From a virus (Duplodnaviria; Heunggongvirae; Uroviricota; Caudoviricetes): a DNA stretch of 56,412 nucleotides. Shown here one piece after another: positions 1 through 56,412 of the stretch. The stretch lies in IMG/VR virus record IMGVR_UViG_2718218136_000004. One strand, written 5' to 3'. The notes beneath the pieces were generated by a model. That model was not told where the DNA came from and searched no databases. It saw only the letters and a program-made list of their open reading frames with translations. How positions within the stretch are numbered: position 1 is the stretch's first letter; each line of letters begins with the position of its first letter. The translations under genes were made by a program, and so were the position numbers.

Positions 1-1026
1 TTACTTGGAATATTTTCTTGGAATATTTTCAGGTAACGGGACATCAAGTGTTGGTGAAACTTTAACCTTCCTGTCATAGATTAGCACTTGCCCTTCGGTT
101 TTGTGACCAGAGAAAAGTTGCTTATCCCGGCTGCTTCCTTCATAGTCTGAAATTCCTTTCGCCTTCAGATCATGAAAGGTGAAGTCGGTTAAAATACCTG
201 AAATTTTTCCAGCACGATTTCTTGCATCTACCCACATTTCGTTAAAGCCTTTGTACATATATCGGTTGCCGTATTGATTGCTGATCACATAGGCAGATTT
301 TGGTAACTGTTTTGCTTTTTCGATCGCTGCCTGTAATCGTGGACTCCATGCTTTTATCTGTTTTTTTCCGGTTTTCCCTTGCTGGATGAATATCCCGTCG
401 TTTCCAATCTGTTCCCATTTCAGCGATAACACATCGGAAACCCTCGCTGCACACAGATAGGCAATTTCCATTGCGATAAAAACAGGAAGAGGTGCAACGC
501 TTAATACTGCCTGGTATTCTTTGTCGGTTACATATCGTTCGCGGTTTTTGGCCTTGAATTTACTTACACCTGCACATGGGTTAGCCTTCACGTACCCTCG
601 CTCATACCCCCAACTGTAAACACGGGACATACTGCTTTTTTCATGGTTGGCTTGCGTTTTACTCTGCTCCCCTCTTTTGTCCATGTATCGACGGATGTGT
701 TCTGGTTTTATGGAATCCGCTGGTACCTTACCGAATACGGCAAGCAACTTTTTTTGATGTTGCAGATAATCTTTTTGTGTTCTTGGACTAAGGTCACTGT
801 AATAGGCGCTGGCGAGGAATTTTTCCCACAAGCGACCGAATGTCATTGCACGATCGCGATTATTTACAGTTTCCTCATACTTTTTCCATAAAGCAGCTAA
901 ACCATCCTTGATGGCGGTTAGTGTGACAGATTCTCTGGATGTTGGTTTCCATACATAACTATATTTATTTGGGTATACATTTGGAGGTAATTTTTCGTGT
1001 TCAGGATTTTTCCTTCGTCTTCCCAT
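1..1026 (-). CDS. int: Prophage tyrosine integrase (lambda-family site-specific recombinase)
   Basis: 341-aa ORF, complete (stop TAA at 1-3); terminal position in a lambdoid prophage, adjacent excisionase-like gene; C-terminal region with conserved His/Arg/Tyr-type catalytic context. Confidence 0.85.
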   Translation of the reverse strand: MGRRRKNPEHEKLPPNVYPNKYSYVWKPTSRESVTLTAIKDGLAALWKKYEETVNNRDRAMTFGRLWEKFLASAYYSDLSPRTQKDYLQHQKKLLAVFGKVPADSIKPEHIRRYMDKRGEQSKTQANHEKSSMSRVYSWGYERGYVKANPCAGVSKFKAKNRERYVTDKEYQAVLSVAPLPVFIAMEIAYLCAARVSDVLSLKWEQIGNDGIFIQQGKTGKKQIKAWSPRLQAAIEKAKQLPKSAYVISNQYGNRYMYKGFNEMWVDARNRAGKISGILTDFTFHDLKAKGISDYEGSSRDKQLFSGHKTEGQVLIYDRKVKVSPTLDVPLPENIPRKYSK

Positions 1027-1229
1027 CAGATCGCACCAAAATTCGGCTCTACCTCGCGTGGTGGTAAAGTTTTATTGCAGGTAAATAGATCCCGGCTGAC
1101 AATCGGTTTGCCACTACGATTGGTATAGAACGGAAGCCCGTTTTCCATTAACCATTTTCGCTGGTGGCTTGCATATTTGCAGCCCGTTAATATTAGCAAT
1201 TCATCTTCGGTTAAAAATAAGCTGCTCAT
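1026..1229 (-). CDS. Excisionase-like small protein (DUF4224-like) next to int
   Basis: 67-aa ORF directly upstream of int with 1-nt overlap; sequence MSSLFLTEDELLILTG... resembles DUF4224 proteins typically paired with phage integrases. Confidence 0.5.
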   Translation of the reverse strand: MSSLFLTEDELLILTGCKYASHQRKWLMENGLPFYTNRSGKPIVSRDLFTCNKTLPPREVEPNFGAI

Positions 1230-1287
1230 AGCTATATCTCATAACCGCCGCTAACTATATACGGTTAGCGGCAATTAGGGTTGAACA

Positions 1288-3759
1288 TTAAAAATCAGCC
1301 TGACTCGGGATCAGTTTTTGCCAGATAGCTGAAACGTATTTTGCCTGGTAACGAGCGTCATCAAGTGCATTATGGCGCTCACCTTCGAATGGAATAGCCG
1401 TTCTGGCATCGAAGTCTATGGCTTTCCCCAGCTCAACGATTGTGCGTACATCGCGATCGTTGTAGTAACGCCACGGGCAGGGGATCCCCTGCCGTTCGTA
1501 TGAACGGCGCAAAATCGTGTTGTCGAAGTTGGCTCCATTTCCCCAGACCTGAACAAAAAATTCACCGGAGTTTTCGTCGATAAATTCCCGCAATTGTAAC
1601 AGTGCATCATCTAACGGGATTTCATCGGTCATAATGGCAGATTGCGCTTCGCGTGATTGCTTAAGCCACCATTTAATGGTGTCCCGATCAATGACTCCGC
1701 CAGCAGTTTCCAGATCGATAGTCTTACTAAATTCCGGTCCCATATCTCCGGTTTGCGGATCGAAAAATATTGCACCTATTGAGATGATCGGGGCATCAGG
1801 ATTTTTTCCCATGGTTTCAAGGTCGATCATTAGATGGTCACACGTTCTGCTGGTGGATGTGATTTCTTGATGACCGTTCACCTTAATTGAGTGAGCTGCC
1901 GTCTCGCCAGTTTCATTATCGCTATCGTGATGCCGATTGCCGCCAGTGTTCTCCTTGTGTGGATGTTCAGCGCCCTCCATTTCCTCCGGATCATCTTCCT
2001 GAACTTCAACCTGATACTCTTCATCGAATGTTTCCTGGTATGTTGCGTCGCCCATCACCGCGCCACAATCAGGGCAGTTGCCGCCGCCGGTCTGACCGCA
2101 GGCGGTGCAGACTTTTTCCACTTCCTGTTGCGCCACTGGTTCAGGCTGTTTCGTTTCTGGCTCGTTTTGTAACGCATTTGGGCTGTTTTGTTCCGCTTTT
2201 TGGTAGTTCCGTTCCGATTCATGCTGGTTCTGGTTTACAGAATCGCGGGTCTGGATCCCCTTAACCCATTTCGGATCATTCGGGTCGCTAATCCCTGCAA
2301 CAAATTCTCCGCGAGAGGCAGCAAGCAACTTATCGGCGTCAGGCTGGCTGATATTGGCTGCCTGCATAATTTTGTTTACTTCGTCAGCGGTAACTTTTAC
2401 CGGCCCTGGTTGTGCGGTCGTGTCAGATGCACCAGTATTTTGTTGTGAACCTGAGTATGTACCGTTTTTGCGGGCGAAATATTCTTCTTTCGTGATTTCA
2501 GTAGCCCCGGCAGCCAGTGCCTTATCCAGACCAGAAAGTTTGTTTGCGCGACCGTATTTTTCGCCATCCTTGTCGGTGAAGAGGAAGTAGAACGGCCCCT
2601 CACGCTCTACAGATGGTTCGACTTCCACTTTGCATTCGGTTTTTTCGTTGTCCGGAATTGCCGTTTCCACTGCATCAGTTTCTGGTACTGGCGACGAGAG
2701 AGTATCAGTTGCGCTCTGATTTCTTCCTTCATCTTCAAACACGCCCTTTGTAGTCAGGTATTCAGTAATGTATTTGTTCAGTGCCACAGGGTCTTTGTGA
2801 ATGTCGATCGGACGTTCACGGACAAGGCCAAAAATAGTCCGGCGGTCGTAGCGAAGGGCATCAGGCTGTTTGCGCATTGATGCCGAGATACGCTTCCAGT
2901 CTTCGCGGTCGTTGTCGATAACTTCATTTTTTGCCCAGCGATGGATGCTGCCGTCAATGTTTCCGGCATCCACATCACCAGGCCAGAGAGCGTAGGCCAG
3001 TTCGTCATCCAGTGTTTTCCATGTCTGCTTGTATTCGCGATGAATGGCAGCAATGACCAGGCTGATTTTTCCTGTTGAATTTTCAGTGTGCTGTTGATTG
3101 GCTCTGGCGCGGGCGAGATCAACAACAGACGTGTATTTTCCGGCTTCCTTGCGTTCACCTTCGCGACGTTTTTTCCAGATGCGCATCTCTGCCTGAATTT
3201 CGGGCCATTTGGCACCAGGCTTACATTTATGCTTAACCCACCCGATGGCATGCAGCTTAAGCTCCGGATACATAGCGTTAACTTCTGGCATTTTCATCAA
3301 CGCTTCAACGATATGTCCGTCGAATGTTGCCATGTCTTCCTGCAACAATTCCTGCGCGCTAATCACCATATCAACGGTGATGTTTTCACATGTGTCGAAC
3401 TTAACCATGACAGCGTTCTGTACTTCAGGGGCCAGCTTGTCAAAAGTGACGTTCATCGGATCTGATTCAGTCTCAACCGGGACAAAGGAAGCAGACTCCT
3501 CATCCCAGCGGTTTTCCTGCATATATTCAGCATCCCAGGAATCGAGGGCAGGGCGGGGTATACCGGGTTTATCCTCGCAAACAAGAAATTTATAAGCGCA
3601 GTCCTGAGCAGCCGGATAATGTTCCAGGAATTGCCAGTGAAATTTTGCGCGGGCGCGACGTTCATCACCGGCTTCAATGGCAGTGGCTACAGCGACTGCA
3701 CCTTCTTCCTTTATTGCCTGTTCGTCCGGAATGGCGGCGCAAATAAAGACTTTACTCAT
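1288..3759 (-). CDS. Large prophage exonuclease, C-terminal DEDDh (DnaQ-like) 3'-5' exonuclease domain
   Basis: 823-aa ORF; C-terminal motifs IDLETMG (Exo I-like D-x-E) and HNALDDA (Exo III-like H-x4-D); position matches the exonuclease gene between int/xis and the dicB operon in Qin/Rac-type prophages. Confidence 0.7.
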   Translation of the reverse strand: MSKVFICAAIPDEQAIKEEGAVAVATAIEAGDERRARAKFHWQFLEHYPAAQDCAYKFLVCEDKPGIPRPALDSWDAEYMQENRWDEESASFVPVETESDPMNVTFDKLAPEVQNAVMVKFDTCENITVDMVISAQELLQEDMATFDGHIVEALMKMPEVNAMYPELKLHAIGWVKHKCKPGAKWPEIQAEMRIWKKRREGERKEAGKYTSVVDLARARANQQHTENSTGKISLVIAAIHREYKQTWKTLDDELAYALWPGDVDAGNIDGSIHRWAKNEVIDNDREDWKRISASMRKQPDALRYDRRTIFGLVRERPIDIHKDPVALNKYITEYLTTKGVFEDEGRNQSATDTLSSPVPETDAVETAIPDNEKTECKVEVEPSVEREGPFYFLFTDKDGEKYGRANKLSGLDKALAAGATEITKEEYFARKNGTYSGSQQNTGASDTTAQPGPVKVTADEVNKIMQAANISQPDADKLLAASRGEFVAGISDPNDPKWVKGIQTRDSVNQNQHESERNYQKAEQNSPNALQNEPETKQPEPVAQQEVEKVCTACGQTGGGNCPDCGAVMGDATYQETFDEEYQVEVQEDDPEEMEGAEHPHKENTGGNRHHDSDNETGETAAHSIKVNGHQEITSTSRTCDHLMIDLETMGKNPDAPIISIGAIFFDPQTGDMGPEFSKTIDLETAGGVIDRDTIKWWLKQSREAQSAIMTDEIPLDDALLQLREFIDENSGEFFVQVWGNGANFDNTILRRSYERQGIPCPWRYYNDRDVRTIVELGKAIDFDARTAIPFEGERHNALDDARYQAKYVSAIWQKLIPSQADF

Positions 3760-3851
3760 TTTGTTTTACCTCATTACAGATTTAAGGGTGAACAAATCCC
3801 TGCCATTTCTGGCATATAAGAATGAAATCGGATGTTTATTACGGAACTGTT

Positions 3852-4043
3852 TTAAAGACCTGCCGGGATTTCGTTATTATCCTGGTGAATAACTTTATCG
3901 ACCGGGTAACAGTTACCGGGAATTTTCTGTTCGGTTGCTGCAGTCACACACTCCTGCATTGTCCTGTGAACACTGACTGCAATATCAACTGGCTCTCCGG
4001 AAACAAGAAAAAATGTCAGAACAAGTGCAAATGCTGTATTCAT
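3852..4043 (-). CDS. ydfD: YdfD-like small protein with N-terminal hydrophobic segment (Qin-type lysis/toxic peptide)
   Basis: 63-aa ORF MNTAFALVLTFFLVSGEPVDIAVSVHRTMQEC...; start overlaps dicB stop (ATGA); matches recalled K-12 YdfD. Confidence 0.6.
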   Translation of the reverse strand: MNTAFALVLTFFLVSGEPVDIAVSVHRTMQECVTAATEQKIPGNCYPVDKVIHQDNNEIPAGL

Positions 4044-4228
4044 TGCCAGCATCCTTTTTGTATCGGACGTAAACGGGCCAGCATTGAAAGAATGCATATT
4101 TTATTTAATAACTCCCGTTCGTGTTTTCTCTTGTTAATGGCATCTTCAGTAAATACAGGGTTACTGATAGTGACACCAATTTCAAAACAACCTTCAGACG
4201 TATTAACGTTTGGTAATAACGTTTCCAT
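4040..4228 (-). CDS. dicB: Cell division inhibitor DicB
   Basis: 62-aa ORF METLLPNVNTSEGCFEIGVTISNPVFTEDAINKRK... with GAGGA RBS 7 nt upstream; near-identical to recalled K-12 DicB; lies downstream of dicF as in Qin. Confidence 0.75.
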   Translation of the reverse strand: METLLPNVNTSEGCFEIGVTISNPVFTEDAINKRKHERELLNKICILSMLARLRPIQKGCWQ

Positions 4229-4402
4229 TATCGCGTCCTCAACAATGAATTTTGTGATGCAGTGCCTGGTGCCTCCAGGTGACGTTAACCAGTTAACAAT
4301 TAACGCCGGATACAGAGAATCCACCCATAACACTGTTTTTGGTTTTAACTGTTCCGCGTGCGCTTAGCCGCATTCACCGCATCACAAAATTCACTTTAAA
4401 AA

Positions 4403-4455
4403 GGGCGGCAGAGCAGTCACGGAGTAAAACTGATACCGCCAAACGTCACCAGAAA
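4403..4455 (-). ncRNA. dicF: DicF small regulatory RNA (ftsZ-targeting sRNA of Qin-type prophages)
   Basis: Minus-strand sequence TTTCTGGTGACGTTTGGCGGTATCAGTTTTACTCCGTGACTGCTCTGCCGCCC followed by a T-run matches the recalled 53-nt DicF; located between ydfC-like and dicB as in the K-12 dicB operon. Confidence 0.65.
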
Positions 4456-4796
4456 ATTGATAACAGAGGGCGTTGCAGCGGGGTTGTCACTTAAGCGTAT
4501 GGTCAACCTGACAACCCGGTGTCCTCAACGGGGGAAGGAATAACCCCGCCATACTTACCGCCGCGCCATTTCGCGGATTGCCACAACCGGAAGCGCACGG
4601 TCGACGAAAATTTAACGACAGGCTATCTATGAACCAGCTACCTCGCCGTGCGCTTTCGCGTTATGGTCTGACTTTTCAGGGAAATATCCTTTCAGTAAAC
4701 TGTCAGTGCCGGATGCTCACCCGTGTCCGGCGCACGCACTCCACCTCACCCGTGGAGAACTCCTTAATTACCAACCTTAGCTTCGTTGGTTAGCTA

Positions 4797-5015
4797 TTAA
4801 CGCGGGTATGTAATCATTCTGGCAATGCTTAATGCCGCTGCTTTTTCCAGATTGGTGATATCCTGCTCCAGAGCGGACAGATTTTCAGCCTGCTTAGCCC
4901 TGGCTTCATTAGCCCATTTCAGATCCTGCGCTGCATTAATTTTCTGGCGCATCCACTCATAAAGTTCATCATCGGTATAGTCTGGCGCGATTATGACGGG
5001 TTCTCGTTTCTGCAT
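4797..5015 (-). CDS. ydfC: YdfC-like hypothetical protein (dicB operon)
   Basis: 72-aa ORF MQKREPVIIAPDYTDDELYEWMRQKINAAQDLKW...; operon position matches K-12 ydfC. Confidence 0.55.
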   Translation of the reverse strand: MQKREPVIIAPDYTDDELYEWMRQKINAAQDLKWANEARAKQAENLSALEQDITNLEKAAALSIARMITYPR

Positions 5016-5041
5016 ACTGATTCCTCGCGGTGCTACTTCGC

Positions 5042-5172
5042 TTATCAGCCGTTAGATTTTGCCGAGCTGGAAAGCGCCTGTTTAAACTCACTGAAGCTGA
5101 GAGCTTCTTCGCCTTCGGCAAGGTCTTCGAAGTATTCTTCGTAAGCCTTTTCCATGATTGTGTCGAAATCCA
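5042..5172 (-). CDS. ydfB: YdfB-like small acidic protein
   Basis: 42-aa ORF MDFDTIMEKAYEEYFEDLAEGEEALSFSEFKQALSSSAKSNG read from the minus strand; below the 60-aa cutoff of the ORF track; position between ydfA-like and ydfC-like. Confidence 0.45.
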
Positions 5173-5174
5173 TA

Positions 5175-5330
5175 TCACTCACCTGAGTTTCTTTCCAGCC
5201 AGCGACGGGCACCATTTTCGGTTTTAAACGTTTTGCTTTTGGTATACGTCATCGCGGTGAACGTGCCGTCCTGGTTGGGAAACACGCCGTACACCAGAGA
5301 TTCGTTGTTGCCAAGATCGATAGTATCCAT
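5175..5330 (-). CDS. ydfA: YdfA-like small protein (first gene of leftward dicB-type operon)
   Basis: Internal start MDTIDLGNNESLVYGVFPNQDGTF... (51 aa) with GAGG RBS; the longer 78-aa ORF extension has no RBS support. Confidence 0.5.
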   Translation of the reverse strand: MDTIDLGNNESLVYGVFPNQDGTFTAMTYTKSKTFKTENGARRWLERNSGE

Positions 5331-5514
5331 GCTGACCTCATTTCCCCTTAACGCTGGGGTAGCGGAACAAAAACCTGCTGCATAGTTATTAAAGTTGAAC
5401 CCTGCCGTCATGTTCTTACGCCTCGGGCTGGCTACTTAACCCCTGACCACTGCCTGGTAACTCGAAGTATTGCCCTGCATTCTGTGGGGCGGGGTGGGTT
5501 GGTATGAAAAGAAG

Positions 5515-5555
5515 GATACCCATAGGTATTTAAAAAGTAAATACCCATGGGTAAC
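5515..5555. promoter_or_regulatory. Operator-like palindromes (GATACCCATAGGTAT / ATACCCATGGGTA) downstream of the repressor gene, candidate OL/PL region for the leftward dicB-type operon
   Basis: Two near-palindromic sites sharing the half-site ATACCCA, which is also present in the sites between the repressor and cro-like gene. Confidence 0.4.
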
Positions 5556-5595
5556 TTTTTGCGGTGTCTTAACTGGTGACTAGTTGTTTGGTGAG

Positions 5596-6015
5596 CTATG
5601 ATGCGTTTTGTGCTTTCTTTTTACGGATTTCTTCGTAGATCATATTGTAATACTGTTTTTTCTCTTCAAGAGTTTTTAATAAGTTATCCGCTTCACTTTC
5701 TGGCAGTTCGTCTAAGAGATCTAAAAAAATACGTTGTCGTGGCGTTAGAACCCTTGTTTCATAACTGGAGGCTGTGTTCGTTGATGATGAAACGATACCA
5801 TCCATCCATCCCCGGGGTAACCCAAAGGACTCTTCGATAATCTCCACCATATCATCAGCGATCCGTTTTTTTCCCTTTTTCCCCTCTGGGTACAACATTC
5901 TTGATACATAAGAAGGCTCGCGCCCGATCTTTCTGGCCACGTTAACCGCTTTACCATCGCATTTCTCATCACGAATTTTGATGAGTTGCTGTCGTCTAAA
6001 TTCATATTTGTCCAT
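5596..6015 (-). CDS. Prophage repressor, DicA/RacR-like (N-terminal HTH, no peptidase domain)
   Basis: 139-aa ORF; HTH segment KAVNVARKIGREPSYVSRML; C-terminal LLDELPESEADNLL resembles the DicA C-terminal LPESEQD motif; divergent from a Cro-like gene. Confidence 0.7.
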   Translation of the reverse strand: MDKYEFRRQQLIKIRDEKCDGKAVNVARKIGREPSYVSRMLYPEGKKGKKRIADDMVEIIEESFGLPRGWMDGIVSSSTNTASSYETRVLTPRQRIFLDLLDELPESEADNLLKTLEEKKQYYNMIYEEIRKKKAQNAS

Positions 6016-6039
6016 AGGTAAATAATAGATGCGATTACC

Positions 6040-6090
6040 GCAAGGTAAACAACCTGTGGGTATTGACTTTTGTTTACCTGTGGGTATTCT
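6040..6090. promoter_or_regulatory. Operator/promoter region between divergent repressor and cro-like genes (direct repeats ACCTGTGGGTATT x2 plus inverted GTAAACAA/TTGTTTAC)
   Basis: Repeats at 6051-6064 and 6075-6088 in the 100-bp divergent intergenic region. Confidence 0.5.
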
Positions 6091-6115
6091 TTACTGTGTT
6101 TACTAAGGAGTAGCT

Positions 6116-6397
6116 ATGGAAGAATTAAGAATATTTCTCAATTCTCTTTCGTCAGATGAACAGCGTATGTTTGCATGCGAGTGTGGTACCAGCATCGGTT
6201 ATCTAAGAAAGGCATTGAGTAAAGGTCAAGTGTTAGGGGCATCGTTATGCGTCCTTATTGAGCGAGCCAGTAATGGTGAAGTTACACGTCAGCAACTAAG
6301 GCCTTTTGATTGGATGAATATTTGGCCCGAGCTGGAAGATACCAAAACGTTAACACAACCACTTTCTAGGAGCTTGATTCATGAAAATCAAGCATGA
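6116..6397 (+). CDS. Cro-like HTH regulator, YdaS family
   Basis: 93-aa ORF; CECGTSIGYLRKALSKGQ...ASLCVLIERASNGEVTRQQLRPFDW matches the YdaS/Cro-like family; followed by a YdaT-like gene. Confidence 0.7.
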   Translation: MEELRIFLNSLSSDEQRMFACECGTSIGYLRKALSKGQVLGASLCVLIERASNGEVTRQQLRPFDWMNIWPELEDTKTLTQPLSRSLIHENQA

Positions 6398-6806
6398 ACA
6401 CATCCGCATGGCGATGAATGCCTGGGCGCATCCGGACGGTGAAAAAGTTCCGGCAGCTGAAATAACCAGGGCTTATTTTGAACTGGGTATGACGTTCCCA
6501 GAACTGTATGACGACAGCCATCCGGAAGCCCTGGCTCGCAATACCCAGAAAATTTTCCGCTGGGTAGAGAAAGACACCCCTGATGCAGTTGAAAAAATTC
6601 AGGCGTTGTTACCAGCGATCGAAAAGGCAATGCCACCTTTGCTGGTGGCCAGAATGCGCAGCCACAGTTCAGCTTATTTTCGGGAGCTGGTGGAGACGCG
6701 GGAGCGACTGGTGAGAGACGCTGATGATTTTGTCGCAGTGGCAATCGCCGGTTTCAATCAGATGAACCGTGGTGGCCCGGCAGGAAATGCTGTGGCAGTA
6801 CATTGA
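6381..6806 (+). CDS. YdaT-like protein (CII-like regulator, formerly annotated as toxin YdaT)
   Basis: 141-aa ORF starting MKIKHEHI..., same start and length as recalled Rac YdaT; overlaps the upstream ydaS-like stop. Confidence 0.7.
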   Translation: MKIKHEHIRMAMNAWAHPDGEKVPAAEITRAYFELGMTFPELYDDSHPEALARNTQKIFRWVEKDTPDAVEKIQALLPAIEKAMPPLLVARMRSHSSAYFRELVETRERLVRDADDFVAVAIAGFNQMNRGGPAGNAVAVH

Positions 6807-6877
6807 CTGACAATAGCCATATCGAATCGCTTCCGGCAACTCGTGAGTAAAAAGATTCGGTATCAGAAGAGGTGAGT

Positions 6878-7948
6878 ATGGCTAACGCCTGGCTCAGATT
6901 ATGGCATGACATGCCAAATGACCCTAAGTGGCGAACAATTGCCAGGGTGTCAGGGCAGCCAATTGCAACAGTGATGGCAGTGTATATCCACCTCCTGGTG
7001 AGCGCGTCACGAAATGTCACGCGAGGTCACATTGATGTCACGACAGAAGATTTGGCAAGTGCGCTCGACGTGACAGAAGAGGTAATTGATTCAATTTTGC
7101 AGACGATGCAGGGGCGGGTACTTGATGGTGATTTAATCACTGGATGGGAAAAACGCCAGGTGCTTAAAGAGGACAACGGCAATATTTCGCAAACCGCAAA
7201 ATCTCCTGCAGAGCGCAAGAGGGCGCAGCGAGAGAGGGAAAGAAAGCGGGAACAAAATGGCGATTGTCACGGCGCGTCACGAAATGTCACGCACATGTCA
7301 CGACGAGTCACGACAGATAAAGATACAGATAAAGATACAGATCAAGAAGATCAAAACACTATGGTCCATGGCGTAAAAAACGCCACGAACCAGGCAGGGG
7401 ATGTTCAGACCGTCAATCTTGGTCAGCCAGCAGGCACGACACCGGAAGCCGATTCAGCGTATGCGCTGAAAGCCGATTCGGGCGCTGTGCAGCAGGTGAT
7501 GACCCCAAGGCCGGAGCAATCACACCAACTGCAGCAGCCTGAAGCCGATTCCGCCATTCAGCGGGAAGCCGATCGGGTAGTCCCGGAAAACACCGGGCTG
7601 TCTGTGGGACGAGTGGATTATCCGGATGTGTTCGAACAGGTCTGGCGGGAGTACCCGTTGCGTGCCGGAGCAAACCCGAAGAAATCCGCTTTCAGTGCCT
7701 GGAAGGCCAGATTACGCGAGGGGGTGCCACCAGAGGCCATGCTGGATGGCGTGAGGCGTTACGCAAGATACTTGGCGGCTACCGGGAAAACGGGAACGGA
7801 ATTTGTTCAGCGAGCGACGACGTTTTTTGGACCGGACCGGAATTTTGAGAACCCCTGGTTGCTCCCGGTAAGCGGCACGAACAACCAGCGTTGTGTGAAT
7901 CATATTTCTGAACCGGATAACGAAATTCCGCCGGGCTTCAGGGGGTAA
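6878..7948 (+). CDS. Replication initiation protein, lambda O-like (phage replisome organiser N-terminal domain) with internal ori iterons
   Basis: MANAWLRLWHDMPNDPKWRTIA... N-terminus typical of phage replisome organiser proteins; RBS AGAAGAGG 6 nt before ATG at 6878; GTCACG iteron clusters inside the ORF. Confidence 0.7.
   Translation: MANAWLRLWHDMPNDPKWRTIARVSGQPIATVMAVYIHLLVSASRNVTRGHIDVTTEDLASALDVTEEVIDSILQTMQGRVLDGDLITGWEKRQVLKEDNGNISQTAKSPAERKRAQRERERKREQNGDCHGASRNVTHMSRRVTTDKDTDKDTDQEDQNTMVHGVKNATNQAGDVQTVNLGQPAGTTPEADSAYALKADSGAVQQVMTPRPEQSHQLQQPEADSAIQREADRVVPENTGLSVGRVDYPDVFEQVWREYPLRAGANPKKSAFSAWKARLREGVPPEAMLDGVRRYARYLAATGKTGTEFVQRATTFFGPDRNFENPWLLPVSGTNNQRCVNHISEPDNEIPPGFRG
7008..7360. 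repeat. Candidate prophage origin of replication: two clusters of GTCACG iterons plus an adjacent AT-rich GATAAAGATACAGAT direct repeat, inside the O-like gene
   Basis: GTCACGAAATGTCACGCGAGGTCACATTGATGTCACGAC at 7008-7050 and GTCACGGCGCGTCACGAAATGTCACGCACATGTCACGACGAGTCACGAC at 7268-7318, followed by GATAAAGATACAGATAAAGATACAGAT. Confidence 0.5.
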
Positions 7949-7988
7949 GTGTTAATTTCTGGTCATGAGGTAATTTTCAGGAGGACTT

Positions 7989-8411
7989 GTGGCAAAAGTT
8001 TTTACACAAGAAGAGCGGGAAAAAATTAAAGGGCAGGTTGTTGAACTCGTACGCCGGAGTGGGCGCGAGACGTTACGGCAACTGGAAGCCAAGACAGGTG
8101 CGACAAGATATCTGATGAGCGTTCTTGCCAGAGAGCTGGTTGCCAGTGGCGATGTATACAACTCTGGTTACGGGTTATTCCCGTCTGAACAGGCGCGTAA
8201 GGACTGGCAAAATGCCCGCAAAAAACTCTCAAGGGCAAAGGTGAAGAAACCTGCAGTGGTTGATCCGGACCTTATCTGGTCGTTACCAGACGGCGAAATA
8301 CGCCGCTACGACAGGCGCCTGAATATAATCTGTCGCGAGTGCCGGAAGAGCGAAGCTATGCAGCGTGTACTGGCTTTCTATCAGGGTAATTTTCCGGAGG
8401 TAGCGCAGTGA
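7989..8411 (+). CDS. Hypothetical prophage protein
   Basis: 140-aa ORF with good coding appearance, translationally coupled to the downstream methyltransferase. Confidence 0.45.
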   Translation: MAKVFTQEEREKIKGQVVELVRRSGRETLRQLEAKTGATRYLMSVLARELVASGDVYNSGYGLFPSEQARKDWQNARKKLSRAKVKKPAVVDPDLIWSLPDGEIRRYDRRLNIICRECRKSEAMQRVLAFYQGNFPEVAQ

Positions 8412-8881
8412 GTGCACCGGCAACCATTCTTGATATGTGCTGTGGCAGTCGCATGTTCTGGTTCGATAAGAATGACGACCGGGCGATATTTAGCGATATC
8501 AGAAAGGAAGAGCACACATTGTGTGATGGACGACGCCTGATTATCAGTCCTGATCTGATAGCTGATTTTCGTGCACTACCATTTGCAGACGCATCTTTTT
8601 CGATGGTTATATTCGACCCTCCGCATCTTGAGCGTGTTGGTGATAACGCCTGGATGGGAAAGAAATATGGACGGCTGAATAAAGATACCTGGCGTGATGA
8701 TTTGCGGCAGGGATTTAAAGAAGCCTTTCGTGTGTTGCGTCCATCCGGCGTTCTGATTTTTAAATGGAATGAAACGCAAATACCTGTTCGCCAGATATTG
8801 ATACTGACCGACAGAAAACCTGTTATCGGTCAACGAACAGGAAAAAACGATAAAACCCACTGGATTATTTTTATGAAATAG
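8408..8881 (+). CDS. Orphan DNA methyltransferase (N6-adenine/N4-cytosine class, DPPH motif)
   Basis: 157-aa ORF with VIFDPPH catalytic-type motif and SAM-binding-like LDMCCGS segment; no adjacent restriction endonuclease. Confidence 0.65.
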   Translation: MSAPATILDMCCGSRMFWFDKNDDRAIFSDIRKEEHTLCDGRRLIISPDLIADFRALPFADASFSMVIFDPPHLERVGDNAWMGKKYGRLNKDTWRDDLRQGFKEAFRVLRPSGVLIFKWNETQIPVRQILILTDRKPVIGQRTGKNDKTHWIIFMK

Positions 8882-9025
8882 GCATCCAGTGAGTAGGTTC
8901 GTAAGGTTACAGATACGTATATCTGAATAATTAAATTCAGTTCTGTAAATAAAATTTAATCCTTAACCGGAGGGATTTCTGTACCCTCAAATCATCAGGA
9001 GGCCGCCCGAAAGGGCGGTAGTGAA

Positions 9026-9208
9026 ATGCGAAAGTTCAAAATAATTATTGAAACAGGAATAGCTGGTGGAGATTTTGAGGATGTATTCGAAGTGGACGAT
9101 GACGCAACACCAGATGAAATTCATGACGAAGCAAAAGAAATTTTCTTTAACTACTGCAATTACTCATATCACGAAATAAAAGACGAGGAGGAAGAACAAA
9201 ATGGCTGA
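9026..9208 (+). CDS. Hypothetical small acidic protein (nin-like region)
   Basis: 60-aa ORF. Confidence 0.4.
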   Translation: MRKFKIIIETGIAGGDFEDVFEVDDDATPDEIHDEAKEIFFNYCNYSYHEIKDEEEEQNG

Positions 9209-9377
9209 TTTTGGTTCAACTAAATACAATGTCAGTTTTGAAGAATGGCATGAACTGTTAATGGACTATGCAGAGTTACGTGGTGGAAGTGCTGCTGATG
9301 CTGAAGCCTGGCGTGATGACTACGAAGCAGGAAAAACACCTGTCGAAGCATATTGTGATGAGTGGGGCGATGAATGA
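9201..9377 (+). CDS. Hypothetical small protein
   Basis: 58-aa ORF MADFGSTKYNVSFEEWHELLMDYAELRGG... read from sequence; overlaps neighbours in operon-like fashion. Confidence 0.35.
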   Translation: MADFGSTKYNVSFEEWHELLMDYAELRGGSAADAEAWRDDYEAGKTPVEAYCDEWGDE

Positions 9378-9733
9378 GCGAGATTAATTATCAGGAAGGG
9401 CATGAAACGGTAGGGCAGGCAAAACCAGTTGCATGGCGATATCGCTATGTGAAAAAAAGCGTTACGGACTTTCAGGAGAAGATGTGGGTTGGTGACTGGA
9501 AATATGTACCGACAAAAGAGGATTGCAACGACAGGCCGAACTATGAAATTCAGGCGTTATTCACTGCACCGCCTGCGCCACTGACACCAGAAGGATTGAT
9601 TAAAGCAGTGCGCTTCTATGAACAGGTTAAGCGTGAGAATCCGCCAGTCGAAACCGGAGCATGGAAAGACGCGGTTGACTGGGTGCTCAAAGAGGCTTGC
9701 CAGGCTGTAAACATTGGCATCAAAGGAGACTGA
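9374..9733 (+). CDS. Hypothetical protein
   Basis: 119-aa ORF in a co-directional gene series. Confidence 0.45.
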   Translation: MSEINYQEGHETVGQAKPVAWRYRYVKKSVTDFQEKMWVGDWKYVPTKEDCNDRPNYEIQALFTAPPAPLTPEGLIKAVRFYEQVKRENPPVETGAWKDAVDWVLKEACQAVNIGIKGD

Positions 9734-9734
9734 T

Positions 9735-9944
9735 ATGGCTATTGCCGCAAGTTACACAATGCATCTCTATTGTGACTGCCGCCAGTGTACGGAAGGTGTA
9801 TATCCAGTGCCAGACTTCGGTGAGTATATAGGTACGTCATGGGCTGGCTGTGCAAAAGAGGCGCGCAAGGATGGCTGGCGAATAAGCAAAGACAAAACGC
9901 GTGCTTTTGCACCCGGGCATAAAGTTTTGAGGATTAATAAATGA
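9735..9944 (+). CDS. Hypothetical Cys-rich small protein
   Basis: Start at MAIAASYT with AAAGGAG RBS; CxCxxC-type cysteine pattern. Confidence 0.4.
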   Translation: MAIAASYTMHLYCDCRQCTEGVYPVPDFGEYIGTSWAGCAKEARKDGWRISKDKTRAFAPGHKVLRINK

Positions 9945-10621
9945 CCACTATAACCAAAGAGCGACTGCTGACAATCAAACAGTGGCGCGAAACATACGGA
10001 CCTGGTAGCAACGTTGTACTGCCAGCAGAAGAAGCGGAAGAACTGGCGCGGATTGCGCTGGCCTCGCTTGAGGCAGAGCCAGTTGGTGCATTCCACATTG
10101 CTGAACAGCAAGTTGACGGCACAAGTGACTATCTCAAGGATGGAGAATGGCCTATTGATAATGGGATTATTGAAGTCTACGCCGCTCCGCCAGTACCGGT
10201 AGTACCTGCTGCATTACCTGAGAACGACGATGAGGACGGGCATGACATTGATTATCTTGAGCCATCTGAAGTTTACGCGCTTGGGCGAACAGCTGGCTGG
10301 AACGCCTGCCGCGCCGCCATGCTTCATGGTAAATACGAACAACCACAAAACGCACAACAAAATATTCCGGAAAATATTCCCGGTGGCAACTCTCCGGTAA
10401 CTCCGGATAGTTGGATAAGCTGTAGTGAGCGAATGCCGAACGATAAACAGTATGTTTGGTGTTGGGGTAAGTCTTACGGCTGGACTGAGTGCAATACCTT
10501 CGAAGGGTATTACGATTGGTCGAGAAACAAATGGTGGGCAGTTACTGACGATGGGGAAGAACCGGCATCGAAAGTAACCCACTGGATGCCGATACCAGAA
10601 CCGCCGCAGGAGGCGAAATGA
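9941..10621 (+). CDS. DUF551-domain protein
   Basis: C-terminal WISCSERMP...VTHWMPIPEPP, characteristic of the DUF551 C-terminal domain common in enterobacterial prophages. Confidence 0.65.
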   Translation: MTTITKERLLTIKQWRETYGPGSNVVLPAEEAEELARIALASLEAEPVGAFHIAEQQVDGTSDYLKDGEWPIDNGIIEVYAAPPVPVVPAALPENDDEDGHDIDYLEPSEVYALGRTAGWNACRAAMLHGKYEQPQNAQQNIPENIPGGNSPVTPDSWISCSERMPNDKQYVWCWGKSYGWTECNTFEGYYDWSRNKWWAVTDDGEEPASKVTHWMPIPEPPQEAK

Positions 10622-10878
10622 TGAATGTAAAAGAGAAGGTTTTGCAGGTGATGCGTTCCCGGGCTGCCCTGCAAGATAAAGCTCTCGGCGGGGAATATCC
10701 ATTCAGGATGGCAACCTGGAATCTGCGGTTGGCAATGGAGAAGGAATTTCCTGATGAAGAATGGCGTTCGGCAGATTTGCGCAAAATTCTTATGGAGATG
10801 GCTAAAGACGGAACAGTATCCAAAGATACCCATGCCAGACGGATTGGTCAGGCGGTATGGAGACTGGAGGTGAGATAA
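10618..10878 (+). CDS. Hypothetical protein
   Basis: 86-aa ORF overlapping the upstream stop. Confidence 0.45.
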   Translation: MMNVKEKVLQVMRSRAALQDKALGGEYPFRMATWNLRLAMEKEFPDEEWRSADLRKILMEMAKDGTVSKDTHARRIGQAVWRLEVR

Positions 10879-10961
10879 TGAGCTGGCCTGAAGCATTCAC
10901 AACGGTAGGAATTGCGATGGCGGTGGCGCTGGTGGTGTATTCGATTTGCCGCTGGGGATAA
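10878..10961 (+). CDS. Small hydrophobic peptide (27 aa)
   Basis: MSWPEAFTTVGIAMAVALVVYSICRWG with strong GGAGGTGAG RBS. Confidence 0.35.
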   Translation: MSWPEAFTTVGIAMAVALVVYSICRWG

Positions 10962-11172
10962 AAACGGTTTGCGGGAAAAGGAGAGTTAAGTAGAATTGCA
11001 GCGGGTGCTTGAGGCTATCTGTCTCAGGCATGAACACCAAAAGGCAGATAGAGAAAAGCCCCAGTTAACATTACGCGTCCGGCAAGACGCTTAACATTAA
11101 TCTGAGGCTCAATCTATGAACGGCAAATCTAGGTTAGCCTCTTACGTGCCGAAAGGCAAGGAGAAGCAGGCT

Positions 11173-11328
11173 ATGAAGCAGCAAAAGGCGATGTTAGTCG
11201 CCCTGATCGTCATCTGTATTACCGTCATTGTGACGGCACTGGTAACGAGGAAAGACCTCTGCGAGGTACGAATCCGAACCGGCCAGACGGAGGTCGCTGT
11301 CTTCACAGCTTACGAACCTGAGGAGTAA
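11173..11328 (+). CDS. hokD: Hok/Gef-family type I toxin, HokD (RelF)-like
   Basis: MKQQKAMLVALIVICITVIVTALVTRKDLCEVRIRTGQTEVAVFTAYEPEE is near-identical to recalled K-12 HokD; AAGGAG RBS; upstream in-frame extension to 11116. Confidence 0.8.
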   Translation: MKQQKAMLVALIVICITVIVTALVTRKDLCEVRIRTGQTEVAVFTAYEPEE

Positions 11329-11471
11329 GAGACCTGGCGGGGGAGAAATCCCTCGCCACCTCTGATGTGTCAGGCATCCTCAACGCACCCGCACTTAACC
11401 CGCTTCGGCGTTTTTTCCGTTGATTAACTCTAGTTATTAGAGAACCGAACTTTTATTGATGGGGCAGGGAG

Positions 11472-11864
11472 ATGAAGAAACTTGTTTTAGTCGCAGGTGT
11501 AATGATTGCAACAGTAATGTTGGGAGGGTGTGCAGCAAAGGTCGATCCAGCGTTGAAAGCAGAAGCAATGAAGCCACTAACATGTAATGATGAAAAGCAA
11601 TGTGACTTTTATTGGAAACGAGCGCAATTCTGGTTGGCTAATAATTCCTCATGGAAAATTCAAACGGCGACAGACACGCTAATTTCCACTTATAACCCTT
11701 CACCAAATAGCCCATTCCTCGCTTATCAAGTGAGTAAAATGCCAAATGAAGATGGATCCGCAAGAATTTTCATCAAGCCTTTTTGCGATAATATGTTTGG
11801 CTGTCAACCAAACCCCTATCAGGCAATTGTTTCCTTTAAAAACTTCGTTAAAACTGGGCAGTAA
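11472..11864 (+). CDS. Putative lipoprotein (moron)
   Basis: Signal peptide with lipobox MLGGC; followed by intrinsic terminator. Confidence 0.6.
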   Translation: MKKLVLVAGVMIATVMLGGCAAKVDPALKAEAMKPLTCNDEKQCDFYWKRAQFWLANNSSWKIQTATDTLISTYNPSPNSPFLAYQVSKMPNEDGSARIFIKPFCDNMFGCQPNPYQAIVSFKNFVKTGQ

Positions 11865-11993
11865 TGTATAGCGGGACGGTAAATTATTAGTGAAAACGCT
11901 GTAAACCCTATGGATTGAGTCAGGATTTAATCCGATAATTATTCTATCGTTCCTTTACAAGTCCGGCATATTACCTTCAGTTTGTTTTAGCAT

Positions 11994-12020
11994 ACCCGCT
12001 TCGGCGGGTTTTGTTTTTTT
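11994..12020 (+). terminator. Intrinsic terminator after the lipoprotein gene
   Basis: CCCGC-TTCG-GCGGG stem-loop followed by TTTTGTTTTTTT. Confidence 0.55.
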
Positions 12021-12371
12021 CTGGCATTCTGGTTTACAATACGCACGCCAGCCTGAACAACTGGCACCTGCTGCGCCAGCAGAGACAACCGATGGCGCAC
12101 GATACCAAATTACACAATTCTAATGATTCTGCCGTCTTTGCCAGCAGGCGCGGACGGCGTTTTCACGTATTCAAATCAGACTGGTTCCAGCATCCTCCAT
12201 GCACTGAAGAGCAGGCGGAATGGATAATTCAGTGTTACCGCAGGCGCGGATACGAGGTTAAGAAAGCCCTCAGCCTCGATTATCGTCACTGGATAATCTA
12301 TGTCAGGCTCCCTTATTCCGAACGCCCACCGCGCCCATCCCGCACATACCAGCAACGGATCTGGAGGTAAC

Positions 12372-13427
12372 GTGCGGATATTACTTCGACCTGTTCTGGT
12401 ACCGGAACTTGGGCTGGTGGTCCTTAGGCCGGGCCGTGAATCCATGCAAGTATTTCATAACCCTCGAGTGCTGGTGGAGCCTGAACCGAAAAGCATGCGT
12501 AATCTGCCGTCCGGGGTCGTTCCTGCCGTTCGCCAGCCGCTGGTGGAAGACAAAACATTGCTGCCGTTTTTCAGTAACGCACGGGTGATTCGTGCTGCTG
12601 GTGGTGCTGGTGCATTGTCTGACTGGCTGTTGCGCCATATTAAATCCTGCCAGTGGCCACACGGCGATTATCATCACAGCGAAACCGTCATTCACCGTTA
12701 TGGTACCGGCGCAATGGTGTTGTGCTGGCACTGCGACAACCAGCTGCGTGACCAGACATCCGAATCACTCGAGCAACTTGCTCATCAAAACCTGTCAGCA
12801 TGGATGATTGACGTCATCGGTCACGCAATAAGCGGTACGCAGGAGCGTGAATTATCTCTGGCTGAATTATCCTGGTGGGCGGTCCGCAATCAGGTGGCGG
12901 ACGCGCTACCGGAAGCGGTATTACGTCGTTCGCTGGGGTTGCGTGCGGAAAAAATCCGCTCAATGTACCGTGAAAGCGACATCGTACCGGGAGAGCAGAC
13001 CGCCACCAGCATACTGAAGCAGCGCACAAAAAATCTTGCGCCGCTGCCTCACGCCCACCAGCAAAACCCGCCACAGGAAAAGACGGTGGTCAGCATTGCC
13101 GTTGATCCGGAGTCACCGGCTCAGTATCTCCAGCGCCAGAAACCACAACGGGAAGAGATGCCTGTATACACGCGTTGGGTAAAAACGCAGAAATGCATGA
13201 CGTGCGGTAATCAGGCAGATGATCCGCATCACATCATTGGTCATGGACTGGGAGGGATGGGAACAAAGGCTGATGATTTGTTTGTTATTCCTCTGTGCCG
13301 TAAATGTCATAACGAACTGCACGCCGGGGTAAAAGATTTTGAAGAAAAACACGGCAGCCAGCTGTTGTTGCTGATTCGTTTTTTAATGCACGCGAGAAAT
13401 TCGGGTGTCCTGAAGTGGAAAGCATGA
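12372..13427 (+). CDS. DUF968/NinG-like protein with C-terminal HNH-like zinc-binding motif
   Basis: C-terminal CMTCG...HHIIGHGLGG...CRKCHNELH; probable GTG start at 12372 after a GGAGG RBS. Confidence 0.5.
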   Translation: MRILLRPVLVPELGLVVLRPGRESMQVFHNPRVLVEPEPKSMRNLPSGVVPAVRQPLVEDKTLLPFFSNARVIRAAGGAGALSDWLLRHIKSCQWPHGDYHHSETVIHRYGTGAMVLCWHCDNQLRDQTSESLEQLAHQNLSAWMIDVIGHAISGTQERELSLAELSWWAVRNQVADALPEAVLRRSLGLRAEKIRSMYRESDIVPGEQTATSILKQRTKNLAPLPHAHQQNPPQEKTVVSIAVDPESPAQYLQRQKPQREEMPVYTRWVKTQKCMTCGNQADDPHHIIGHGLGGMGTKADDLFVIPLCRKCHNELHAGVKDFEEKHGSQLLLLIRFLMHARNSGVLKWKA

Positions 13428-13793
13428 ATGACTGAACGCATAGAATTTGTTTTGCCTTACCCGCCGACGGTGAATACCTACTGGCGACGTCATGGCAATA
13501 CGTATTTCATCTCGGAAGCCGGAAAGCGTTATCGCCGTGATGTGGCGCTAATTGTTCGCCAGCAGCGGCTGAAATTAAACCTGTCCGGAAGGCTGGCGAT
13601 AAAGATTATTGCAGAGCCACCGGATAAGCGCCGCCGCGACCTGGACAATATCCTGAAGGCACCACTGGATGCGCTGACGCATGCCGGACTTCTCATAGAC
13701 GACGAGCAGTTTGATGAAATCAATATTGTGCGCGGACTGCCTGTTCCTGGTGGTCGGCTGGGGATAAAAATCACAGAACTGGAGTGCGCATGA
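13428..13793 (+). CDS. rusA: Holliday junction resolvase RusA
   Basis: 121 aa; LPYPPTVNTYWR...RRRDLDNILKAPLDALT...GGRLGIKITELE matches the RusA family. Confidence 0.85.
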   Translation: MTERIEFVLPYPPTVNTYWRRHGNTYFISEAGKRYRRDVALIVRQQRLKLNLSGRLAIKIIAEPPDKRRRDLDNILKAPLDALTHAGLLIDDEQFDEINIVRGLPVPGGRLGIKITELECA

Positions 13794-14479
13794 ATAACCA
13801 GTATTTACAGTTTGTGCGTGAGCAGCTCATTATCGCTACCGCTGATTTGAGTGGGGCAACAAAAGGTCAGCTTGAAGCCTGGCAGGAGAATGCCATGTTT
13901 GATACAGGGCGTTACAGGCGTAAAAAAATCCGGTACCGCGATGAAGTGACTGGAAGAATGATAACGCGGGATAGTCCACCGATACCGGGAAAACAATCAC
14001 TGGCGAAAGGCTCATCAATTGCTCTGGTAAGTCAGGTTGAGTTTTCGACATCATCATGGCGACGGGCAGTTCTGTCTCTTGAAGAACATCATAAAGCCTG
14101 GTTGTTGTGGTGTTACAGCGGGATTATTTGTTGGGAATATCAGATCGCGATAACACAGTGGGCGTGGAATGAATTTAATACTCAATCCGGTACCAGAAAA
14201 ATTGCAGGGAAAACGCAGGAACGCCTGAAAAAATTAATCTGGCTGGCGGCGCAGGCAGTAAAAGCAGAACTTTTTGGTGGGGAAGGTTATGAATACCAGG
14301 AGCTGGCATTACTGGCGGGAGTGACAACTAAAAACTGGTCCAAAACATTTACTCGTCACTGGGTTGCAATGAAACACATTTTTCACCGACTTGATAGTGA
14401 GGCTTTATTGTTTGTAATGAGAACACGTTCAAAACAAAAGGCGGCATTTTCAAAGCAAAGTGTTGCAAAAGTAGATTGA
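13790..14479 (+). CDS. Putative late-gene antiterminator Q-like protein
   Basis: ~230-aa ORF immediately upstream of a promoter-plus-terminator unit and the tRNA/lysis region, the canonical Q position; family assignment by position more than sequence. Confidence 0.45.
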   Translation: MNNQYLQFVREQLIIATADLSGATKGQLEAWQENAMFDTGRYRRKKIRYRDEVTGRMITRDSPPIPGKQSLAKGSSIALVSQVEFSTSSWRRAVLSLEEHHKAWLLWCYSGIICWEYQIAITQWAWNEFNTQSGTRKIAGKTQERLKKLIWLAAQAVKAELFGGEGYEYQELALLAGVTTKNWSKTFTRHWVAMKHIFHRLDSEALLFVMRTRSKQKAAFSKQSVAKVD

Positions 14480-14491
14480 AAGGCATATATT
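14463..14491 (+). promoter_or_regulatory. Candidate late promoter pR' (TTGCAA-17 bp-TATATT)
   Basis: Sigma70-like -35/-10 with 17-bp spacing just after the Q-like gene and ~55 nt upstream of an intrinsic terminator. Confidence 0.4.
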
Positions 14492-14543
14492 TCATGCAAA
14501 TCTGATATTTTGCCGATTTTGTACGTGATGGCAAAAGCAAACA

Positions 14544-14570
14544 AAACCCGCCCACAAGCGGGTTTTTTTG
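14544..14570 (+). terminator. Intrinsic terminator (tR'-like)
   Basis: CCCGC-CCACAA-GCGGG stem-loop followed by TTTTTTT. Confidence 0.6.
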
Positions 14571-14689
14571 TGCCACTTATCTCGGATAGAAATGGTGAAT
14601 GCGCTGGTGGAGGAAGTAAGGGTAATTTTTAACTAGGTGATTCTTGAATGCTTGCAACATTTATTTCGTAACGTTATTATCCTGCGCCC

Positions 14690-14765
14690 GGCCCTTTAGC
14701 TCAGTGGTGAGAGCGAGCGACTCATAATCGCCAGGTCGCTGGTTCAAATCCAGCAAGGGCCACCA
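14690..14765 (+). tRNA. tRNA with CAU anticodon, tRNA-Ile2 (ileX/ileZ-like) or Met
   Basis: 76 nt; 7-bp acceptor stem GGCCCTT/AAGGGCC, D-arm with GG, anticodon loop CTCATAA, T-loop TTCAAAT, 3' CCA. Confidence 0.8.
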
Positions 14766-14766
14766 A

Positions 14767-14843
14767 CCGTCACCAGTTCATCAGGAAAGAGCGTCAACCC
14801 TTTAAGTTGAGTGTGCGAAGTTCGAGTCCCCGGTGGCGGTCCA
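14767..14843 (+). tRNA. tRNA-like sequence, non-canonical (possible pseudo-tRNA)
   Basis: Acceptor stem 7/7 paired (one G-U), D-stem GTTC/GAGC, anticodon stem TCAAC/GTTGA with loop CCTTTAA (C at position 33), T-loop TTCGAGT but T-stem does not pair. Confidence 0.3.
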
Positions 14844-14845
14844 GT

Positions 14846-14921
<76 letters not shown>

Positions 14922-14924
14922 TAT

Positions 14925-14999
<75 letters not shown>

Positions 15000-15202
15000 G
15001 TTAGAGTCTTTCAGTCTGCGATGATGGGAAATCCCGGAGTGACTGAAAGACGTTTAAGTTATGAATGATCGCCTTTTTTTGCAAAATTGCTGTGCAGAAA
15101 TACTAACCTTCGGGCAGGCGATCATTCATAAGCACTCTGCTTTTATTCCGATTAACTGTGGGTGGTTTGTTGGATAGAGTGCTTTCCTTACTGTATATAT
15201 TG

Positions 15203-15230
15203 TTTCGCCCGCTTTTGCGGGCTTTTCTTT
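15203..15230 (+). terminator. Stem-loop plus T-run upstream of the lysis cassette
   Basis: CGCCCGC-TTTT-GCGGGC followed by TTTTCTTTT. Confidence 0.4.
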
Positions 15231-15291
15231 TCAAATCCCTTTCATTTCTCAGTGTAAAACTACGCCATCCGTTATTTGCGGAGGTGAGGCT

Positions 15292-15507
15292 ATGAAATCC
15301 ATGGACAAAATTTCAACGGGCATTGCCTATGGCACCTCCGCAGGCAGTGCTGGCTACTGGTTTTTACAGTGGCTTGATCAGGTCAGTCCGTCACAGTGGG
15401 CTGCGATTGGTGTGCTGGGGAGTCTGGTTCTGGGCTTCCTGACTTATCTGACAAATCTGTACTTCAAAATCAGAGAAGACAAGCGTAAGGCTGCACGGGG
15501 AGAGTAA
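15292..15507 (+). CDS. Class II holin (pinholin), phage 21 S21-like, dual-start motif
   Basis: [63 protein letters not shown]... matches recalled S21; Met1/Met4 dual start; GGAGGTGAGG RBS. Confidence 0.85.
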
Positions 15508-15511
15508 TTCA

Positions 15512-15862
15512 ATGACTCAAAACTATGAACTGATTGTGAAAGGGATCCGCAATTTTGAGAATAAAGTTACGGTAACTTTAGCGTTACGGGACAAAAAACG
15601 CTTTGACGGCGAAATTTTTGACCTGGACATCTCGCTGGACCGTGTTGAAGGTGCCGCGCTGGAGTTTTATGAGGCAGCAGCCAGAAGGAGCATCAGACAG
15701 GTCTTCCTGGATGTTGCTGCCGGGTTATGTGAAGGGGATGAGCAGTCGCCGGAAAAGCGCCCCGTAATTTTAGAGGCGCAGAATGTGTGGATAACCTGCA
15801 AAGGAAAGCTACCAGGAAGAATTACTGGTTCTCTGAAGACTCCTCCGGAATCACAACCTTAA
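15512..15862 (+). CDS. Hypothetical protein inserted between holin and endolysin
   Basis: 116-aa ORF with GGGGAG RBS; no recognised family. Confidence 0.45.
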   Translation: MTQNYELIVKGIRNFENKVTVTLALRDKKRFDGEIFDLDISLDRVEGAALEFYEAAARRSIRQVFLDVAAGLCEGDEQSPEKRPVILEAQNVWITCKGKLPGRITGSLKTPPESQP

Positions 15863-15925
15863 GTCACTGACCGGAACAGATAAACCTGTCCGTGGGCAGA
15901 AACCGATAAATCCTGATAAATATCC

Positions 15926-16459
15926 ATGAACGCAAAAATCAGATACGGCCTGTCGGCTGCCGTTCTGGCACTGATTGCCGTCGGTGCGCCCGCGCCTGAT
16001 ATTCTCGACCAGTTTCTGGATGAAAAAGAAGGTAACCACACAACGGCATACCGCGATGGTTCCGGCATCTGGACCATCTGTCGGGGTGCCACGATGGTGG
16101 ATGGAAAACCCGTTTTTCCCGGTATGAAACTGTCGAAGGAAAAATGCGACCAGGTCAACGCCATTGAGCGTGATAAGGCGCTGGCATGGGTGGAGCGCAA
16201 TATTAAAGTACCACTGACCGAACCACAGAAAGCGGGTATAGCGTCATTCTGTCCCTATAACATTGGCCCCGGTAAGTGTTTCCCGTCGACGTTTTATAAG
16301 CGGCTGAATGCCGGTGATCGTAAGGGCGCATGCGAGGCGATTCGCTGGTGGATAAAAGATGGTGGGCGCGATTGCCGCATACGTTCAAATAACTGCTATG
16401 GACAGGTTATTCGTCGTGACCAGGAAAGCGCATTAGCCTGTTGGGGGATAGATCAGTGA
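15926..16459 (+). CDS. SAR endolysin (signal-anchor-release lysozyme)
   Basis: N-terminal hydrophobic Gly/Ala-rich SAR-like segment [16 protein letters not shown] followed by lysozyme-like E...D...T region; position after pinholin. Confidence 0.75.
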
Positions 16460-16923
16460 GCAGAGTCGCAGCGATTATTTATACTCTGGTTATCTGCACC
16501 ATCGTCTGCCTGTCGTGGGCGGTCAATCATTACCGTGATAACGCCATCGCCTACAAAGAACAGCGTGATAAAAAAGTCAGTGAGCTGAAGCAGGCGACTG
16601 CCACCATCGCTGACATGCAACAGCGTCAGCGTGATGTTGCTGCGCTCGATGCAAAGTACTCGAGAGAATTAGCCAATGCGAAAGCTGAAAATGAAACTCT
16701 GCGCGCTGATGTTGCCGCTGGTCGTAAGCGCCTGCGGGTCAATGCCAGTTGCTCCGCAGCCGTGCGTGAAGCCACCGGACCCACCAGCGTGGATAATGCA
16801 ACCAGCCCCCGACTGGCAGACACCGCTGAACGGGATTATTTCACCCTCAGAGAACGGTTGATGACGATGCAGAAGCAACTGGAAGGGGCACAGCTATACA
16901 TTCGTGAGCAATGTCTCAGATAA
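16456..16923 (+). CDS. Rz: Spanin inner-membrane subunit Rz
   Basis: [38 protein letters not shown]... closely matches lambda Rz; GTG start overlaps endolysin stop. Confidence 0.85.
16676..16861 (+). CDS. Rz1: Spanin outer-membrane lipoprotein Rz1, embedded in Rz in the +1 frame
   Basis: [22 protein letters not shown]...[30 protein letters not shown] matches lambda Rz1. Confidence 0.85.
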
Positions 16924-17101
16924 AAAACGGCCAAGGATAATCCGCTAAAGATTCGCCGGTGGCGAAAGAGAGCCAAGGTGCCAACCTACGCTATTACTTA
17001 TGATAATGCAACAGACGAAGCGGGACATTCAGGTGCATAACAAAGCGTGGCAGGTGAACTGCAAACCTGAAAAGGCGCAAAAATCTGCGCCAGAATGGTA
17101 G

Positions 17102-17587
17102 TTATTTTGTGGTTTTGAAAAGTTTCATGTACTGATTGATAGGTTTTCCTGAGTAAGAATCTGTCCCTGGCTCAGGAGTATCAGATAAAACTTTTGCAGC
17201 TAATTTGTTGGAGGCTTGATTACCAACCCCGACAATAGCCTCTACATAGAATTCATTGAAGGAATTTCTAAATCCGTATTGCATTTCTTCAATGCTGGCG
17301 ATGAGAAGTTGAGTACCGATGCCTTGCGCTTTATATTCATCGGCTACTGCATAGCCAACGCCAAAGCATGGTTTACCTTCAACAAACTCTGCAGGGACAT
17401 ATATAGCAACACCTTTAACATTTTCTCCTTCAAAGAATGCATAAGTAAACCGTGGTGTACCCTCTGCATCATCCAAAAGCACCTTCATATTTGGGTGAAC
17501 TATGCATGGTGAAGGCTTAATCAGACCATTAGAAAAGGCGTATTGAAAACTAATTAATGAGTCTGTTGGATCAACGAGTTCTGGCAT
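17102..17587 (-). CDS. GNAT-family acetyltransferase-like moron
   Basis: 161-aa ORF on the opposite strand in an AT-rich island; segment AVADEYKAQGIGTQLL resembles the GNAT acetyl-CoA binding motif. Confidence 0.55.
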   Translation of the reverse strand: MPELVDPTDSLISFQYAFSNGLIKPSPCIVHPNMKVLLDDAEGTPRFTYAFFEGENVKGVAIYVPAEFVEGKPCFGVGYAVADEYKAQGIGTQLLIASIEEMQYGFRNSFNEFYVEAIVGVGNQASNKLAAKVLSDTPEPGTDSYSGKPINQYMKLFKTTK

Positions 17588-17831
17588 TTTGAGTCCTATG
17601 TATTTTGATATAAGCGATTCAACATACTACTTTCTTACGTTTAATTCTTTAACATTAACGAGCCAGGATACGAAATTTTGAAAAAGAGTAAAGTTTTTAA
17701 TAATTCATTCAAAGCATATCGCATGTGCACATCTAAGAAAGGCTTTCAGCTGTGAGCCTGGGTAAACCGTAAACTTTCGGCGACTCTGCCGTGCGACAGG
17801 TTCACGTCTAACATGTCTAAAAGGAAGAGTT

Positions 17832-18032
17832 ATGAAGTTTCAGGTCGCTAAACTGTATCGTGGTAAACATTTCGCAGGGTATGGGATTGCAGTTGATGGT
17901 GAGTTACTGGAAGGGCAGCTTTCCGCCAGGACAGAGTCACGCGGAGGCGAGCCACCAACAGTCACTGTGACTTTCAGACTGACAGCAGAACATATCGAGA
18001 ATCAGCCCGTCATTCAACTGAACAGGGGGTGA
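17832..18032 (+). CDS. Hypothetical small protein
   Basis: 66-aa ORF with AAGGAAGAG RBS. Confidence 0.4.
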   Translation: MKFQVAKLYRGKHFAGYGIAVDGELLEGQLSARTESRGGEPPTVTVTFRLTAEHIENQPVIQLNRG

Positions 18033-18039
18033 GATATTT

Positions 18040-18390
18040 ATGCCATCACGAATCCCACGCGCCTGCCGTAAGCGTGGATGTGCAGGTACAACCACAGACA
18101 GTTCTGGTTACTGCGATAAACATCGTGGCGAAGGATGGGTACAGCATCAACGCGGACTGAGCCGCCACCAGCGTGGCTATGGCTCGAAATGGGATGCCAT
18201 ACGTGCGCGCATACTGAAGCGTGATAATCATCTGTGTCAGAACTGCCTGCGCAATGGGAGAGCCGTTGAAGCCAGAACTGTGGACCACATCATTCCGAAA
18301 GCTCATGGTGGCACGGATGCAGACAGTAACCTGCAGAGTCTGTGCTGGCCCTGTCATAAAGCAAAAACAGCGCGCGAACGCATCAATTGA
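18040..18390 (+). CDS. HNH endonuclease associated with the packaging module
   Basis: Cys-rich zinc finger plus DHIIPKAHGG...N...LCWPCH HNH motif; directly upstream of terS. Confidence 0.8.
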   Translation: MPSRIPRACRKRGCAGTTTDSSGYCDKHRGEGWVQHQRGLSRHQRGYGSKWDAIRARILKRDNHLCQNCLRNGRAVEARTVDHIIPKAHGGTDADSNLQSLCWPCHKAKTARERIN

Positions 18391-18538
18391 TAACAGTTCC
18401 CATCTGTAGGGGAGGGGCGGGTCAAATCTCTGCAACCCTGGCTGCTCAGTACCGCCGCCTGACCCTTCCTCACATCGCCGCAGGTTCGAAAACTTTTTTT
18501 TGGAAATGTGAACAAACGATTGATAGGTAAGACCGATT

Positions 18539-19021
18539 ATGTCAGGACCTCCGAAAACCCCGCCACGCCTGCATTTGATTCGAGGTAACCCCTCAAAGCG
18601 CCCCGTTAAAGACCACAAAAAAACCGCTAAAAAGGATGAAAAAGGTCTTCCTAAAATTCCGCAGCATTTAGGGGCTCAGGGGAAGTACTGGTTCAGGCGA
18701 ATGGCGGAAGAGCTGAATGCGGAAGGGATCATTTCTCAGCTTGATGCGCGTGCGCTCGAGCTGCTGGTGGAAGCCTACACCGAATATCGGCATCACTGCG
18801 AAACACTCGATGTTGAGGGGTATACCTACCGCACGGAAACGCAGAGCGGTGATGTACTGATTAAGGCGCACCCCGCGGCGGCAATGAAAGCGGATGCCTG
18901 GAAGCGGATCCGGGCAATGCTTGCAGAGTTTGGTATGTCACCGGCAAGCCGGGCTAAAGTAAATATCGCCGGACCGGATGATGTTGATCCGCTGGCGGAG
19001 CTTTTAAAAGCGAGAGACTGA
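18539..19021 (+). CDS. Terminase small subunit (P27 family)
   Basis: 160-aa ORF immediately upstream of and overlapping terL; similar architecture to the insert-encoded TerS. Confidence 0.75.
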   Translation: MSGPPKTPPRLHLIRGNPSKRPVKDHKKTAKKDEKGLPKIPQHLGAQGKYWFRRMAEELNAEGIISQLDARALELLVEAYTEYRHHCETLDVEGYTYRTETQSGDVLIKAHPAAAMKADAWKRIRAMLAEFGMSPASRAKVNIAGPDDVDPLAELLKARD

Positions 19022-20048
19022 TGGCAAAAGTGGCTGACGGGATCCGCTACGCCGAACGTGTTGTTGCAGGAGAAATTGTTGCTGGCGAATTTGTCCGCCT
19101 GGCCTGCCAGCGTTTTCTTGATGATCTGAAGTACGGCGAAGAGCGGGGGATTTATTTCAGTGAACCCCGTGCGCAGCACATCCTGAATTTCTACAAATTT
19201 GTGCCTCATGTAAAAGGGGCGCTGGCAGGCCAGCCCATTGAGTTGATGGACTGGCATGTATTTATCCTCATTAATATTTTTGGTTTTGTCATTCCGCTGG
19301 TCAATGAAGAGACCGGGGAAGTTGTCATGCGCAGCGATGGCAGCGGACGTCCGGTGATGGTGCGCCGGTTCCGGACGGCGTACAACGAAGTCGCCCGTAA
19401 AAACGCAAAATCAACTCTGTCATCGGGTATCGGCCTGTATATGACGGGGGCAGATGGTGAAGGCGGAGCTGAGGTGTATTCAGCCGCAACCACGCGTGAC
19501 CAGGCCAGAATCGTGTTTGAAGACGCCAAAAATATGGTCAGAAAAGCCCGGTCGACACTCGGGCGGTTGTTTGATTTCAACAAGCTGGCGATTTACCAGG
19601 AGCAGAGCGCATCAAAATTTGAACCGCTTTCTTCGGATGCAAACAACCTGGATGGTCTGAACATCCACTGCGCCATTATTGATGAGCTGCATGCACATAA
19701 AACCCGTGACGTGTGGGACGTTCTGGAAACGGCAACCGGTGCCCGTCTGCAGTCCCTTTTATTTGGTATCACCACGGCAGGGTTTAACAAGGAAGGGATT
19801 TGTTACGAGCAGCGTGATTACGCCATCAAGGTATTGCGTGGCTATAACAGCGACGTGGAGGGCGCGGTAAAAGACGACTCCTACTTTGCGATTATTTACA
19901 CCCTCGATGAGGGAGATGATCCGTTTGATGAAACGGTCTGGCAGAAAGCGAATCCTGGCCTGGGCATCTGTAAACGCTGGGATGATCTGCGTCGTCTGGC
20001 GAAAAAAGCGAAAGAACAGGTCTCTGCGCGGGTGAATTTTTTTACCAA
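19021..20048 (+). CDS. Terminase large subunit, 5' portion (ATPase domain), interrupted by insertion at 20042-20048
   Basis: N-terminal 342 codons align with the insert-encoded TerL up to ...ARVNFFTK; ORF then continues in frame into insert sequence and the integrase gene. Confidence 0.85.
20042..20048. repeat. attL crossover core (TTACCAA)
   Basis: Identical 7-bp core at 35490-35496; flanking sequence partially conserved (TT[T/C]TTACCAA). Confidence 0.5.
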
Positions 20049-20178
20049 GAAAGTAACATCACGCCGTAACAACAGTGCGACCTGTCCTGATTTTTTTAGT
20101 AACCAAATGAAAGAAAAAGTTTTTTTTCTTGTTCGTCGTTTTTGTTTTTTCTGGAAGGTTCTGGCTGTTTTCATCATT

Positions 20179-20200
20179 TGTGTATTGCACTGTGTATTGC
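20179..20200. repeat. Tandem TGTGTATTGC repeats near attL, candidate integrase arm-type binding sites
   Basis: TGTGTATTGCACTGTGTATTGC just upstream of int; near-identical GTGTATTGCGCTGTGTATTGC near attR. Confidence 0.45.
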
Positions 20201-20220
20201 AAAAACGGGTTATAAATCAC

Positions 20221-21444
20221 ATGGCGCTAAACAAACTGAGCGATAAAAAACTTCGTTCCCTGCTTGGACGCAGGAGTGAGAGGCAGGAAACCATCGCTGA
20301 TGGTAACGGGCTTTCGGTACGGGTCAGTAAATACGGATGTGTTAGTTTTGTTTTCTTTTACAGACTGGCGGGAAGGGGAACCGCGCCCATCTGGCTGACA
20401 CTTGGAAAATATCCTGATCTGAGTCTCAAATCAGCGAGAGAGATGCGCGATCAGTGTCGAACCTGGCTTGCGGAGGGCAGAGATCCACGGATTCAGATAA
20501 AAATTGAACGGGAAGCCACCTTGCAACCTGTTACCGTTCGTGAGGCACTTGAATACTGGCTTGATAATTATGCAATGGATAAGCGTAGGGGAGCAGAACA
20601 TATCAGGCAGTGCTTTGGTAAACATATTTATCCGGTGATTGGTCATGTACCACTTAGTGATTGCTCTATATCTATGTGGATCAAGTGTTTTGACAAAATA
20701 AAAAAAGTAGCACCTGTACAGGCCGGAGCTTTGTTGCGTATATCAAAACAGGCGCTTAAATTTTGTAGGGTAAGAAAATACGCGATTAGTCATGAAATTG
20801 ATGATCTTGAGGTCTGTGATGTGGGAAAAAAGTCTGCGCGAAGAAGCAGGGTTTTAACAGATGATGAAATCAGAGATTTATGGCGAAGTATTAATACTGA
20901 TTATGACAATCACGAATTATCATATGAAAACCGAATTATTTTACGTTTCCTGGTAGTTTTTGGTTGTCGACTGTCAGAAGTATTACTGTCGTCCTGGGTA
21001 GAGTGGGATTTTGATAAGAAATTATGGCGCGTTCCCGCTGATCATAGCAAAAATGGCAGGGAAATAATCAGACCGATTCCTGATGGCATGTTTAACTGGT
21101 TAGTTACGTTAAAAAAAATAACAGGTAACAAAGAAAATGTGATTGGGTTTGATATGCGTCAGTGTACGGCAAGCGTAACTATCGGTAAGACATGGAAAAG
21201 GATGAAACACTCGGAGAAATGGACGGCGCATGATATGCGAAGAGTGTTTGCCACAAAACTAAGTGATCATGGTTTTGAACATAATGTGGTTGAACAGTTG
21301 CTTGGGCACACATTAGGCGGTGTTGCCGGGGTTTATAACAGAAGCCAGTATATGGACAGAAAAAAAGAAGCTATGAACTGGTGGTACGACTATCTGAATA
21401 AGCAAATTAGTGGTGACAGTAATGATTCAAATAGTTACGCGTGA
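20221..21444 (+). CDS. int: P4-like tyrosine integrase of the satellite
   Basis: MALNKLSDKKLRSLLG... N-terminus typical of P4-family integrases; catalytic context FGCRLSEV, HDMRRVFAT, GVYNRSQY. Confidence 0.85.
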   Translation: MALNKLSDKKLRSLLGRRSERQETIADGNGLSVRVSKYGCVSFVFFYRLAGRGTAPIWLTLGKYPDLSLKSAREMRDQCRTWLAEGRDPRIQIKIEREATLQPVTVREALEYWLDNYAMDKRRGAEHIRQCFGKHIYPVIGHVPLSDCSISMWIKCFDKIKKVAPVQAGALLRISKQALKFCRVRKYAISHEIDDLEVCDVGKKSARRSRVLTDDEIRDLWRSINTDYDNHELSYENRIILRFLVVFGCRLSEVLLSSWVEWDFDKKLWRVPADHSKNGREIIRPIPDGMFNWLVTLKKITGNKENVIGFDMRQCTASVTIGKTWKRMKHSEKWTAHDMRRVFATKLSDHGFEHNVVEQLLGHTLGGVAGVYNRSQYMDRKKEAMNWWYDYLNKQISGDSNDSNSYA

Positions 21445-21475
21445 AGAACTTGAAAATGATGAAACAATCGACAGG

Positions 21476-21643
21476 ATGATTAAGGAAGATGAATGTGCAT
21501 GGTTAACCGCTCTTGGCAGGAGACACAGATCGTTACTTGAAAAGGAAGGAAAATTTCCACGAAAAATATGTATTGGCCCACAAACAAAAGTCTGGCGCTT
21601 ATCTGAGGTGCTGGAATGGGTAAAAGGTGAATGGAAACCCTGA
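21476..21643 (+). CDS. AlpA-family transcriptional regulator
   Basis: WLTALGRRHRSLLEKEGKFPRKICIGPQTKVWRLSEVLEWV fits the AlpA HTH pattern; start uncertain (alternative ATGs at 21410 and 21422). Confidence 0.55.
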   Translation: MIKEDECAWLTALGRRHRSLLEKEGKFPRKICIGPQTKVWRLSEVLEWVKGEWKP

Positions 21644-21666
21644 GTTAAATTAAATGAGATATAATC

Positions 21667-21690
21667 AACCCGTCTTTTGGCGGGTTTTTT
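21667..21690 (+). terminator. Intrinsic terminator after first alpA-like gene
   Basis: ACCCGTC-TTTT-GGCGGGT followed by T-run. Confidence 0.5.
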
Positions 21691-21706
21691 TATAGGTGAT
21701 ATTTTT

Positions 21707-21985
21707 ATGCAAAAATTTATTTATCCTACACCCGAAGAACGCATTCAGATTCTGAAAGATCATGGCGAACCGTATGATCGCCGTATACGCGAACATGAGT
21801 GTGCCAATCGTACCGGGCTTTCAAGAAGCAGACGTTGGGTACTTGAACAGGAGGGAGCATTTCCTGCTCGTGCTCATTTAGGGAAAGTGTCTGTTTCCTG
21901 GTTGCTCTCTGATGTGCTCTGGTGGGTTATGCATCCGCCAGGAGTAAAGGAAGTAAACAGCCCATACAAAAACGCCAATAAGTAA
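21707..21985 (+). CDS. Second AlpA-like regulator
   Basis: CANRTGLSRSRRWVLEQEGAFPARAHLGKVSVSWLLSDVLWWV fits the AlpA-like HTH pattern. Confidence 0.5.
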   Translation: MQKFIYPTPEERIQILKDHGEPYDRRIREHECANRTGLSRSRRWVLEQEGAFPARAHLGKVSVSWLLSDVLWWVMHPPGVKEVNSPYKNANK

Positions 21986-21995
21986 TTACCGACAA

Positions 21996-22024
21996 CCCCG
22001 CACCACGCAATGCGGGGTTTTTTG
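21996..22024 (+). terminator. Intrinsic terminator after second alpA-like gene
   Basis: CCCCGCA-CCACGCAA-TGCGGGG followed by TTTTTTT. Confidence 0.55.
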
Positions 22025-22042
22025 TATGTGAGGTAAAAAGCA

Positions 22043-22621
22043 ATGAATAAAAATATTGCCGTGACGGGCAAGGGTGACGCACGTCATGTGAAAAAATTCT
22101 GTGATATTCGTGATCTGGTCGTTCTGCGCTTTGATGGCGTGGATGTTCGTGTGGTGTATCTAAACGGCGATCCGTGGTTTGTTGCAAAGGATGTTTGTGC
22201 TGCGCTGGAACTGACCAATTCGCGTACGGCGTTGCAGATGCTTGATGATGACGAAAAGGGAGTAAATTTAACTTACACCCCCGGAGGAAATCAGAATATG
22301 AGCATTATCTCCGAGTCAGGTTTCTACAAACTAATAGCCCGCAGCCGCAAAGCAACGACGCCTGGCACATTTGCTCATCGTTTCAGTAACTGGGTATTCA
22401 GAAATGTGATACCGGGTATCAGAAAAACGGGGGCTTATGGTATCCCGTGGGGCGCATTACAGGATTTTTCCCGCCGCAAAGAGCAATACCAGATAAGTGC
22501 CAGCGAGAAGGGGAGGGAGCTACAGGCATGTAAGCGCAAAAAGCGTGAGCTGGAGGAAGAAGAAAAAAGGCTGATACGTGAATACCAGCCTGAGTTTTAC
22601 TTTGGTGAGCGTATTCAGTAA
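22043..22621 (+). CDS. Bro-N domain protein (antirepressor-like)
   Basis: N-terminal VRVVYLNGDPWFVAKDVCAALELTNSRTALQML matches the Bro-N/KilA-N antirepressor domain. Confidence 0.65.
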   Translation: MNKNIAVTGKGDARHVKKFCDIRDLVVLRFDGVDVRVVYLNGDPWFVAKDVCAALELTNSRTALQMLDDDEKGVNLTYTPGGNQNMSIISESGFYKLIARSRKATTPGTFAHRFSNWVFRNVIPGIRKTGAYGIPWGALQDFSRRKEQYQISASEKGRELQACKRKKRELEEEEKRLIREYQPEFYFGERIQ

Positions 22622-23064
22622 CCACACGCGGTGTTGATTATACGGTACATCGTGTTGACCGGGAAGCTACCCACCAGCAAGGCAAAATCTTCTGCTAAAA
22701 AATGACATATGACCAGTCGTCCGGAAAGCATGAAATTTTACAAAAATGGAAAATGAAGATTTTTATTGTGCTGGTGGGTAAAAACAAAAAGCGCCCCGTT
22801 ACCGGAGCGCCCTTGCGAACAATTAACCTACTGCGCAAAAAATGAATCTGTGCGGGGGGATTATATCAACCGTGGTCGAAATGACCATAGTTGCAGGATA
22901 ACAGGCAAAACAAAGGCCACCCGCTACGGTGGCCCCTTGACACAAGCTACACGTTATCCCCAACGCATGAGCATAACCAACAATGCCACATTTACGGCTG
23001 GTGGGCAAATCCTGAGCTGTTCTGTAATTACAGAAACTACGGCATTGTCGCGGTTAGGTTATGA

Positions 23065-23217
23065 TCAACTTTTTTTCAACTCTATATCGCAAGCACGCCG
23101 TAATATATCGCCTTCATTGCTTCCGCAAAGATTCTTTTTCTCGAAGCATGATTTTAAGATAAAGGCGGCGACAATTAGAACAATCGCACAGAGTGCACAA
23201 TTTTTAAGTTTTGGCAT
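23065..23217 (-). CDS. Small hydrophobic peptide (50 aa)
   Basis: [28 protein letters not shown]... with AGGAG RBS 7 nt upstream; downstream of an RHH-like gene on the same strand. Confidence 0.4.
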
Positions 23218-23271
23218 CTTTTACTCCTATGGTTGCCGCCGTGATTCCTCACACCACGGCGCTGGTGATGG

Positions 23272-23451
23272 TTATTCCTGCTCTTTGGCCTTGCGACGCT
23301 GGCGGTATTCAACTTCTCGCTTTAATGCTGCTGTTACAAACTGCCCTGTACTTTCACCAGGCATTTTTACCGCCTCAACATTGTTCATAACTTCATGCGG
23401 AACCCTTGCCGCAACTGTTTGTGATTTTGCGTTTACTGCTTTTGTTGCCAT
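23272..23451 (-). CDS. Ribbon-helix-helix-like small DNA-binding protein
   Basis: 59 aa; ...[17 protein letters not shown]...[16 protein letters not shown] fits an RHH strand-helix-helix pattern; adjacent to palindromic operators. Confidence 0.45.
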
Positions 23452-23501
23452 GTTGTGTACCCCTTACAAAAAACAAATGCAGTATGCAGGAAAAAAAATA
23501 A

Positions 23502-23553
23502 GTGTTCAACACTTGACGTGTTTAACACTAGGGCTTAAATTGGTGTTCAACAC
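23502..23553. promoter_or_regulatory. Satellite operator region: three GTGTT(C/T)AACAC palindromes between divergent operons
   Basis: Palindromes at 23502-23512, 23518-23528, 23543-23553. Confidence 0.45.
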
Positions 23554-23650
23554 CTTGCTGATGCAAGGTGCAGAAACGACGAAACCCGGCAGTGCGCTAA
23601 CACTAACCGGGCTTCTAACCACCAACGATAGAAAGCGTATCGAGGTAGCT

Positions 23651-24190
23651 ATGCTAAATCATACCACACACCCGCAAGGGCGGGACTCGCACAACCTGAA
23701 TAAACCCGATGTAAAAAACCTGTTGATCGCCACTGCCAGCCAGGGCTATGATTTACCCGCACCAGCAAAATCTGGTGCCGGGATTGGCGTCCTGGTATTT
23801 AACGAAGCGCACAACACGCGCCCTGCGTGTTTTTTTGTGCCGGATAGTCACACCTTATCAATGGTGGGCTGTATGGGGGCGGAGCAATCCGCGCCGGGTT
23901 CTTCGTTAACCGGTTACGCCAACCCTGTACAGTCCACCGCCAGCGAAATTGGCGTTTCCTGCGGTGGGTTTATTAAACCTAACGAAGAGGCTGCCAACAT
24001 GGCTACTATCCCTACCCTTGTACATTCCCAAACTGCCTTTATCTGGCGCTTTATCATCTTTGGCGCGTCAGAGTCCCAAATCATCCACGTCACCGCCTGG
24101 ACGGAACGCGAAGCGCGTAACCATTGCCCGTCAGGTTGTGTCGCTGTATTCGCCGCCCGTATTCGTCAGGGGGTGCGCCATGTGCAATAA
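23651..24190 (+). CDS. Hypothetical protein (first gene of satellite rightward operon)
   Basis: GAGG RBS before ATG at 23651; stop overlaps next start; amino-acid composition not strongly protein-like. Confidence 0.3.
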
Positions 24191-24425
24191 CACCCGTCCG
24201 GACGCAGCCGCCGAAGCCATCAAAACGCTGATGCACGCGCTGATTGATATTTCATGCACGGTAGCAACCGCAGAAAAACACATTACCAGAGAGACGGAAT
24301 ATACAGGGGCGATAATCCCGCATTCGCTGGCTTACGCACAGCTTACCGCTGATATGGCGCTGAATGAGGCTAAAGCCATCCTGATTGCTGATTGTGAAAA
24401 TGGCGGGGGCGATTATGCGAAATAA
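24180..24425 (+). CDS. Hypothetical protein
   Basis: 81-aa [28 protein letters not shown]..., start overlaps upstream stop. Confidence 0.4.
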
Positions 24426-24633
24426 ACATGATATTGAAGACCTGGCATTTGAAGCCCTGCACTCTGCGAAAAAAATCAGGGAAGTCGTCAATATGTGGAT
24501 GAACAGCCTTAGCACCGATAAATCCGATAGCAGAGAAGAAATTCTTATTTCTTTGTTGTTAGACCTGGCAAATACACAGGTTTCTCTGACATCTGATATT
24601 GAGCTCGCCGCTAAAAAGCTGCCTCTGGAGTAA
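24412..24633 (+). CDS. Hypothetical protein
   Basis: 73-aa [28 protein letters not shown]..., start overlaps upstream stop. Confidence 0.4.
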   Translation: MMRNKHDIEDLAFEALHSAKKIREVVNMWMNSLSTDKSDSREEILISLLLDLANTQVSLTSDIELAAKKLPLE

Positions 24634-24639
24634 AAAAAC

Positions 24640-24954
24640 ATGAAAAAGAAAAATTCTGGCTTTACTGCCAGCGGTCACGCTCGGCCTGAAATCCGCCCCG
24701 GTGATATTTTCCGGGATAAATACGGCAGCACGATAACGATTAAAACCGTCGATGATTTTCGTGTGACCTATATCCGCGAAGGTTATGCGCATCCCTGCGT
24801 GTCGTCACATATGCGCTTTGACAGGGAGTTCACCCTGGTAAGCAAAGCACCACCAGCAGAATTAAGCGACATCGACAGAATCATGCGCGTTACAGGAATG
24901 GAACGCATTAAGGCAGTACGTGAAATTATTCGTGAACGGGGAAAGGCAAAATGA
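24640..24954 (+). CDS. Hypothetical protein
   Basis: 104-aa ORF overlapping the start of the replication gene. Confidence 0.45.
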   Translation: MKKKNSGFTASGHARPEIRPGDIFRDKYGSTITIKTVDDFRVTYIREGYAHPCVSSHMRFDREFTLVSKAPPAELSDIDRIMRVTGMERIKAVREIIRERGKAK

Positions 24955-27077
24955 AGCGCGCACCAAACTTAAAGCACCAGCCAGCCGACAAAATGACGGA
25001 GGTTATCATCTTTGCGGGTAGTGATGCGTGGAGCCATGCGAAAGAGTGGCAGGAATGGGCAGGTAAGCATATTGCCGCCGACAATGTGCCGCCTGTCGTT
25101 CTGTCAGATGAACACCTGAAAGATATTACCGGTTATCAAATTATTGATGATAGCCGTCAGTGTGTGCGTATTTACCGCGCAGGGCACATCACTGAACGTA
25201 GCCTCACACAGATCGTCACGTTGCTGGCTGTGGCTGGCGTGAAGACCGTATACGAATACGCGGGGATAACTGACACCAGCCCGGCGGATTTATCCGACCA
25301 GTTGCCTCGCCTCAAAGACGAATACGAGCGCGGGGAAAGTCTGGTGTTGCCCTTAAAGAAAAAAATCACAGAAAGCCCGGGTGATGATGAATTAAAGCCC
25401 CGCGTTGAAAGCCGCGCCGATGGTGTTTTCTGGGTAACGCCAAAAGTGGATAAGCAGTCAGGCGAAATTATCCGGCCTGAAACGTGGTTATGCTCCCCGC
25501 TTGAGCTACTGGGAACGGGGACAATCGGCAAAGAGCATTACCGCGTGATGCGCTGGAAAAAGCCAGCAAACCATGAAGTCATCACGATGGCGGTTCCGTG
25601 CGGTGGCATTGGCGACCGTGACGGCTGGCGGCTGCTGAAAGACCACGGACTGAACGTGACAACCAACGGTAAATACAGGGCTATCCTGGCTGACTGGATG
25701 CAGTTAAGCGGAAACCATGAGGAATGGCAGTTAAGCACAACAACGGGCTGGCATTTTGGCGCGTACATCATGCCGGACGGTTCGGTCATTGGTGATTGCG
25801 AAAAGCCAGTCCTGTTTACCGGAAAAACGGCTGCCGTTAATGGTTATTCCGTGGCAGGAACGGCGGAGGGCTGGCGCGACAGTGTGGCGCGACTGGCTGG
25901 TGGTAATCCGTCCATGATGCTGGGTGTGGCGGTATCGCTATCCGCACCATTAATCGGGCTGGTGGGTGCTGACGGCTTCGGGGTACATCTTTTCGAACAG
26001 TCATCGGCAGGTAAGACCACAACGCAGAACATCGCATCAAGTTTATGGGGAGAGCCGGACGCGCAGCGGCTGACCTGGTACGGCACAGCGTTAGGTATCG
26101 CCAACGAAGCAGAGGCACACAATGACGGGCTTTTACCCCTGGATGAAATAGGCCAGGCCGGAAACGCGCGGGAGGTGTCCACGTCAGCCTATACGCTGTT
26201 TAACGGTTCGGGGAAATTACAGGGGGCGAAGGACGGCGGCAACAGGGAGATCAAACACTGGCGCACGGTGGCAATCAGCACCGGAGAAATGGACGTTGAG
26301 ACATTCCTCAAAACGGAGGGGATAAAAGTCAAAGTGGGGCAGCTTGTCCGCCTGCTTAACGTTCCGATGGAAAAAGCCACGCAATTTCACGAATACAGCA
26401 CCGGAAAGGCGCACGCAGACGCGTTAAAGGATGCCTGGACAGAAAATCACGGGGCGGCGGGTCGTGAGTGGGTTAAATGGCTGGCAGAACACCAGCAGGA
26501 GGCAAAGGACACGGTAAGGACATGCCGTGAGCGGTGGCGCAACCTGATACCGGAGAGCTACGGCGAACAGGTTCACCGTGTGGGGGAGCGATTTGCCATA
26601 CTGGAGGCCGCGCTTGTGCTTTCAGGTCATGTTACTGGCTGGGATGAGCAGGAATGCCGCGATGCCATACAGCATAATTTTAATGCCTGGGTGAAGGAGT
26701 TCGGCACGGGTAACAGGGAATTTAAACAGATGGTTGAACAGGCAGAAGCTTTTTTAGCGTCGTTCGGATTCAGCAGATACCTTCCGTGGCCCAATACCGA
26801 CGAGCGTGATTTACCGATTAAAGAACTTGCCGGATACAGAAAGGGGAGTATCAGAAACGAAGATGACGAGTTCCGTTTTTACACGTTCCCGCATGTATTT
26901 GAGGGTGAGATAGCACAGGGATTTAATCCGTCTCACTTTGCCCGCGCGTTGAGTGCTGCCGGAATGCTGGAAGCGGGTAACGATCGCCGTTACAAGAAAA
27001 AGGCGCTCGGCAAAATTGGGGGGAAGCAGCATGTTTTTTACGTGCTGATGTTCCAGCCAGAAAGCGAAGAAGATTAA
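24951..27077 (+). CDS. Satellite replication initiator, primase/helicase-like P-loop NTPase (DUF927-like)
   Basis: 708-aa ORF with Walker A-like SSAGKTTTQN; immediately upstream of an iteron/AT-rich origin and an SSB gene. Confidence 0.6.
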   Translation: MKRAPNLKHQPADKMTEVIIFAGSDAWSHAKEWQEWAGKHIAADNVPPVVLSDEHLKDITGYQIIDDSRQCVRIYRAGHITERSLTQIVTLLAVAGVKTVYEYAGITDTSPADLSDQLPRLKDEYERGESLVLPLKKKITESPGDDELKPRVESRADGVFWVTPKVDKQSGEIIRPETWLCSPLELLGTGTIGKEHYRVMRWKKPANHEVITMAVPCGGIGDRDGWRLLKDHGLNVTTNGKYRAILADWMQLSGNHEEWQLSTTTGWHFGAYIMPDGSVIGDCEKPVLFTGKTAAVNGYSVAGTAEGWRDSVARLAGGNPSMMLGVAVSLSAPLIGLVGADGFGVHLFEQSSAGKTTTQNIASSLWGEPDAQRLTWYGTALGIANEAEAHNDGLLPLDEIGQAGNAREVSTSAYTLFNGSGKLQGAKDGGNREIKHWRTVAISTGEMDVETFLKTEGIKVKVGQLVRLLNVPMEKATQFHEYSTGKAHADALKDAWTENHGAAGREWVKWLAEHQQEAKDTVRTCRERWRNLIPESYGEQVHRVGERFAILEAALVLSGHVTGWDEQECRDAIQHNFNAWVKEFGTGNREFKQMVEQAEAFLASFGFSRYLPWPNTDERDLPIKELAGYRKGSIRNEDDEFRFYTFPHVFEGEIAQGFNPSHFARALSAAGMLEAGNDRRYKKKALGKIGGKQHVFYVLMFQPESEED

Positions 27078-27099
27078 TTTTTTCTCGCGTGTAGGGTGA

Positions 27100-27255
27100 A
27101 AATTTTGCGGGTTATGCGGGTTATTTCTGTGGATAAATCAGTATCCATATGATTATTAAAGGAATGACAGGAAAATCGTAACCCGCAAAATACCCAAAAT
27201 AACCCGCAAAACGGCAGTTATAACCCGCAAAAGTGCGATTATAACCCGCAGAATT
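27100..27255. repeat. Candidate satellite origin of replication: GCGGGTTAT x2, AT-rich spacer, ATAACCCGCAAAA x4
   Basis: Inverted iteron sets flanking an AT-rich segment immediately 3' of the replication gene. Confidence 0.6.
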
Positions 27256-27313
27256 TCACAGTAAGGGTGTAAACAAGCGTAACTATCAACGTTAAAACCG
27301 GAGAACAGACAGC

Positions 27314-27739
27314 ATGACAGCACAGATAGCGGCTTACGGGCGGCTGGTGGCTGACCCGCAGTTAAAGACCACCAGCAAGGGGACACAAATGGCTATGGCG
27401 AGTATGGCGGTTCCCCTGCCGTGCAGCCAGGCAGATGAAGGAACGGCGACGATGTGGTTATCCGTCCTGGCGTTTGGCAGACAGGCCGATGCACTGGCAA
27501 AACACCAGAAAGGCGAACTGGTGAGTGTGGCGGGTAACATGCAGGTAAGCCAGTGGACAGGCCAGAACGGCGAAATGCGGCAGGGCTGGCAGGTCATCGC
27601 AGACAGCGTAATCAGTGCGCGAACGGCGCGACCGGGCGGCAAAAAAGGCCAGCAGGGCCAGGCTACTGACGCACTGAACAGGGCAAAACAACAGACAGGC
27701 CAGCACGATGATCCGTACGGGGACGGGATACCGTTTTAA
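27314..27739 (+). CDS. Single-stranded DNA-binding protein (SSB-like)
   Basis: 141-aa ORF ending ...DDPYGDGIPF, resembling the acidic SSB C-terminal tail (DDDIPF). Confidence 0.6.
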   Translation: MTAQIAAYGRLVADPQLKTTSKGTQMAMASMAVPLPCSQADEGTATMWLSVLAFGRQADALAKHQKGELVSVAGNMQVSQWTGQNGEMRQGWQVIADSVISARTARPGGKKGQQGQATDALNRAKQQTGQHDDPYGDGIPF

Positions 27740-27754
27740 GCAGTGAGGTACAGC

Positions 27755-28051
27755 ATGATTAAAGACAGCAAAGCGGAAGAACTGGAGGCTAAAGGGCTGT
27801 ACCGGAGAGCGGCGGCACGTTGGGCTGATGTTATGTGGCTGGTGAGCACTGACAAGGAGCGCGAACAGGTGGCAAAGCGTCGCGCGGAATGTATCCGTAA
27901 GGCAGCGCGTCAACCAGTCATACCGGATAATTTCGGAATACTGAAAGAGGCCATAAACCGCACACATACCGGGATGGGCTTACAGAAACCTGGCGGTGAG
28001 ATGTTCAGGAACTACCCGAAAAAAAAAGGGATAATTGATAACGGTTGTTAA
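27755..28051 (+). CDS. Hypothetical small protein
   Basis: 98-aa ORF with GTGAGG RBS. Confidence 0.4.
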   Translation: MIKDSKAEELEAKGLYRRAAARWADVMWLVSTDKEREQVAKRRAECIRKAARQPVIPDNFGILKEAINRTHTGMGLQKPGGEMFRNYPKKKGIIDNGC

Positions 28052-28083
28052 CTGTTTCTGGTATCGTGGCAGCAGGAGGAAAC

Positions 28084-28332
28084 ATGCCAGTGACATTTGA
28101 AGAAGTCCAGCAACATAAAAAGCTTCATGATTTTGATGATCTGGAAACCACGACAGTAAAAAAATATCGCCGGCTGCTTTCTTCCGATGCGTTATTTTTT
28201 GTGGATCATCATGATTTTCTGCGTAGCTCACTGACCGGGGAAATTTTCGCAACCAACCGTGAGCAGGTGGAAGCGATGATCGAATATCTGTGGAAAATAA
28301 GACGCAGAATGCGGGATCCAGTGAAACAATAA
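28084..28332 (+). CDS. Hypothetical small protein
   Basis: 82-aa ORF with AGGAGG RBS. Confidence 0.45.
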   Translation: MPVTFEEVQQHKKLHDFDDLETTTVKKYRRLLSSDALFFVDHHDFLRSSLTGEIFATNREQVEAMIEYLWKIRRRMRDPVKQ

Positions 28333-28605
28333 AGCGATAAAGGCCTGGATTTTTTTCAGGTCTTTTTTCAGGTTTTGTAAATTATTTGTTCGTGGTTGTT
28401 CCAGGTTGTTCGGTGATTCTGGCTGATGTTTACATACTGATTTTTATGTATATGTTGGCGTGTGGCACTCAGACGTGAGCCGCCACAATGCCGCCTGACC
28501 CCCTGCGCGATGCCGGGTTGATCTGCGAGATGCCGAGAGTGTCGGGCGGCGCTCCCTCCGTGTTGGTTTCACGTCCTGAATCTTAACCAATACGAGAAAA
28601 CCTTC

Positions 28606-29775
28606 ATGAAGAAATTAATCGAACTCCGCCAGCAAAAAACCGCCCTGAAAAACCAGATGCGATCCCTGCTGGAAAAAGCCGACAGTGAAAACCGCAGCCT
28701 GAACGATGACGAGGGCAAACAGTTTGATGAACTGCGTGCAAAAGCCGATTCCCTCGACACAGAAATTTCCCGCCTCGAGTCTGTGGCTGATGAAGAACGC
28801 AGCAAGCCAGGAACGGGCATCCAGAAATTATCATCTGATGAATTGCGTAACTATATCGTAACCGGAGATGTGCGATCACTGTCCACCAGCACTGACAGCG
28901 GCAGGGATGGCGGATATACCGTAATTCCTGAGCTTGATCGCGAAGTCATGCGCCAGCTACAGGATGACAGTGTTATGCGCGTGATCGCGACCGTGAAGAC
29001 CGCAAAATCAAATGAGTTTCAGAAACTGGTTTCCACTGGCGGCGCAACTGTAGGAAGAGGCACAGAAGGCAGCGCGCGCAGCGAAACCAACACCCCGAAA
29101 ATTGAACGCGTAACCATCAAGCTGAATCCGATCTACGCCTACCCGAAAACCACGCAGGAAATCCTGGATTTTTCAGAGGTGGATATTCTGGGCTGGTTAT
29201 CCTCCGAAATTGCCGACACGTTCGCCAGCACCGAAGAGGATGATTTTGTTAATGGCGACGGTAACGGCAAGCCGAAAGGATTCATGGCTTACACCCGTGC
29301 GGCGACCAGTGACAAAACCCGCGCTTTTGGCACCATTGAAAAAATGGTAGCGGCAAGTGGAACCGCCATTACAGCGGACGAACTGATCGACATTCTCTAC
29401 AAGCTGAAAGCGAAATACCGCAAAAATGCCGTCTGGGTGATGAACTCGGGCACGGCAGGGACACTACAGAAGCTGAAAAATGAGAACGGCGATTATATCT
29501 GGCGCGACAGCCTTAAAGAAGGTGCGCCGGATATGTTGCTTGGTCGTCCTGTTTACTGCCTGGAGTCCATGCCGGACATCGGCGCAGGAAAAGCACCGCT
29601 AGCGGTTGGCGATTTCAGTCGTGGTTATTTCATCGTTGATCATGTAACAGGGATTCGCACCCGACCGGACAACATTACTGAACCCGGATTCTACAAGGTC
29701 CACACGGATAAATATCTGGGCGGTGGTGTGGTGGATTCAAACGCCATCAAAATTCTGGAAATGAAAGCTGGCTAG
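28606..29775 (+). CDS. Satellite major capsid protein (HK97 fold) with N-terminal coiled-coil delta domain
   Basis: 389 aa; C-terminal region co-linear with the prophage capsid protein (38304-39509). Confidence 0.8.
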   Translation: MKKLIELRQQKTALKNQMRSLLEKADSENRSLNDDEGKQFDELRAKADSLDTEISRLESVADEERSKPGTGIQKLSSDELRNYIVTGDVRSLSTSTDSGRDGGYTVIPELDREVMRQLQDDSVMRVIATVKTAKSNEFQKLVSTGGATVGRGTEGSARSETNTPKIERVTIKLNPIYAYPKTTQEILDFSEVDILGWLSSEIADTFASTEEDDFVNGDGNGKPKGFMAYTRAATSDKTRAFGTIEKMVAASGTAITADELIDILYKLKAKYRKNAVWVMNSGTAGTLQKLKNENGDYIWRDSLKEGAPDMLLGRPVYCLESMPDIGAGKAPLAVGDFSRGYFIVDHVTGIRTRPDNITEPGFYKVHTDKYLGGGVVDSNAIKILEMKAG

Positions 29776-29787
29776 TCATGAGTAAGG

Positions 29788-29810
29788 AGGAGGCTGCGGC
29801 CTCCTTTTTC
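29788..29810 (+). terminator. Stem-loop with T-run after satellite capsid gene
   Basis: AGGAGGC-TGCG-GCCTCCT followed by TTTTT. Confidence 0.4.
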
Positions 29811-29829
29811 AGCTTTATGGAGTACACCG

Positions 29830-30390
29830 ATGAAAAACACCGATTTTGAAATCCGCACATCTGAACTGACCGCCAGCGATAAAAAACTGGTGGGTTATGC
29901 CGTTCGCTGGAACAGCCTTTCAGAAATTATCTGGGACGAATTCCGCGAACAGTTCACGCCGGGGGCTTTTGCTGACTATCTGGCGGCGGGTAATGATGTG
30001 CGCTGCCTGTATGAGCATGACTATACCCAACTGCTGGGGCGCACCAAATCCGGCACTCTGGTACTGACTGAGGATAACACCGGGTTACGTTTTGAGCTGA
30101 CACCGCCGGATACCCAGCTTGGAAAAGATGTGCTTACGCTGGTGGAGCGTGGCGACATTACAGGAATGAGCTTTGGTTTTCGCGCATTATGCGAGGAGTG
30201 GAGTATCGCGCAAAAACCGTATTTGCGTACCGTAACTGCCGCAGAACTCCGTGAAATCACGATAACGTCGATGCCTGCTTATCCCGAATCCGGCGTGGAG
30301 ATTGCCCACCGTTCGTTGTTTGCACAGCACCCTGAATTACGCCCGGCAGGAAATAATCGTCATCGCTGGGCTGAACTGGCGGGGTTGTGA
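29830..30390 (+). CDS. Satellite prohead protease (HK97 family)
   Basis: 186-aa ORF similar in N-terminus to the prophage protease; between capsid and portal genes. Confidence 0.75.
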   Translation: MKNTDFEIRTSELTASDKKLVGYAVRWNSLSEIIWDEFREQFTPGAFADYLAAGNDVRCLYEHDYTQLLGRTKSGTLVLTEDNTGLRFELTPPDTQLGKDVLTLVERGDITGMSFGFRALCEEWSIAQKPYLRTVTAAELREITITSMPAYPESGVEIAHRSLFAQHPELRPAGNNRHRWAELAGL

Positions 30391-30391
30391 T

Positions 30392-31615
30392 ATGTGGTGG
30401 CCTTTTAGTCGTAAAAAAAGCGAGCTGCGTAACCTGTCCATTGATGATTTTCTGGCGCTGTCCGGCGTACCGAATACCGGAGCCGGAGAATATGTTTCTG
30501 CCGGGACGGCTGAATCATTGCCTGCTGTGATGAACGCGGTTTCTGTCATCGCTGAGGCGGTGGCCACGATGCCGTGTTATCTGTATCTGGTACGTAATGA
30601 CAAGGGCAGGGAGGCGCGGGAATGGTTGGACAGTCACCCGGTCGATATTCTGCTGAATGAGCAGCCTAATTCGTGCCAGACACCTTACCAGTTTAAACGC
30701 ACAATGATGCGTCACTGCCTGCTGAACGGTAACGCCTATGCGGTTATTGAGTGGGGGCGGGACGGTCAGCCAAAATCACTTCATCCTTATGCGCCGGGGT
30801 GTGTTGTACCGGAACGCACAGGCGCACACAAATACCGCTATACCATCACCGAACCCTATACAGGAACGGTGCGCACGTATTTACAGGAAGAAGTTCTGCA
30901 TCTCCGCTATGCCTCGGATGATGGCTTTCTGGGGCGCTCCCCTGTCACGATTTGCCGTGAGGCACTTGGGCTTGGCCTTGCTCAACAGCGCCACGGAGCC
31001 AGCATTATGAAAGATGGCATGATGGCGGCAGGGATTATCACGTCAGGCGAATGGCTGGACGGCGTGAAAGGTAAACAGGCATTGGATGCTCTGGAACGCT
31101 ACAAGGGGGCGAAAAATGCCGGAAAAACGCCAATCCTTGAAGGGGGCATGGATTACAAGCAACTGGGAATGAGTAACCAGGATGCGGAATGGCTGGCCTC
31201 CCGTCGCTTCTCCATTGAAGACATTGCCCGTATGTTCAACGTATCGCCTATTTTTCTGCAGGAATACAGCAATAGCACCTACAGCAATTTCAGCGAGGCA
31301 AGCCGCGCGTTTCTGACCATGACAATGCGCCCATGGCTGGCGAACTTCGAACAGCAAATCAAGGCTGCTTTGCTGGTGGCTTCTCCCGTACCTGGTACCC
31401 GTTATCTGGTTGAGTTTGATTCAGCCGATTTACTGCGCGCCACACCTACCGAACGTTACGCCACGTATGAGAAAGGAATTAAGAACGGGATCATGAATCC
31501 GAACGAAGCCCGTGAGCGTGAGGGAATGCCGCCGCGTGAAGGTGGCGACGAGTTCAGCCAGGCATGGAAGCAGGAAGTGACAATCAGCAAGAACAGTAAG
31601 GGCGGTGACGAATGA
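30392..31615 (+). CDS. Satellite portal protein (HK97 family)
   Basis: ATG at 30392 after protease stop; segments homologous to the prophage portal (36420-37661). Confidence 0.8.
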   Translation: MWWPFSRKKSELRNLSIDDFLALSGVPNTGAGEYVSAGTAESLPAVMNAVSVIAEAVATMPCYLYLVRNDKGREAREWLDSHPVDILLNEQPNSCQTPYQFKRTMMRHCLLNGNAYAVIEWGRDGQPKSLHPYAPGCVVPERTGAHKYRYTITEPYTGTVRTYLQEEVLHLRYASDDGFLGRSPVTICREALGLGLAQQRHGASIMKDGMMAAGIITSGEWLDGVKGKQALDALERYKGAKNAGKTPILEGGMDYKQLGMSNQDAEWLASRRFSIEDIARMFNVSPIFLQEYSNSTYSNFSEASRAFLTMTMRPWLANFEQQIKAALLVASPVPGTRYLVEFDSADLLRATPTERYATYEKGIKNGIMNPNEAREREGMPPREGGDEFSQAWKQEVTISKNSKGGDE

Positions 31616-31950
31616 TAGCCGGAAATATGCGGGACCGGGTGACGATTATGACATTTACCACACAGCGCCTGCCGTCAGGTGCGATCCAGCAGATATGGAC
31701 GGAAGGGGAAACCATCTGGGCAGAGGTCAAGGGGATCAGCGGACGGGAATTACTGACCGCAGGCGCAGAAACCGCACCTGCAACGATTCGGGTATGGGTT
31801 CGCTATCGTGGCGACATATCCGCCGCCAGTCGCCTGAAAGTGCTTACCGGCGCTTTTGCCGGGAGCACGCTTAATATCATCGGGATCCCCTTACCTGATG
31901 CGAAAAGAACCCGGCTGGAAATTCTGGCAAAGGTGGGTACAGAAAAATGA
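31612..31950 (+). CDS. Satellite head-tail adaptor / head closure protein
   Basis: 112 aa, about 60% identical by eye to the prophage homologue at 40074-40412 (shared TIWAEVKGISGRE, RLEIL). Confidence 0.7.
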   Translation: MIAGNMRDRVTIMTFTTQRLPSGAIQQIWTEGETIWAEVKGISGRELLTAGAETAPATIRVWVRYRGDISAASRLKVLTGAFAGSTLNIIGIPLPDAKRTRLEILAKVGTEK

Positions 31951-32243
31951 CAGCAGAAAAAATAACCCTGGAAGAGGCCAAACTTCACTGCCGCATAGAT
32001 GGTAACACAGAAGACACACTGATTCAGGCATACATAAGCGCGGCGCTGGAGGTATGCCAGAAGCATATTGGCAGGCGTTTTGATGACGGCCTGGAATTTA
32101 CCCCTGCAATAAAAATTGGTTGCCTGATGTACATCTCGCAACTGTACGAGTACCGGACAACGCTTGGCGATACCGATACAAAAGAAATTCCCCTGACGAT
32201 TTCCGCGCTCTGGTCGGTTTATCGTGATGTGGGGGTGTACTGA
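31947..32243 (+). CDS. Satellite head-tail connector (gp6-like)
   Basis: 98-aa ORF; related to the prophage protein at 39760-40065 (shared CRID...N...E pattern). Confidence 0.6.
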   Translation: MTAEKITLEEAKLHCRIDGNTEDTLIQAYISAALEVCQKHIGRRFDDGLEFTPAIKIGCLMYISQLYEYRTTLGDTDTKEIPLTISALWSVYRDVGVY

Positions 32244-32683
32244 TGCCATGGCAACCATTAAGGCGATGCACTGAGCCGGGCTGTAATAAGCGCGTGAAGT
32301 CCGGCAAGTGTGAAGAGCACAGGCGGGCTGCATGGCGTGCAGAGGATGCCAGACGGGGACACCGCCGCGCACGTGGGTATTCCCGACTGTGGGACAAATA
32401 CCGCGCCATGTACCTGAAAAAAAATCCGTTATGCGTGCGTTGTCTGGCTAAGGGTATTTATACGCCAGCTCTTGTGGTGGATCACATCATTCCCATCAAT
32501 GGCGGCGGTGATGTTCTCTTCTGGCCTGAGTGGAACCACCAGGCATTGTGCCAGACGTGCCACAACCGTAAGACGACACGGGAAGATCCAGCCACGAAAG
32601 CGAACCGTAAGGCGGGCATGTATCGCGAGCAGGAAGAACGGGCGGCACATCGTAACGACTGGATGTATGGCGATGATGACTGA
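32243..32683 (+). CDS. Satellite HNH endonuclease
   Basis: Cys-rich N-terminus and VVDHIIPINGGGD...ALCQTCHNRKT HNH motif; upstream of terS. Confidence 0.8.
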   Translation: MPWQPLRRCTEPGCNKRVKSGKCEEHRRAAWRAEDARRGHRRARGYSRLWDKYRAMYLKKNPLCVRCLAKGIYTPALVVDHIIPINGGGDVLFWPEWNHQALCQTCHNRKTTREDPATKANRKAGMYREQEERAAHRNDWMYGDDD

Positions 32684-32971
32684 ACAGGAGCAAAACAGGC
32701 TGATACGTGGACTGATAAGGCAGCGTGACTTATGGAAGACACAGGAGACAGGGCACAAAGCCAACAGGACAGAGCGCACAGAACGCACCACAGCGAAGCG
32801 ATTAACCGACCGTGACCGCGAGGTCATGGAATGTTTTCGCAATCGCTGGTGAGGCCGTCAGAGGGGGTGGGGGAGGTTTTCAGGACGAAACCGCCCCTGC
32901 CGGACACCGACCGCCTCCTCAAATTTTTGTGCACGGGAATTTTTTTGAAAATAATTGGGCGAAAAAAGAAC

Positions 32972-33328
32972 ATGGCAAGACCACCAAAAGCCCCCGCTTA
33001 CCTGGATGAAATCGCGGTCAGGCAGTGGAAGGAAAAATCGCGCCAGCTTTCCGGGCGGGAAGACCTTACCCCCGCCGACTGGAGCAATCTGGAACTGTAT
33101 TGTGTTAACTACTCCATATACCGCAAAGCCGTCGAAGACCTTGCGACGCGCGGGTTCAGCATTGTTAACAGTCAGGGCAGCGAGAGCAGAAACCCCGCCC
33201 TGAGCGCAAAGGCTGACGCGGAAAGAATAATGATCAAAATGGCTTCTTTGCTGGGTTTTGACCCGGTAAGCCGCCGCAGAAATCCACCGGAAACAGAGGA
33301 AGAGGACGAGCTTGACCGCCTGGCATGA
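32972..33328 (+). CDS. Satellite terminase small subunit (P27 family)
   Basis: Start at MARPPKAPAYLDE... (ATG 32972); upstream of and overlapping terL. Confidence 0.65.
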   Translation: MARPPKAPAYLDEIAVRQWKEKSRQLSGREDLTPADWSNLELYCVNYSIYRKAVEDLATRGFSIVNSQGSESRNPALSAKADAERIMIKMASLLGFDPVSRRRNPPETEEEDELDRLA

Positions 33329-34973
33329 GTACGCAGAAGGCGTAAAAAACGGCAAAATTACGGCCTGTAAACGACTGAAACAGGCCGTTAAACGGTATTT
33401 TTATGACCTTGAAAACCCCCTTTACACGTTCGAACCGGAGGTCGTGGAGCGGTTTATTGCCTTTTCCAGGGTGTGTCCGCACGTAAAAGGCGCAATGCGT
33501 GGTAGCCCCATTGAGCTGGAGCCGTGGCAGCAGTTCGCCTTTGCGTGCATCCTGGGCTTTAAGGTTAAGGCCACCGGACGGCGCAAATACACCAGCGCAT
33601 TCATTGAAGTACCGCGAAAAAATGCCAAATCCACGGTCGCCGCTATCCTGGCTAACTGGTTTCTGGTTATGGAAAACGGGCAGCAGGATATTTACACCGC
33701 CGCCGTGAGTCGTGATCAGGCGCGGATCGTGTTTGATGATGCGCGTCAGATGTGCCTTTTATCCCGACCGTTACGAAAGCGGGTAAATATTCAGGCACAC
33801 AAGGTGATACACCCGAAAACCAACAGCCTGTTAAAGCCACTGGCAGCAAAAGCGGCAACCATTGAAGGTACAAACCCGAGTCTTGCCATTGTAGATGAAT
33901 ATCACCTGCACCCTGACAACGGGGTTTATTCCGCGCTTGAACTGGGAATGGGGGCGCGTCCGGAGGGGTTATTATTTGCCATCACCACATCGGGGAGCAA
34001 CGTTGTTTCAGCCTGTAAACAACACTACGACTATTGCTGCCAGATACTGGATGGTGAAGAGGTGAACGAATCCATGTTCGTACTGATTTACGAGCTGGAT
34101 GATGAAAGCGAGGTTGACGATCCGGCGATGTGGATAAAGGCGAATCCCAATATCGATGTTTCCGTCGATCGTGAAAAACTGGCCTCAACCATCCAGAAAG
34201 CGCGGGGTATTCCGTCGCAGTGGGTGGAAATGCTCACCAAGCGATTCAATATCTGGTGTCAGGGGGCTACGCCGTGGATGGGTAACGGTGCATGGGCGGA
34301 GTGCGCCGGAACGTTCGCGGAGGCGGATTTATACGGGCAGGAGTGCTACGTGGGGCTGGACTTATCATCAACCAGCGATATTTCTAGCGTGTGCTATGCC
34401 TTTCCGGTCGGTAAAAAGATTATGCTGGTTTCCCGTCACTATCTGCCGGAATTTCAGTTACAGAACCCCGCCAATAAAAACCGCGCCATTTATCGCCAGT
34501 GGGTAAAGGCGGGCTGGATACGCACAACACCGGGTGACTGCATTGATTATGACCGTATCCGTGATGACATCATGGTGGATGCAGAGAATTTCAGTATCAG
34601 GCTGGTGGGCTTCGATACATGGAACGCCACTCACCTGAGAACACAGCTACAGGGGGCGGGATTTGAGGTGGAGCCGTTCCCGCAAACGTACCTTCGTTTC
34701 AGTCCGGCGGCGAAATCGTTCGAAGTTTTTGTTAACCGGAAGGTGATTGTGCATCGTGGTGATCCGGTGCTGGCCTGGTCAATGAGTAATGTTGTGATGC
34801 AGAGTGACGCGAACGCCAATATCAAGCCGAACAAGAAAAAATCATCCAACAAGATAGACCCGAGCGTTGCGGCGCTGATGGCGTTTGGCACATTCCAGGC
34901 AGAGCATGAGGAATTTGCATTCGATATGAGCGACAGCCACAAAGAGCGGCTTGCGACGTTTGATGGTGTGTAA
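33312..34973 (+). CDS. Satellite terminase large subunit, intact
   Basis: 553-aa ORF co-linear with both fragments of the split prophage terL (ATPase and nuclease domains). Confidence 0.85.
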   Translation: MTAWHEYAEGVKNGKITACKRLKQAVKRYFYDLENPLYTFEPEVVERFIAFSRVCPHVKGAMRGSPIELEPWQQFAFACILGFKVKATGRRKYTSAFIEVPRKNAKSTVAAILANWFLVMENGQQDIYTAAVSRDQARIVFDDARQMCLLSRPLRKRVNIQAHKVIHPKTNSLLKPLAAKAATIEGTNPSLAIVDEYHLHPDNGVYSALELGMGARPEGLLFAITTSGSNVVSACKQHYDYCCQILDGEEVNESMFVLIYELDDESEVDDPAMWIKANPNIDVSVDREKLASTIQKARGIPSQWVEMLTKRFNIWCQGATPWMGNGAWAECAGTFAEADLYGQECYVGLDLSSTSDISSVCYAFPVGKKIMLVSRHYLPEFQLQNPANKNRAIYRQWVKAGWIRTTPGDCIDYDRIRDDIMVDAENFSIRLVGFDTWNATHLRTQLQGAGFEVEPFPQTYLRFSPAAKSFEVFVNRKVIVHRGDPVLAWSMSNVVMQSDANANIKPNKKKSSNKIDPSVAALMAFGTFQAEHEEFAFDMSDSHKERLATFDGV

Positions 34974-35049
34974 CGGAATGGATGAGAGAGGACAATGCTC
35001 ATTTAATGGAATAAATTTTCAGTATTATCGGCACCCACTTTCAGGGATG

Positions 35050-35210
35050 TTTTTGCGGGTTATTTGAGTGGTGTTTGCGGGTTATTTTGAATGTCTTGCG
35101 GGTTACATTCTGGCTGATATTTAGATACGTTGTTTTTTAACGTATTGATATTAAAGAGTAAAAAATACTTAGCACGCGAAGATAACCCGCTAACCCGCAT
35201 AACCCGCACT
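35050..35210. repeat. Second iteron cluster near the satellite right end: TTGCGGGTTA(T/C) x3, AT-rich spacer with palindrome, ATAACCCGC x3
   Basis: Same motif and inverted architecture as the cluster at 27100-27255. Confidence 0.5.
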
Positions 35211-35393
35211 GTTTTGTATATATATACGAAAAATTGCATTCAGGGGGGGATCGAAATTTCTACTGCCTCTTATCTCTTTGAGTGCTCACCTCGTCAGATT
35301 GTTACACACAAGAAATAAAAAATGCTTCGCGATGGTAGGTCGAATCACTGTATCAAAAAACGGTGTGTATCAGCATTAAAACAATACAGATAC

Positions 35394-35414
35394 GTGTATT
35401 GCGCTGTGTATTGC
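35394..35414. repeat. GTGTATTGC repeats near attR, candidate integrase arm-type sites
   Basis: GTGTATTGCGCTGTGTATTGC; further GTGTAT / CAATAC copies at 35361-35390. Confidence 0.45.
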
Positions 35415-35489
35415 TCGATGATTTATAAAGACTGTTTTTTCATGTTAACTGATTGATATACAGGTGATTTTAAAAAACTTGAAATATTC

Positions 35490-35496
35490 TTACCAA
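35490..35496. repeat. attR crossover core (TTACCAA)
   Basis: Direct repeat of 20042-20048. Confidence 0.5.
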
Positions 35497-36226
35497 ACAC
35501 ATGAATGTGTGGGTAACAGCAGAGTCTGCCTGGATGGACATGATTAAGTGGGAGAAGTGCGAATACATTGCCCCGCGACATGAGCTGAAAACGTATCCCA
35601 TGTGGGTCGGCGTTGACCTTGCTCATAAGATTGATATCTGTGCGGCGGCAAAACTCTGGCGAACGGATAACGGGCATGTTCATGCCGATTTTAAATTCTG
35701 GCTCCCGGAAGGACGGCTGGAACGATGCTCGCGGCAGCAGGCAGAACTTTACCGGAAGTGGGCGGAGATGGATAAGCTGATTCTGACGGATGGTGATGTT
35801 ATCGATCATGCTCAGATAAAAAGTGACTTACTGGAATGGATTGGTGGTGAAAACCTCAGGGAACTGGGATTTGACCCGTGGAGCGCGATGCAGTTCAGCC
35901 TGGCACTGGCTGAAGAAGGGATACCGCTGGTGGAGGTTCCGCAGACGGTTCGCAATCTGTCAGAGGCCATGAAGGAAACGGAATCACTGGTCTATGCCGG
36001 ACGTTTCCATCACAGCAATCATCCGGTCATGAACTGGATGATGTCTAACGTTACGGTAAAACCGGACAAAAACGACAATATCTTCCCGAATAAATCCACG
36101 CTGGAAGCCAAAATCGACGGCCCTGTTGCGATGTTTACAGCAATGAGCCGGATGCTGGTCAATGGTGGTGAACCGGAGCCGGATCTGTCTGAACATCTGG
36201 TCAGCGTGGGCATCCGCTCGCTTTAA
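35490..36226 (+). CDS. Terminase large subunit, 3' portion (nuclease domain), continuation of the gene interrupted at 20048
   Basis: Translation ...[14 protein letters not shown]... is co-linear with the insert TerL segment ...TKRFNIWCQGATPW...; downstream motifs also conserved. Confidence 0.85.
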
Positions 36227-36237
36227 CCGAGGTCATT

Positions 36238-36420
36238 ATGTTTCTGATAATTCTCGCGCCACTGGTGGGCGTGCTGGGTGCGCTTTTGCTGGCGTATGGT
36301 GCCTGGCTGATTTATCCCCCGGCGGGTTTTGTTGTTGCCGGGGCGCTGTGCCTGTTCTGGTCGTGGCTGGTGGCGCGATATCTCGACCGTACACAGCCGT
36401 CTGTCGGCGGAGGTAAATAG
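36238..36420 (+). CDS. Small membrane protein
   Basis: 60-aa hydrophobic ORF between terL and portal. Confidence 0.4.
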
Positions 36421-37661
36421 TGTTCTTTTCGGGATTATTTCAACGAAAAAGTGACGCGCCGGTGACCACGCCAGCAGAGCTGGCGGATGCTATCGGGCTG
36501 TCATACGACACCTATACCGGAAAGCAGATCAGCAGCCAGCGGGCCATGCGACTGACGGCGGTTTTTTCCTGCGTCAGGGTGCTGGCAGAGTCGGTCGGGA
36601 TGTTGCCCTGCAATCTGTATCACCTGAACGGCAGCCTGAAACAGAGAGCCACCGGCGAACGTCTGCATAAGCTGATCTCCACGCATCCCAATGGATATAT
36701 GACGCCGCAGGAGTTCTGGGAGCTGGTGGTCACCTGTCTGTGCCTGAGGGGAAACTTTTACGCCTACAAAGTGAAAGCATTTGGCGAAGTGGCTGAACTG
36801 CTGCCCGTCGATCCTGGCTGTGTGGTACCGAAGCTTAACAGTAGCTGGGAGCCGGTCTATCAGGTCACATTCCCGGACGGCTCCACGGATGTACTGAGCC
36901 AGGAGGATATCTGGCATGTGCGCACGCTGACGCTGGACGGACTGGTGGGGCTGAATCCCATCGCCTATGCCCGCGAGGCAATATCGCTGGCGGCAGCGAC
37001 CGAAGAGCACGGGGCCAGACTGTTCAGCAATGGTGCGGTGACGTCCGGTGTGTTGCGTACAGAGCAGACGCTGTCAGATCAGGCTTACGAGCGCCTGAAG
37101 AAAGATTTTGAGGAGCGTCACACCGGGCTTGGCAATGCTCACCGCCCGATGATCCTTGAGATGGGGCTGGACTGGAAGTCGATGGCGCTGAACGCCGAGG
37201 ACAGCCAGTTCCTGGAAACCCGCAAGTTTCAGCTTGAAGAAATCTGTCGTCTGTTTCGGGTGCCGTTGCACATGGTGCAGAACACCGATCGCGCCACCTT
37301 CAACAATATCGAAGAGCTGGGGCTGGGATTTATCAACTATTCACTGGTGCCGTATCTGACCCGCATTGAGCAGCGGATCAACACCGGACTGGTACGAAAA
37401 AGTAAGCAGGGCGTTTATTACGCCAAATTTAACGCCGGGGCGTTACTGCGCGGGGATATGAAGTCCCGTTTTGAAGCCTACGCCACCGGGATCAACTGGG
37501 GAATTTACTCTCCTAATGACTGCCGCGACCTGGAAGATATGAATCCGCGTCCCGGTGGTGATGTCTATCTCACCCCGATGAACATGACCACGAAACCCTC
37601 CGATGGCAGTAAAGCCGGTAAGCAGAAGGATAACGCCAATGCAGACGAAACAACGTCTTGA
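36420..37661 (+). CDS. Portal protein (HK97 family)
   Basis: 413-aa ORF, GTG start after GGCGGAGG RBS; downstream of terL. Confidence 0.85.
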   Translation: MFFSGLFQRKSDAPVTTPAELADAIGLSYDTYTGKQISSQRAMRLTAVFSCVRVLAESVGMLPCNLYHLNGSLKQRATGERLHKLISTHPNGYMTPQEFWELVVTCLCLRGNFYAYKVKAFGEVAELLPVDPGCVVPKLNSSWEPVYQVTFPDGSTDVLSQEDIWHVRTLTLDGLVGLNPIAYAREAISLAAATEEHGARLFSNGAVTSGVLRTEQTLSDQAYERLKKDFEERHTGLGNAHRPMILEMGLDWKSMALNAEDSQFLETRKFQLEEICRLFRVPLHMVQNTDRATFNNIEELGLGFINYSLVPYLTRIEQRINTGLVRKSKQGVYYAKFNAGALLRGDMKSRFEAYATGINWGIYSPNDCRDLEDMNPRPGGDVYLTPMNMTTKPSDGSKAGKQKDNANADETTS

Positions 37662-38289
37662 TGTACCGCTGAGTCTGAAATCTGTCAGTGACTCCGGTGA
37701 GTTTGAAGGGTATGGCTCCGTCTTTGGTGTAAAGGACAGCCACGATGATGTGGTGATGTCCGGGGCATTTGCTGCTTCCCTGCGGGCGTGGAGTGACAGA
37801 AAAGCGTTACCTGCGCTGCTCTGGCAGCACCGCATGGATGAACCCATCGGTGTTTACACCGAAATGAAGGAAGACGATGTCGGGCTTTACGTCAGGGGAC
37901 GGTTGCTTATTGATGATGATCCCCTCGCAAAACGCGCACATGCACACATGAAGGCCGGTTCGTTAACCGGCCTTTCTATTGGGTACGTCCTGAAAGACTG
38001 GGAATACGACCGGAGCAAAGAAGCCTTTCTGCTGAAAGAAATCGACCTCTGGGAAGTCAGCCTGGTGACGTTCCCGTCTAACGACGAGGCGCGGATCAGC
38101 GACGTCAAGAACGCACTGGCCCGCGGGGAAATCCCCGAACAGAAAAAAATCGAAAGAGTCCTGCGTGATGTCGGACTCTCCCGTACCCAGGCCAAAGCAT
38201 TCATGGCCGGGGGCTATGGCGCACTGTCCCTGCGCGACGCTGAGGATGTGGGCTCTGCACTGAATGCACTGAAAAATCTGAACTTCTAA
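37639..38289 (+). CDS. Prohead protease (HK97 family)
   Basis: Start MQTKQRL...; GYGSVFGVKDSHDDVV... similar to the satellite protease. Confidence 0.8.
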   Translation: MQTKQRLDVPLSLKSVSDSGEFEGYGSVFGVKDSHDDVVMSGAFAASLRAWSDRKALPALLWQHRMDEPIGVYTEMKEDDVGLYVRGRLLIDDDPLAKRAHAHMKAGSLTGLSIGYVLKDWEYDRSKEAFLLKEIDLWEVSLVTFPSNDEARISDVKNALARGEIPEQKKIERVLRDVGLSRTQAKAFMAGGYGALSLRDAEDVGSALNALKNLNF

Positions 38290-38303
38290 TCAGGAGAAAT
38301 ACG

Positions 38304-39509
38304 ATGGCGGTTGATATTAAAGATGTCGAACAGGTCGCGCAGGAGCTGCAGCAGAAGTTTGACGACTTCAAAGCAAAGAACGACAAGCGCGTTGAGGCGA
38401 TTGAGCAGGAAAAAGGCAAACTTGCCGGGCAGGTGGAAACCCTGAACGGAAAACTCAGCGAGCTGGAAAATCTCAAAAGCGATCTTGAAAAAGAGCTGCT
38501 TGAGCTGAAACGTCCGGCAGGTGGTGCGCAAAATAAACTGGCCACCGAGCATAAAGAAGCGTTTGTGGGCTTCCTGCGTAAAGGCCGTGAAGATGGTCTG
38601 CGCGATCTGGAGCGTAAGGCATTACAGGTGGGCACCGATGAAGACGGCGGCTATGCCGTGCCGGAAGAACTGGATCGCAACATTCTCAATCTGCTGAAAG
38701 ATGAAGTGGTGATGCGCCAGGAAGCCACGGTGATCACCGTTGGCGGTTCCGACTACAAAAAACTGGTGAATCTGGGCGGCACGGCTTCCGGATGGGTTGG
38801 CGAGACTGACGCGCGCTCCCAGACTGCCACCTCAAAACTGGGACTGATTGAACCTTTCATGGGGGAAATCTACGGTAACCCGCAGGCCACCCAGAAAATG
38901 CTGGATGATGCTTTCTTCAACGTGGAGGCCTGGATCAACAGCGAGCTGGCAACCGAATTTGCCGAACAGGAAGAAATTGCCTTTACCACCGGCGATGGTA
39001 CCAAGAAGCCGAAAGGGTTCCTGGCGTATGAGTCCACTGATGAAACCGACAAGGTCCGGGCGTTCGGCAAACTTCAGCATATTGTATCCGGCGAAGCGAC
39101 GGCAGTGACCGCAGATGCCATTATCAAACTGATTTACACGCTGCGTAAGGCACACCGCACTGGCGCGAAGTTCATGATGAACAACAACAGCCTGTTTGCC
39201 ATCCGTCTGCTTAAAGACAGCGAGGGTAACTATCTGTGGCGTCCGGGGCTGGAACTGGGGCAGCCGTCCTCTCTGGCGGGTTACGGTATCGCTGAAAACG
39301 AACAGATGCCGGATATCGCCGCTGATGCGAAAGCCATTGCATTTGGTAACTTCAAACGGGGTTACACCATCGTTGACCGTATCGGCACCCGCATTCTGCG
39401 TGACCCGTACACCAATAAACCGTTTGTCGGTTTTTATACCACCAAGCGCACCGGCGGGATGCTGGTCGATTCGCAGGCCATCAAACTGCTGAAGATTGCA
39501 GCAGCGTAA
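38304..39509 (+). CDS. Major capsid protein (HK97 fold) with N-terminal coiled-coil
   Basis: 401-aa ORF; followed by a stem-loop; homologous to the satellite capsid protein. Confidence 0.85.
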   Translation: MAVDIKDVEQVAQELQQKFDDFKAKNDKRVEAIEQEKGKLAGQVETLNGKLSELENLKSDLEKELLELKRPAGGAQNKLATEHKEAFVGFLRKGREDGLRDLERKALQVGTDEDGGYAVPEELDRNILNLLKDEVVMRQEATVITVGGSDYKKLVNLGGTASGWVGETDARSQTATSKLGLIEPFMGEIYGNPQATQKMLDDAFFNVEAWINSELATEFAEQEEIAFTTGDGTKKPKGFLAYESTDETDKVRAFGKLQHIVSGEATAVTADAIIKLIYTLRKAHRTGAKFMMNNNSLFAIRLLKDSEGNYLWRPGLELGQPSSLAGYGIAENEQMPDIAADAKAIAFGNFKRGYTIVDRIGTRILRDPYTNKPFVGFYTTKRTGGMLVDSQAIKLLKIAAA

Positions 39510-39559
39510 TCATTCAGGGGGCGCAGAAGTGCGCCCCTGTTCTGACAGGTGAAAGAATC

Positions 39560-39748
39560 ATGATCCTGAAACAAGATCTGAAATGGTCACCGGACGGTAT
39601 GCGTGTTGAGATTATTCGGGCCGGTGAGTATGAAGATAAAGAATTACCCGAACGGGTACGCGAAATTGCCACTGCAGCTGGGATTGTCTCTGATAAGAGA
39701 ACACCTGTTGCGCGGGGGGCTGATAAGTCTAAAAAACAGCATTCATAG
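39560..39748 (+). CDS. Hypothetical small head-module protein
   Basis: 62-aa ORF. Confidence 0.4.
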   Translation: MILKQDLKWSPDGMRVEIIRAGEYEDKELPERVREIATAAGIVSDKRTPVARGADKSKKQHS

Positions 39749-39759
39749 AGGTTGCCCAA

Positions 39760-40065
39760 ATGATGCCCACTCTGGAAGAGCTTCGTGTTCAGTGCCGGAT
39801 TGATGATGACAATGAACAGGAGAATTCTCTTCTTATGATGTATCTGGCTGCTGCCAGGGAAGAGGCTGAAAAGTTTTTAAACCGGACGCTTTACGATGAA
39901 ACTGTTTCTGAGCAGGATACGACCGGGCTTGTAATAACACCTCTGATAAAACTGCGTCTTATGCAACTGGTTGGCTACTGGTACGAGAACAGGGAAATGC
40001 AGGATGCAGTGCCTGATTTTTTCTATACCGGACTGCGGATGTATCGATTTCATCCCGGAACATAG
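39760..40065 (+). CDS. Head-tail connector (gp6-like)
   Basis: 101-aa ORF in canonical position. Confidence 0.6.
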   Translation: MMPTLEELRVQCRIDDDNEQENSLLMMYLAAAREEAEKFLNRTLYDETVSEQDTTGLVITPLIKLRLMQLVGYWYENREMQDAVPDFFYTGLRMYRFHPGT

Positions 40066-40073
40066 GAGGATTC

Positions 40074-40412
40074 ATGCAGGCAGGAAGATTACGTGATCGT
40101 GTGGTTATTCTGAATGCCACCACCGTTCGGTCTCCGTCAGGGCACCCTGTGGAAACAATGACGGAGGGGGCAACCATATGGGCAGAAGTTAAGGGGATCA
40201 GTGGCAGGGAGAGAATATCCGGAGGCGCAGAAACTGCTCAGGCTACAGTGAGGGTCTGGATGAGATTCCGGCGAGATGTAACAGCAACTTCATGTCTGAA
40301 AGTGCTGACTGGTGCATTCAAAGGCGCGATTCTGAGTATAGACGGTCCGCCGATACCGGATGCTCGTGCCACACGGCTTGAGATACTCTGTTCTCAGAAG
40401 GGGAATGTGTGA
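40074..40412 (+). CDS. Head closure / head-tail adaptor protein
   Basis: 112-aa ORF; close homologue of the satellite protein at 31612-31950. Confidence 0.7.
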   Translation: MQAGRLRDRVVILNATTVRSPSGHPVETMTEGATIWAEVKGISGRERISGGAETAQATVRVWMRFRRDVTATSCLKVLTGAFKGAILSIDGPPIPDARATRLEILCSQKGNV

Positions 40413-40858
40413 TGGATTTCAGTCTTGATTTTTCAGGTCTGGCGGATATTGCACGGGATCTGGAGACGCTCAGCAGGGCAGAAAACAATAAGGTACTGCG
40501 CGATGCCACCCGTGCCGGTGCTGAAGTTATGCGGGATGCAGTTGTTGAACGTGCGCCGGAGCGAACCGGGAAACTGAAGAAAAATGTGGTTGTTCTCACT
40601 CAGCGTTCAAAGCGTCGGGGGGAAATTATCTCGGGTGTCCACATTCGTGGACGGAACCTGCGGACCGGAAACAGTGATAACAGCATGAAAGCCAGTGATC
40701 CCCGAAATGCGTTTTACTGGCGCTTTGTGGAGCTGGGAACGATAAACATGCCCGCGCATCCGTTCATTCGCCCGGCTTTCGATACGACAGAGGAACTGGC
40801 AGCACAGATTGCCATACAGCGAATGAATCAGGCTATTGATGAGGTCTTAAGTAAATGA
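40409..40858 (+). CDS. Tail component, HK97 gp10-family
   Basis: 149-aa ORF with ...NMPAHPFIRPAF... context. Confidence 0.55.
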   Translation: MMDFSLDFSGLADIARDLETLSRAENNKVLRDATRAGAEVMRDAVVERAPERTGKLKKNVVVLTQRSKRRGEIISGVHIRGRNLRTGNSDNSMKASDPRNAFYWRFVELGTINMPAHPFIRPAFDTTEELAAQIAIQRMNQAIDEVLSK

Positions 40859-41199
40859 GAGAGACCACACTGTATTCCCTGCTGTCTCAACTGGCCGGAG
40901 GACAGGTTTATCCTTATGTGGTCCCGCTGACGGAGGGAAAGCCTGCGGTATCTCCGCCATGGCTGGTATTTTCTGTGGTGTCTGACACTGCGTCTGATGT
41001 GCTTGATGGTCAGGCTGAATCCAGAATTACCGTGCAGATCGATGTCTGGGCAACAGTACCTGATGACGCAGATGATATCCGTGAGCAGGCGCTTGATGCG
41101 GTAAGGCAACTTGCACCCTCCGTTATTTCTAAAACTCAGGGTTATGATCCTGATTCCCGTCTGAGCAGAGCCACGCTTGAATTTCAGGTAATAGCCTGA
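40855..41199 (+). CDS. Tail terminator-like protein
   Basis: 114-aa ORF immediately before the major tail gene. Confidence 0.5.
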   Translation: MRETTLYSLLSQLAGGQVYPYVVPLTEGKPAVSPPWLVFSVVSDTASDVLDGQAESRITVQIDVWATVPDDADDIREQALDAVRQLAPSVISKTQGYDPDSRLSRATLEFQVIA

Positions 41200-41217
41200 G
41201 GTCGTTAATGATTTTAC

Positions 41218-41242
41218 CCACCCGCCGCTGGCGGGTTTTTTA
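41218..41242 (+). terminator. Stem-loop plus T-run before major tail gene (possible attenuator)
   Basis: CCCGCC-GCT-GGCGGG followed by TTTTTT. Confidence 0.4.
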
Positions 41243-41258
41243 TTTTCAGGAGACGAGT

Positions 41259-41963
41259 ATGTCCTCTAATTTTGAGCGTTCGCAACTGACGAAAATTATG
41301 ATTTCGTCTGCACCGGTAACAGCAGAAACCCTGGATTCTGCCAGCTATCTTGGTCTGAGCTGTACAATCAAAGAGGTGCAGTTTACCGCAGGACAAAAGC
41401 AGGATATTGATGTCACCACGCTGTGTTCTGTTGAGCAGGAAAATATTAACGGTCTTGGTGCCGCGTCAGAGATTTCCATGTCAGGCAACTTTTACCTCAA
41501 TGCTGCCCAGAACGCGTTGCGCAGTGCCTATGACAATGACACCACGTATGGCTTTAAAGTTATTTTTCCGTCAGGAAACGGATTTACCTTTATGGCAGAG
41601 GTGCGTCAGCATACCTGGTCTGCAGGAACCAATGGTGTTGTGGCTGCAACGTTTTCCCTGCGCCTGAAAGGTAAACCTGTGCTGACGACAGAGCCGCTGA
41701 AAGTGAAGGTCGATTTAAACAGCACGCTGCAGGTTTCTGCCGGAGCGAAACTCGAAATGGTGGTTGAGGCTGCCGGTGGTGTGCCGCCTTATTCTTATGT
41801 CTGGAAGAAAGGTAGTTCTCCTGTTTCCGGACAGACGGCGGCAACATTCAGTAAGGCATCAGCAGCATCAGGTGATGCCGGTGCGTATACCTGCGAGATT
41901 TCTGATTCAGCAAGCCCTGTTAACAAGGTGACCTCCACTTCCTGCACTGTTACCGTCAGTTAA
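41259..41963 (+). CDS. V: Major tail protein with C-terminal Ig-like domain (lambda V-like)
   Basis: Start MSSNFERSQL after AGGAG RBS; C-terminal Ig-like region ...GGVPPYSYVWKKGSSPV...GAYTCEI... Confidence 0.8.
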   Translation: MSSNFERSQLTKIMISSAPVTAETLDSASYLGLSCTIKEVQFTAGQKQDIDVTTLCSVEQENINGLGAASEISMSGNFYLNAAQNALRSAYDNDTTYGFKVIFPSGNGFTFMAEVRQHTWSAGTNGVVAATFSLRLKGKPVLTTEPLKVKVDLNSTLQVSAGAKLEMVVEAAGGVPPYSYVWKKGSSPVSGQTAATFSKASAASGDAGAYTCEISDSASPVNKVTSTSCTVTVS

Positions 41964-41977
41964 TGAGGATAGATGTG

Positions 41978-42349
41978 ATGACTAAAAATATCCGCAATCT
42001 GGCACTGGCAACGATGTCGGGGTTTCGCCATAAAACTGTTGATGTGCCTGAATGGGAGGGAGCAACGGTTGTATTACGGGAACCTTCTGCAGAAGCCTGG
42101 TTGCGCTGGCAGGAGATCGTTAAAGCAAAAGATGATGAGACACCGTTATCCGTTGCGGAGCGCGCCCGCCGAAATCTGGAGGCAGATGTTGAACTGTTCA
42201 TTGATGTTCTGTGTGATACCGGACTGCAACCTGTATTTTCAGAGGATGATCGTGAACAGGTGATTGCCGTGTATGGTCCGGTGCATGCGCGGCTTCTTCG
42301 GCAGTCTCTGGAACTGATCAGTGATGCCGGCGAGGTTAAAAAAAAGTAG
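41978..42349 (+). CDS. G: Tail assembly chaperone (lambda G-like)
   Basis: ORF ending in slippery AAAAAAG followed by a -1 frame ORF, the lambda G/GT arrangement. Confidence 0.7.
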   Translation: MTKNIRNLALATMSGFRHKTVDVPEWEGATVVLREPSAEAWLRWQEIVKAKDDETPLSVAERARRNLEADVELFIDVLCDTGLQPVFSEDDREQVIAVYGPVHARLLRQSLELISDAGEVKKK

Positions 42350-42651
42350 CGCTTCCGGGGATGCGTTTTCTGATGATGCTGGCGCTCAGGATGGGGCGCA
42401 CATTGTCAGAGTTACGCCGGGAAATGTCAGCATCAGAAATCATGATGTGGGCAGAATTTGACAGGTTCAGTCCGCTGGGGGACGAACGGGCTGATATCCG
42501 GGCTGCCCAGATTGTTTCAGCTGTTTACGGTGCGCAGGGGGTCAAAGTGCCACTGAATGATGCGCTTCTTCAGTGGGAGAAGGAGCAGACAGAAGGCGTA
42601 TCAGATCCATTTGCCGGACTGGAAAACGCGCTTTTAATAGTGTCTCAGTGA
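42340..42651 (+). CDS. T: Tail assembly chaperone frameshift extension (lambda T-like), expressed as G-T fusion by -1 frameshift at A_AAA_AAG (42340-42346)
   Basis: -1 frame open from 42340 to 42651; T-frame stop TAA at 42337-42339 lies just before the slippery heptamer. Confidence 0.6.
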   Translation, partial: KKVALPGMRFLMMLALRMGRTLSELRREMSASEIMMWAEFDRFSPLGDERADIRAAQIVSAVYGAQGVKVPLNDALLQWEKEQTEGVSDPFAGLENALLIVSQ

Positions 42652-42691
42652 GTCAACATAACCGCTTCGGCGGTTTTTTTTCGTCCGGAGA

Positions 42692-45600
42692 ATGAGTGTG
42701 GCGACATTACGTGAACTGATTATTAAAATCTCGGCAAATTCCCGGTCATTCCAGTCAGAGATCTCCCGGGCTTCGCGTATGGGGCAGGATTACTACCGTA
42801 CCATGCAGAACGGAGGCCGGCAGTCCGCTGCTGCATCCCGTGAAATGCGGCGTGCACTGGCAGAAGTGACGGATCAGATAAATACAGCTAAATCTTCGGC
42901 ACTGAATATGGCGGGGGCATTTGCCGGAGCTTTTGCTACCGGTCATCTTATTTCTCTCGCCGATGAGTGGAATTCAGTAAATGCCCGTCTGAAGCAGGCT
43001 TCACAGTCCAGTGATGATTTTCAGGTATCACAACGTGAATTAATGGCAATCAGCCAGAGAACGGGAACGGCGTTTTCTGATAACGCCAGCCTTTTTGCCC
43101 GCTCTGCAGCTTCCATGCGGGAGTATGGCTACAGTTCTGAGGAGGTACTGAAAGTCACCGAGGCGATCTCCACGGGCCTGAAATTATCCGGTGCCAGTAC
43201 AGCAGAAGCCAGTTCGGTGATCACGCAGTTCAGTCAGGCACTGGCGCAGGGAGTGCTGCGCGGTGAAGAATTTAACTCTGTGAATGAGAACGGCGATCGT
43301 GTTATTCGTGCGCTGGCTGCGGGAATGGGTGTTGCCCGTAAGGATCTGAAGGCCATGGCGGATAACGGAAAACTGACCGCCGATAAGGTTGTTCCTGCAC
43401 TGATTAGTCAGCTTGGGGCGTTGCGTGATGAATATGCAGCAATGCCTGATACTGTTTCATCCTCTGCAACCAAAGTTGAAAACGCCTTTATGGCCTGGGT
43501 TGGTGGTGCGAACGAGGCAAGCGGAGTGACAAAGACACTCACCGGGGTGTTGAATGGTGTTGCAGACAATATTGATACCGTGGCTGCTGCAGCTGGCGCA
43601 CTGGTTGCCGTCGGGGTAGCCCGATATTTTGGCAATATGGCGTCGTCTGCTGGATCTGCAACTGCCGGATTAATTACTGCAGCCAGAAACGAAGTGGCTC
43701 TTGCTGAAGCGCAACTTCGGGGGACACAGATAGCAACCGCCAGGGCGCGTGCGGCGGTTTATCGTGCGCAACAGGCGGTTGTTGCTGCTCGCGGTACCGA
43801 AAGGCAGGCCGCAGCAGAAGCGAAGCTGACAGCTGCCCAGGCGTCACTTACCCGTAATATTGCGGCCAGAACAGCTGCACAGACAACGCTGAATACTGTC
43901 ACGTCAGTGGGGAGTCGTCTGTTAAGTGGTGCGCTGGGGTTGGTTGGTGGTGTGCCGGGACTCGTCATGCTGGGGGCGACGGCCTGGTACACGATGTATC
44001 AGAATCAGGAGCAGGCCAGAGAATCTGCACGCCAGTATGCCGCAACAATCGACGAAATTCGCCAGAAAACGTCGGCAATGTCGCTTCCTGAAGCGTCAGA
44101 TAATGAGGAAAAGACGCGGCAGGCACTTGATGAGCAAAACAGGTTAATTGACGAGCAGAAAAGTAAGATTAAATCCTTACAGGAAAAAATTGCTGGCTAT
44201 CAGTATGTGCTGGCAAACCCGGGCTGGACAACCGATAACGGTTTTATGATTAACCACATGACGTCGGTAAAAACTGTCACAGAAGGGCTTGCAGAAGCAA
44301 CAAATCAACTGGCAGTTGAACAGTCCCGTCTCACACAAATGCAGGGCAAAGCGCAATCCATTCAGGATGTGCTTGCCGGGCTGGAGGAGCGACGGGTGGC
44401 GTTGATCCGTCAACAGGCCGCGGAACAAAACAAAGCGTATCAGTCCCTGTTGATCATGAATGGGCAGCATACCGAGTTTAATCGCCTTCTCGGGCTCGGT
44501 AATGAATTACTTCTGCAGCGACAGGGGCTGGTGAATGTACCGTTACGGCTACCACAGGCAACCCTGGATGATAAACAGCAGACCGCACTGAATAACAGCG
44601 AGCGCGAACTGGCTCTGTCCCGCCTGAAGGGGGAAGCCCGTGAGCGTGCCCGCCTGGGTTATGCTGCGGATGATCTCGGCTTTGTGGGAGAGGCGTATCA
44701 GACAGCCAGACAGAATTATATCAATAACTCACTGGATGCCTGGCGAAATAACCAGGCAAATAAACCCAAAGCGTATAAAAAGACCGAAGCGGAAAAAACA
44801 GAAGATATTTATAAACGGCTGATTAAACAGCAAAAAGAACAAATAGCACTGGCAGGGCAGAATACTGAACTGGCTAAGATGAAATATCAGGTCAGTCAGG
44901 GCGAATTATCAACCCTGTCAGAAGCGCAGAAAAAAACGCTTTTGCAGAATGCAGCACTCATCGACCAGAAAAAGATTCGTGAGCAGCTTGCTGCGTATGA
45001 GAGCAGTCTGGCGGACAGTAATGCCAGTGCCCGGGCATCTGACGAAGCGCAGTTGCTGGGATATGGTGAAGGCTCACGGATGCGTGAACGACTCCAGGAA
45101 ATGTGGAGTATCCGGCAGGCGTTTGAGCAGAAAAATAACGAGCTGCTGAGACAGTATCAGGCCGGAGAAATTGAAGAAGCCCTGTGGAAACAGGAGAAAG
45201 AACTGAATAAAAAATATCTGGAAGAGCGTCTCAGCGATCAGCAGGATTATTATGCAAAGGCCGATGCTTTACGTAATAACTGGAATGCAGGACTCCAGGA
45301 GGGGCTGACCAACTGGGCAGACAGTGCCACCGATTATGCTTCGCAGGCGGCAGATGCTGTCGTTTCCACTATGGACGGACTGGTATCAAATATTTCCGAT
45401 GCACTGGCCGGAAATGTTGTGGACTGGAGAAACTGGGGGAGTTCAATTCTCCAGGAAGTTTCAAAAATTCTGATGAATGCGGCCATTGTTAACGGACTGA
45501 AGTCACTCTCCGGTGCCGGAGGGTGGCTTGGTACGGTCGGCGGATGGATTTCGGGGGCGGTGGCAAACGCAAAAGGTGGTGTTTACACATCGGCAAATCT

Positions 45601-45925
45601 GAGTGCTTACAGTAACACTATTGTGGATACACCGACGTATTTTGCTTTTGCGAAAGGTGCCGGGCTGATGGGCGAGGCCGGGCCTGAAGCTATCATGCCA
45701 CTGACACGGGCAGCGGACGGCTCTCTTGGGGTCAGAGCCATTGGCAATGTGAATAGTGGCGGGGGGTTTGTTTATTCTCCCGTGTATCACATCAGCATTC
45801 AGAATCAAGGGAGCAATGGCGAGATAGATGCGCGCTCAGCCAGGGGACTGGTGGATCTGATCGACAGCAGGGTTGTGTCAATTATGCAGTCATCGCGTCG
45901 GGATGGAGGATTGTACAGTGCCTGA
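42692..45925 (+). CDS. H: Tail tape measure protein (lambda H-like)
   Basis: 1077-aa ORF, Ala/Gln-rich coiled-coil-like, in canonical position. Confidence 0.85.
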   Translation: MSVATLRELIIKISANSRSFQSEISRASRMGQDYYRTMQNGGRQSAAASREMRRALAEVTDQINTAKSSALNMAGAFAGAFATGHLISLADEWNSVNARLKQASQSSDDFQVSQRELMAISQRTGTAFSDNASLFARSAASMREYGYSSEEVLKVTEAISTGLKLSGASTAEASSVITQFSQALAQGVLRGEEFNSVNENGDRVIRALAAGMGVARKDLKAMADNGKLTADKVVPALISQLGALRDEYAAMPDTVSSSATKVENAFMAWVGGANEASGVTKTLTGVLNGVADNIDTVAAAAGALVAVGVARYFGNMASSAGSATAGLITAARNEVALAEAQLRGTQIATARARAAVYRAQQAVVAARGTERQAAAEAKLTAAQASLTRNIAARTAAQTTLNTVTSVGSRLLSGALGLVGGVPGLVMLGATAWYTMYQNQEQARESARQYAATIDEIRQKTSAMSLPEASDNEEKTRQALDEQNRLIDEQKSKIKSLQEKIAGYQYVLANPGWTTDNGFMINHMTSVKTVTEGLAEATNQLAVEQSRLTQMQGKAQSIQDVLAGLEERRVALIRQQAAEQNKAYQSLLIMNGQHTEFNRLLGLGNELLLQRQGLVNVPLRLPQATLDDKQQTALNNSERELALSRLKGEARERARLGYAADDLGFVGEAYQTARQNYINNSLDAWRNNQANKPKAYKKTEAEKTEDIYKRLIKQQKEQIALAGQNTELAKMKYQVSQGELSTLSEAQKKTLLQNAALIDQKKIREQLAAYESSLADSNASARASDEAQLLGYGEGSRMRERLQEMWSIRQAFEQKNNELLRQYQAGEIEEALWKQEKELNKKYLEERLSDQQDYYAKADALRNNWNAGLQEGLTNWADSATDYASQAADAVVSTMDGLVSNISDALAGNVVDWRNWGSSILQEVSKILMNAAIVNGLKSLSGAGGWLGTVGGWISGAVANAKGGVYTSANLSAYSNTIVDTPTYFAFAKGAGLMGEAGPEAIMPLTRAADGSLGVRAIGNVNSGGGFVYSPVYHISIQNQGSNGEIDARSARGLVDLIDSRVVSIMQSSRRDGGLYSA

Positions 45926-46259
45926 GCCTGAAGTTTTTAACTGGATCCCCCGTGAGGGGATGGAGACGACACGAAAGCCATCAGTTATTACGGTAAAGTT
46001 TGGTGACGGATATGAACAGCGACGGGCTGGTGGTCTGAATGCGGATCTGAAAACGTTTAAACCGGTATTTCGTGTCACAGATGAATATTCCCGTGCCGCG
46101 CTGGACAGTTTTTTATCCCGTCATGCCGGGATTCGTGCTTTTTTGTGGCGTCCGCCAAAACACAACAGGACTGTCCGGGTTGTCTGCAGGGAGTGGAGCA
46201 TTTCGGATAATGCCATGTATACCGATTTTAACTGTACCTTTGAAGAGGTCACTCACTGA
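45918..46259 (+). CDS. M: Minor tail protein M
   Basis: VKFGDGYEQRRAGGLNADLKTF... matches lambda M; GTG start after GGAGGA RBS. Confidence 0.8.
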   Translation: MPEPEVFNWIPREGMETTRKPSVITVKFGDGYEQRRAGGLNADLKTFKPVFRVTDEYSRAALDSFLSRHAGIRAFLWRPPKHNRTVRVVCREWSISDNAMYTDFNCTFEEVTH

Positions 46260-46957
46260 TGCAGGATATACAGCAGGAAACACTCAATGAGTGCACTAAA
46301 ACGGAGCAATCCGCGCTGATCGTGCTCTGGGAAATTGATCTGACAGAGGTCGGCGGAGATCGTTATTTCTTCTGTAATGAGCAGAACGAAAAAGGTGAAC
46401 CAGTCACCTGGCAGGGGCGGCAGTATCAGGCCTATCCCATTCAGGGGAGTGGATTTGAGATGAACGGCAAAGGAGCCAGTGCAAGGCCAACGCTGAAAGT
46501 CTCTAATCTGCACGGCATGGTCACCGGGATGGCGGAAGACCTGCAGAGTCTGGTCGGCGGAACGGTGGTCAGGCGTAAGGTTTACGCCCGTTTTCTGGAT
46601 GCGGTGAACTTCGTCAACGGAAACAGTGACGCCGATCCGGAGCAGGAGGTAATCAGCCGCTGGCGCATTGAGCAGTGCAGCGAACTGAGCGCGGTCAGTG
46701 CCTCCTTTGTACTGTCCACGCCGACGGAAACGGACGGCGCTGTTTTTCCGGGCCGCATCATGCTGGCTAATACCTGCACCTGGACCTATCGCGGTGATGA
46801 GTGCGGTTATCACGGTCCGGCGGTCGCGGATGAATATGATCAGCCGACGTCCGATATCACGAAGGATAAATGCAGCAAATGCCTGAGTGGCTGTAAGTTT
46901 CGCAATAACGTCGGCAACTTTGGCGGCTTCCTTTCCATTAACAAACTTTCGCAGTAA
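46259..46957 (+). CDS. L: Minor tail protein L
   Basis: MQDIQQETLNECTKTEQSALIVLWEIDLTEVGG... near-identical to lambda L. Confidence 0.9.
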   Translation: MQDIQQETLNECTKTEQSALIVLWEIDLTEVGGDRYFFCNEQNEKGEPVTWQGRQYQAYPIQGSGFEMNGKGASARPTLKVSNLHGMVTGMAEDLQSLVGGTVVRRKVYARFLDAVNFVNGNSDADPEQEVISRWRIEQCSELSAVSASFVLSTPTETDGAVFPGRIMLANTCTWTYRGDECGYHGPAVADEYDQPTSDITKDKCSKCLSGCKFRNNVGNFGGFLSINKLSQ

Positions 46958-46962
46958 ATCCC

Positions 46963-47706
46963 ATGACAGAGACAGAATCAGCGATTCTGGCGCACGCCCG
47001 GCGATGTGCGCCAGCGGAGTCGTGCGGCTTCGTGGTGAGAACGCCGGAAGGGGAAAGATATTTTCCCTGCGTGAATATCTCCGGTGAGCCGGAGGCGTAT
47101 TTCCGGATGGCTCCGGAGGACTGGCTGCGGGCAGAAATGCAGGGTGAGATTGTGGCGCTGGTCCACAGTCACCCCGGTGCTCTGCCCTGGCTGAGTGAGG
47201 CTGACCGGCGGCTGCAGGTGCAGAGTGATTTGCCGTGGTGGCTGGTCTGCCGGGGGGCGATTCACAAGTTCCGCTGTGTGCCGCATCTTACCGGGCGGCG
47301 CTTTGAGCACGGGGTGACGGACTGTTACACGCTGTTCCGGGATGCTTACCATCTGGCGGGAATTGAGATGCCGGATTTTCATCGTGAGGATGACTGGTGG
47401 CGTCACGGTCAGAATCTCTATCTGGATAATATGGAGGCAACGGGGCTGTATCAGGTGCCGTTGTCAGCGGCGCAGCCGGGCGATGTGCTGCTGTGCTGTT
47501 TTGGTTCATCGGTGCCGAATCATGCCGCTATTTACTGCGGCGACGGCGAGCTGCTGCACCATATTCCTGGACAACTGAGCAAACGAGAGAGGTATACCGA
47601 CAAATGGCAGCGACGCACACACTCCCTCTGGCATCACCGGGCATGGCACGCATCTGCCTTTACGGGGATTTGCAACGATTTGGCCGCCGCATCGACCTTC
47701 GTGTGA
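46963..47706 (+). CDS. K: Tail assembly protein K
   Basis: MTETESAILAHARRCAPAESCGFVV... near-identical to lambda K. Confidence 0.9.
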   Translation: MTETESAILAHARRCAPAESCGFVVRTPEGERYFPCVNISGEPEAYFRMAPEDWLRAEMQGEIVALVHSHPGALPWLSEADRRLQVQSDLPWWLVCRGAIHKFRCVPHLTGRRFEHGVTDCYTLFRDAYHLAGIEMPDFHREDDWWRHGQNLYLDNMEATGLYQVPLSAAQPGDVLLCCFGSSVPNHAAIYCGDGELLHHIPGQLSKRERYTDKWQRRTHSLWHHRAWHASAFTGICNDLAAASTFV

Positions 47707-48245
47707 AAACAGGGGCCGAAGCCATCCGGGCGCTGGCCATGCAGATCCCGGCGTTTCGTCAGAAACTGAGCGATGGCTGGTATCAGGTGCGCATTGCCGG
47801 GCGTGATGCAGGCGAAAACGAATTATCAGCCCGTCTTAATGAGCCGCTGAAAAATGGTGCCGTGATCCATATCGTGCCGCGTCTGGCAGGAGCCAAAAGT
47901 GGCGGTGTGTTTCAGGCTGTGCTGGGGGCGGCTGTTATGGCGGTTGCTATATGGATGCCGGGGGTAGGAATTATGGCGAGTAATCTGCTGTTTTCTCTCG
48001 GTGCCAGTATGACGCTTGGCGGTGTTGCACAGATGCTGGCCCCTAAACCCAAAACCCCCCGCACACAGACAACGGATAACGGCAAACAGAACACCTATTT
48101 TTCTTCACTGGATAATATGGTTGCCCAGGGCAATGTTCTGCCCGTTCTGTACGGTGAAATGCGCGTGGGATCACGTGTGGTATCTCAGGAGATCAGCACA
48201 GCAGATGAAGGTGATGGTGGTCAGGTTGTGGTGATTGGTCGCTGA
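47604..48245 (+). CDS. I: Tail assembly protein I
   Basis: Start MAATHTLPLASPGMARICLYGDLQRFG... matches lambda I; overlaps K. Confidence 0.85.
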   Translation: MAATHTLPLASPGMARICLYGDLQRFGRRIDLRVKTGAEAIRALAMQIPAFRQKLSDGWYQVRIAGRDAGENELSARLNEPLKNGAVIHIVPRLAGAKSGGVFQAVLGAAVMAVAIWMPGVGIMASNLLFSLGASMTLGGVAQMLAPKPKTPRTQTTDNGKQNTYFSSLDNMVAQGNVLPVLYGEMRVGSRVVSQEISTADEGDGGQVVVIGR

Positions 48246-48305
48246 TGAAAAACGTTTTATGTGAAACCGCCTCCGGGCGGTTTTATCGTTTATGGAGCAT
48301 GACGA

Positions 48306-51300
48306 ATGGGTAAAGGCAGCAGTAAGGGGCATACCCCGCGCGAAGCGAAGGACAACCTGAAATCCACGCAGCTGCTGAGTGTGATTGATGCCATCAGCGA
48401 AGGGCCGATTGAAGGTCCGGTGGATGGATTAAAAAGCGTGCTGCTGAACAGTACGCCAGTGCTGGACAGTGAGGGGAATACCAACATCTCCGGCGTCACG
48501 GTGGTGTTCCGGGCCGGTGAGCAGGAGCAGACACCGCCGGAGGGATTTGAATCCTCCGGCTCCGAGACGGTGCTGGGTACGGAAGTGAAATACGACACGC
48601 CGATCACCCGGACCATCACGTCGGCAAACATTGACCGACTGCGTTTTACCTTCGGCGTGCAGGCACTGGTGGAAACCACCTCAAAGGGGGACAGGAATCC
48701 GTCGGAAGTCCGCCTGCTGGTTCAGATACAGCGTAATGGTGGCTGGGTGACGGAAAAAGACATCACCATTAAGGGCAAAACCACCTCGCAGTATCTGGCC
48801 TCGGTGGTGGTGGGTAACCTGCCGCCGCGCCCGTTCAATATACGGATGCGCAGGATGACGCCGGACAGCACCACAGACCAGCTGCAGAACAAAACGCTCT
48901 GGTCGTCATACACCGAAATCATCGATGTGAAACAGTGCTACCCGAACACGGCACTGGTCGGCGTGCAGGTGGACTCGGAGCAGTTCGGCAGCCAGCAGGT
49001 GAGCCGTAATTATCATCTGCGCGGGCGTATTCTGCAGGTGCCGTCGAATTATAACCCGCAGACGCGGCAATACAGCGGTATCTGGGACGGAACGTTTAAA
49101 CCGGCATACAGCAACAACATGGCCTGGTGTCTGTGGGATATGCTGACCCATCCGCGCTACGGCATGGGGAAACGTCTTGGTGCGGCGGATGTGGATAAAT
49201 GGGCGCTGTATGTCATCGGCCAGTACTGCGACCAGTCAGTGCCGGACGGCTTTGGCGGCACGGAGCCGCGCATCACCTGTAATGCGTACCTGACCACACA
49301 GCGCAAGGCGTGGGATGTGCTCAGTGATTTCTGCTCGGCGATGCGCTGTATGCCGGTATGGAACGGGCAGACGCTGACGTTCGTGCAGGACCGGCCATCA
49401 GATAAGGTGTGGACCTATAACCGCAGTAATGTGGTGATGCCGGATGATGGTGCGCCGTTCCGCTACAGCTTCAGCGCCCTGAAGGACCGCCATAATGCCG
49501 TTGAGGTGAACTGGATTGACCCGAATAACGGCTGGGAGACGGCGACAGAGCTTGTGGAGGATACGCAGGCCATTGCCCGTTACGGTCGTAACGTCACGAA
49601 AATGGATGCCTTTGGCTGTACCAGCCGGGGGCAGGCACACCGAGCCGGGCTGTGGCTGATTAAAACGGAGCTGCTGGAAACGCAGACCGTGGACTTCAGC
49701 GTGGGTGCTGAAGGGCTTCGCCATGTGCCGGGCGATGTCATTGAAATCTGCGATGATGACTATGCCGGTATCAGCACCGGTGGTCGCGTGCTGGCGGTGA
49801 ACAGCCAGACCCGGACGCTGACGCTCGACCGTGAAATCACGCTGCCATCCTCCGGCACCACGCTGATAAGCCTGGTTGACGGAAATGGCAATCCGGTCAG
49901 CGTGGAGGTTCAGTCCGTCACCGACGGCGTGAAGGTGAAAGTGAGCCGGGTTCCTGACGGCGTTGCTGAATACAGCGTGTGGGGGCTGAAGTTGCCGACG
50001 TTGCGCCAGCGCCTGTTCCGCTGTGTGAGTATCCGTGAGAACGATGACGGCACGTATGCCATCACTGCCGTGCAGCATGTACCGGAAAAAGAGGCCATCG
50101 TGGATAACGGGGCGCACTTTGACGGCGACCAGAGCGGCACGGTGAATGGTGTCACGCCGCCAGCGGTGCAGCACCTGACCGCCGAAGTCACCGCAGACAG
50201 CGGGGAATATCAGGTGCTGGCGCGCTGGGACACGCCGAAGGTGGTGAAGGGCGTGAGCTTCCTGCTCCGTCTGACCGTAACAGCGGATGACGGCAGTGAG
50301 CGGCTGGTCAGCACGGCCCGGACGACGGAAACCACATACCGCTTCACGCAACTGGCGCTGGGGAACTACAGGCTGACTGTCCGGGCTGTAAATGCGTGGG
50401 GACAGCAGGGCGAGCCGGCATCGGTATCGTTCCGGATTGCCGCACCGGCAGCGCCGTCTCGGATTGAGCTGACACCGGGCTATTTTCAGATAACCGCCAC
50501 GCCGCATCTTGCGGTTTATGATCCGACGGTACAATTTGAGTTCTGGTTCTCGGAAACGCGGATTACCGATATCAGGCAGGTTGAAACCACAGCCCGCTAC
50601 CTTGGCACGGGGCTGTACTGGATAGCCGCCAGTATCAATATCAAACCGGGCCATGATTATTACTTTTATATCCGCAGTGTGAACACCGTTGGCAAATCGG
50701 CATTCGTGGAGGCCGTCGGTCGGGCGAGCGATGATGCGGAAGGTTACCTGGATTTTTTCAAAGGCAAGATAACCGAATCCCATCTTGGTAAAGAGCTGCT
50801 GGAAAAAGTCGACCTGACGGAGGATAACGCCAGCAAACTGGAGCAGTTTTCGAAAGAGTGGAAGGATGCCAACGATAAATGGAATGCCATGTGGGCTGTC
50901 AAAATTGAGCAGACCAAAGACGGCAAACATTATGTCGCGGGTATTGGCCTCAGTATGGAGGACACGGAGGAAGGCAAACTGAGCCAGTTTCTGGTTGCCG
51001 CTAACCGTATCGCGTTTATTGACCCGGCAAACGGGAATGAAACGCCGATGTTTGTGGCGCAGGGCAATCAGATATTCATGAACGACGTGTTCCTGAAACG
51101 CCTGACGGCCCCCACCATTACCAGTGGTGGAAATCCACCGGCATTTTCCCTGACACCGGATGGGCGGCTGACGGCGAAAAATGCCGATATCAGCGGTAAC
51201 GTGAATGCGAACTCCGGGACGCTCAACAACGTCACGATTAACGAGAACTGTCGGGTTCTGGGAAAACTGTCCGCGAACCAGATTGAAGGCGATCTCGTTA

Positions 51301-51701
51301 AAACAGTGGGCAAAGCTTTCCCCCGGGACTCCCGTGCACCGGAACGGTGGCCATCAGGGACCATTACCGTCAGGGTTTATGACGATCAGCCGTTTGACCG
51401 GCAGATTGTTATTCCGGCGGTGGCATTCAGCGGCGCTAAACATGAGAGAGAGCATACTGATATTTACTCCTCATGCCGTCTGATAGTGCGGAAAAACGGT
51501 GCTGAAATTTATAACCGTACCGCGCTGGATAATACGCTGATTTACAGTGGCGTTATTGATATGCCTGCCGGTCACGGTCACATGACGCTGGAGTTTTCGG
51601 TGTCAGCATGGCTGGTAAATGACTGGTATCCCACAGCAAGTATCAGCGATTTGCTGGTTGTGGTGATGAAGAAAGCCACCGCAGGCATCAGTATCAGCTG
51701 A
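48306..51701 (+). CDS. J: Tail tip / host specificity protein J
   Basis: 1131 aa; N-terminus [37 protein letters not shown]... matches lambda J. Confidence 0.9.
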
Positions 51702-51720
51702 ATTTTATAACCCATATACG

Positions 51721-51745
51721 GGCGCCAGAAATGGCGCCTTTTTTA
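51721..51745 (+). terminator. Intrinsic terminator after J
   Basis: GGCGCC-AGAAAT-GGCGCC followed by TTTTTT. Confidence 0.6.
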
Positions 51746-51768
51746 TTGCAGAAAAGCGAGAGGTAATT

Positions 51769-52368
51769 ATGCGTAAAGTTTGTGCAGCCATTTTGTCCGC
51801 AGCCATCTGTCTGTCCGTATCCGGTGCGCCTGCATGGGCGTCTGAACATCAGTCCACACTGAGCGCAGGGTATCTTCATGCCCGTACGAACGCTCCCGGC
51901 AGCGATAATCTGAACGGGATTAACGTGAAATACCGTTATGAGTTTACGGACACGCTGGGGCTGATTACGTCCTTCAGTTATGCCAATGCTGAGGATGAGC
52001 AAAAAACGCACTACAGCGATACCCGCTGGCATGAAGATTCCGAGCGTAATCGCTGGTTCAGCGTGATGGCGGGGCCGTCTGTACGCGTGAATGAATGGTT
52101 CAGCGCGTATGCGATGGCGGGTGTGGCTTACAGCCGTGTGTCGACTTTCTCCGGGGATTATCTCCGCGTAACTGACAACAAGGGGAAAAAGCACGATGTG
52201 CTGACCGGAAGTGATGACGGTCGCCACAGCAACACGTCTCTGGCGTGGGGAGCTGGCGTGCAGTTTAACCCGACCGAATCCGTGGCCATTGATGTCGCTT
52301 ATGAAGGCTCCGGCAGTGGTGACTGGCGCACTGACGGGTTCATCGTGGGTGTTGGTTATAAATTCTGA
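51769..52368 (+). CDS. lom: Outer membrane protein Lom (Ail/Lom family)
   Basis: Signal peptide and beta-barrel-like sequence matching lambda Lom; flanked by terminators. Confidence 0.85.
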   Translation: MRKVCAAILSAAICLSVSGAPAWASEHQSTLSAGYLHARTNAPGSDNLNGINVKYRYEFTDTLGLITSFSYANAEDEQKTHYSDTRWHEDSERNRWFSVMAGPSVRVNEWFSAYAMAGVAYSRVSTFSGDYLRVTDNKGKKHDVLTGSDDGRHSNTSLAWGAGVQFNPTESVAIDVAYEGSGSGDWRTDGFIVGVGYKF

Positions 52369-52394
52369 TTAGCCAGGTAACACAGTGTTATGAC

Positions 52395-52421
52395 AGCCCG
52401 CCGGTTCAGGCGGGCTTTTTT
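52395..52421 (+). terminator. Intrinsic terminator after lom
   Basis: AGCCCGCC-GGTTCAG-GCGGGCT followed by TTTTTT. Confidence 0.6.
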
Positions 52422-52432
52422 GTGGGGTGAAT

Positions 52433-55400
52433 ATGGCAGTAAAAATTTCAGGTGTACTGAAAGACGGCACAGGAAAACCGGTACAGAACTGCACAATCCA
52501 GCTGAAAGCAAAACGTAACAGTACCACGGTGGTGGTGAACACGCTGGCATCTGAAAATCCGGATGAAGCCGGGCGTTACAGTATGGACGTTGAGTACGGT
52601 CAGTACAGCGTTATTCTGTTGGTGGAAGGATTCCCGCCGTCACATGCCGGGACCATCACAGTGTATGAAGATTCCCGACCCGGTACGCTGAATGATTTTC
52701 TCGGTGCCATGACGGAGGATGATGCCCGTCCGGAGGCACTGCGCCGTTTTGAGCTGATGGTGGAAGAGGTGGCGCGTAACGCGTCCGTGGTGGCACAGAA
52801 CACGGCAGCCGCGAAGAAGTCAGCCAGTGATGCCAGCACATCAGCCCGTGAGGCGGCAACCCATGCGACTGATGCTGCAGGCTCAGCACGCGCAGCCAGC
52901 ACGTCAGCCGGACAGGCCGCGTCGTCGGCTCAGTCAGCGACTTCCAGCGCAGGAACGGCATCAGCAAAAGCCTCTGAGGCATCAAAAAGTGCTGCCGCTG
53001 CAGAGTCCTCAAAAAGCGCGGCGGCCACCAGTGCCGGTGCGGCGAAAACGTCAGAAACGAATGCGGCAGCGTCACAACAATCAGCAGCCACTTCTGCATC
53101 CACCGCGACCACGAAAGCGTCAGAAGCAGCCACTTCAGCACGGGATGCGGCGGCCTCAAAAGAGGCGGCAAAATCATCAGAAACGAACGCATCATCAAGC
53201 GCCAGTAGTGCCGCTTCCTCGGCAACGGCGGCAGGAAATTCCGCGAAGGCGGCAAAGACGTCTGAGACAAACGCTAAGTTCTCTGAAACGGCAGCGGAAC
53301 AGAGTGCCTCAGCTGCGGCAGGCTCAAAAACAGCGGCTGCATCATCTGCCAGTGCCGCGTCAACAAGTGCCGGGCAGGCCTCAGCCAGTGCCACCGCCGC
53401 CGGAAAATCGGCAGAAAGCGCCGCATCGTCTGCTTCAACAGCCACAACGAAGGCTGGCGAAGCCACTGAACAGGCCAGCGCAGCAGCGAGGTCTGCTTCC
53501 GCAGCGAAGACATCCGAGACGAACGCGAAAGCGTCGGAAACCAGCGCAGAATCCTCAAAAACGGCTGCCGCATCGTCCGCCAGTTCGGCGGCGTCATCGG
53601 CATCATCGGCGTCTGCTTCAAAAGATGAGGCGACCAGACAAGCGTCCGCAGCGAAGGGCAGCGCCACGACAGCATCCACGAAGGCGACAGAGGCAGCTGG
53701 CAGTGCGACGGCGGCAGCACAGAGCAAAAGTACGGCGGAATCTGCAGCAACGCGCGCCGAGACAGCGGCAAAACGGGCAGAGGATATTGCATCCGCCGTG
53801 GCGCTTGAGGATGCGAGCACGACGAAAAAGGGGATAGTACAGCTCAGCAGCGCGACCAACAGCACGTCTGAAACGCTGGCGGCAACGCCAAAGGCAGTAA
53901 AAGCAGCCTATGACAATGCAGAGAAACGTCTGCAGAAAGACCAGAACGGCGCTGATATACCCGATAAGGGACGCTTCCTGAACAACATTAACGCGGTCAG
54001 TAAAACAGACTTTGCTGATAAGCGTGGTATGCGTTATGTGCGGGTTAACGCTCCTGCAGGTGCAACATCTGGAAAATATTATCCTGTTGTTGTTATGCGT
54101 TCTGCTGGCTCAGTAAGCGAACTGGCATCAAGGGTCATTATCACCACGGCAACGCGAACCGCAGGCGATCCGATGAATAACTGCGAGTTTAACGGATTTG
54201 TTATGCCTGGTGGCTGGACTGACAGGGGGCGTTATGCTTATGGAATGTTCTGGCAATATCAAAACAATGAACGAGCCATCCACTCAATAATGATGAGTAA
54301 TAAGGGCGATGATTTGCGCTCTGTGTTCTATGTTGATGGCGCTGCTTTCCCTGTTTTTGCGTTTATCGAAGATGGCCTGTCAATATCCGCACCTGGTGCT
54401 GATCTCGTTGTTGATGATACGACCTATAAGTTTGGGGCAACAAATCCGGCGACTGAATGTATCGCGGCGGACGTTATCCTTGATTTTAAGAGTGGGCGTG
54501 GTTTTTATGAGTCCCATTCGTTAATCGTTAACGATAACTTGTCGTGCAAAAAACTTTTTGCCACAGACGAAATTGTAGCGCGTGGTGGTAATCAGATTCG
54601 AATGATAGGTGGGGAGTATGGTGCATTATGGCGTAATGATGGCGCTAAAACTTACCTGCTGCTTACCAATCAAGGTGATGTTTATGGTGGCTGGAATACA
54701 TTAAGACCGTTTGCTATTGATAACGCAACCGGCGAACTGGTTATTGGAACCAAACTGTCCGCAAGTCTGAACGGTAATGCATTAACAGCAACAAAGCTGC
54801 AAACGCCAAGACTGGTTTCTGGTGTTGAGTTTGATGGTTCCAAAGATATTACTTTAACCGCCGCGCATGTGGCTGCTTTTGCCAGAAGGGCAACGGATAC
54901 ATATGCCGATGCGGATGGTGGCGTTCCCTGGAATGCCGAATCAGGCACTTATAATGTCACCCGCTCTGGCGACAGCTATATTCTGGTTAACTTCTATACC
55001 GGAGTCGGAAGTTGCCGGACCCTGCAGATGAAGGCGCATTACAGAAATGGTGGTCTGTTCTACCGTTCTTCAAGAGATGGCTATGGTTTTGAGGAAGACT
55101 GGGCAGAAGTTTATACCTCGAAAAATCTTCCACCAGAAAGCTACCCAGTCGGCGCACCAATCCCGTGGCCATCAGATACCGTTCCGTCTGGTTATGCCCT
55201 GATGCAGGGGCAGACTTTTGACAAATCTGCCTACCCGAAACTTGCAGCCGCTTATCCGTCAGGCGTGATCCCTGATATGCGTGGCTGGACGATTAAGGGC
55301 AAACCTGCCAGTGGTCGGGCCGTATTGTCTCAGGAACAGGACGGCATTAAATCGCATACCCACAGCGCCAGCGCATCCAGTACGGATTTGGGGACGAAAA

Positions 55401-55831
55401 CCACATCGTCGTTTGATTACGGAACCAAATCCACGAATAACACTGGTGCGCATACCCATAGTTTAAGTGGCAGCACGAATGCAGCTGGTAATCACAGCCA
55501 TAGAGATGGCCGTCGATTTAACCCCAGTGTTTTTAAAGATACTTATCAATATGGTTATACAAGCTCAGGTCAAAATACCTGGGGTGTACAAGGCTCAGTA
55601 GGTATGTCTACGGGGGCGTTAGCTAATACCAGTACAGATGGTAATCATAGCCACTCACTGTCCGGCACAGCAGCATCTGCAGGTGCACACGCACATACTG
55701 TCGGTATTGGTGCACACACGCACTCCGTTGCGATTGGTTCACATGGACACACCATCACCGTTAACGCTGCTGGTAACGCGGAAAACACCGTCAAAAACAT
55801 CGCATTTAACTATATTGTGAGGCTTGCATAA
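52433..55831 (+). CDS. stf: Side tail fibre protein with long Ala/Ser-rich repeat region
   Basis: N-terminus [26 protein letters not shown] matches lambda Stf; internal repeats (SAAAS.. / AKTSETNA..). Confidence 0.8.
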
Positions 55832-56412
55832 TGGCATTCAGAATGAGTGAACAACCACGGACCATAAAAATTTATAATCTGCTGGCCGGAACTAATGAAT
55901 TTATTGGTGAAGGTGACGCATATATTCCGCCTCATACCGGTCTGCCTGCAGACAGTACCGATATTGCACCGCCAGATATTCCGGCTGGCTTTGTGGCTGT
56001 TTTCAACAGTGATGAGGCATCGTGGAATCTCGTTGAAGATCATCGGGGTAAAACGGTTTATGACGTGGCATCAGGGGACGCGTTATTTATTTCTGAACTC
56101 GGTCCGTTACCGGAAAATGTTACCTGGTTGTCGCCGGAAGGGGAATATCAGAAGTGGAACGGTACAGCCTGGGTGAAAGATGCAGAAGCAGAAAAACTGT
56201 TCCGGATCCGGGAGGCGGAAGAAACAAAAAACAGCCTGATGCAGGCAGCGAATGAGCATATTGCGCCACTTCAGGATGCTGTAGATCTGGAAATCGCAAC
56301 GGAGGAAGAAAACTCGTTGCTGGAAGCCTGGAAAAAGTATCGGGTGTTGCTGAACCGTGTTAATACAACAACTGCACCGGATATTGAATGGCCAGTAGCA
56401 CCTATAGGGTAA
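55831..56412 (+). CDS. tfa: Tail fibre assembly protein
   Basis: [39 protein letters not shown]... matches lambda Tfa; stop TAA at 56410-56412. Confidence 0.85.

Follow-up and report, generated by a model that had tools for sequence, protein, structure and literature searches.

The DNA studied here is a 56,412-nt window of IMG/VR record IMGVR_UViG_2718218136_000004 (Caudoviricetes), and all coordinates are window positions. On the minus strand it carries six elements in the order ydfA-ydfB-ydfC-dicF-dicB-ydfD, with all open reading frames (ORFs) intact. The bounds 3852..5330 are exact, 3852 being the ydfD stop and 5330 the ydfA ATG. Alignment with K-12 and the ORF translations bear out the original prediction that this leftward early operon corresponds gene for gene to the K-12 dicB operon. 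The dicBF operon of the cryptic Qin prophage (b1571-b1576) shows the same gene order, the same spacers and an identical DicF, and the 2376 bp of window 5368..2993 agree with K-12 Qin at 96.6% of nucleotides.

The first gene, ydfA (5175..5330, minus strand; 51 aa, DUF1391), matches K-12 at 154 of 156 nucleotides and its protein is identical to K-12 YdfA. It is followed on the same strand by ydfB (5045..5173; 42 aa; 127/129 nt), with the single substitution G17D, and by ydfC (4797..5015; 72 aa; 217/219 nt), whose protein is again identical. Between ydfC and dicF lies a conserved, non-coding spacer (4456..4796, minus strand; 333/341 nt) that probably represents precursor RNA ahead of the 5' processing site of DicF, by analogy with the role described in PMC5069750. 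A second spacer (4229..4402, minus strand; 172/174 nt) separates dicF from dicB (4040..4228, minus strand; 62 aa; 176/189 nt). The DicB family models are matched over their full length, with 127.4 bits for PF05358 (cut-off 27) and 132.7 bits for NF049927 (cut-off 100). The start of ydfD (3852..4043, minus strand; 63 aa, DUF1482; 186/192 nt) overlaps the dicB stop by 4 nt; its product differs in five residues from the K-12 orthologue, which bears a lysis-protein annotation. Pfam and NCBIfam confirmed the family matches of YdfA and YdfD with scores well above the curated cut-offs. The earlier remark that several of these genes fall below 60 aa holds for ydfA and ydfB, while dicB and ydfD lie just above that length.

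The small RNA gene dicF (4403..4455, minus strand) is 53 nt long and, as predicted, is the K-12 sequence, with 53 of 53 positions identical to b1574 where the number of matches expected by chance is 0. It matches the full Rfam model RF00039 with 76.7 bits (gathering score 48, E=3e-15). Its 3' hairpin and the U-tract at 4398-4402 constitute an intrinsic terminator, and the predicted fold has a free energy of -22.2 kcal/mol (z = -2.84). A permissive Rfam search of 3700-6200 for other known RNAs, such as an antitermination element, returned only DicF, a full-length but sub-threshold STnc100 match (4196..4405; 34.7 bits vs a gathering score of 47) and a spurious miRNA match on the operator palindromes. 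The alignment against Qin, which had been suggested as a check, was clean for DicF and less so for DicB, in which 7 of 62 residues are changed (89% identical).

Downstream of the operon, an 823-aa protein is encoded at 1288..3759 on the minus strand. Its first 256 residues match the ydfE translation at 248 positions (97%), and the match stops at the IS2 breakpoint, which supports the suggestion that this ORF is the intact version of the truncated K-12 pseudogene ydfE. Qin has the same downstream reading frame, which is full length here and cut by IS2 in K-12. The C-terminus is an Rv2179c-like DEDD-type 3'-5' exoribonuclease domain (PF16473, 227 bits, aa 642-813), and the middle region resembles that of RecE (NF007259, 283 bits, cut-off 1269, covering model positions 271-601 only). 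The RecE/ExoVIII annotation found in some phage records is ruled out by this domain content, given the PF16473 C-terminus and the below-cut-off NF007259 score. A small DUF4224 protein identified by Pfam (1026..1229, minus strand) occupies the excisionase position, followed by a 341-aa tyrosine integrase (1..1026, minus strand).

Outside the operon the resemblance to Qin is limited. Comparison of the window with the whole of Qin by blastn yielded only mosaic patches, namely the operon with ydfE, hokD, a DUF968 gene, lysis genes and the tail-fibre end. The window integrase has no nucleotide similarity to intQ (blastn), and the integration sites differ as well: Qin lies at ydfJ/rspB, whereas in matching genomes the present element adjoins tRNA-Ser/mtfA. 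With a different integrase, a different site and no collinear backbone, the element as a whole is evidently not a Qin prophage. The label 'Qin-type' therefore fits the operon only, since neither the repressor/cro region nor the integrase is Qin-like and no Rem homologue was seen among the ORFs of 8850-12400.

The immunity region differs in the same way. As in Qin, a repressor gene precedes the operon and a cro-like gene diverges from it, but homology to K-12 Qin does not reach beyond 39 nt upstream of ydfA. Promoter/operator region and repressor/cro pair thus belong to another immunity type. The repressor gene, an ORF at 5596..6015 on the minus strand, is co-oriented with the operon and encodes a 139-aa protein analogous in position to CI and DicA. 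Its identity to K-12 DicA is 33%, over the C-terminal 46 aa only; it scores 23.9 bits against the NCBIfam DicA subfamily (cut-off 101), and a Pfam search gave neither a match nor a recognizable helix-turn-helix domain. Divergent from it on the plus strand lies a Cro/YdaS-like regulator (6116..6397; Pfam YdaS_toxin, 25.8 bits, below the cut-off) and, downstream of that, a YdaT-like gene (6381..6806; Pfam YdaT_toxin, 39.6 bits); both names are also those given by PGAP in near-identical genomes. The repressor/cro pair is thus not dicA/dicC.

A repeat search revealed putative TACCCAYRGGTA operators flanking the 139-aa repressor gene on both sides, comparable to OL and OR of lambda. Upstream of ydfA, the putative OL-like pair (5517..5553) consists of two 12-bp palindromes, TACCCATAGGTA (5517-5528) and TACCCATGGGTA (5542-5553), spaced 25 bp apart, and the same motif recurs at 6052-6063 and 6076-6087 between the repressor and cro-like genes. 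From this operator layout, the early-left promoter of the operon probably overlaps the OL-like pair. Its position is an inference, because a scan for sigma-70 consensus promoters returned nothing above threshold at the operators or the expected position, with hits no more frequent than in shuffled sequence. The ORFs of 8850-12400 include no homologue of K-12 Rem, the window contains no LexA box (CTGT-N8-ACAG), and no N-like antiterminator was identified. Control by DicA, DicC and Rem is apparently not a property of this locus, which counts against Qin immunity and not against a dicBF operon. What is known of regulation by DicA and Rem in K-12 should accordingly not be carried over to the present prophage.

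The operon itself is common: matches were obtained in 4767 of 5426 complete E. coli genomes and in 60 phage records. In the phages Tritos (OV696610), mEp460_ev081 (LR597641), vB_EcoS-689R5, vB_EcoM-606R7 and PhiR42_1 it shows 96-98% identity across 87-95% of the query and likewise sits between the repressor and exo-xis-int genes; the Tritos record explicitly annotates DicF. These carriers each possess an immunity cassette of their own, and the junction with Tritos is found some 165 nt upstream of ydfA. In the structural genes, the vB_Eco carriers are 96-99% identical to the window, and a near-identical structural module occurs together with the same operon in vB_EcoM-606R7 (99.3%), vB_EcoS-640R1 and vB_EcoS-689R5. 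A functional phage carrying both dicB and dicF was already in print in 2023 (PMC10448788). The novelty implied for an operon attached to intact phage modules consequently falls away: the operon is real but ordinary, known from most E. coli genomes and several sequenced phages.

Overall, we are highly confident that the locus is a bona fide, undamaged dicBF operon serving as the early-left (PL-equivalent) operon of an E. coli lambdoid siphovirus prophage. This identification is supported by the exact DicF sequence and its Rfam match, the terminator fold, the identity to Qin with intact ORFs and the family matches. The operator motif on both sides of the repressor, the phage records with the same operon and the layout, in which repressor, operon, exonuclease, xis-like gene and integrase are all co-oriented, lend further support, and no result speaks against it. 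Sequence identity, gene order, family membership and operator layout are matters of direct observation here.

Whether the surrounding prophage is alive bears on whom the operon serves. The element had been described as apparently complete, and integrase, replication, Q, lysis, head and tail modules are indeed present, but terL is split and the window includes neither attL nor attR. The prophage terL is interrupted at 20048/20049, with an N-terminal part at 19021..20048 and a C-terminal part from about 35497 to 36226, which overlap on the Pfam profile. Pfam domains and junction sequences identify the insertion, outside the operon, as a 15,448-bp capsid-forming, helper-embedded satellite of the PICI type (20049..35496, plus strand). 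Its genes run from int-AlpA through a Bro-N zone with isrK/C4 RNAs and a zone with DUF927 primase, SSB and iterons to a late zone with capsid, protease, portal, connectors, HNH, TerS and TerL; neither tail nor lysis genes were found within 20049..35496. HE-PICIs (Tommasini, Mageeney and Williams 2023, PMC10111431) and cf-PICIs likewise lie inside a late prophage gene, co-oriented with it, and share the four-zone organization, so the insertion is in all likelihood a helper-embedded PICI of the kind described in 2023. It is not a new phenomenon, as PMC10111431 already lists the terL-cognate sites A:Terminase_1:245 and 246, with a 16-kb element from E. coli among the entries. The satellite junction occurs in 35 genomes and the uninterrupted site in about 900; the records of Tritos, mEp460_ev081, vB_EcoS-689R5, vB_EcoM-606R7 and PhiR42_1 lack a satellite embedded in terL.

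The split terL lends some weight to the reading that dicBF is a domesticated module, retained by the host for its own benefit alone in a defective prophage, as in K-12. With terL interrupted by 15.4 kb and the integrase damaged, such a prophage would make no virions. An integrase of identical sequence is called 'frameshifted' by PGAP in strains FDN-4 and E14033, the window has neither att site, and in 2016 the literature held dicBF to survive in defective prophages only (PMC5069750). Against this, a 14-nt imperfect direct repeat (AATTTTTTTACCAA / AATATTCTTACCAA) borders the insertion, and joining the terL parts in silico at the repeat restores the reading frame and recreates the sequence of strain FDN-4, in which the same prophage has an empty site and an intact, 585-aa terL. 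Precise excision after induction with restoration of the late gene has been shown for a different HE-PICI (PMC10111431). The integrase lesion, a 13-nt tandem duplication at the 3' end that replaces the last few residues, affects only residues past the catalytic-tyrosine motif. All other modules are intact, and sequenced phage records contain near-identical ones. We therefore consider a purely host-serving relic unlikely, while any prediction of inducibility must allow for the satellite inside terL.

A second alternative concerns DicB, whose gene has diverged further than the rest of the operon (93% nucleotide identity vs 98-100% for its neighbors). Its substitutions relative to K-12 (K2E, Q36H, V47L, L55P, M56I, P57Q and A61W) gather near the C-terminus, and L55P, M56I, P57Q and A61W could have altered or abolished its function, leaving an operon that acts through DicF only or through other partners; this is very improbable, since the full-length family scores are far above the cut-offs and 781 complete-genome records, O157:H7 among them, carry the allele at 99% identity or more. 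On these records a rare or decaying allele was rejected; they fit a maintained, functional DicB variant.

For the undamaged early-left operon favored here, a course of action can be proposed from the K-12 system. In the lysogen, the adjacent 139-aa repressor would bind the paired TACCCAYRGGTA operators upstream of ydfA and keep the operon off, and derepression would yield a leftward polycistronic transcript. By homology to the K-12 experiments, RNase E would cut the DicF 5' end, whereas the 3' end would be set by the intrinsic terminator (giving the 53-nt form) or by RNase III acting on read-through RNA. Together with Hfq, DicF would pair with ftsZ mRNA, and also with xylR, pykA and manX, and block translation. 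Read-through transcripts would supply DicB, which is expected to bind MinC and bring it to septal ZipA, dismantling the Z ring, and to inhibit the ManYZ inner-membrane channel, excluding superinfecting lambda-like phages. They would also encode YdfD, lytic if overexpressed, the 823-aa exonuclease-domain protein, the excisionase-like protein and the integrase. The mechanism of DicF and DicB is that described for K-12 (PMC5069750, PMC6832061, PMC10448788), where division inhibition and processing by RNase E and RNase III were shown experimentally (PMC5069750, PMC10448788); repression through the operators, RNA processing and the division block are here predicted by homology and layout.

Kil of lambda and KilR of Rac are early-left inhibitors of the FtsZ ring, encoded in the repressor-controlled leftward early operon of lambdoid phages. 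As a host-division inhibitor, dicBF has the same genomic role and position, and we take it to be a functional analogue of lambda kil. No sequence relationship between them is known; dicBF relies on an sRNA together with a MinC-recruiting peptide, where lambda and Rac have one Kil protein.

A more speculative reading, to which we attach little probability, is that prophage, satellite and dicBF form one inducible unit, in which DicF/DicB of the helper and an Icd-like protein of the satellite, controlled by isrK/C4-type RNAs, would act as separate division inhibitors, each at its own stage of induction. The partner specificity of the common C-terminal DicB variant, for MinC, ZipA or ManYZ, might also differ from that of K-12 DicB. 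If true, the lysogen would lend itself naturally to studying the role of dicBF in a live phage, a question open since the 2016 paper (PMC5069750).

The dicBF operon is among the most widespread prophage modules of E. coli, and research on its products goes back more than 30 years; its identification here has little importance beyond correct annotation. In practical terms, its value lies in two corrections: the immunity cassette is not dicA/dicC, and a satellite lies inside the terminase gene. Since the prophage is potentially live, its copy might in principle show what use dicBF is to the phage, with a division block during lytic growth, superinfection exclusion and metabolic rewiring as candidate roles, and functional carriers such as mEp460_ev081 and Tritos, among others, are already on hand for this question.

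The dicBF operon (ydfA-ydfB-ydfC-dicF-dicB-ydfD) lies on the minus strand at 3852..5330, bounded exactly by the start codon of ydfA and the stop codon of ydfD, and a chance match is ruled out. The original prediction of a gene-for-gene match to the K-12 Qin dicB operon holds, as all six elements are in place and nearly identical when scored per feature on a three-way alignment of the window, K-12 Qin and Tritos, a sequenced Escherichia phage carrying the operon. Compared with K-12, ydfA (5175..5330, 51 aa) matches at 154/156 nt and ydfC (4797..5015, 72 aa) at 217/219 nt, both with identical proteins, while ydfB (5045..5173, 42 aa; 127/129 nt) has one substitution (G17D). The ydfC-dicF and dicF-dicB spacers match at 333/341 and 172/174 nt. 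The predicted 53-nt DicF sequence is there without change: dicF (4403..4455) matches at 53/53 nt, and the annotated K-12 sequence has a single, mismatch-free occurrence in the window (chance expectation 0). Rfam RF00039 covers 4403..4454 over the full model with 76.7 bits (gathering score 48), and the 3' half is predicted to fold into a GGCGG...CCGCC hairpin followed by UUUUU. DicB (4040..4228, 62 aa; 176/189 nt) differs at seven residues (K2E, Q36H, V47L, L55P, M56I, P57Q and A61W) and ydfD (3852..4043, 63 aa; 186/192 nt) at five. DicB, YdfA and YdfD score far above the curated Pfam and NCBIfam cut-offs.

An in-frame ATG upstream of ydfA (5331..5411) would give a 78-aa form, with an extension that Tritos shares and has annotated; homology to K-12 begins within this extension, and the 51-aa start is preceded by a good GAGG ribosome-binding site. 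The dicF-dicB spacer together with the dicB start (4196..4405, minus strand) gave a full-length, sub-threshold match to Rfam STnc100 (34.7 bits, gathering 47, E = 3e-5), a Salmonella sRNA candidate. This suggests that the STnc100 family was built on a homologous prophage region.

The likeness to Qin does not extend to immunity. The stretch homologous to K-12 reaches no further than 39 nt upstream of the ydfA ATG, which leaves the window without the K-12 dicBp/DicA operator region. The resident repressor gene (5596..6015, 139 aa) has the same orientation as the operon, as dicA does in K-12, but its product is only 33% identical to DicA, over the C-terminal 46 residues, and scores below the NCBIfam DicA cut-off. 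Beyond it lie a divergent Cro/YdaS-like gene (6116..6397) and a YdaT-like gene (Pfam). A repeat search found the 12-bp palindrome TACCCAYRGGTA at two places directly upstream of the operon, 5517-5528 and 5542-5553, and at least twice more, at 6052-6063 and 6076-6087, in the interval that separates the repressor gene from the cro-like one, the same layout on both sides of a repressor gene as lambda OL/OR. By this analogy we infer that dicBF would serve this phage as its early-left operon, kept off by the resident repressor. A consensus promoter scan picked out no promoter at the upstream TACCCAYRGGTA sites, and the search found no Rem-like antirepressor among the ORFs of 8850-12400 and no LexA box anywhere in the window. 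Tritos bears a third immunity cassette on the same operon with the junction at another position, which is ordinary lambdoid mosaicism.

In K-12, the DicF 5' end is produced by RNase E and the 3' end either by intrinsic termination, giving 53 nt, or by RNase III processing, giving 72 nt; together with Hfq, DicF represses ftsZ, xylR and pykA (PMC5069750). DicB brings MinC to ZipA at the septum and blocks ManYZ-dependent lambda DNA entry (PMC6832061); repression of the DicA type, spontaneous switching and induction by stress have also been described (PMC10448788). With DicF and the RNA around it unchanged or almost unchanged, the same processing and targets would be expected here.

Downstream of the operon, the 823-aa ORF (1288..3759) had been suggested as a possible intact version of the truncated ydfE. 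In agreement, its first 256 residues are 97% identical to the translated K-12 pseudogene, and nucleotide homology to Qin runs from 5368 to 2993, ending at the IS2E breakpoint in K-12. An identification as RecE was rejected: the ExoVIII equivalog reaches 283 bits (cut-off 1269) over the non-catalytic middle region only, and the C-terminus is instead an Rv2179c-like 3'-5' exoribonuclease domain (PF16473, 227 bits). Below the ORF, a DUF4224 protein occupies the excisionase position beside a 341-aa tyrosine integrase. At the integrase gene 3' end (4..29), a 13-nt tandem duplication (two copies of CTTGGAATATTTT) changes no more than the final residues and supplies the stop codon at 1..3; PGAP labels the identical sequence in strains FDN-4 and E14033 as a frameshifted pseudogene.

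The prophage had also been called apparently complete. A replisome organiser, a DUF977 gene, hokD/sok, DUF968, RusA and Q genes and three tRNAs are indeed present, as are lysis (holin, YdfR, lysozyme, Rz), packaging, head and tail modules (HNH, TerS; portal, protease, HK97-type capsid; tape measure, J, side tail fibre), but terL is split by a 15,448-bp satellite, and neither prophage att site lies inside the window, whose right edge falls before the right attachment site. The terL N-part (19021..20048) holds the ATPase domain and nuclease-profile positions 2-72, the C-part (about 35497 to 36226) positions 64-283 (Pfam). In FDN-4 this prophage occupies the same chromosomal position, and there terL is intact (585 aa). 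The best description of the prophage is thus a full gene set with a satellite in terL, and its viability would depend on satellite excision.

Further features were noted in the prophage. The hokD/sok type I toxin-antitoxin (11003..11330; Rfam sok 112 bits) shares 97% identity with its Qin counterpart; relBE, which adjoins it in K-12, is absent. ARAGORN called the three tRNAs between the Q antiterminator and lysis genes (14690..14999) as Met (CAU), Thr (UGU) and Gly (UCC); PGAP calls the Met homologue Ile in related genomes, and FDN-4 has a fourth, tRNA-Lys. A 161-aa ORF in opposite orientation (17102..17587, minus) between the lysis cassette and HNH/terS, annotated as a GNAT N-acetyltransferase in FDN-4 and absent in strain 181.1, is a probable moron. 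Rfam IS009 matches with 214 bits at 56174..56372, within the gene for tail-fibre assembly, at the right window edge.

The satellite (20049..35496) is co-oriented with terL. FDN-4 aligns to 11911..20048 and 35483..47496 with a 14-nt overlap, which gives the att repeat as AATTTTTTTACCAA / AATATTCTTACCAA, an imperfect 14-nt repeat flanking the satellite (20035-20048 and 35483-35496). It opens with an integrase and two AlpA-family regulators; next come a Bro-N protein, isrK and C4-type RNAs and an Ash/Icd-like protein; a third group has DUF4222, a DUF927 primase, 21-nt iterons, SSB and PerC; and the last consists of a capsid protein, prohead protease, portal, head-completion protein, connector, HNH, TerS and TerL. 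No tail or lysis genes were found within the insertion. The satellite is of the helper-embedded PICI type, and its late zone is capsid-forming. Tommasini, Mageeney and Williams had already described this kind in 2023; they listed terL-cognate sites (A:Terminase_1:245 and 246), one 16-kb E. coli element among them, remarked on C4/isrK matches in such elements and, for another member, showed excision after induction that restored the late gene (PMC10111431). Among 5426 complete E. coli genomes, 35 have the satellite-terL junction and about 900 the uninterrupted site.

Since the satellite left end lacks an in-frame stop, the terL N-part and satellite integrase form one 807-aa ORF (19021..21444) with TerL ATPase, Arm-DNA-binding and integrase domains. 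The fusion is probably an accident of the junction, and helper late transcription could carry translation into the satellite int. The Ash/Icd-like gene (23450..24190), whose homologue PGAP names 'host cell division inhibitor Icd-like protein', contains or adjoins the isrK and C4-type RNAs (23759..23835 and 23857..23944), an arrangement like P1 c4-icd-ant and P4 CI/seqA; the composite element thus encodes a third division inhibitor candidate besides DicF and DicB. Three copies of TAACCCGCAAAA at 21-nt spacing (27179..27253) immediately downstream of the primase gene, with inverted copies at 27103-27132 and near 35042-35080, are probably the satellite replication origin.

Qin as a whole matches as a mosaic of the operon, ydfE, hokD, the DUF968 gene, lysis genes and the tail-fibre end; nucleotide comparison with Qin found no similarity to intQ in the window. 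The 1.84-kb operon region is matched in 4767 of 5426 complete E. coli genomes (2108 over at least 80% of its length), with 100% identity in one APEC strain, and in 60 phage records, including Tritos (DicF annotated), vB_EcoS-689R5, vB_EcoM-606R7, PhiR42_1 and mEp460_ev081; in some of these phages the structural genes are also 96-99% identical to those of the window. The DicB variant is common, with 781 records at least 99% identical. In 2016, zero DicB/DicF matches were reported in about 2,000 phage genomes and it was argued that the operon persists in defective prophages only (PMC5069750); by 2023 the same group had remarked on a functional phage with dicB and dicF (PMC10448788). The operon is therefore not new here and its biology is already known: its recognition was correct, and what changes is the immunity type and the completeness of the prophage that carries it.

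Follow-up and report, generated by a model that had tools for sequence, protein, structure and literature searches.

The 56,412-base stretch of phage DNA analysed here (the window) carries a tRNA operon between its antiterminator and lysis genes, and all features named in this paragraph lie on the plus strand. Genes for RusA (13428-13793) and the antiterminator Q (13784-14479) are accompanied by a promoter-like site at 14463-14491, which by its position would be the late promoter PR', and by a hairpin with a run of seven T residues at 14543-14573, which by its position would be the terminator tR'. Further downstream, the promoter scan identified a sigma-70-type promoter at 14652-14680, consisting of a -35 element (TTGCAA), a 17-nt spacer and a -10 element (TATTAT), and a 9-nt G+C-rich stretch separates it from the first tRNA. 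This tRNA has the anticodon CAT (14690-14765) and is called Met by ARAGORN, while PGAP annotates it as tRNA-Ile in relatives. It is followed by a tRNA-Lys(UUU)-like sequence (14767-14843), which ARAGORN does not call here and which shows 2 differences from a copy called tRNA-Lys(ttt) in a related locus (L011), by tRNA-Thr (UGU, 14846-14921) and by tRNA-Gly (UCC, 14925-14999), the latter being identical to the chromosomal tRNA-Gly of E. coli. A spacer of 292 nt then leads to the gene of a P21-type holin (15292-15507), behind which a DUF1327 protein, lysozyme and Rz are encoded. Only one plus-strand terminator, at 15207-15232, is found between tRNA-Gly and the holin gene.

The layout of this region is shared by related loci. 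A TTGNNN-17-TANNNT motif is located upstream of the first tRNA in 45 of 46 distinct related regions, ending 9 nt before the tRNA in 42 of them, with a hit rate of 1.4% in shuffled sequence and a median pairwise identity of the upstream regions of 45%. The -10 element in these relatives is mostly TATTAT or TATCAT. The order of the array is tRNA(CAT), a variable slot, tRNA-Thr(UGU) and tRNA-Gly(UCC), the second slot being occupied by Lys, Arg, Phe, Leu or other tRNAs. Position downstream of the array is similarly constrained: of 125 loci, 107 have the loop of the first hairpin in the spacer (HP1, see below) starting exactly 17 nt past tRNA-Gly, and a truncated 3' part of tRNA-Gly is retained in most of the rest. 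Because promoter and terminator are conserved and the trailer is coupled to tRNA-Gly, we interpret the promoter, tRNAs, trailer and terminator as a self-contained 'moron' located just after tR', between Q and the holin gene, and the spacer as the 3' external transcribed spacer of a prophage tRNA operon.

Two perfect inverted repeats separated by 8 bases are found in the spacer. The first (IR1) consists of 11-bp arms, GTCTTTCAGTC (15006-15016) and GACTGAAAGAC (15041-15051), with 24 nt between them, and begins 6 nt downstream of the end of tRNA-Gly at 14999. The second (IR2) consists of 16-bp arms, TTATGAATGATCGCCT (15059-15074) and AGGCGATCATTCATAA (15116-15131), with 41 nt between them. Re-reading the sequence returned IR1 exactly as described in the initial annotation of this DNA, which had also correctly located both repeats between tRNA-Gly and the holin gene. 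Its description of IR2 as perfectly paired likewise holds, but the arms, given there as 15 bp around 43 nt, are in fact one pair longer. The same annotation had noted the lack of a terminator-style T-run, and indeed HP1 is followed by GTTTAAGTT and HP2 by GCACTCTGC, with no T-run directly 3' of either, and the terminator scan flags neither; the repeats themselves are not intrinsic terminators. Apart from IR1 and IR2, the window contains no perfect inverted repeat whose arms reach 11 nt and whose loop does not exceed 50 nt. In 30 dinucleotide-type shuffles, a mean of 0.6 repeats with arms of at least 11 nt was obtained and none with arms of at least 14 nt. The predicted folding energy of the plus-strand RNA spanning 15000-15232 (233 nt) is -85.8 kcal/mol compared with -56.7 ± 4.6 kcal/mol for shuffled sequences (z = -6.3).

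Judged by sequence, the inverted repeats are two helices, HP1 and HP2, of a larger conserved plus-strand RNA element. This element is predicted to be a non-coding RNA of about 230 nt (about 15001-15232) made up of HP1, HP2, a third hairpin (HP3) and an intrinsic terminator, so that two of its four structural parts had been recognized initially, with HP3 and the terminator being overlooked. HP1 (15006-15051, plus strand) consists of the 11-bp outer stem, a kink-turn-like internal loop, an inner stem (UGGG/CCCG) and an AAAU loop. The kink-turn consensus comprises a Watson-Crick stem, a 3-nt bulge, tandem G.A/A.G pairs and a second stem, and this layout is matched in sequence at 15018-15040. Specifically, the C-stem is formed by G15018-C15019 with G15039-U15040, the 3-nt bulge is GAU (15020-15022) and the tandem G.A pairs are formed by GA at 15023-15024 opposite GA at 15037-15038. 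Eight of 10 variants found without constraining the HP1 loop keep both GA dinucleotides, and the HP1-loop changes are found at bulge position L1 or L3 or in the 3b.3n pair (U.G, U.U or A.G), where variation is tolerated in k-turns. We thus read HP1 as a putative kink-turn hairpin. Its AUGAUG ... GGA sequence is also reminiscent of kink-turn and box C/D RNAs, resembling box C (RUGAUGA) and box D (CUGA). We know of no L7Ae-type k-turn binding protein in E. coli, and HP1 is dispensable in many relatives. A possible origin of HP1 as a decayed copy of the tRNA-Gly T-arm region was rejected, as the two have only the 7-mer GATGATG in common and 329 of 2000 shuffles aligned at least as well.

HP2 (15059-15131, plus strand) is formed by the 16-bp outer stem surrounding two small hairpins. 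The first inner hairpin (15076-15100) carries an invariant 9-nt apical loop, AAAUUGCUG, and the second (15107-15114) has the sequence CC-UUCG-GG. The duplex extends by 2 more base pairs past a small bulge and contains an A.C mismatch in clade 2. A promoter-like sequence within the HP2 loop (TTGCAA-16-TACTAA) was considered and rejected as an internal promoter, since it matches only 7 of 12 consensus positions, lacks the conserved final T of the -10 element and was not called in the promoter scan. HP3 (15131-15183, plus strand) consists of an outer stem, AGCACUCUG/UAGAGUGCU, and a G.U-rich inner helix, whose 3' strand is an invariant G/U-rich stretch, GGGUGGUUUGUUGGAU (15160-15175), representing a candidate seed or recognition sequence. 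The intrinsic terminator, identified by the terminator scan on the plus strand, is composed of a hairpin at 15207-15222 (GCCCGC-UUUU-GCGGGC) followed by the T-run UUUUCUUUUC. Together with the U-rich UUUCCUUACUGUAUAUAUUGUUUC upstream, terminator hairpin and U tail constitute an Hfq-type 3' end. In relatives, at least three different hairpin and T-run terminators occupy the same place and the terminator is never lost; in phage HK639, the depositors annotated a terminator at the corresponding place.

The predicted helices are maintained in divergent relatives. A first alignment, comprising 53 distinct sequences collected by their HP1 loop alone, has 95.3% of its cells paired; sliding the 3' partners by 1-3 columns lowers this share to 37-45%. 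In this alignment, 12 pairs vary on both sides yet stay paired, compared with 2-7 when slid, although the count of covarying pairs did not differ significantly from that in shuffles (12 vs 11.3). Compensatory pairs are distributed over the outer stems of HP1 (2), HP2 (5) and HP3 (3), the inner HP2 hairpin (1) and the terminator (1), and a complete U-A, U.G, C-G series can be followed at HP2 alignment columns 89/105. RNAalifold, run without a supplied structure, returned the same helices with 63 pairs, 12 of them compensatory. A less redundant set of 27 core sequences, which includes sequences found through other search patterns, yielded 91.2% paired cells compared with 42-48% when slid, again with 12 compensatory pairs. 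It should be noted that the number of independent events is small because most compensatory changes distinguish only two main clades. G.U cells greatly outnumber A.C cells, both in the 53-sequence set (499 vs 85) and in the 27-sequence set (146 vs 52). Because G.U wobble pairing is valid only on this strand, the tRNAs are co-oriented and a plus-strand terminator always follows, the element can be assigned to plus-strand RNA. A structured RNA had been among the options raised initially for the repeats, and it is this option that the compensatory and wobble changes and the recovered fold favor, with the 3' end of a tRNA and an intrinsic terminator bounding the element on either side.

Two segments stand out by their constancy. 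The HP2 apical region UUUUUGCAAAAUUGCUGUG, which contains the loop AAAUUGCUG, and GGGUGGUUUGUUGGAU are invariant in the HP1-selected alignment, whose clades are about 24% different, with part of this apparent invariance resulting from sampling because the homologue search patterns came from conserved loops. The strand facing GGGUGGUUUGUUGGAU in HP3 varies only from wobble to Watson-Crick pairs. In some variants (e.g. L004 and L014), the 5' arm of HP2 is degraded. Half of GGGUGGUUUGUUGGAU is base-paired in the predicted fold, an uncommon state for a seed.

Comparison with related prophages, proposed along with the initial description, revealed that the repeats are conserved and unannotated, whereas their absence or a known annotation would have counted against the initial description. 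Of 5,426 complete E. coli genomes, 522-539 contain the spacer (identity mostly 95-100%) and 535 contain the HP2-HP3-terminator core. The spacer is 99.7% identical in E. coli 042 (NZ_CP042934.2:1637631-1637922) and 100% identical in strain G749. Four deposited E. coli phages carry the spacer at about 98% identity and a diverged version is found in phage HK639. Diverged versions occur at 93%, 88% and about 76% identity, the last represented by HK639 and strain OW1E2, and three pattern scans of viral contigs added more than 150 further loci. A scan of species-level genomes with the HP1 loop pattern gave real matches only in E. coli and Shigella flexneri. Eleven other matches to this pattern were taken as chance hits, since the high-G+C sequence around them is unrelated and shows nothing else of the element. 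The Salmonella prophage Fels-1 encodes an HP2-only relative. The number of places per genome is low (median one, at most 5) and the window itself contains a single copy. Nearly every examined copy is located in the Q-to-lysis region of a lambdoid prophage. Low copy number and a shared syntenic place rule out a dispersed repeat, MITE or REP-type element.

Variation among loci suggests that the functional core consists of HP2, HP3 and the terminator, with HP1 as an accessory hairpin that is restricted to cores located behind tRNA-Gly and is missing even from some of these. In seven loci (L143, L146, L147, L149, L150, L156 and L170) the core is located directly behind tRNA-Gly without HP1, and in eight loci, including L154, it is found behind a small DUF3927-like coding gene (named after the homologous annotation in E2348/69). 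In two further loci, L158 and L164, the core is joined to a different HP2-like hairpin retaining only the base of the stem. The downstream gene encodes a P21-type holin in 86 of 117 loci and at least five other kinds of putative membrane or holin proteins are also found; in all, the core is joined to at least six unrelated downstream lysis genes. STnc100, a known family of Hfq-associated small RNAs, is often a neighbour of the core: it directly follows the module in HK639 and L154, is located upstream of it in L155, replaces HP3 in OW1E2 and follows the HP2-only relative in Fels-1. STnc100 is absent from the window according to a whole-window covariance-model scan at gathering score. The moron site between Q and the holin gene proves to be an array of portable RNA modules, namely tRNAs, HP1, the HP2-HP3 core and STnc100, each with a terminator.

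The element could not be assigned to a known RNA family. An Rfam scan of 14300-15600 with E-values up to 10 returned three tRNAs and weak sub-threshold noise but nothing within 15000-15200, and a whole-window scan at gathering score returned nothing at the element. Identity with STnc100/PasD (RF02076) was rejected because its model gave no match in 14300-15600 at E = 10, though the same model finds STnc100 beside the module in relatives. AgvB and AsxR (RF02702 and RF02703) were likewise rejected for lack of a covariance-model match, and PasA, PasB, PasC and PasD because the four published probe sequences and their complements are absent from the window. An sRNA candidate located downstream of a pseudo-tRNA-Gly in prophage PP10 of E2348/69 (Pearl Mizrahi table S6) was found to be an unrelated sequence. 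At PP2 and PP4, the two PasD loci examined in the EPEC strain with RIL-seq data, the module is absent. A search of the accessible literature for the element's sequence and for a description of this RNA yielded neither.

We propose that the element represents a processed, 3'-derived phage small RNA, originating from the trailer of a tRNA operon and acting in trans, and assign this interpretation a probability of roughly 0.55. In a lysogen, the operon would be transcribed from its own promoter and stop at its own terminator. RNase P and RNase E would then free the tRNAs, with a cut in the A/U-rich 6 nt past the CCA end, and the resulting 5'-monophosphate end would be buried in a stable hairpin. 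The released RNA, about 230 nt long (about 170 nt in loci lacking HP1), would persist as a small RNA and could act in trans through the HP2 apical loop AAAUUGCUG and, above all, through GGGUGGUUUGUUGGAU in HP3. Most simply, it would pair with C/A-rich sites in host or phage RNAs or soak up another sRNA. The U-rich terminator module would probably serve as the binding site of Hfq or ProQ. Within the window, GGGUGGUUUGUUGGAU has no perfect complement other than the element itself and none with up to three mismatches is found on the relevant strand, so that a phage-internal target was rejected. During late transcription of lambdoid phages, Q-modified polymerase reads through terminators; in lytic growth it would thus be expected to pass the terminator of the element, whose sequence would then join the leader of the late mRNA.

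By analogy, the closest working counterpart of the proposed RNA appears to be 3'ETS-leuZ, while STnc100/PasD and AgvB/AsxR appear closest in place. 3'ETS-leuZ, reportedly the subject of work by Lalaouna et al. in 2015, is said to be the 3' external transcribed spacer of the E. coli glyW-cysT-leuZ tRNA operon, and it is also listed among the sRNAs in the EPEC tables. Both loci follow the order of last tRNA, spacer and intrinsic terminator, with a terminator hairpin and U tail suited to Hfq, and the placement expected of a 3'ETS-leuZ-type sRNA is indeed found here, the last tRNA being followed by the element and then by the operon's intrinsic terminator with no other terminator in between. The present RNA would likewise be freed by tRNA 3' processing and carry a 5'-monophosphate. 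In contrast to 3'ETS-leuZ, with which it shares no sequence similarity, it is about 4 times longer, contains three compound hairpins, is phage-borne and has a core that is also found away from tRNAs. Sponge activity, Hfq binding and release by RNase E, as in 3'ETS-leuZ, may by analogy extend to the present RNA.

Stable RNAs from phage tRNA loci have a precedent in phage T4, whose tRNA cluster yields the structured 'species 1 and 2' RNAs (bands C and D) that are co-transcribed with the tRNAs and excised. To our knowledge, their function is still unknown. T4 is a virulent phage and its RNAs are encoded within the cluster, whereas the present RNA is a terminator-proximal trailer in a prophage. 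Another structured phage RNA, the put-type antiterminator of HK022 and HK639, forms two stem-loops just past an early promoter and makes RNA polymerase termination-resistant. Unlike the described put sites, the present element is located in the late region, after tRNAs.

With the STnc100/PasD family (Rfam RF02076; Pearl Mizrahi et al. 2021, PMC8550237; Zhu, Shabalina and Storz 2026, bioRxiv 10.64898/2026.05.13.724894), the element has in common that it encodes a structured RNA (about 170-200 nt in STnc100/PasD) in the Q-to-holin region of lambdoid prophages, on the strand of the late operon and with its own terminator. STnc100/PasD adjoins the present module in HK639, OW1E2, L154, L155 and Fels-1, but the two differ in sequence and fold. 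Prophage sRNAs have been described at the moron insertion site downstream of PR', in a region where lambdoid phages frequently undergo mosaic recombination (Tree et al. 2014, PMC4104026). AgvB and AsxR of EHEC prophages occupy this same niche (PMC4104026) and are prophage regulators of host RNA networks, the role also proposed for the present RNA. They are primary transcripts of 51-60 nt, convergent or antisense to the late operon, with a C/A-rich, CACAACA-type 5' region that mimics GcvB targets. The present RNA, at about 230 nt, is co-oriented with the late operon, G/U-rich, GcvB-like rather than anti-GcvB, and probably processed.

The foremost alternative, which we consider unlikely but deserving of weight, is that the hairpins act exclusively in cis, as processing or stability signals that split the tRNAs from the lysis mRNA without yielding a trans-acting product. 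HP2 could then be an RNase III site, and HP1 or HP2 a 5' stem-loop shielding the late mRNA from 5'-end-dependent RNase E. The hairpins are located 6 nt past the tRNA 3' end (2-3 nt without HP1), where a protective 5' stem-loop would need to sit, the HP2 duplex is long and near-perfect, and the region is necessarily part of the Q-antiterminated late transcript during lytic growth. A processing site had also been among the initial suggestions and is compatible with the data; processing is probably involved, since the RNA has to be separated from tRNA-Gly. It nevertheless leaves the invariance of two loop sequences amid drifting stems unexplained, as well as the constant retention of a terminator directly after HP3. 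Where the core is found behind a coding gene there is no tRNA to cut off. Further, the 16-18 bp duplex of HP2 may be rather short for E. coli RNase III, whose substrates usually span some two helical turns (roughly 20 bp or more).

A doubtful alternative is a new class of structured phage RNA, expressed from lysogens and carried with prophage tRNA arrays, that acts not by base-pairing but by its shape (a putative kink-turn hairpin and a multi-helix core with invariant loops), as a decoy or as a ribonucleoprotein component. The protein that it would bind and sequester may come from the host or the phage and could be an RNA-binding regulator or else a tRNA-directed defence nuclease, in which case the neighbouring tRNAs may serve to counter the nuclease.

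We regard as improbable a cis regulator of terminator read-through ahead of the lysis genes, either a put-like RNA or a riboswitch-like sensor. HP2 and HP3 are adjacent conserved stem-loops just upstream of the terminator or terminators preceding the holin gene, and HK639, which we take to be known for its RNA-mediated antitermination, carries the element. Riboswitches often contain k-turns and multi-helix junctions, a point in favor of such a sensor. Read-through is, however, already solved by the Q protein encoded in these phages, and a lysogen would be killed if antiterminated transcription ran constitutively from the tRNA promoter into its lysis genes. Clades swap terminators without matching upstream changes, a reading of the alignments revealed no alternative pairing between HP3 and the terminator, and no Rfam riboswitch match was obtained with E-values up to 10.

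That the repeats work as DNA appears very improbable, whether by binding a dimeric protein, by serving recombination or cruciform formation, or as the termini or scar of a small mobile element. The arms are perfectly palindromic and the arms of a protein-binding palindrome can co-vary too; one junction is located inside HP1 (L008) and an insertion sequence lies beside HP3 in L160; the region is known as a recombination hotspot of lambdoid phages (PMC4104026). Both the wobble intermediates and the predominance of G.U over A.C cells (499:85) are nonetheless features of a single RNA strand, not of DNA, and the arms, 24 and 41 nt apart, enclose further conserved helices. The protein-binding palindrome suggested initially is not supported, the sequence being a conserved module whose spacing from tRNA-Gly is constant in 107 of 125 loci. 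The suggestion of a scar or lost cargo fares no better: copies occur once per prophage and are not dispersed, with a median of one place per genome in the same synteny, they mark no empty insertion site, target-site duplications and a transposase are missing, and the element is complete where a scar would imply loss. Finally, a 38-residue protein, MNDRLFLQNCCAEILTFGQAIIHKHSAFIPINCGWFVG (15061-15177), is hardly credible: 27 of the 53 distinct variants keep the frame open, some clade-2 sequences have a comparable frame of 38 codons and two deposited phage records annotate it as a hypothetical protein, but it has no Pfam or other family match, its ATG is located inside the HP2 stem without an upstream Shine-Dalgarno sequence, changes in T-run length break it in at least 15 of 53 variants, leaving 13-14 codons in common ones, and the differences between clades are radical for a protein while being compensatory for an RNA.

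Matching no Rfam family and being unannotated, the trailer RNA most likely represents a new phage-borne small regulatory RNA. It is carried by about 10% of complete E. coli genomes, among them those of extraintestinal and enteroaggregative pathogens, and its range extends at least to Shigella flexneri. For annotators, the element offers a defined new RNA family to model, and for experimenters a construct with seed candidates and a putative k-turn. If the proposed origin is correct, this would be the first phage example of an sRNA derived from a tRNA spacer. As a working regulator, it would constitute a widespread, phage-delivered node added to the RNA networks of the host.

Besides the three-hairpin element (HP1 to HP3) that trails tRNA-Gly, the prophage is predicted to carry several known small RNAs, because Rfam matches to DicF (window 4403-4454, minus strand), the sok antitoxin RNA (11003-11178, plus strand) and IS009 (56174-56372, plus strand) exceed the gathering score. 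The same holds for isrK (23759-23835, 80 bits) and a C4 antisense RNA (23857-23944, 75 bits), both on the plus strand and separated by 22 nt. Just 3' of Q, window 14463-14573 contains a promoter-like site and, downstream of it, a hairpin with a T7 run after it. Judged by its position, this stretch is the predicted PR'-tR' short transcript and would be the counterpart of lambda 6S RNA and StxS; in Rfam it shows weak, sub-threshold similarity to isrK and isrJ (E 0.02-0.06).

At the holin start, a 10-bp perfect inverted repeat pairs the ribosome-binding site (TGCGGAGGTG) at 15277-15286 with codons 14-17 of the holin gene at 15333-15342, and the holin N-terminus reads MKSM, a dual-start motif. Together, these features look like a structure for start-site control such as lambda S is known to have.

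The tRNA operon contains a fourth tRNA-like sequence at 14767-14843, between tRNA(CAT) and tRNA-Thr. ARAGORN made no tRNA call for this stretch in the window, and it is 2 positions apart from a tRNA-Lys(UUU) copy that the program calls in related loci. Occupancy of this slot differs among relatives and includes Lys, Arg, Phe, Leu, Asn and others. E. coli E2348/69 (NC_011601 2837057-2837365) offers a second example of a tRNA-like prophage gene with an sRNA candidate behind it: the RIL-seq candidate E2348C_2757.EST5UTR lies about 100 nt beyond a pseudogenic tRNA-Gly. This candidate was rejected as a homologue of the HP1-HP3 element, the two sequences being unrelated.

The module site is also shown to be a target for insertions, since insertion sequences adjoin the module in two related loci: an IS5-type end lies upstream of it in L154 (3040-3400, read on the minus strand) and the end of a transposase gene abuts HP3 in L160. 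In one viral contig (L008, about 1907-1960), the 5' half of tRNA-Gly is fused straight to the HP1 loop at a common GATGATG, the remainder of tRNA-Gly and the HP1 5' arm being deleted, which looks like a microhomology deletion.

STnc100-family RNAs directly adjoin the module in HK639 (1754-1959), whose record annotates the terminators and nothing else there, in a further relative (L002, 1710-1902), in the Salmonella prophage Fels-1 (1810-2028) and, on the minus strand, in L154 (2489-2686) and L155 (6582-7118). Because each of these RNAs has its own terminator, portable RNA modules appear to be arrayed across the region from Q to the holin gene.

Follow-up and report, generated by a model that had tools for sequence, protein, structure and literature searches.

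A helper-embedded PICI with capsid-forming PICI gene content in the terL gene of a prophage

Tommasini, Mageeney and Williams (NAR Genom Bioinform 2023, PMC10111431) have described helper-embedded PICIs (HE-PICIs) that occupy 14 sites within late genes of prophages. Among these genes is terL, with the published sites A:Terminase_1:132 and :245/246. A doubled motif, tgTGTATTGCantgTGTATTGCa, is diagnostic of these elements, with one copy ~81 bp upstream of the attP centre and the other ~132 bp downstream of it; TIGER mapped the element boundaries independently, from both draft and complete assemblies (PMC10111431). According to their catalogue, the terL site is occupied in prophages at the tRNA-Ser, potB, and HutD loci, and also in E. 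albertii and Arsenophonus, with an element size that is steady at 15–16 kb over dozens of copies. For the member 11capE, the same study demonstrated by experiment that the satellite is excised once the satellite-helper composite has replicated; it also noted that many HE-PICI helpers look truncated, and it did not term the terL group capsid-forming. The other closely related system is the capsid-forming PICIs (cf-PICIs), whose prototype, EcCIEDL933, has been reported as cost-free for its helper (Alqurainy et al. 2023). The terms cf-PICI and HE-PICI appear together in no paper of the literature searched.

Here we have analysed a window of 56,412 nucleotides (the whole stretch of viral DNA under study, IMG/VR record IMGVR_UViG_2718218136_000004), in which a satellite occupies the terL gene of an E. 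coli prophage. The original prediction was not aware of terL being described as an attachment site for satellites. The implied novelty does not hold, as Supplementary File 1 of PMC10111431 lists the present element as Eco4041.15.A_Terminase_1_246 (CP016546.1/4486766-4502213, att identity "ttaccaa"), which corresponds to window positions 20046–35493, with core and attL/attR strings identical to those found here. The arrangement, and even the same element in the same genome, have thus been in print since 2023 under the name "helper-embedded PICI". Overall, our analyses support that the observation is real and its interpretation right, while the novelty is absent.

The split terL gene and its empty site

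The features of the helper prophage and of the insert boundaries are as follows.

18040–19021, + strand: helper HNH (18040–18390) and TerS (18539–19021) genes, directly upstream in the late operon
19021–20048, + strand: 5' fragment of helper terL (aa 1–343; whole ATPase domain and start of the nuclease domain; RefSeq pseudogene, domains)
20042–20048, + strand: attL core TTACCAA, matching the published att identity "ttaccaa"
20179–20201, + strand: doubled HE-PICI attP motif tgTGTATTGCacTGTGTATTGCa, copy 1, starting 134 bp past the core centre
35393–35415, + strand: doubled HE-PICI attP motif, copy 2, ending 78 bp ahead of the core centre
35490–35496, + strand: attR core TTACCAA (repeat comparison, published att)
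35497–36226, + strand: 3' fragment of helper terL (aa 344–585; most of the nuclease domain; RefSeq pseudogene, domains)
36420–56412, + strand: helper portal, protease, capsid, connectors, and a full lambda-like tail module, downstream of the insert and oriented like it

The insert splits the prophage terL at window positions 20048/35497 and is 15,448 bp long including one copy of the 7-bp direct repeat TTACCAA that flanks it. The terL frame from 19021 reads up to ...ARVNFFTK, meets foreign sequence from 20049, and is picked up again at 35497 in the same frame. Joining 19021–20048 to 35497–36226 yields one 585-aa TerL ORF with complete TerL_ATPase (112–268) and TerL_nuclease (283–563) domains, and all 585 of its 585 residues are identical to TerL of the induced phage vB_EcoM-606R7 (ON470580.1). 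The core corresponds to codons 342–344 of terL, and of the nuclease domain the N-terminal fragment has just the start; RefSeq annotates the two halves as terminase pseudogenes missing the C-terminus (5' half) and the N-terminus (3' half). In addition, the helper TerL is colinear across the junction with the insert's own TerL (FFTKHMNVW and MLTKRFNIW, respectively; 32% identity overall). These junctions show that the satellite tyrosine integrase recombined the core of attP with the identical 7 bp in terL, in such a way that terL is cut 3' of the ATPase domain and attP brings no replacement sequence. The predicted attP junction is ...GAAATATTCTTACCAAGAAAGTAAC... and the predicted restored attB is ...AATTTTTTTACCAAACACATG...; if the satellite left precisely at the 7-bp core, TerL would be intact again.

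To look at the site in other genomes, we used as the empty-site query a 301-nt reconstruction that contains the originally proposed string TTTTTTACCAAACACATG. Many complete E. coli genomes match it at 100% in an intact terL, and at least 80% of it is covered in 905 genomes. Of 5,426 complete genomes, 36 carry the attL junction; these 36 are independent, with human, poultry, cattle, pig, and water sources. In the listed genomes without the insert, the alignment breaks off at query base 149, equivalent to window position 20048, or at base 143 in three rows. The same terL allele is known both occupied (36 genomes) and intact (905 genomes covering at least 80% of the empty site), an indirect hint of precise excision. 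The interruption by a foreign block, the continuity of the joined halves, and their colinearity with the insert's TerL were all part of the original prediction, and are all borne out.

Like HE-PICIs, the insert sits in and disrupts a prophage late gene. The doubled TGTATTGC motif occurs at both of its ends, with four of the five exact matches in the 56 kb lying at 20181/20193 and 35395/35407. The layout of the prototype 11capE is alike (motif at 669/681 versus core at 531, and at 11512 versus core at 11608), and the motif spacing here matches it to within ~2 bp. The placement in the A_Terminase_1_246 group is that of the authors' catalogue (PMC10111431).

Gene content of the satellite

20227–21444, + strand: tyrosine integrase (Arm-DNA-bind_3 and Phage_integrase); by pairwise comparison only, 50% identical to the Int of 11capE and 42% to that of the non-embedded cf-PICI Sp7
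21422–21643, + strand: AlpA-family regulator/excisionase 1, with a terminator-like hairpin behind it (21667–21686)
21707–21985, + strand: AlpA-family HTH protein 2, with a terminator-like hairpin behind it (21994–22019)
22043–22621, + strand: Bro-N/anti-repressor-like protein, Bro zone (domain/profile assignment)
23759–23944, + strand: isrK (23759–23835) and C4 antisense RNA (23857–23944), a P4-type immunity pair, inside an 'ash family' pseudo-CDS
24951–27077, + strand: DUF927 primase/helicase-type replication initiator, 83% identical to the Sp7 primase
27107–27249, no strand: iteron cluster 1 of ATAACCCGC, two inverted and then four direct copies (one mismatched), putative ori
27314–27739, + strand: SSB (annotation, domain)
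27755–28051, + strand: PerC/Pch-family transcriptional activator, 60% identical to Sp7 PchE
28606–29775, + strand: major capsid protein, HK97 type (annotation, Sp7 match)
29830–30390, + strand: prohead protease (annotation, profile)
30392–31615, + strand: portal (annotation, profile)
31612–31950, + strand: head closure protein Hc1, 63% identical to that of the helper
31947–32243, + strand: head-tail adaptor Ad1 (annotation, profile)
32243–32683, + strand: HNH endonuclease, packaging accessory (annotation, profile)
32972–33328, + strand: TerS, P27 family (annotation, profile)
33312–34973, + strand: TerL, intact, 553 aa, 93% identical to Sp7 TerL and 32% to helper TerL
35055–35207, no strand: iteron cluster 2 with the ATAACCCGC unit, three inverted and then three direct copies, near the right end

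The genes fall into four ordered zones: the integrase with two AlpA-family genes; Bro-N with the isrK/C4 immunity RNAs; the DUF927 primase with iterons and SSB; and the late zone from capsid through TerL, whose head and packaging set comprises eight genes (capsid, protease, portal, head closure, adaptor, HNH, TerS, and TerL; PHROG and Pfam). The integrase, alpA, and primase genes are all on the + strand, co-oriented with terL and the helper late operon, and int points inward as in PICIs. No tail gene is annotated in 20049–35489, where the unassigned ORFs are all shorter than 110 aa, and the annotation of the insert likewise holds no lysis, CI/Cro-type repressor, or Q genes. The 'ash family' CDS is flagged incomplete in the annotation; as it overlaps isrK/C4, it is probably RNA-coding rather than decayed.

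In our reading, Sakai Sp7 is the O157 counterpart of EcCIEDL933, a cf-PICI validated by experiment. The late module is colinear with that of Sp7, with 54–93% protein identity gene by gene, and the DNA identity is 78% over 6.4 kb; the core satellite genes are all full length relative to Sp7. The late-gene order is that of Proteobacterial cf-PICIs, i.e., capsid, protease, portal, and connectors, followed by hnh-terS-terL. The PICI backbone of integrase, AlpA-type regulators, and primase/replication genes is present, and the 15,448 bp fall within the size criterion of about 10–18 kb (Alqurainy et al. 2023). Domains and annotation hence agree with the satellite gene set, the lack of annotated tail genes, and the cf-PICI gene content that had been proposed. 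By homology to Sakai Sp7, the satellite would make its own small capsids and would need only tails from a helper. Taken together, it is very likely that the element is an A:Terminase_1:246 HE-PICI which is a cf-PICI by gene content, with an excision and packaging cycle of the kind proposed by Tommasini et al.

The helper prophage and alternative explanations

The structural region of the surrounding prophage is 99.2% identical over 12 kb to the virion-derived phage vB_EcoM-606R7. Between satellite and helper, the head closure proteins are by far the closest pair (63% identity, against 27–42% for the other paralogue pairs), a closeness that fits adaptation to the helper's tail. The DNA shared by the two amounts to just 78 nt, in the closure gene only, and at this level gives no sign of packaging cross-talk. 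According to RefSeq, the helper integrase is frameshifted at its extreme 3' end, leaving a 341-aa ORF in which the C-terminal Tyr region looks intact; the helper may not excise in the present strain. The satellite itself is contained in no record of the phage collection, the best match being 76% identity over 20% of its length, and the collection thus gives no sign that it reaches virions. Since the prototype cf-PICI needs specific helpers and is not induced by the resident prophages of EDL933, a helper role of the surrounding prophage is plausible, not proven.

Some of these observations would also be expected if the element had entered terL site-specifically but satellite and prophage were now both immobile, as a dead composite. 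The frameshift flagged in the helper int, the incomplete flag on the 'ash family' CDS, the lack of the satellite from the phage/virion records, and the truncated-looking helpers common among HE-PICIs (PMC10111431) all point in this direction. We consider such stranding unlikely, however, since the core satellite genes are full length against Sp7, the att core and the doubled motif are undamaged at either end, and the 'ash' pseudo-CDS is probably RNA-coding. As for the prophage, 341 aa of its int ORF remain, with the Tyr region among them, its late region shares 99% identity with an active phage, and the terL halves carry zero mutations relative to a functional TerL.

It is very improbable that the insert is no satellite but a second, decayed prophage, or what remains of a tandem or recombinant prophage. 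It does carry an integrase and eight phage-type head and packaging genes, and Sakai Sp7 was historically called an 'untypable' degraded prophage. But the tail, lysis, CI/Cro-type repressor, and Q genes are missing from its annotation, whereas the AlpA genes, the P4-type primase, and the isrK/C4 RNAs are satellite signatures; int faces inward, unlike the outward-facing int of temperate prophages; the boundaries are clean at 7 bp; the size of 15–16 kb is constant over dozens of copies; and the element is colinear with Sp7, our presumed counterpart of the validated EcCIEDL933. Finally, an assembly chimera is effectively refuted, as the attL junction recurs in 36 independent complete genomes, TIGER mapped the boundaries from draft and complete assemblies, and the break lies exactly at the 7-bp repeat that restores the reading frame, with nothing found in favour.

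Proposed cycle and comparison with known systems

For the helper-embedded satellite, we propose a cycle after Tommasini et al. Before excision, the helper would be without the TerL nuclease domain and its packaging blocked, and its portal, capsid, and tail genes would be reached only by 15.4-kb read-through or once the satellite is excised. Upon SOS induction, the Q-antiterminated helper late transcript would run through HNH, terS, and the truncated terL into the satellite, where read-through would override the hairpins behind both alpA genes and thereby switch on int and alpA together with the head and packaging genes of the satellite. Int and AlpA would then excise the satellite, for which 11capE is the precedent, and the helper terL would be intact again. 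The satellite would replicate from its iteron origin with its own primase and SSB, and its own HNH, TerS, and TerL would package it into its own small capsids, which would receive tails from the helper.

The coupling of terL and int might go beyond transcription, through one further feature.

20120–20127, + strand: T8 run, whose length sets whether the terL frame is fused to int (this copy) or, in copies shorter by 1 nt, stops 5 nt ahead of the int ATG

In the present copy, the terL frame stays open past the junction and through the integrase as an 807-aa ORF (19021–21444; TerL(1–343)-linker-Int), while in copies one T shorter it ends at a TAA 5 nt upstream of the int ATG. The int start has no obvious Shine-Dalgarno sequence. 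With both variants, ribosomes on the dead terL fragment would reach the int start. It is conceivable, though we hold it to be doubtful, that the terL HE-PICIs follow a distinct non-commensal cf-PICI lifestyle, with int possibly coupled translationally too to the truncated terL. Under such a lifestyle, the integrated satellite would remove the helper's packaging nuclease in cis and gain a head start on the tails made from the same late transcript.

As to the described systems, the A:Terminase_1:246 HE-PICI group contains this same element and shares its co-orientation, doubled attP motif, and four-zone layout, with no structural difference. The capsid-gene member 11capE, which was used in the experiments of PMC10111431, differs in that it is 11 kb long and has neither terS nor terL; its packaging is presumably carried out by the helper. 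With the cf-PICI EcCIEDL933/Sp7, the element shares size class, late-gene order, absence of tail genes, DUF927 primase, SSB, and PerC-like gene; its integrase is only 42% identical to that of Sp7, which resides in the chromosome between roxA and phoQ rather than in a prophage gene. Unlike EcCIEDL933, an element in terL necessarily inactivates the helper terminase while integrated.

The likeness to phage P4 consists in an alpha-like primase, a C4/isrK-type immunity RNA pair, and an Icd-like gene, and the two separated iteron clusters recall P4 ori and crr. In the tree of PMC10111431, the integrase clade is related to that of P4. In contrast to P4, the satellite would make its own capsid rather than resize that of the helper, and it targets a phage gene, not tRNA-Leu; psu, sid, and delta are absent from the insert annotation, and head genes fill the corresponding part.

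Parallels in integration are the regulated gene integrity elements discussed in PMC10111431, such as B. subtilis skin in sigK and Listeria phi10403S in comK. There too a gene is interrupted without replacement sequence, and precise excision restores it at a defined time. Here, however, it is a gene of another mobile element that is interrupted, and the satellite, not the cell, presumably benefits from the timing.

The split terminase gene and its reconstruction

The window corresponds to positions 4466721-4523132 of NZ_CP016546.1, from E. coli O177:H21. It covers a lambdoid prophage, the presumed helper and hereafter called the helper, which lies beside a tRNA-Ser gene. One end of the window falls at the 3' end of its int and the other at its tail-fibre assembly gene. 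The helper terL frame begins at 19021, reads to ...ARVNFFTK, enters unrelated sequence from 20049, and is picked up again at 35497 to end at 36226. The 15,448-bp insert in between (20049-35496) is the satellite; its ends are marked by direct copies of the 7 bp TTACCAA, at 20042-20048 and 35490-35496. RefSeq labels both terL halves as terminase pseudogenes. The original prediction held that terL is interrupted by the insert, and proposed that the joined halves be aligned to intact TerL proteins and that the junctions and the empty site be sought elsewhere. When 19021-20048 is joined to 35497-36226, one 585-aa ORF is obtained with complete TerL_ATPase and TerL_nuclease domains. It is one continuous TerL, matching the protein of vB_EcoM-606R7, an induced phage, at 585/585 positions and phi467 TerL at 99.7% identity.

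In addition, the reconstructed empty site (301 nt) has 100% identical matches in many complete E. coli genomes; in all, 935 genomes match the probe, 905 of them with at least 80% coverage. The attL probe (501 nt) is covered in 36 of 5,426 complete genomes. In the genomes without the insert, among the matches listed, the attL-probe alignment ends at query base 149, that is, window 20048 (at 143 in three rows). With the 585-aa join, the empty site and the 36 occupied genomes, the interruption is confirmed, and it cannot be a product of chance or misassembly. It is a site-specific insertion at a 7-bp core, by which terL loses its nuclease domain and from which it is exactly restorable. The junctions predicted on excision are GAAATATTCTTACCAAGAAAGTAAC for the satellite attP and AATTTTTTTACCAAACACATG for the attB of the restored terL.

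Gene content and likeness to capsid-forming PICIs

The major genes of the satellite all lie on the + strand, the same as terL, and are arranged as follows.

Features of the satellite (window coordinates)
20227-21444, +, tyrosine integrase with Arm-DNA-bind_3 and Phage_integrase domains (integration zone)
3' of int, +, two AlpA-family genes, with a terminator-like hairpin behind each, at 21667 and 21994 (integration zone)
Bro zone, +, Bro-N gene
23759-23835, +, isrK RNA (80 bits), forming a P4-type immunity pair with C4
23857-23944, +, C4 antisense RNA (75 bits; Bro zone)
Downstream of C4, Icd-like gene
24951-27077, +, DUF927 primase (replication zone)
27107-27249, iteron cluster 1, ATAACCCGC units (replication zone)
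3' of iteron cluster 1, SSB gene (replication zone)
27755-28051, PerC/Pch-family transcriptional activator, next after SSB, 60% identical to PchE of Sakai prophage Sp7 (replication zone)
Late zone, in order: major capsid, prohead protease, portal, Hc1 (head closure), Ad1 (adaptor), HNH, TerS, TerL
35055-35207, iteron cluster 2, ATAACCCGC units (right end, with attR beyond)

The replication, head and packaging modules are complete, including an intact satellite TerL of 553 aa, and no tail, lysis or lambdoid regulatory genes were found in the insert. The isrK and C4 matches fall within a CDS which RefSeq labels as an incomplete 'ash family protein'; this pseudogene is probably a P4-type immunity RNA locus. 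The two iteron clusters are ~8 kb apart, and in each the inverted copies precede the direct ones; they recall the bipartite ori/crr of P4. As for the PerC/Pch-family activator, Pch regulators control LEE virulence genes in EHEC and EPEC.

The original prediction also described the insert as a capsid-forming satellite, and its gene content supports this. Its layout matches that of Proteobacterial capsid-forming PICIs (cf-PICIs), in which capsid, protease, portal and head connectors lead into hnh-terS-terL and tail genes are absent (Alqurainy et al. 2023). For comparison we used Sp7, which lies between roxA and phoQ in Sakai. From its gene content and the close relatedness of Sakai and EDL933, Sp7 would be the O157 counterpart of EcCIEDL933, the prototype cf-PICI. 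The insert is 78% identical to Sp7 in DNA over window 28603-34940, and its late-module proteins are 54-93% identical (TerL 93%, TerS 88%, HNH 84%, portal 82%). The primase reaches 83% and the integrase 42%; the satellite thus combines a body of the cf-PICI type with an integration module of another kind. The right-end iteron cluster finds its counterpart in Sp7 at the ori region (80%, 155 nt) rather than at the right end. Sp7 itself is ruled out as a terL insertion by its position and by the intact terL of Sp6. Overall, the terL-targeting members of the helper-embedded PICIs (HE-PICIs; Tommasini, Mageeney and Williams 2023) are capsid-forming PICIs by gene content. The satellite capsid-portal region also has a 76% match in LR881103.1, a 16.5-kb record named 'Escherichia phage vB_KppS-Ant, induced prophage'; judged by its size and content, this record looks like a cf-PICI filed under a phage name.

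Attachment site and the published HE-PICI group

In PMC10111431, 491 HE-PICIs are described, spread over 14 sites in nine lambda-cognate late genes, A (terL) among them. In Supplementary File 1 of that paper, the entry for Eco4041.15.A_Terminase_1_246 (CP016546.1/4486766-4502213) equals window 20046-35493, and its published attL and attR strings are the junction sequences of the window. Therefore the satellite has already been catalogued, down to the element itself, and the newness that the original prediction implied for terL as a satellite site does not hold. The site appears as A:Terminase_1:245 in the main text and as A_Terminase_1_246 in the supplement. The junction lies at about position 63 of the current TerL_nuclease profile, behind a 178-position ATPase profile, which is consistent with ~246 of the older combined Terminase_1 profile, the last step being an estimate. 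In the same catalogue entries, the 'helper' Eco4041.57.S implies 57 kb, close to the 56.4 kb of the window, and the helper of the original element is also listed by a composite name, Eco567.61.icd; hence such names appear to denote the satellite-helper composite, in which case the helper alone would be ~41 kb.

HE-PICIs carry a doubled tgTGTATTGCantgTGTATTGCa motif ~81 bp upstream and ~132 bp downstream of the attP centre, stated to be unique to them (PMC10111431). Exact TGTATTGC matches number five in the window, and four of them form two tandem pairs, at 20181/20193 and 35395/35407; the downstream pair begins 134 bp from the core centre, and on the upstream side the pair ends 78 bp short of it. 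In 11capE, the HE-PICI prototype at a capsid-gene site (taken from NRG857c), the motif pairs have the same offsets within ~2 bp. By pairwise comparison, the satellite Int is 50% identical to 11capE Int and 42% to Sp7 Int.

In the satellite terL, the codons that correspond to the attB core of the helper hold a near-core, TCACCAA (34234-34240). This differs by one base from each catalogued core variant, TTACCAA and TCACGAA, but both flanks are different, and targeting of its own terL looks unlikely. For 11capE, too, self-targeting was argued to be unlikely (PMC10111431).

In this copy, the 178-nt attL arm keeps terL in frame with int, so that the two make up an 807-aa ORF (19021-21444), and the RefSeq integrase CDS begins at the junction, at window 20032. 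A conserved TerL-Int fusion protein is rejected on three grounds. In the published attL strings, the frame is set by poly-T length (here T8, 20120-20127), and of the 22 members compared 8 keep the frame and 13 have 1 nt less; in the shorter form the terL frame reaches a TAA 5 nt upstream of the int ATG. Beyond the T-run, the sequence is A-poor and for that reason lacks stops in nearly every frame. The capsid frame of 11capE ends 135 nt upstream of int. We therefore regard the fusion as incidental; it is treated as an annotation artefact in the catalogue (PMC10111431). That terL translation delivers ribosomes to int is an improbable option.

Satellite, helper and the cost of embedding

The satellite and helper paralogues are distant (TerL 32%, TerS 27%, portal 32%, capsid 37%, HNH 42%). 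All head and packaging pairs fall at 27-42% except the head-closure proteins, 31612-31950 in the satellite and 40074-40412 in the helper, at 63%. The sole DNA match between the two elements is 78 nt within these genes (31698-31775 vs 40160-40237, 79%), and besides it no cos or other common sequence of the kind reported for 11capE was found. Heads are joined to tails through closure and adaptor proteins, so the head-closure likeness would fit a satellite head adapted to the tails of the surrounding helper.

Over 12 kb, the structural region of the helper shares 99.2% identity with the virion-derived vB_EcoM-606R7, which marks the helper type as an active phage. In the helper int (window 1-1026, - strand; L005 14697-15747; next to tRNA-Ser), RefSeq flags a frameshift at the extreme 3' end. 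A 341-aa ORF is left, ending ...GHKTEGQVLIYDRKVKV..., with an intact-looking C-terminal Tyr region; the frameshift thus touches no more than the very C-terminus, near the att site. The satellite was not found in virion-derived phage records, where the best match is 76% identity in the capsid-portal region. The helper prophage also carries a DicF RNA (4403-4454), a hok/sok module (11003-11178), three tRNA genes, for Ile, Thr and Gly, that lie between Q and holin (14690-14996) and, at the right end, a match to IS009 RNA (56174-56372).

We propose that Q-antiterminated late transcription would switch on the satellite int and alpA, that excision would restore the helper terL, and that the satellite would then package itself into its own capsids and may use helper tails. 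For 11capE, the satellite-helper composite has been shown to excise and replicate, with satellite excision after; passive replication, late-transcript read-through into the satellite and a satellite-serving "regulated gene integrity" were proposed (PMC10111431).

The observation and interpretation of the original prediction were right, with terL split and the cf-PICI layout matched. The satellite parasitises a second mobile element by sitting in its packaging gene; its excision would be a checkpoint for helper packaging, and its expression would be tied to the helper late transcript. As the concept was published in 2023 and the locus is in the catalogue, there is nothing new in kind. What is left is that the terL-embedded HE-PICI group is capsid-forming: the two terms are not joined in the literature searched, where no paper was found to use both. 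The chromosomal prototype EcCIEDL933 is described as costless to its helper (Alqurainy et al. 2023), whereas a satellite within helper terL necessarily imposes a built-in cost. This is hard to square with the view, based on the prototype, that there is "no cost to the helper", and the terL group is therefore well suited to test whether cf-PICIs live as commensals or as parasites.

Follow-up and report, generated by a model that had tools for sequence, protein, structure and literature searches.

The window analysed here is a 56,412-nt stretch of viral DNA (IMG/VR record IMGVR_UViG_2718218136_000004) in which the large-terminase gene terL of a helper prophage is split in two. The 5′ fragment (19021–20048, + strand) carries codons 1–343 and ends in the heptamer TTACCAA, which covers codons F341-T342-K343 at 20042–20048 (the attL core). 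A second + strand copy at 35490–35496 (the attR core) directly precedes the 3′ fragment (35497–36226, + strand), which holds the remainder of the nuclease domain with the stop codon and which in relatives is annotated ‘terminase TerL endonuclease subunit, missing N-terminus’. In between are 15,441 bp of satellite-specific DNA (20049–35489, + strand), assigned to a helper-embedded capsid-forming PICI-type element. Near its left end lies the gene for a 407-aa tyrosine integrase (int; 20221–21444, + strand) with the Pfam domains Arm-DNA-bind_3 (residues 6–92; E = 1e-17) and Phage_integrase (residues 211–377); its putative catalytic motifs (R-H-R-Y) were picked out by eye as GCRLSE (248), HDMRR (337), LGH (361) and VYNR (371). 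Two alpA-family genes follow on the + strand. One (21422–21643; Pfam Phage_AlpA, start taken from the RefSeq annotation of Escherichia coli 042) overlaps the int 3′ end and is a candidate excisionase or regulator; the other (21707–21985) is identified by Pfam Phage_AlpA and by RefSeq annotation.

Over its first 2,652 bp (20049–22700, int included) the element shares 99.7% identity with the one in E. coli 042. The latter is annotated, in order, with int, two AlpA genes, BRO-N, an Icd-like gene, DUF927 primase, SSB, PerC, major capsid, prohead protease, portal, head-tail connector, HNH, TerS and TerL. Pfam annotation of the window ORFs agrees, finding a tyrosine integrase, two AlpA proteins, Bro-N, DUF927 primase and a second TerL, whose domains fall on 33312–34973. 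The int, alpA, primase and packaging genes all lie on the + strand, the direction of helper terL and its late operon. Read from this gene set and the 042 annotation, the element is a capsid-forming PICI-type satellite of ∼15.4 kb. Its occupied junction occurs in 35 of 5,426 complete E. coli genomes, with the element ending in terL in all 35; together with the empty-site comparison below, this bears out the proposal that the satellite is integrated in terL.

Two relatives illustrate how such loci vary. At the same site E. coli 2014C-3075 (L381) has an element with a TCACGAA core in which a RepA-family helicase replaces the DUF927 primase, so that the replication module is mosaic within the site group. 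The locus in E. coli GF31 (L384; NZ_CP172152.1, 2760000–2767200) is a decayed helper-satellite composite: a remnant with attL, int, two alpA, Bro and Icd-like genes, deletion-fused to a prophage tail-fibre fragment beside potB.

Excising 20049–35496, that is, joining 19021–20048 to 35497–36226, yields an in-frame TerL of 585 aa with the Pfam domains TerL_ATPase and TerL_nuclease. A 903-nt query across the rejoined junction found full-length matches at ∼99.7% identity in ∼905 of the 5,426 complete E. coli genomes, annotated as terL in every case. The uninterrupted terL of L002 reads AATTTTT-TTACCAA-ACACATG; this attB equals the attL left flank, the heptamer and the attR right flank at every base. 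BLAST alignments of ∼900 empty terL genes end precisely at the last base of TTACCAA, and the block of attP/attB identity is bounded by one mismatch on either side. We define the junctions by these empty sites because the heptamer alone is not significant: the window holds 10 bare copies against 6.3 expected, and a control drawing pairs of 87-nt windows at random found a block of at least 7 nt in common in 3.9% of them. The bare heptamer count, a candidate line of evidence for the core, was accordingly dropped in favour of the empty-site comparison.

The preliminary description of this locus, made from the sequence, quoted both junctions and placed TTACCAA at 20042–20048 and 35490–35496, and these letters are exactly as given there; the partial conservation it saw just upstream of the core is AAT[T/A]TT[T/C], matching at 5 of 7 positions. 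It further proposed a 7-bp crossover core for a satellite integrated in terL, in agreement with the published helper-embedded PICI (HE-PICI) site group A:Terminase_1:246, and remarked that such a core is very short for a P4-type integrase. The length stands and the anomaly does not. Tyrosine integrases require identity only across the strand-exchange overlap of ∼7 bp, longer att identity arising when attP carries a replacement 3′ end for the target gene (PMC10111431). This element brings no replacement for the terL 3′ end, and terL is deliberately interrupted; attP and attB therefore have only ∼7 bp in common.

Three smaller features touch on the core. Direct repeats GTAACATCA and GTAACAACA, 13 nt apart, adjoin the attL core on the element side (20053–20074) and might be a core-type or accessory-protein site. 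Inverted-repeat core-type sites were sought by eye around the overlap, where only weak symmetry was seen (TTC to the left of the core and GAA to the right, with 5/9 over longer arms). The satellite's own terL, whose product is 33% identical to helper TerL, reads TCACCAA at the homologous L-T-K codons (34234–34240); this matches the core at 6/7 positions and is identical to a rare natural attB allele, with flanks unlike attB.

In related elements the core takes three alleles, TTACCAA, TCACGAA and TCACAAA, all encoding F-T-K and thus synonymous. Among the elements for which both junctions were recovered, attL and attR carry the same allele in 13 of 13 pairs (8 TTACCAA, 4 TCACGAA and 1 TCACAAA), although these pairs are not phylogenetically independent. 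The element-side flanks (…ATATTC, GAAAGT…) and the terL-side flanks stay constant across the core variants. The empty attB sites, of which 120 were sampled, comprise 93 TTACCAA, 14 TCACGAA, 10 TCACAAA, 2 TCACCAA and 1 TTACTAA. In a capsid-gene site group (L177+L163, L194+L222), attL and attR differ directly to the left of a shared AAGCA, with AAGCCGA against TAACCCA; this suggests that the crossover there would lie to the right of the variable positions. Such mixed pairs mean that the allele test is able to detect discordance where identity is not required. The comparative evidence, 13/13 concordance within the core as against flanks that differ between attP and attB, is supportive of an identity requirement over an overlap of 6–8 bp.

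The second component of the attachment sites is a doubled motif built on the 8-mer TGTATTGC. The P′ arm copy, tgTGTATTGCactgTGTATTGCa (20179–20201, + strand), lies 20 nt upstream of the int ATG; the P arm copy, cgTGTATTGCgctgTGTATTGCt (35393–35415, + strand), is co-oriented with it. The doubled motif proper spans 20181–20200 and 35395–35414, the exact 8-mer beginning at 20181, 20193, 35395 and 35407, all on the + strand, where ∼1.5 copies would be expected in the window; one further, unrelated copy lies at 49067 on the − strand. As 10-mers, TGTGTATTGC is found at 20179–20188, 20191–20200 and 35405–35414, and CGTGTATTGC, with one mismatch, at 35393–35402. For the 20-nt doubled pattern TGTATTGCNNNNTGTATTGC chance predicts 0.03 occurrences in the window; two are present, a count reached in 0 of 100 shuffles. 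A repeat test using the 10-mer with two mismatches proved uninformative (39 matches, 56 expected) and was replaced by the exact 8-mer and the doubled pattern. Tandem repeats near both ends of the element, as originally proposed, are thus confirmed, with the correction that the second pair starts at 35393 rather than 35394.

The published site-group motif is tgTGTATTGCantgTGTATTGCa (a doubled tgTGTATTGCa), present as two copies in the same orientation, one 81±2 bp upstream of the attP centre and the other 132±2 bp downstream (PMC10111431). In the attP of our element the end of the P copy lies 76 bp before the core and the start of the P′ copy 133 bp after it. Measured to the core centre, the distances are 78–80 bp to the upstream end and 132–134 bp to the downstream start, according to the base chosen as centre; from the central core base they are 78 and 134 bp. 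With the centre taken as in that study, the spacing agrees with the published values within their tolerance. The tandem repeats of the preliminary description thus match the published account: those of the two arms share one orientation and stand about as far from the core as in lambda. Extra copies had also been proposed at 35361–35390. These are degenerate: the motif-like copies at 35364–35390 (no strand assigned) are TGTGTATCAG, with three mismatches, and an inverted TCTGTATTGT, with two. They are kept among near-identical relatives only and are missing from the P arms of other site groups, and so their significance appears doubtful.

A motif-first scan was made of IMG/VR contigs, finding the doubled motif and then comparing the neighbouring ORFs and attR-side copies. 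At many loci the motif lies 17–26 nt upstream of integrases of 401–415 aa that start with MA(G/A)ENKLSD. This survey of related elements, which the preliminary description had called for, recovered the doubled motif upstream of int, and its attR-side counterparts, with more than 12 different and unrelated flanks. We then compared the junctions of 11 other attL/attR pairs, each with both members on one contig, at the offsets predicted from this window. In 9 pairs a block of identity falls at the expected place or a few nucleotides from it; in the remaining two, L208 and L250, the longest shared block is elsewhere. Such blocks include the 10-nt AACCCAAGCA and TAAAGGCGAT, and a diverged A_246 member shares 15 nt, AATTTTATAACAAAG. 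A scan of genome contigs with the 16 specified bases of the doubled motif returned, among the matches listed, mostly chance hits in unrelated phyla; the relevant ones among those listed are in Erwinia (L021), Xenorhabdus (L075) and Kluyvera (L111).

Several loci from these scans depart from the common arrangement. In the P′ arms of another site group (L149, L150, L168 and L174) a third TGTATTGC copy lies 22 nt downstream of the doubled motif, between it and int, so that the arm half-sites are not always four. In Xenorhabdus bakwenae (L075; NZ_CP119194.1, reverse-strand position 792) the doubled motif and an integrase of the same type adjoin an EamA-family transporter gene, with no phage late gene at that site, and the host is outside Enterobacteriaceae; this is a chromosomal or off-target site of a motif-bearing element. 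Its element-side flank matches that of L141, which lies near the start of what looks by eye like a lambda-type portal gene; Pfam found no family for the L141 gene. The doubled 8-mer TGTATTGCAAGTTGTATTGC and close variants, some with AATT and ACAT spacers, occur in the Cytophagales Larkinella (L038), Dyadobacter (L031), Spirosoma (L006) and Fibrisoma (L032). In L038 and L031 it is just upstream of ORFs of 470 and 448 aa, that of L038 being a Bacteroidota-type tyrosine integrase (Phage_int_SAM_5 + Phage_integrase); no long ATG-start ORF was recovered downstream of it in L006 or L032. These may belong to an unrelated arm-site system that coincidentally has the same 8-mer.

The P arm also holds an exact match to the IHF consensus, WATCAANNNNTTR (TATCAATCAGTTA), at 35446–35458 on the − strand, 31 nt after the arm motif and 31 nt before the core; by this match it is a putative IHF site. 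In L210, a diverged A_246 element, the consensus is likewise matched exactly at this offset and on this strand, and in other site groups sites close to the consensus recur at a fixed offset. As background, 0.8% of 82-nt windows contain an exact match, and 7.8% contain one when up to one mismatch is allowed. In the P′ arm of this element no strict IHF consensus was found. IHF sites in these attPs are not mentioned in PMC10111431.

The integrase of the window aligns with those that follow this motif in other site groups at a mean identity of 52%. We compared domains among 11 such integrases, all downstream of the motif and pairwise <90% identical. Mean pairwise identity is 67.5% for the arm domain (residues 1–92; minimum 60%), 47% for residues 93–205, the core-binding region, and 49% for the catalytic domain. 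Such a pattern would be expected of an arm domain that reads a motif which does not vary, next to a core-binding region that changes as targets change, and is indirect evidence for that division of labour.

Between the left junction and int no sigma-70 promoter or terminator consensus was found, and a promoter and terminator scan of both junctions gave nothing above background. With int co-oriented with terL and no such consensus between them, helper late transcription probably reads through into int and times excision; read-through from the helper late operon into satellite int has been proposed before (PMC10111431). The terL 5′ fragment is moreover in frame with int with no intervening stop, making an 807-aa ORF (19021–21444). 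The fusion is set by the length of a T-tract at about 20120–20127: among 19 related loci on viral contigs the fusion is present in 5, the frame of the other 14 closing at most 39 codons upstream of the int ATG, and E. coli 042 is fused. A functional terL′-int fusion of 807 aa was rejected as a candidate, the frame being a T-tract length polymorphism limited to those 5 of 19 loci and E. coli 042; the fusion has likewise been treated as an annotation artefact (‘reannotate term_int fusion’; PMC10111431).

Taken together, these data make it very probable that the window holds the attL and attR of a helper-embedded capsid-forming PICI-type satellite of site group A:Terminase_1:246, inserted at terL codons 341–343. 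A P4-like tyrosine integrase would insert the satellite at these codons of the helper prophage terL, with strand exchange inside the 7-bp TTACCAA, the sole stretch where attP and attB would need to be identical. The two doubled TGTATTGC motifs supply four half-sites, to which an integrase tetramer most likely binds through its N-terminal Arm-DNA-bind_3 domains, probably helped by IHF-type bending of the P arm and by an excision factor of the AlpA family. Integration splits TerL within its nuclease domain and would leave the helper without TerL until the satellite excises, and precise excision would restore …AATTTTTTTACCAAACACATG…. We infer that the window element can excise from the empty sites and from its sister element 11capE, for which excision has been shown experimentally (PMC10111431).

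Whether Int itself binds the arm motif is the point on which an alternative has most to say. The doubled TGTATTGC motif could instead be a target of AlpA or some further factor, and so serve excision, transcriptional control or, as an operator, int itself. Tommasini, Mageeney and Williams left the binding protein as Int, AlpA or another protein, explicitly allowing the latter two and calling AlpA tightly conserved (PMC10111431); int is followed by an alpA gene in every case, and the short distance from the P′ copy to the int ATG, 20 nt here and 17–26 nt in all groups, would suit an operator. The same motif stands in the other arm as well, at a fixed distance from the core and far from gene starts, and four half-sites of one orientation, spread over the two arms, would suit a tetramer whose subunits have arm domains. 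Binding to a single arm is usual for excisionases. Across the nine elements with AlpA data, mean pairwise identity is 47.6% for AlpA against 66.8% for the Int arm domain, though the motif is invariant; domain conservation thus favours Int over AlpA as the probable motif reader, and we regard binding by AlpA or another factor as unlikely, while giving it a real chance.

The extent of strand exchange is open to a similar question, since cleavage points cannot be placed from sequence alone. Exchange might be offset from the heptamer or extend into the imperfect 14-bp block AATWTTYTTACCAA with mismatches tolerated, given that attB and attP match at 12 of its 14 positions and that the diverged A_246 member shares the longer 15-nt block noted above. 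Such an extension sits poorly with the positions flanking the heptamer, at which no E. coli element has the same bases in attP as in attB, with heptamer positions 2 and 5, which agree between attL and attR across three alleles, and with the identity blocks across the group, which intersect at the heptamer; we judge it improbable. Still less credible to us is that the element is an immobile remnant whose att sites are fossils of a past insertion. The reconstructed attP junction (…GAAATATTC-TTACCAA-GAAAGTAAC…) was absent from the IMG/VR contigs, JGI metagenome contigs and complete E. coli assemblies searched, at least one relative (that of strain GF31) is a truncated remnant, and many helpers look truncated (PMC10111431). 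Set against these points, the int ORF is intact, as are the arms and cores at both ends, the element is found at three attB alleles, its relatives have different replication modules (RepA versus DUF927), and the sister element excises experimentally.

Several known systems share parts of this architecture. The attP of lambda Int combines arm-type and core-type sites with a 7-bp overlap, IHF and Xis. Both have a tyrosine integrase that is heterobivalent, its arm-binding domain being N-terminal; in both, each arm has direct-repeat sites ∼80–150 bp away from an overlap of 7 bp, and the P arm matches the IHF consensus. Here, however, the arm domain is of another family (Arm-DNA-bind_3), the arm-site sequence is another, and there are exactly two doubled sites rather than 2 + 3. 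The P4 attP recombines at tRNA-Leu (leuX) with ∼20 bp of identity that restore the tRNA 3′ end. The two integrases belong to one clade in the broad sense and have the same Arm-DNA-bind_3 + Phage_integrase architecture, whereas in our case only the 7-bp overlap is shared and the target is not restored. In regulated gene integrity, or ‘active lysogeny’, as with Bacillus subtilis skin in sigK and Listeria phi10403S in comK, a gene is likewise split by an integrated element and restored by timely precise excision; here the interrupted gene is the helper phage's, and the regulation benefits the satellite, not the cell. Such elements are discussed in PMC10111431.

Closest of all are the ‘helper-embedded PICIs’, which Tommasini, Mageeney and Williams (2023, NAR Genom Bioinform lqad036; PMC10111431) described from late genes of prophages, 14 sites in all. 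Supplementary File 1 of that study lists group A_Terminase_1_246 with att identity ‘ttaccaa’ and, as Eco33.15, the E. coli 042 element. The window element has the same terL codons (NFFTKH), ‘ttaccaa’, attL and attR flanks, doubled motif, spacing and co-orientation as this site group; there is no essential difference, the window element being ∼200 bp longer than that of 042 and a fused-frame variant. The split of terL at codons 341–343 is an insertion in a prophage late gene, as in HE-PICIs generally, and the integrase falls in the HE-PICI clade as judged by the 99.7% DNA identity to the listed 042 element and the 52% integrase alignment. Capsid-forming PICIs (cf-PICIs; prototype EcCIEDL933; Alqurainy et al., bioRxiv 2022.09.08.507074) resemble it in having their own packaging set from capsid to TerL and no tail genes, and further in size (∼15 kb, in a class of 10–18 kb), in the position of int at one end and in the order int-alpA-replication-packaging. 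As a class, cf-PICIs also make small capsids of their own and borrow nothing but tails from the helper. They differ in target: for cf-PICIs six attB sites on the E. coli chromosome are reported (bioRxiv 2022.09.08.507074), whereas this element lies in a gene of the helper prophage.

The core, motif, spacing and site group were thus already published in 2023 (PMC10111431); among the later papers searched, none was found to use the term HE-PICI. What is new here is minor: the concordance of core alleles, the conservation of the arm domain, the positioned IHF-like site and the finding that the extra repeats are not conserved. Our result mainly confirms, from raw sequence, biology present in the literature since 2023 and recoverable without recourse to it. 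Exact knowledge of the att architecture permits precise mapping of nested elements, whose terminase and integrase genes otherwise come out of annotation pipelines as broken or fused, and the architecture amounts to a compact and portable attP of ∼260 bp for integration into phage genomes.

The variant cores invite one further, tentative thought. At least three synonymous core alleles are present among helper terL genes, and each has satellites whose attP core matches it. Variant identity blocks are listed in PMC10111431, where they are not analysed as helper/satellite co-evolution. The core could be a site of co-evolution at synonymous positions, with helpers escaping by silent changes and satellites tracking them, a possibility that we rate as worth entertaining and nonetheless more likely wrong than right by some way. 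The companion idea, that an invariant arm motif read by a conserved Int arm domain holds the rest of the intasome fixed meanwhile, is equally tentative. For the helper the consequence of such an insertion is direct: with a satellite inside its terminase gene, DNA packaging by the helper would be blocked until excision, while the satellite brings a TerL of its own.

Follow-up and report, generated by a model that had tools for sequence, protein, structure and literature searches.

The window, i.e. the whole stretch of 56,412 nucleotides that was analysed, contains part of a lambdoid helper prophage, the large terminase gene (terL) of which is interrupted by a satellite element of approximately 15.4 kb (20049-35489). 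The gene of the helper terminase small subunit (18539..19021, + strand), of the P27 family, was identified through Pfam (Terminase_4, E=2.3e-25) and from the PGAP annotation of the near-identical APEC17 locus. It is followed by the 5′ fragment of terL (terL′, 19021..20048, +), which encodes the whole ATPase domain (TerL_ATPase, residues 112-268) and approximately the first 70 positions of the nuclease profile (TerL_nuclease, residues 283-353, profile positions 2-72 of 286, both from Pfam). Homology to the intact terL of approximately 900 other E. coli genomes stops at query position 349, corresponding to window position 20048, and PGAP labels terL′ of the APEC17 locus as a pseudogene 'missing C-terminus'. 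The rest of the nuclease domain (Pfam TerL_nuclease, profile positions 64-283) is encoded by the 3′ fragment (′terL, 35490..36226, +). The helper genes that flank the split terL, namely HNH and terS upstream and portal, protease and capsid downstream, all lie on the + strand.

A three-way alignment of attL, attR and the intact terL of genome L008 defined a crossover core of 7 bp, TTACCAA, which is present on the + strand at 20042..20048 (attL, where it matches the published att identity of A_Terminase_1_246) and at 35490..35496 (attR). Joining the sequence on the left of attL to that on the right of attR yields the intact terL of L008, and excision would restore the gene. The motif tgTGTATTGCactgTGTATTGCa, found as direct repeat family D16 at 20179..20201 (+), is a doubled sequence that qualifies as a candidate arm-type binding site of the integrase and is a hallmark of the attP of helper-embedded PICIs (HE-PICIs). 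The doubled TGTATTGC occurs again in the P arm at 35393..35415 (+), where it was found from the same repeat family and by reading out the sequence, so that tgTGTATTGCantgTGTATTGCa is present on both attP arms. The copy at 20179-20201 is 134 bp from the core centre, as compared with a published spacing of 132 ± 2 (PMC10111431), and the doubled motif is kept in all the motif-bearing sister loci.

The satellite is co-oriented with the helper late operon, all genes being on the + strand, and its order (int, two alpA genes, Bro-N, isrK and C4, DUF927, SSB, and capsid to terL) corresponds to successive integration, Bro, replication and late zones. Downstream of int are two AlpA-family genes (21422-21643 and 21707-21985; Pfam Phage_AlpA, E=1.7e-9 and 5.6e-10, respectively), a Bro-N domain gene (22043..22621, from the PGAP annotation of its APEC17 equivalent) and the isrK and C4 RNAs, a P4-type immunity RNA pair (23759..23944; 80 and 75 bits in Rfam, both above the gathering score). 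The replication zone (24951..27739) comprises a DUF927 primase/helicase (24951-27077; Pfam, E=5.8e-46), iteron-like repeats (27097-27253; repeats D1/D3/D9) and an SSB (27314-27739; PGAP). The late zone (28606..34973) carries the element's own capsid and packaging genes, i.e. major capsid, prohead protease, portal, head closure, head-tail connector, HNH, terS and terL (PGAP of APEC17; Pfam Phage_capsid, HNH, Terminase_4, TerL_ATPase and TerL_nuclease), and tail genes are absent from it. The satellite TerL shares only 32% identity with that of the helper.

On the strength of its att sites and gene order, the element is a member of a kind already known, namely the HE-PICIs described by Tommasini, Mageeney & Williams in NAR Genom Bioinform 2023 (PMC10111431), and belongs to the site group A:Terminase_1:246. 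It shares with this group the attB within terL, the 'ttaccaa' identity block, a near-identical attL and a matching attR, a helper prophage at the potB/potC locus, the doubled TGTATTGC motifs at the published spacing, the order of the zones and the co-orientation with the late genes. Nothing substantive sets the element apart from the group, the window merely having the minority G+T8 allele discussed below. The near-identity of its attL with that of published members would also place the integrase in the HE-PICI clade of P4-like tyrosine recombinases.

In gene content, the element also resembles the capsid-forming PICIs, with which it has in common a size of approximately 15 kb, int, alpA and a primase, HK97-type capsid, protease, portal, head-tail connectors, HNH, TerS and TerL, and the lack of tail genes. 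Like them, it may build small capsids of its own and take only tails from the helper. The model members of this family, which is associated with Alqurainy et al. 2023, reportedly reside in the chromosome, at a distance from the helper; unlike these models, the present element is embedded in the helper terL and disrupts it. Elements that intervene in a gene and regulate its integrity are well known from the skin element in sigK of B. subtilis and from the phage-like elements in comK of Listeria. As in those cases, a mobile element splits a gene, which precise excision restores at a defined stage, with the difference that the split gene is here the helper phage's own and that the benefit is presumably the satellite's. 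The capsid-forming family has also been used in SatelliteFinder (PMC10085698), and regulated gene integrity has been cited as a concept (PMC10111431).

The satellite integrase (Int) is a tyrosine recombinase of 407 residues (20221..21444, +). Its true start was set at ATG 20221 from the Pfam domains, the lengths of homologues and the PGAP calls: the Arm-DNA-bind_3 domain starts 6 residues past this ATG and is followed by Phage_integrase, most of the 120 homologues listed measure approximately 395-413 residues, those aligned beginning with MA.NKLSDK, and PGAP picks ATG 20221 as the start of int in the alleles in which terL and int are out of frame. The closest homologues adjoin phage late-gene fragments. 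Querying genome contigs with one Int sequence yielded just two Xenorhabdus loci, an alignment-based scan of viral contigs being far more productive. Integrase starts in RefSeq come in at least three variants (470, 445 and 407 residues), with some entries titled 'terminase fragment'; such discordant calls arise because the frame between terL and int is open. The 470-residue variant is that of the near-identical APEC17, for which the NCBI pipeline takes as the start an in-frame GTG, at 20032 in the window. Annotation fusions of int with a late-gene fragment have already been noted (PMC10111431).

The initial annotation had described one frame, free of stop codons, that runs from the helper terL into the satellite int, and such a frame is indeed present: the ORF listing of the window contains a single ORF of 807 residues with an ATG start (19021..21444, +), in which an intact TerL ATPase domain precedes the arm-binding and catalytic domains of the integrase, likewise intact (Pfam). 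The terL frame (…VNFFTK) encounters no stop across 20050-20220 and then meets the int ATG in register (MALNKLSDKK…). The linker measures 171 nt, or 57 codons rather than the 56 initially counted. It is free of stops in the terL/int frame only, three and four stops interrupting the two remaining forward frames. For its length and composition, an independent-base model gives a 2.2% probability of a stop-free frame, and 20,000 dinucleotide-preserving shuffles give 7.3%. Thus, the original estimate of a few percent was right and the open linker is unremarkable. The caveat then attached to it, that the openness could be due to chance, is the better reading.

From its frame stops and its alignment with sister elements, the linker (20050..20220, +) represents the P′ arm in the attP of the satellite and is non-coding DNA. 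It aligns at the DNA level with the Arsenophonus and Xenorhabdus sister elements, in which the doubled motif, a TTCTGG block and an A/T palindrome are conserved, with single-base indels and in-frame stops elsewhere. Judging from these alignments, the linker evolves as DNA, in the manner of an att arm, and neither the frame counts nor the alignment with the sister elements revealed protein-level conservation of the 57-residue joint (VFFLVRRFCFFWKVLAVFIICVLHCVL), which corresponds to translated attP-arm DNA. The P′ arm is T-rich and A-poor on the + strand and carries the doubled TGTATTGC, features that lead to few stop codons.

Whether terL′ and int share a frame depends on a polymorphic run of T (20120..20127, +), which allele comparison resolved into a common form, GA+T6, and two longer ones, GA+T7 and G+T8, the latter being that of the window; only the two longer forms fuse the frames. 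Among the 35 complete E. coli RefSeq genomes with the junction, terL and int are in frame in six (T8 in APEC17 and 181.1; AT7 in ETEC1749, rl0044, 042 and NRZ96606), the other 29 being 1 nt shorter. The 32 published Escherichia attL sequences include eight fused ones and 22 with T6, two of which have premature stops, and the eight IMG/VR copies consist of one fused, six with the stop at −5 and one with a premature stop. In the common allele the terL frame ends at a TAA 5 nt upstream of the int ATG (positions −8 to −6 in all the T6 junctions that were read through, five from RefSeq and six from IMG/VR). Overall, an earlier stop is found in only 3 of approximately 80 E. coli-lineage sequences, 17-25% are fused and most others have the TAA at 5 nt. 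In L017, Ese18 and Eco13099, the linker carries nonsense or frameshift mutations. The alleles span different core and terL backgrounds, G+T8 being found with both TTACCAA and TCACAAA cores. With identities of at least 97% among the E. coli copies, their agreement carries little weight either way. Frame continuity between terL and int is thus not conserved among copies of the same element.

More distant comparisons were made across 11 integrase/site lineages, with the late-gene frame scored by an analysis anchored on the att centre, as the criterion of the longest ORF near int picked complete upstream genes in some lineages. In nine of them (Arsenophonus A:246, A:132, capE:80, two with portal:241, portal:227, L031, L027 and the Xenorhabdus portal site), a stop closes the late-gene frame 69-162 nt ahead of int. 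Besides the E. coli terL-site lineage, it is open only in a C:CLP_protease:110-like lineage, in which it extends 53 nt into int in 10 of 12 loci. No excess over chance of late-gene ORFs reaching the int start was found among the 11 lineages (two seen, 0.61 expected from shuffles, P(≥2)=0.12). Both the T-run and the TerL′-Int fusion are absent from all the sisters. An in-frame fusion as a designed link, which the initial annotation had envisaged, is not supported, given its presence in only 6 of 35 RefSeq junctions and 8 of 32 attL sequences and the early stops of the nine sister lineages.

Inspection of the initiation signals confirmed that the int ATG lacks a convincing Shine-Dalgarno (SD) sequence, the best anti-SD duplex in the −20 to −1 region being a weak −3.2 kcal/mol. 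Values of −3.3, −3.3 and −2.7 kcal/mol were obtained for A:132, the Xenorhabdus portal site and L027, respectively, all with late-gene stops far upstream of int. By this sequence measure, the weak SD is not specific to the E. coli terL-site lineage and also occurs where a coupling geometry is absent. No consensus sigma-70 promoter or terminator was found on the + strand in 19800-20500 and 34900-35560, a result that neither demonstrates an independent int promoter nor rules one out. A TTGCAC…TATAAA pair considered by hand as the int promoter was rejected for its unconvincing 20-nt spacer, and a leaderless int start because the −10 spacing does not fit. No significant RNA structure was detected around the int start (z=+0.56), a value on which a start-occluding structure opened by upstream translation was rejected. 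A small upstream ORF (MKEK…, 36 codons in the T6 allele) was also discarded as a conserved leader peptide because the NTGAAA block of the Arsenophonus and Xenorhabdus elements meets stops within 2-6 codons.

With a probability of roughly 0.65, the 807-residue ORF is considered a by-product of site-specific integration and of a length variant of the T-run, the fusion being incidental. The HE-PICI has recombined through TTACCAA into codon ~343 of the lambdoid prophage terL, in the orientation of the late operon, and a T-run longer by one base (G+T8 instead of GA+T6) brings the terL frame into register with int. Int would normally be translated from its own ATG 20221, in the integrated element from transcripts that may include helper late read-through and in the circular element from satellite-derived transcripts, and a fusion product, or the arrival of terL′ ribosomes, would be tolerated rather than selected. 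Int is needed from the excised circle for integration, where there is no terL′ upstream, which argues against in-frame continuity as a design. What speaks against an incidental origin is that in E. coli the terL frame nearly always reaches the int start, which has neither an SD nor a consensus promoter, an arrangement that would look like translational coupling. The C:CLP_protease:110-like lineage, with its open late-gene frame, also counts on this side.

Termination-reinitiation couples the translation of adjacent bacterial genes. In the GA+T6 allele, ribosomes leaving terL′ at the stop 5 nt before the SD-less int ATG could reinitiate there, timing excision to helper late expression, with the fused allele as a slippage derivative. 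The position of the stop in all the T6 junctions read to the ATG, the poor SD, the lack of a consensus promoter or terminator in 19800-20500 and the co-orientation with the late operon fit this scheme, as does the finding that the related 11capE satellite, the only one whose excision after helper induction was demonstrated experimentally in the study concerned, showed excision at a late stage only, following composite replication (PMC10111431). However, the upstream 'gene' is a truncated pseudogene to which att-arm DNA adds 56 codons, its geometry is not conserved in the sister lineages and is missing from the window's own G+T8 allele, as from a fifth to a quarter of the copies, and SDs just as weak are found where the late-gene stop lies over 100 nt before int. 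Moreover, the two lineages open to int, one of which overruns the ATG, are compatible with chance, A/T-rich leaders can be expected to have a stop within 10 nt of a start by chance, most lineages having one in some frame, and the requirement for Int from the circular form applies here as well. Reinitiation is therefore regarded as doubtful. A wider scheme for the Escherichia terL-site HE-PICIs, in which terL′ ribosomes drive Int translation by reinitiation with T6 and the T-run toggles to the TerL′-Int fusion with T7/T8, so that translation wires excision in cis to helper late expression in a lineage-variable manner, is rated as rather improbable.

The T-run might instead be a phase-variable tract, with slippage between T6 and T7/T8 switching Int between free and fused forms (or on and off), or the ribosome itself might slip by −1 on T6 to give a minor fusion product. 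Three alleles that alter the frame do occur in near-identical elements of varied core and terL background, and the T6 terL frame (GAU UUU UUC) holds a U_UUU_UUC heptamer, from which a −1 shift enters the int frame. Yet six to eight T are few for efficient slippage, only +1 alleles are seen (no T5 or T9), the lack of significant RNA structure extends to a downstream stimulatory one, the tract is absent from the sister lineages, and neutral drift of a homopolymer in a dormant element accounts for these data as well; switching at this tract is thus held to be quite improbable. The intact domains of the ORF and the recurrence of the allele in 17-25% of the copies could also suggest that the TerL′(ATPase domain)-Int fusion is itself selected, e.g. 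to send Int to packaging complexes or to poison the helper terminase, which is very hard to reconcile with a minority, derived allele that has no counterpart in any sister lineage and a joint of translated attP-arm DNA. Finally, homopolymer length errors are frequent in long-read assemblies, and the extra T could be one of them, with no fusion in the cell. The +1 length recurs, however, as two variants (T8 and AT7) in six RefSeq genomes that are independent of one another and differ in laboratory and host, and it is also present in eight published draft genomes, so that an error was rejected as the cause and is given almost no credence.

By taking into account these results, the proposal of coupling or fusion between terL and int is correct as far as the anatomy of the junction is concerned, a helper terL fragment and a satellite int being co-oriented, with no consensus terminator between them and a poor SD. 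Coupling survives only in another form, which relies on the common allele, with its stop 5 nt short of the ATG, and not on the window's allele. That helper late transcription continues into int is plausible, and those who described the HE-PICIs had already proposed it (PMC10111431), while in-frame continuity as a designed feature is unsupported. The reading-frame relations, the polymorphism of the T-run and the stop 5 nt before int are not discussed in that work. If the frame continuity were functional, this would be the first satellite to borrow in cis the ribosomes of its helper, and not just its transcription, for the timing of excision. The evidence favours continuity as an accident of integration and of a homopolymer length variant, and the geometry of the common allele, with its stop 5 nt before the start, provides those working on helper-embedded satellites with a hypothesis that is cheap to test.

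The + strand ORF of 807 aa (19021..21444, ATG start) that joins helper terL to the satellite integrase gene, int, is real: it appears as a single ORF in the six-frame listing, and the window sequence translates across the junction as ...ARVNFFTK, KVTSRRNNSATCPDFFSNQMKEKVFFLVRRFCFFWKVLAVFIICVLHCVLQKRVINH, MALNKLSDKKL.... The linker (20050-20220) consists of 171 nt, that is, 57 codons free of stops in the terL frame up to the int ATG at 20221, while its two other forward frames contain 3 and 4 stops. The initial annotation had put the probability of such a linker by chance at a few percent, an estimate in agreement with the computed values of 2.2% (independent-base model, same composition) and 7.3% (dinucleotide-preserving shuffles). 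Its remark that the integrase ATG lacks a convincing Shine-Dalgarno sequence also holds, the best anti-Shine-Dalgarno pairing upstream of ATG 20221 being weak (−3.2 kcal/mol).

The window carries a lambdoid prophage with the + strand order Q, tRNA cluster, lysis genes, HNH, terS, terL, portal, protease, capsid and tail genes. Its terL is split into a fragment encoding residues 1-343 (terL′, 19021-20048, +), with the full TerL_ATPase domain and the first approximately 70 profile positions of TerL_nuclease, and the remaining nuclease domain, located by TerL_nuclease domain search (35490-36226, +). Alignment with the uninterrupted terL of E. coli AR_0089 (locus L008) revealed a 7-bp core, TTACCAA, common to both junctions (20042-20048 and 35490-35496), and joining the outer flanks yields an intact terL. 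Other helper features are DicF small RNA (4403-4454, −), sok with hok (11003-11178, +) and the Met(CAT)/Thr/Gly tRNA cluster downstream of Q (14690-14999, +), the tRNA-Met(CAT) of which is annotated as Ile2 in the APEC17 prophage; an IS009 RNA match is found at the right end of the window (56174-56372, +). A GNAT acetyltransferase gene of low GC content (approx. 42%; 17102-17587, −) between the lysis genes and HNH/terS looks like a moron insertion, since the APEC17 prophage, near-identical elsewhere, lacks a gene at this position.

The approximately 15.4 kb between the two cores encode a tyrosine integrase (Arm-DNA-bind_3 and Phage_integrase domains), two AlpA-family proteins, a Bro-N protein, the RNA pair isrK/C4, a DUF927 primase, an SSB and a full HK97-type head and packaging set (capsid, protease, portal, head closure, connector, HNH, terS and terL), with no tail genes. 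The satellite TerL is only 32% identical to that of the helper and differs from it at the att position. The adjacent isrK (80 bits) and C4 antisense RNA (75 bits) matches (Rfam; 23759-23944, +, inside the Bro zone) are a P4-type immunity RNA pair, as reported for some helper-embedded PICIs (HE-PICIs; PMC10111431). Three iteron-like GCGGGTTAT repeats with 21-bp spacing lie downstream of the primase gene (27097-27253) and recur near the satellite right end in direct, then inverted orientation (35042-35105 and 35184-35210); they could represent an origin together with another binding array, for packaging or regulation.

On sequence grounds, the element is assigned to a known class, HE-PICI site group A_Terminase_1_246. 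HE-PICIs were described by Tommasini, Mageeney and Williams in 2023 as satellites whose integrase clade has 14 target sites in prophage late genes, always in the orientation of the late operon (PMC10111431). The group has the att identity ‘ttaccaa’, Escherichia hosts and helpers at potB (PMC10111431 supplementary tables), and the window junctions are identical to its published attL and attR sequences. The HE-PICI hallmark, a doubled tgTGTATTGCantgTGTATTGCa motif on each attP arm (PMC10111431), is found at 20179-20201 and 35393-35415, with the first copy 134 bp from the core centre versus 132 ± 2 in HE-PICIs. The proposed arrangement of helper terL, satellite int and a link in cis to late transcription is read correctly, but was already published: helper late transcription was hypothesised to ‘continue into’ the integrated satellite, transcribing its integrase (PMC10111431). 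No work on int translation was found in the later HE-PICI literature. Relatives of the window integrase at non-phage sites, in a membrane-protein gene of Xenorhabdus bakwenae (L009, 3337-3861) and at DUF333/yeaN in E. coli (off-A_246.Eco2384; PMC10111431 Supp File 3), look like off-target integrations, in agreement with PMC10111431; unlike the E. coli elements, the copy in Xenorhabdus is preceded by a strong Shine-Dalgarno sequence, GGAGG.

The open frame was shown to originate from integration, which places a stop-poor attP arm behind truncated terL, and from a T-run allele with one additional base, which aligns the frames. The junction query matched 934 of 5,426 complete E. coli genomes (approx. 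900 through the uninterrupted terL part only), and 35 contained the exact terL::int junction; no int copies away from it were found at megablast sensitivity. The junction is in frame (801 nt) in 6 of the 35, with G+T8 (as in the window) in APEC17 and 181.1 and GA+T7 in ETEC1749, rl0044, 042 and NRZ96606. The remaining 29 are one base shorter, and the five of them examined carry GA+T6 at the position of 20120-20127. In published Escherichia attL sequences (n = 32) GA+T6 occurs in 22, GA+T7 in 4 and G+T8 in 4; two GA+T6 copies differ further, Ese18 by a CAA>TAA nonsense change and Eco13099 by an extra T in an earlier T-run that brings a TGA in frame. The eight IMG/VR copies comprise one fused, five stopping just before int, one (L017) with a CAA>TAA nonsense change and one with too short an upstream region to score. 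These allele counts in RefSeq, published and IMG/VR copies establish that the homopolymer is polymorphic and that the in-frame state is a derived allele carried by a minority of copies; terL-int frame continuity is not conserved within the element. The annotation of the integrase follows the T-run allele: the NCBI pipeline calls three starts (L001, L003 and L002; protein cluster P0001), namely a GTG inside terL (470 aa) and the equivalents of ATG 20107 (445 aa) and ATG 20221 (407/402 aa). The 445-aa form represents this 90% cluster, and two homologues from Xenorhabdus carry the name ‘prophage terminase, large subunit (fragment)’.

In sister lineages (80 IMG/VR loci, retrieved with an alignment of 15 diverse integrases), the frame open upstream of the att centre was followed toward int with the doubled motif as anchor. 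The late-gene frame stops upstream of int in Arsenophonus at the same terL site (111 nt), A:Terminase_1:132 (162 nt), capE:80 (132 nt), portal:241 (148 nt) and its diverged branch (160 nt), portal:227 (104 nt), the L031 (69 nt) and L027 (158 nt) lineages and the Xenorhabdus portal site (141 nt). Only one other lineage, presumably C:CLP_protease:110, has an open frame; the prohead protease at its target site is ClpP-like (peptide ...MPENxMMMIHYPSHY...). Here, the interrupted frame is open for 73 codons beyond the att centre (from approx. 220 nt upstream of int) and passes the int ATG out of register with int. In 10 of 12 loci (L033, L038, L052, L057, L060, L062, L065, L067, L068 and L069) its end lies 53 nt inside int, the exceptions being L035 (stop 40 nt upstream) and L056 (end 26 nt inside). 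A frame that stays open to the last 10 nt before the ATG is seen in 2 of 11 lineages, versus 0.61 expected from shuffles of each lineage's linker (P(≥2) = 0.12). The linker aligns as DNA with the Arsenophonus and Xenorhabdus sisters in conserved blocks (the doubled motif, TTCTGG and an A/T palindrome), outside which single-base indels and stops occur; no conserved small upstream ORF was found in this alignment. Shine-Dalgarno sequences are weak outside the window's lineage too, with values of −3.3 (A:132), −3.3 (Xenorhabdus portal site) and −2.7 kcal/mol (L027) where late-gene stops are distant. Delivery of integrase through the in-frame ORF is not supported as a conserved feature.

With the window allele, ribosomes initiating on terL in helper late transcripts would read into int to yield a TerL(ATPase)-linker-Int polypeptide, and free Int would require internal initiation at ATG 20221. 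In junctions with the common allele, the T-run takes the terL frame out of register, and a TAA closes it 5 nt short of the int ATG because the final approximately 110 nt are T-rich (45% T, 22% A) with one stop in all three frames together. The same ribosomes would terminate there, a geometry that would permit reinitiation. That reinitiation after the terL′ stop contributes to Int synthesis is judged unlikely. Against coupling as a designed feature stand its lack of conservation across lineages, the frequency of alleles abandoning the 5-nt spacing, equally weak Shine-Dalgarno sequences in uncoupled lineages, and the logical requirement for Int from the excised circle, where terL′ is absent. In that circle the satellite right end lies upstream of the core, with an in-frame TGA at 35480-35482. 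Scans of the linker and right arm revealed neither a promoter nor a terminator of consensus type, and no outstanding RNA structure was seen around the int start. At 20113-20131 (GAAAAAG + T-run + CTT, also in L002 and others), the polymorphic T-run lies inside an A/T palindrome (AAGAAAAAG / CTTTTTCTT-like). In the terL frame of the common allele, GAU UUU UUC contains a U_UUU_UUC slippery heptamer, at which a −1 shift would lead into the int frame; the sequence downstream of it showed no stimulatory structure. What retains interest in this element is the common allele's stop 5 nt before int, together with the polymorphic T-run.
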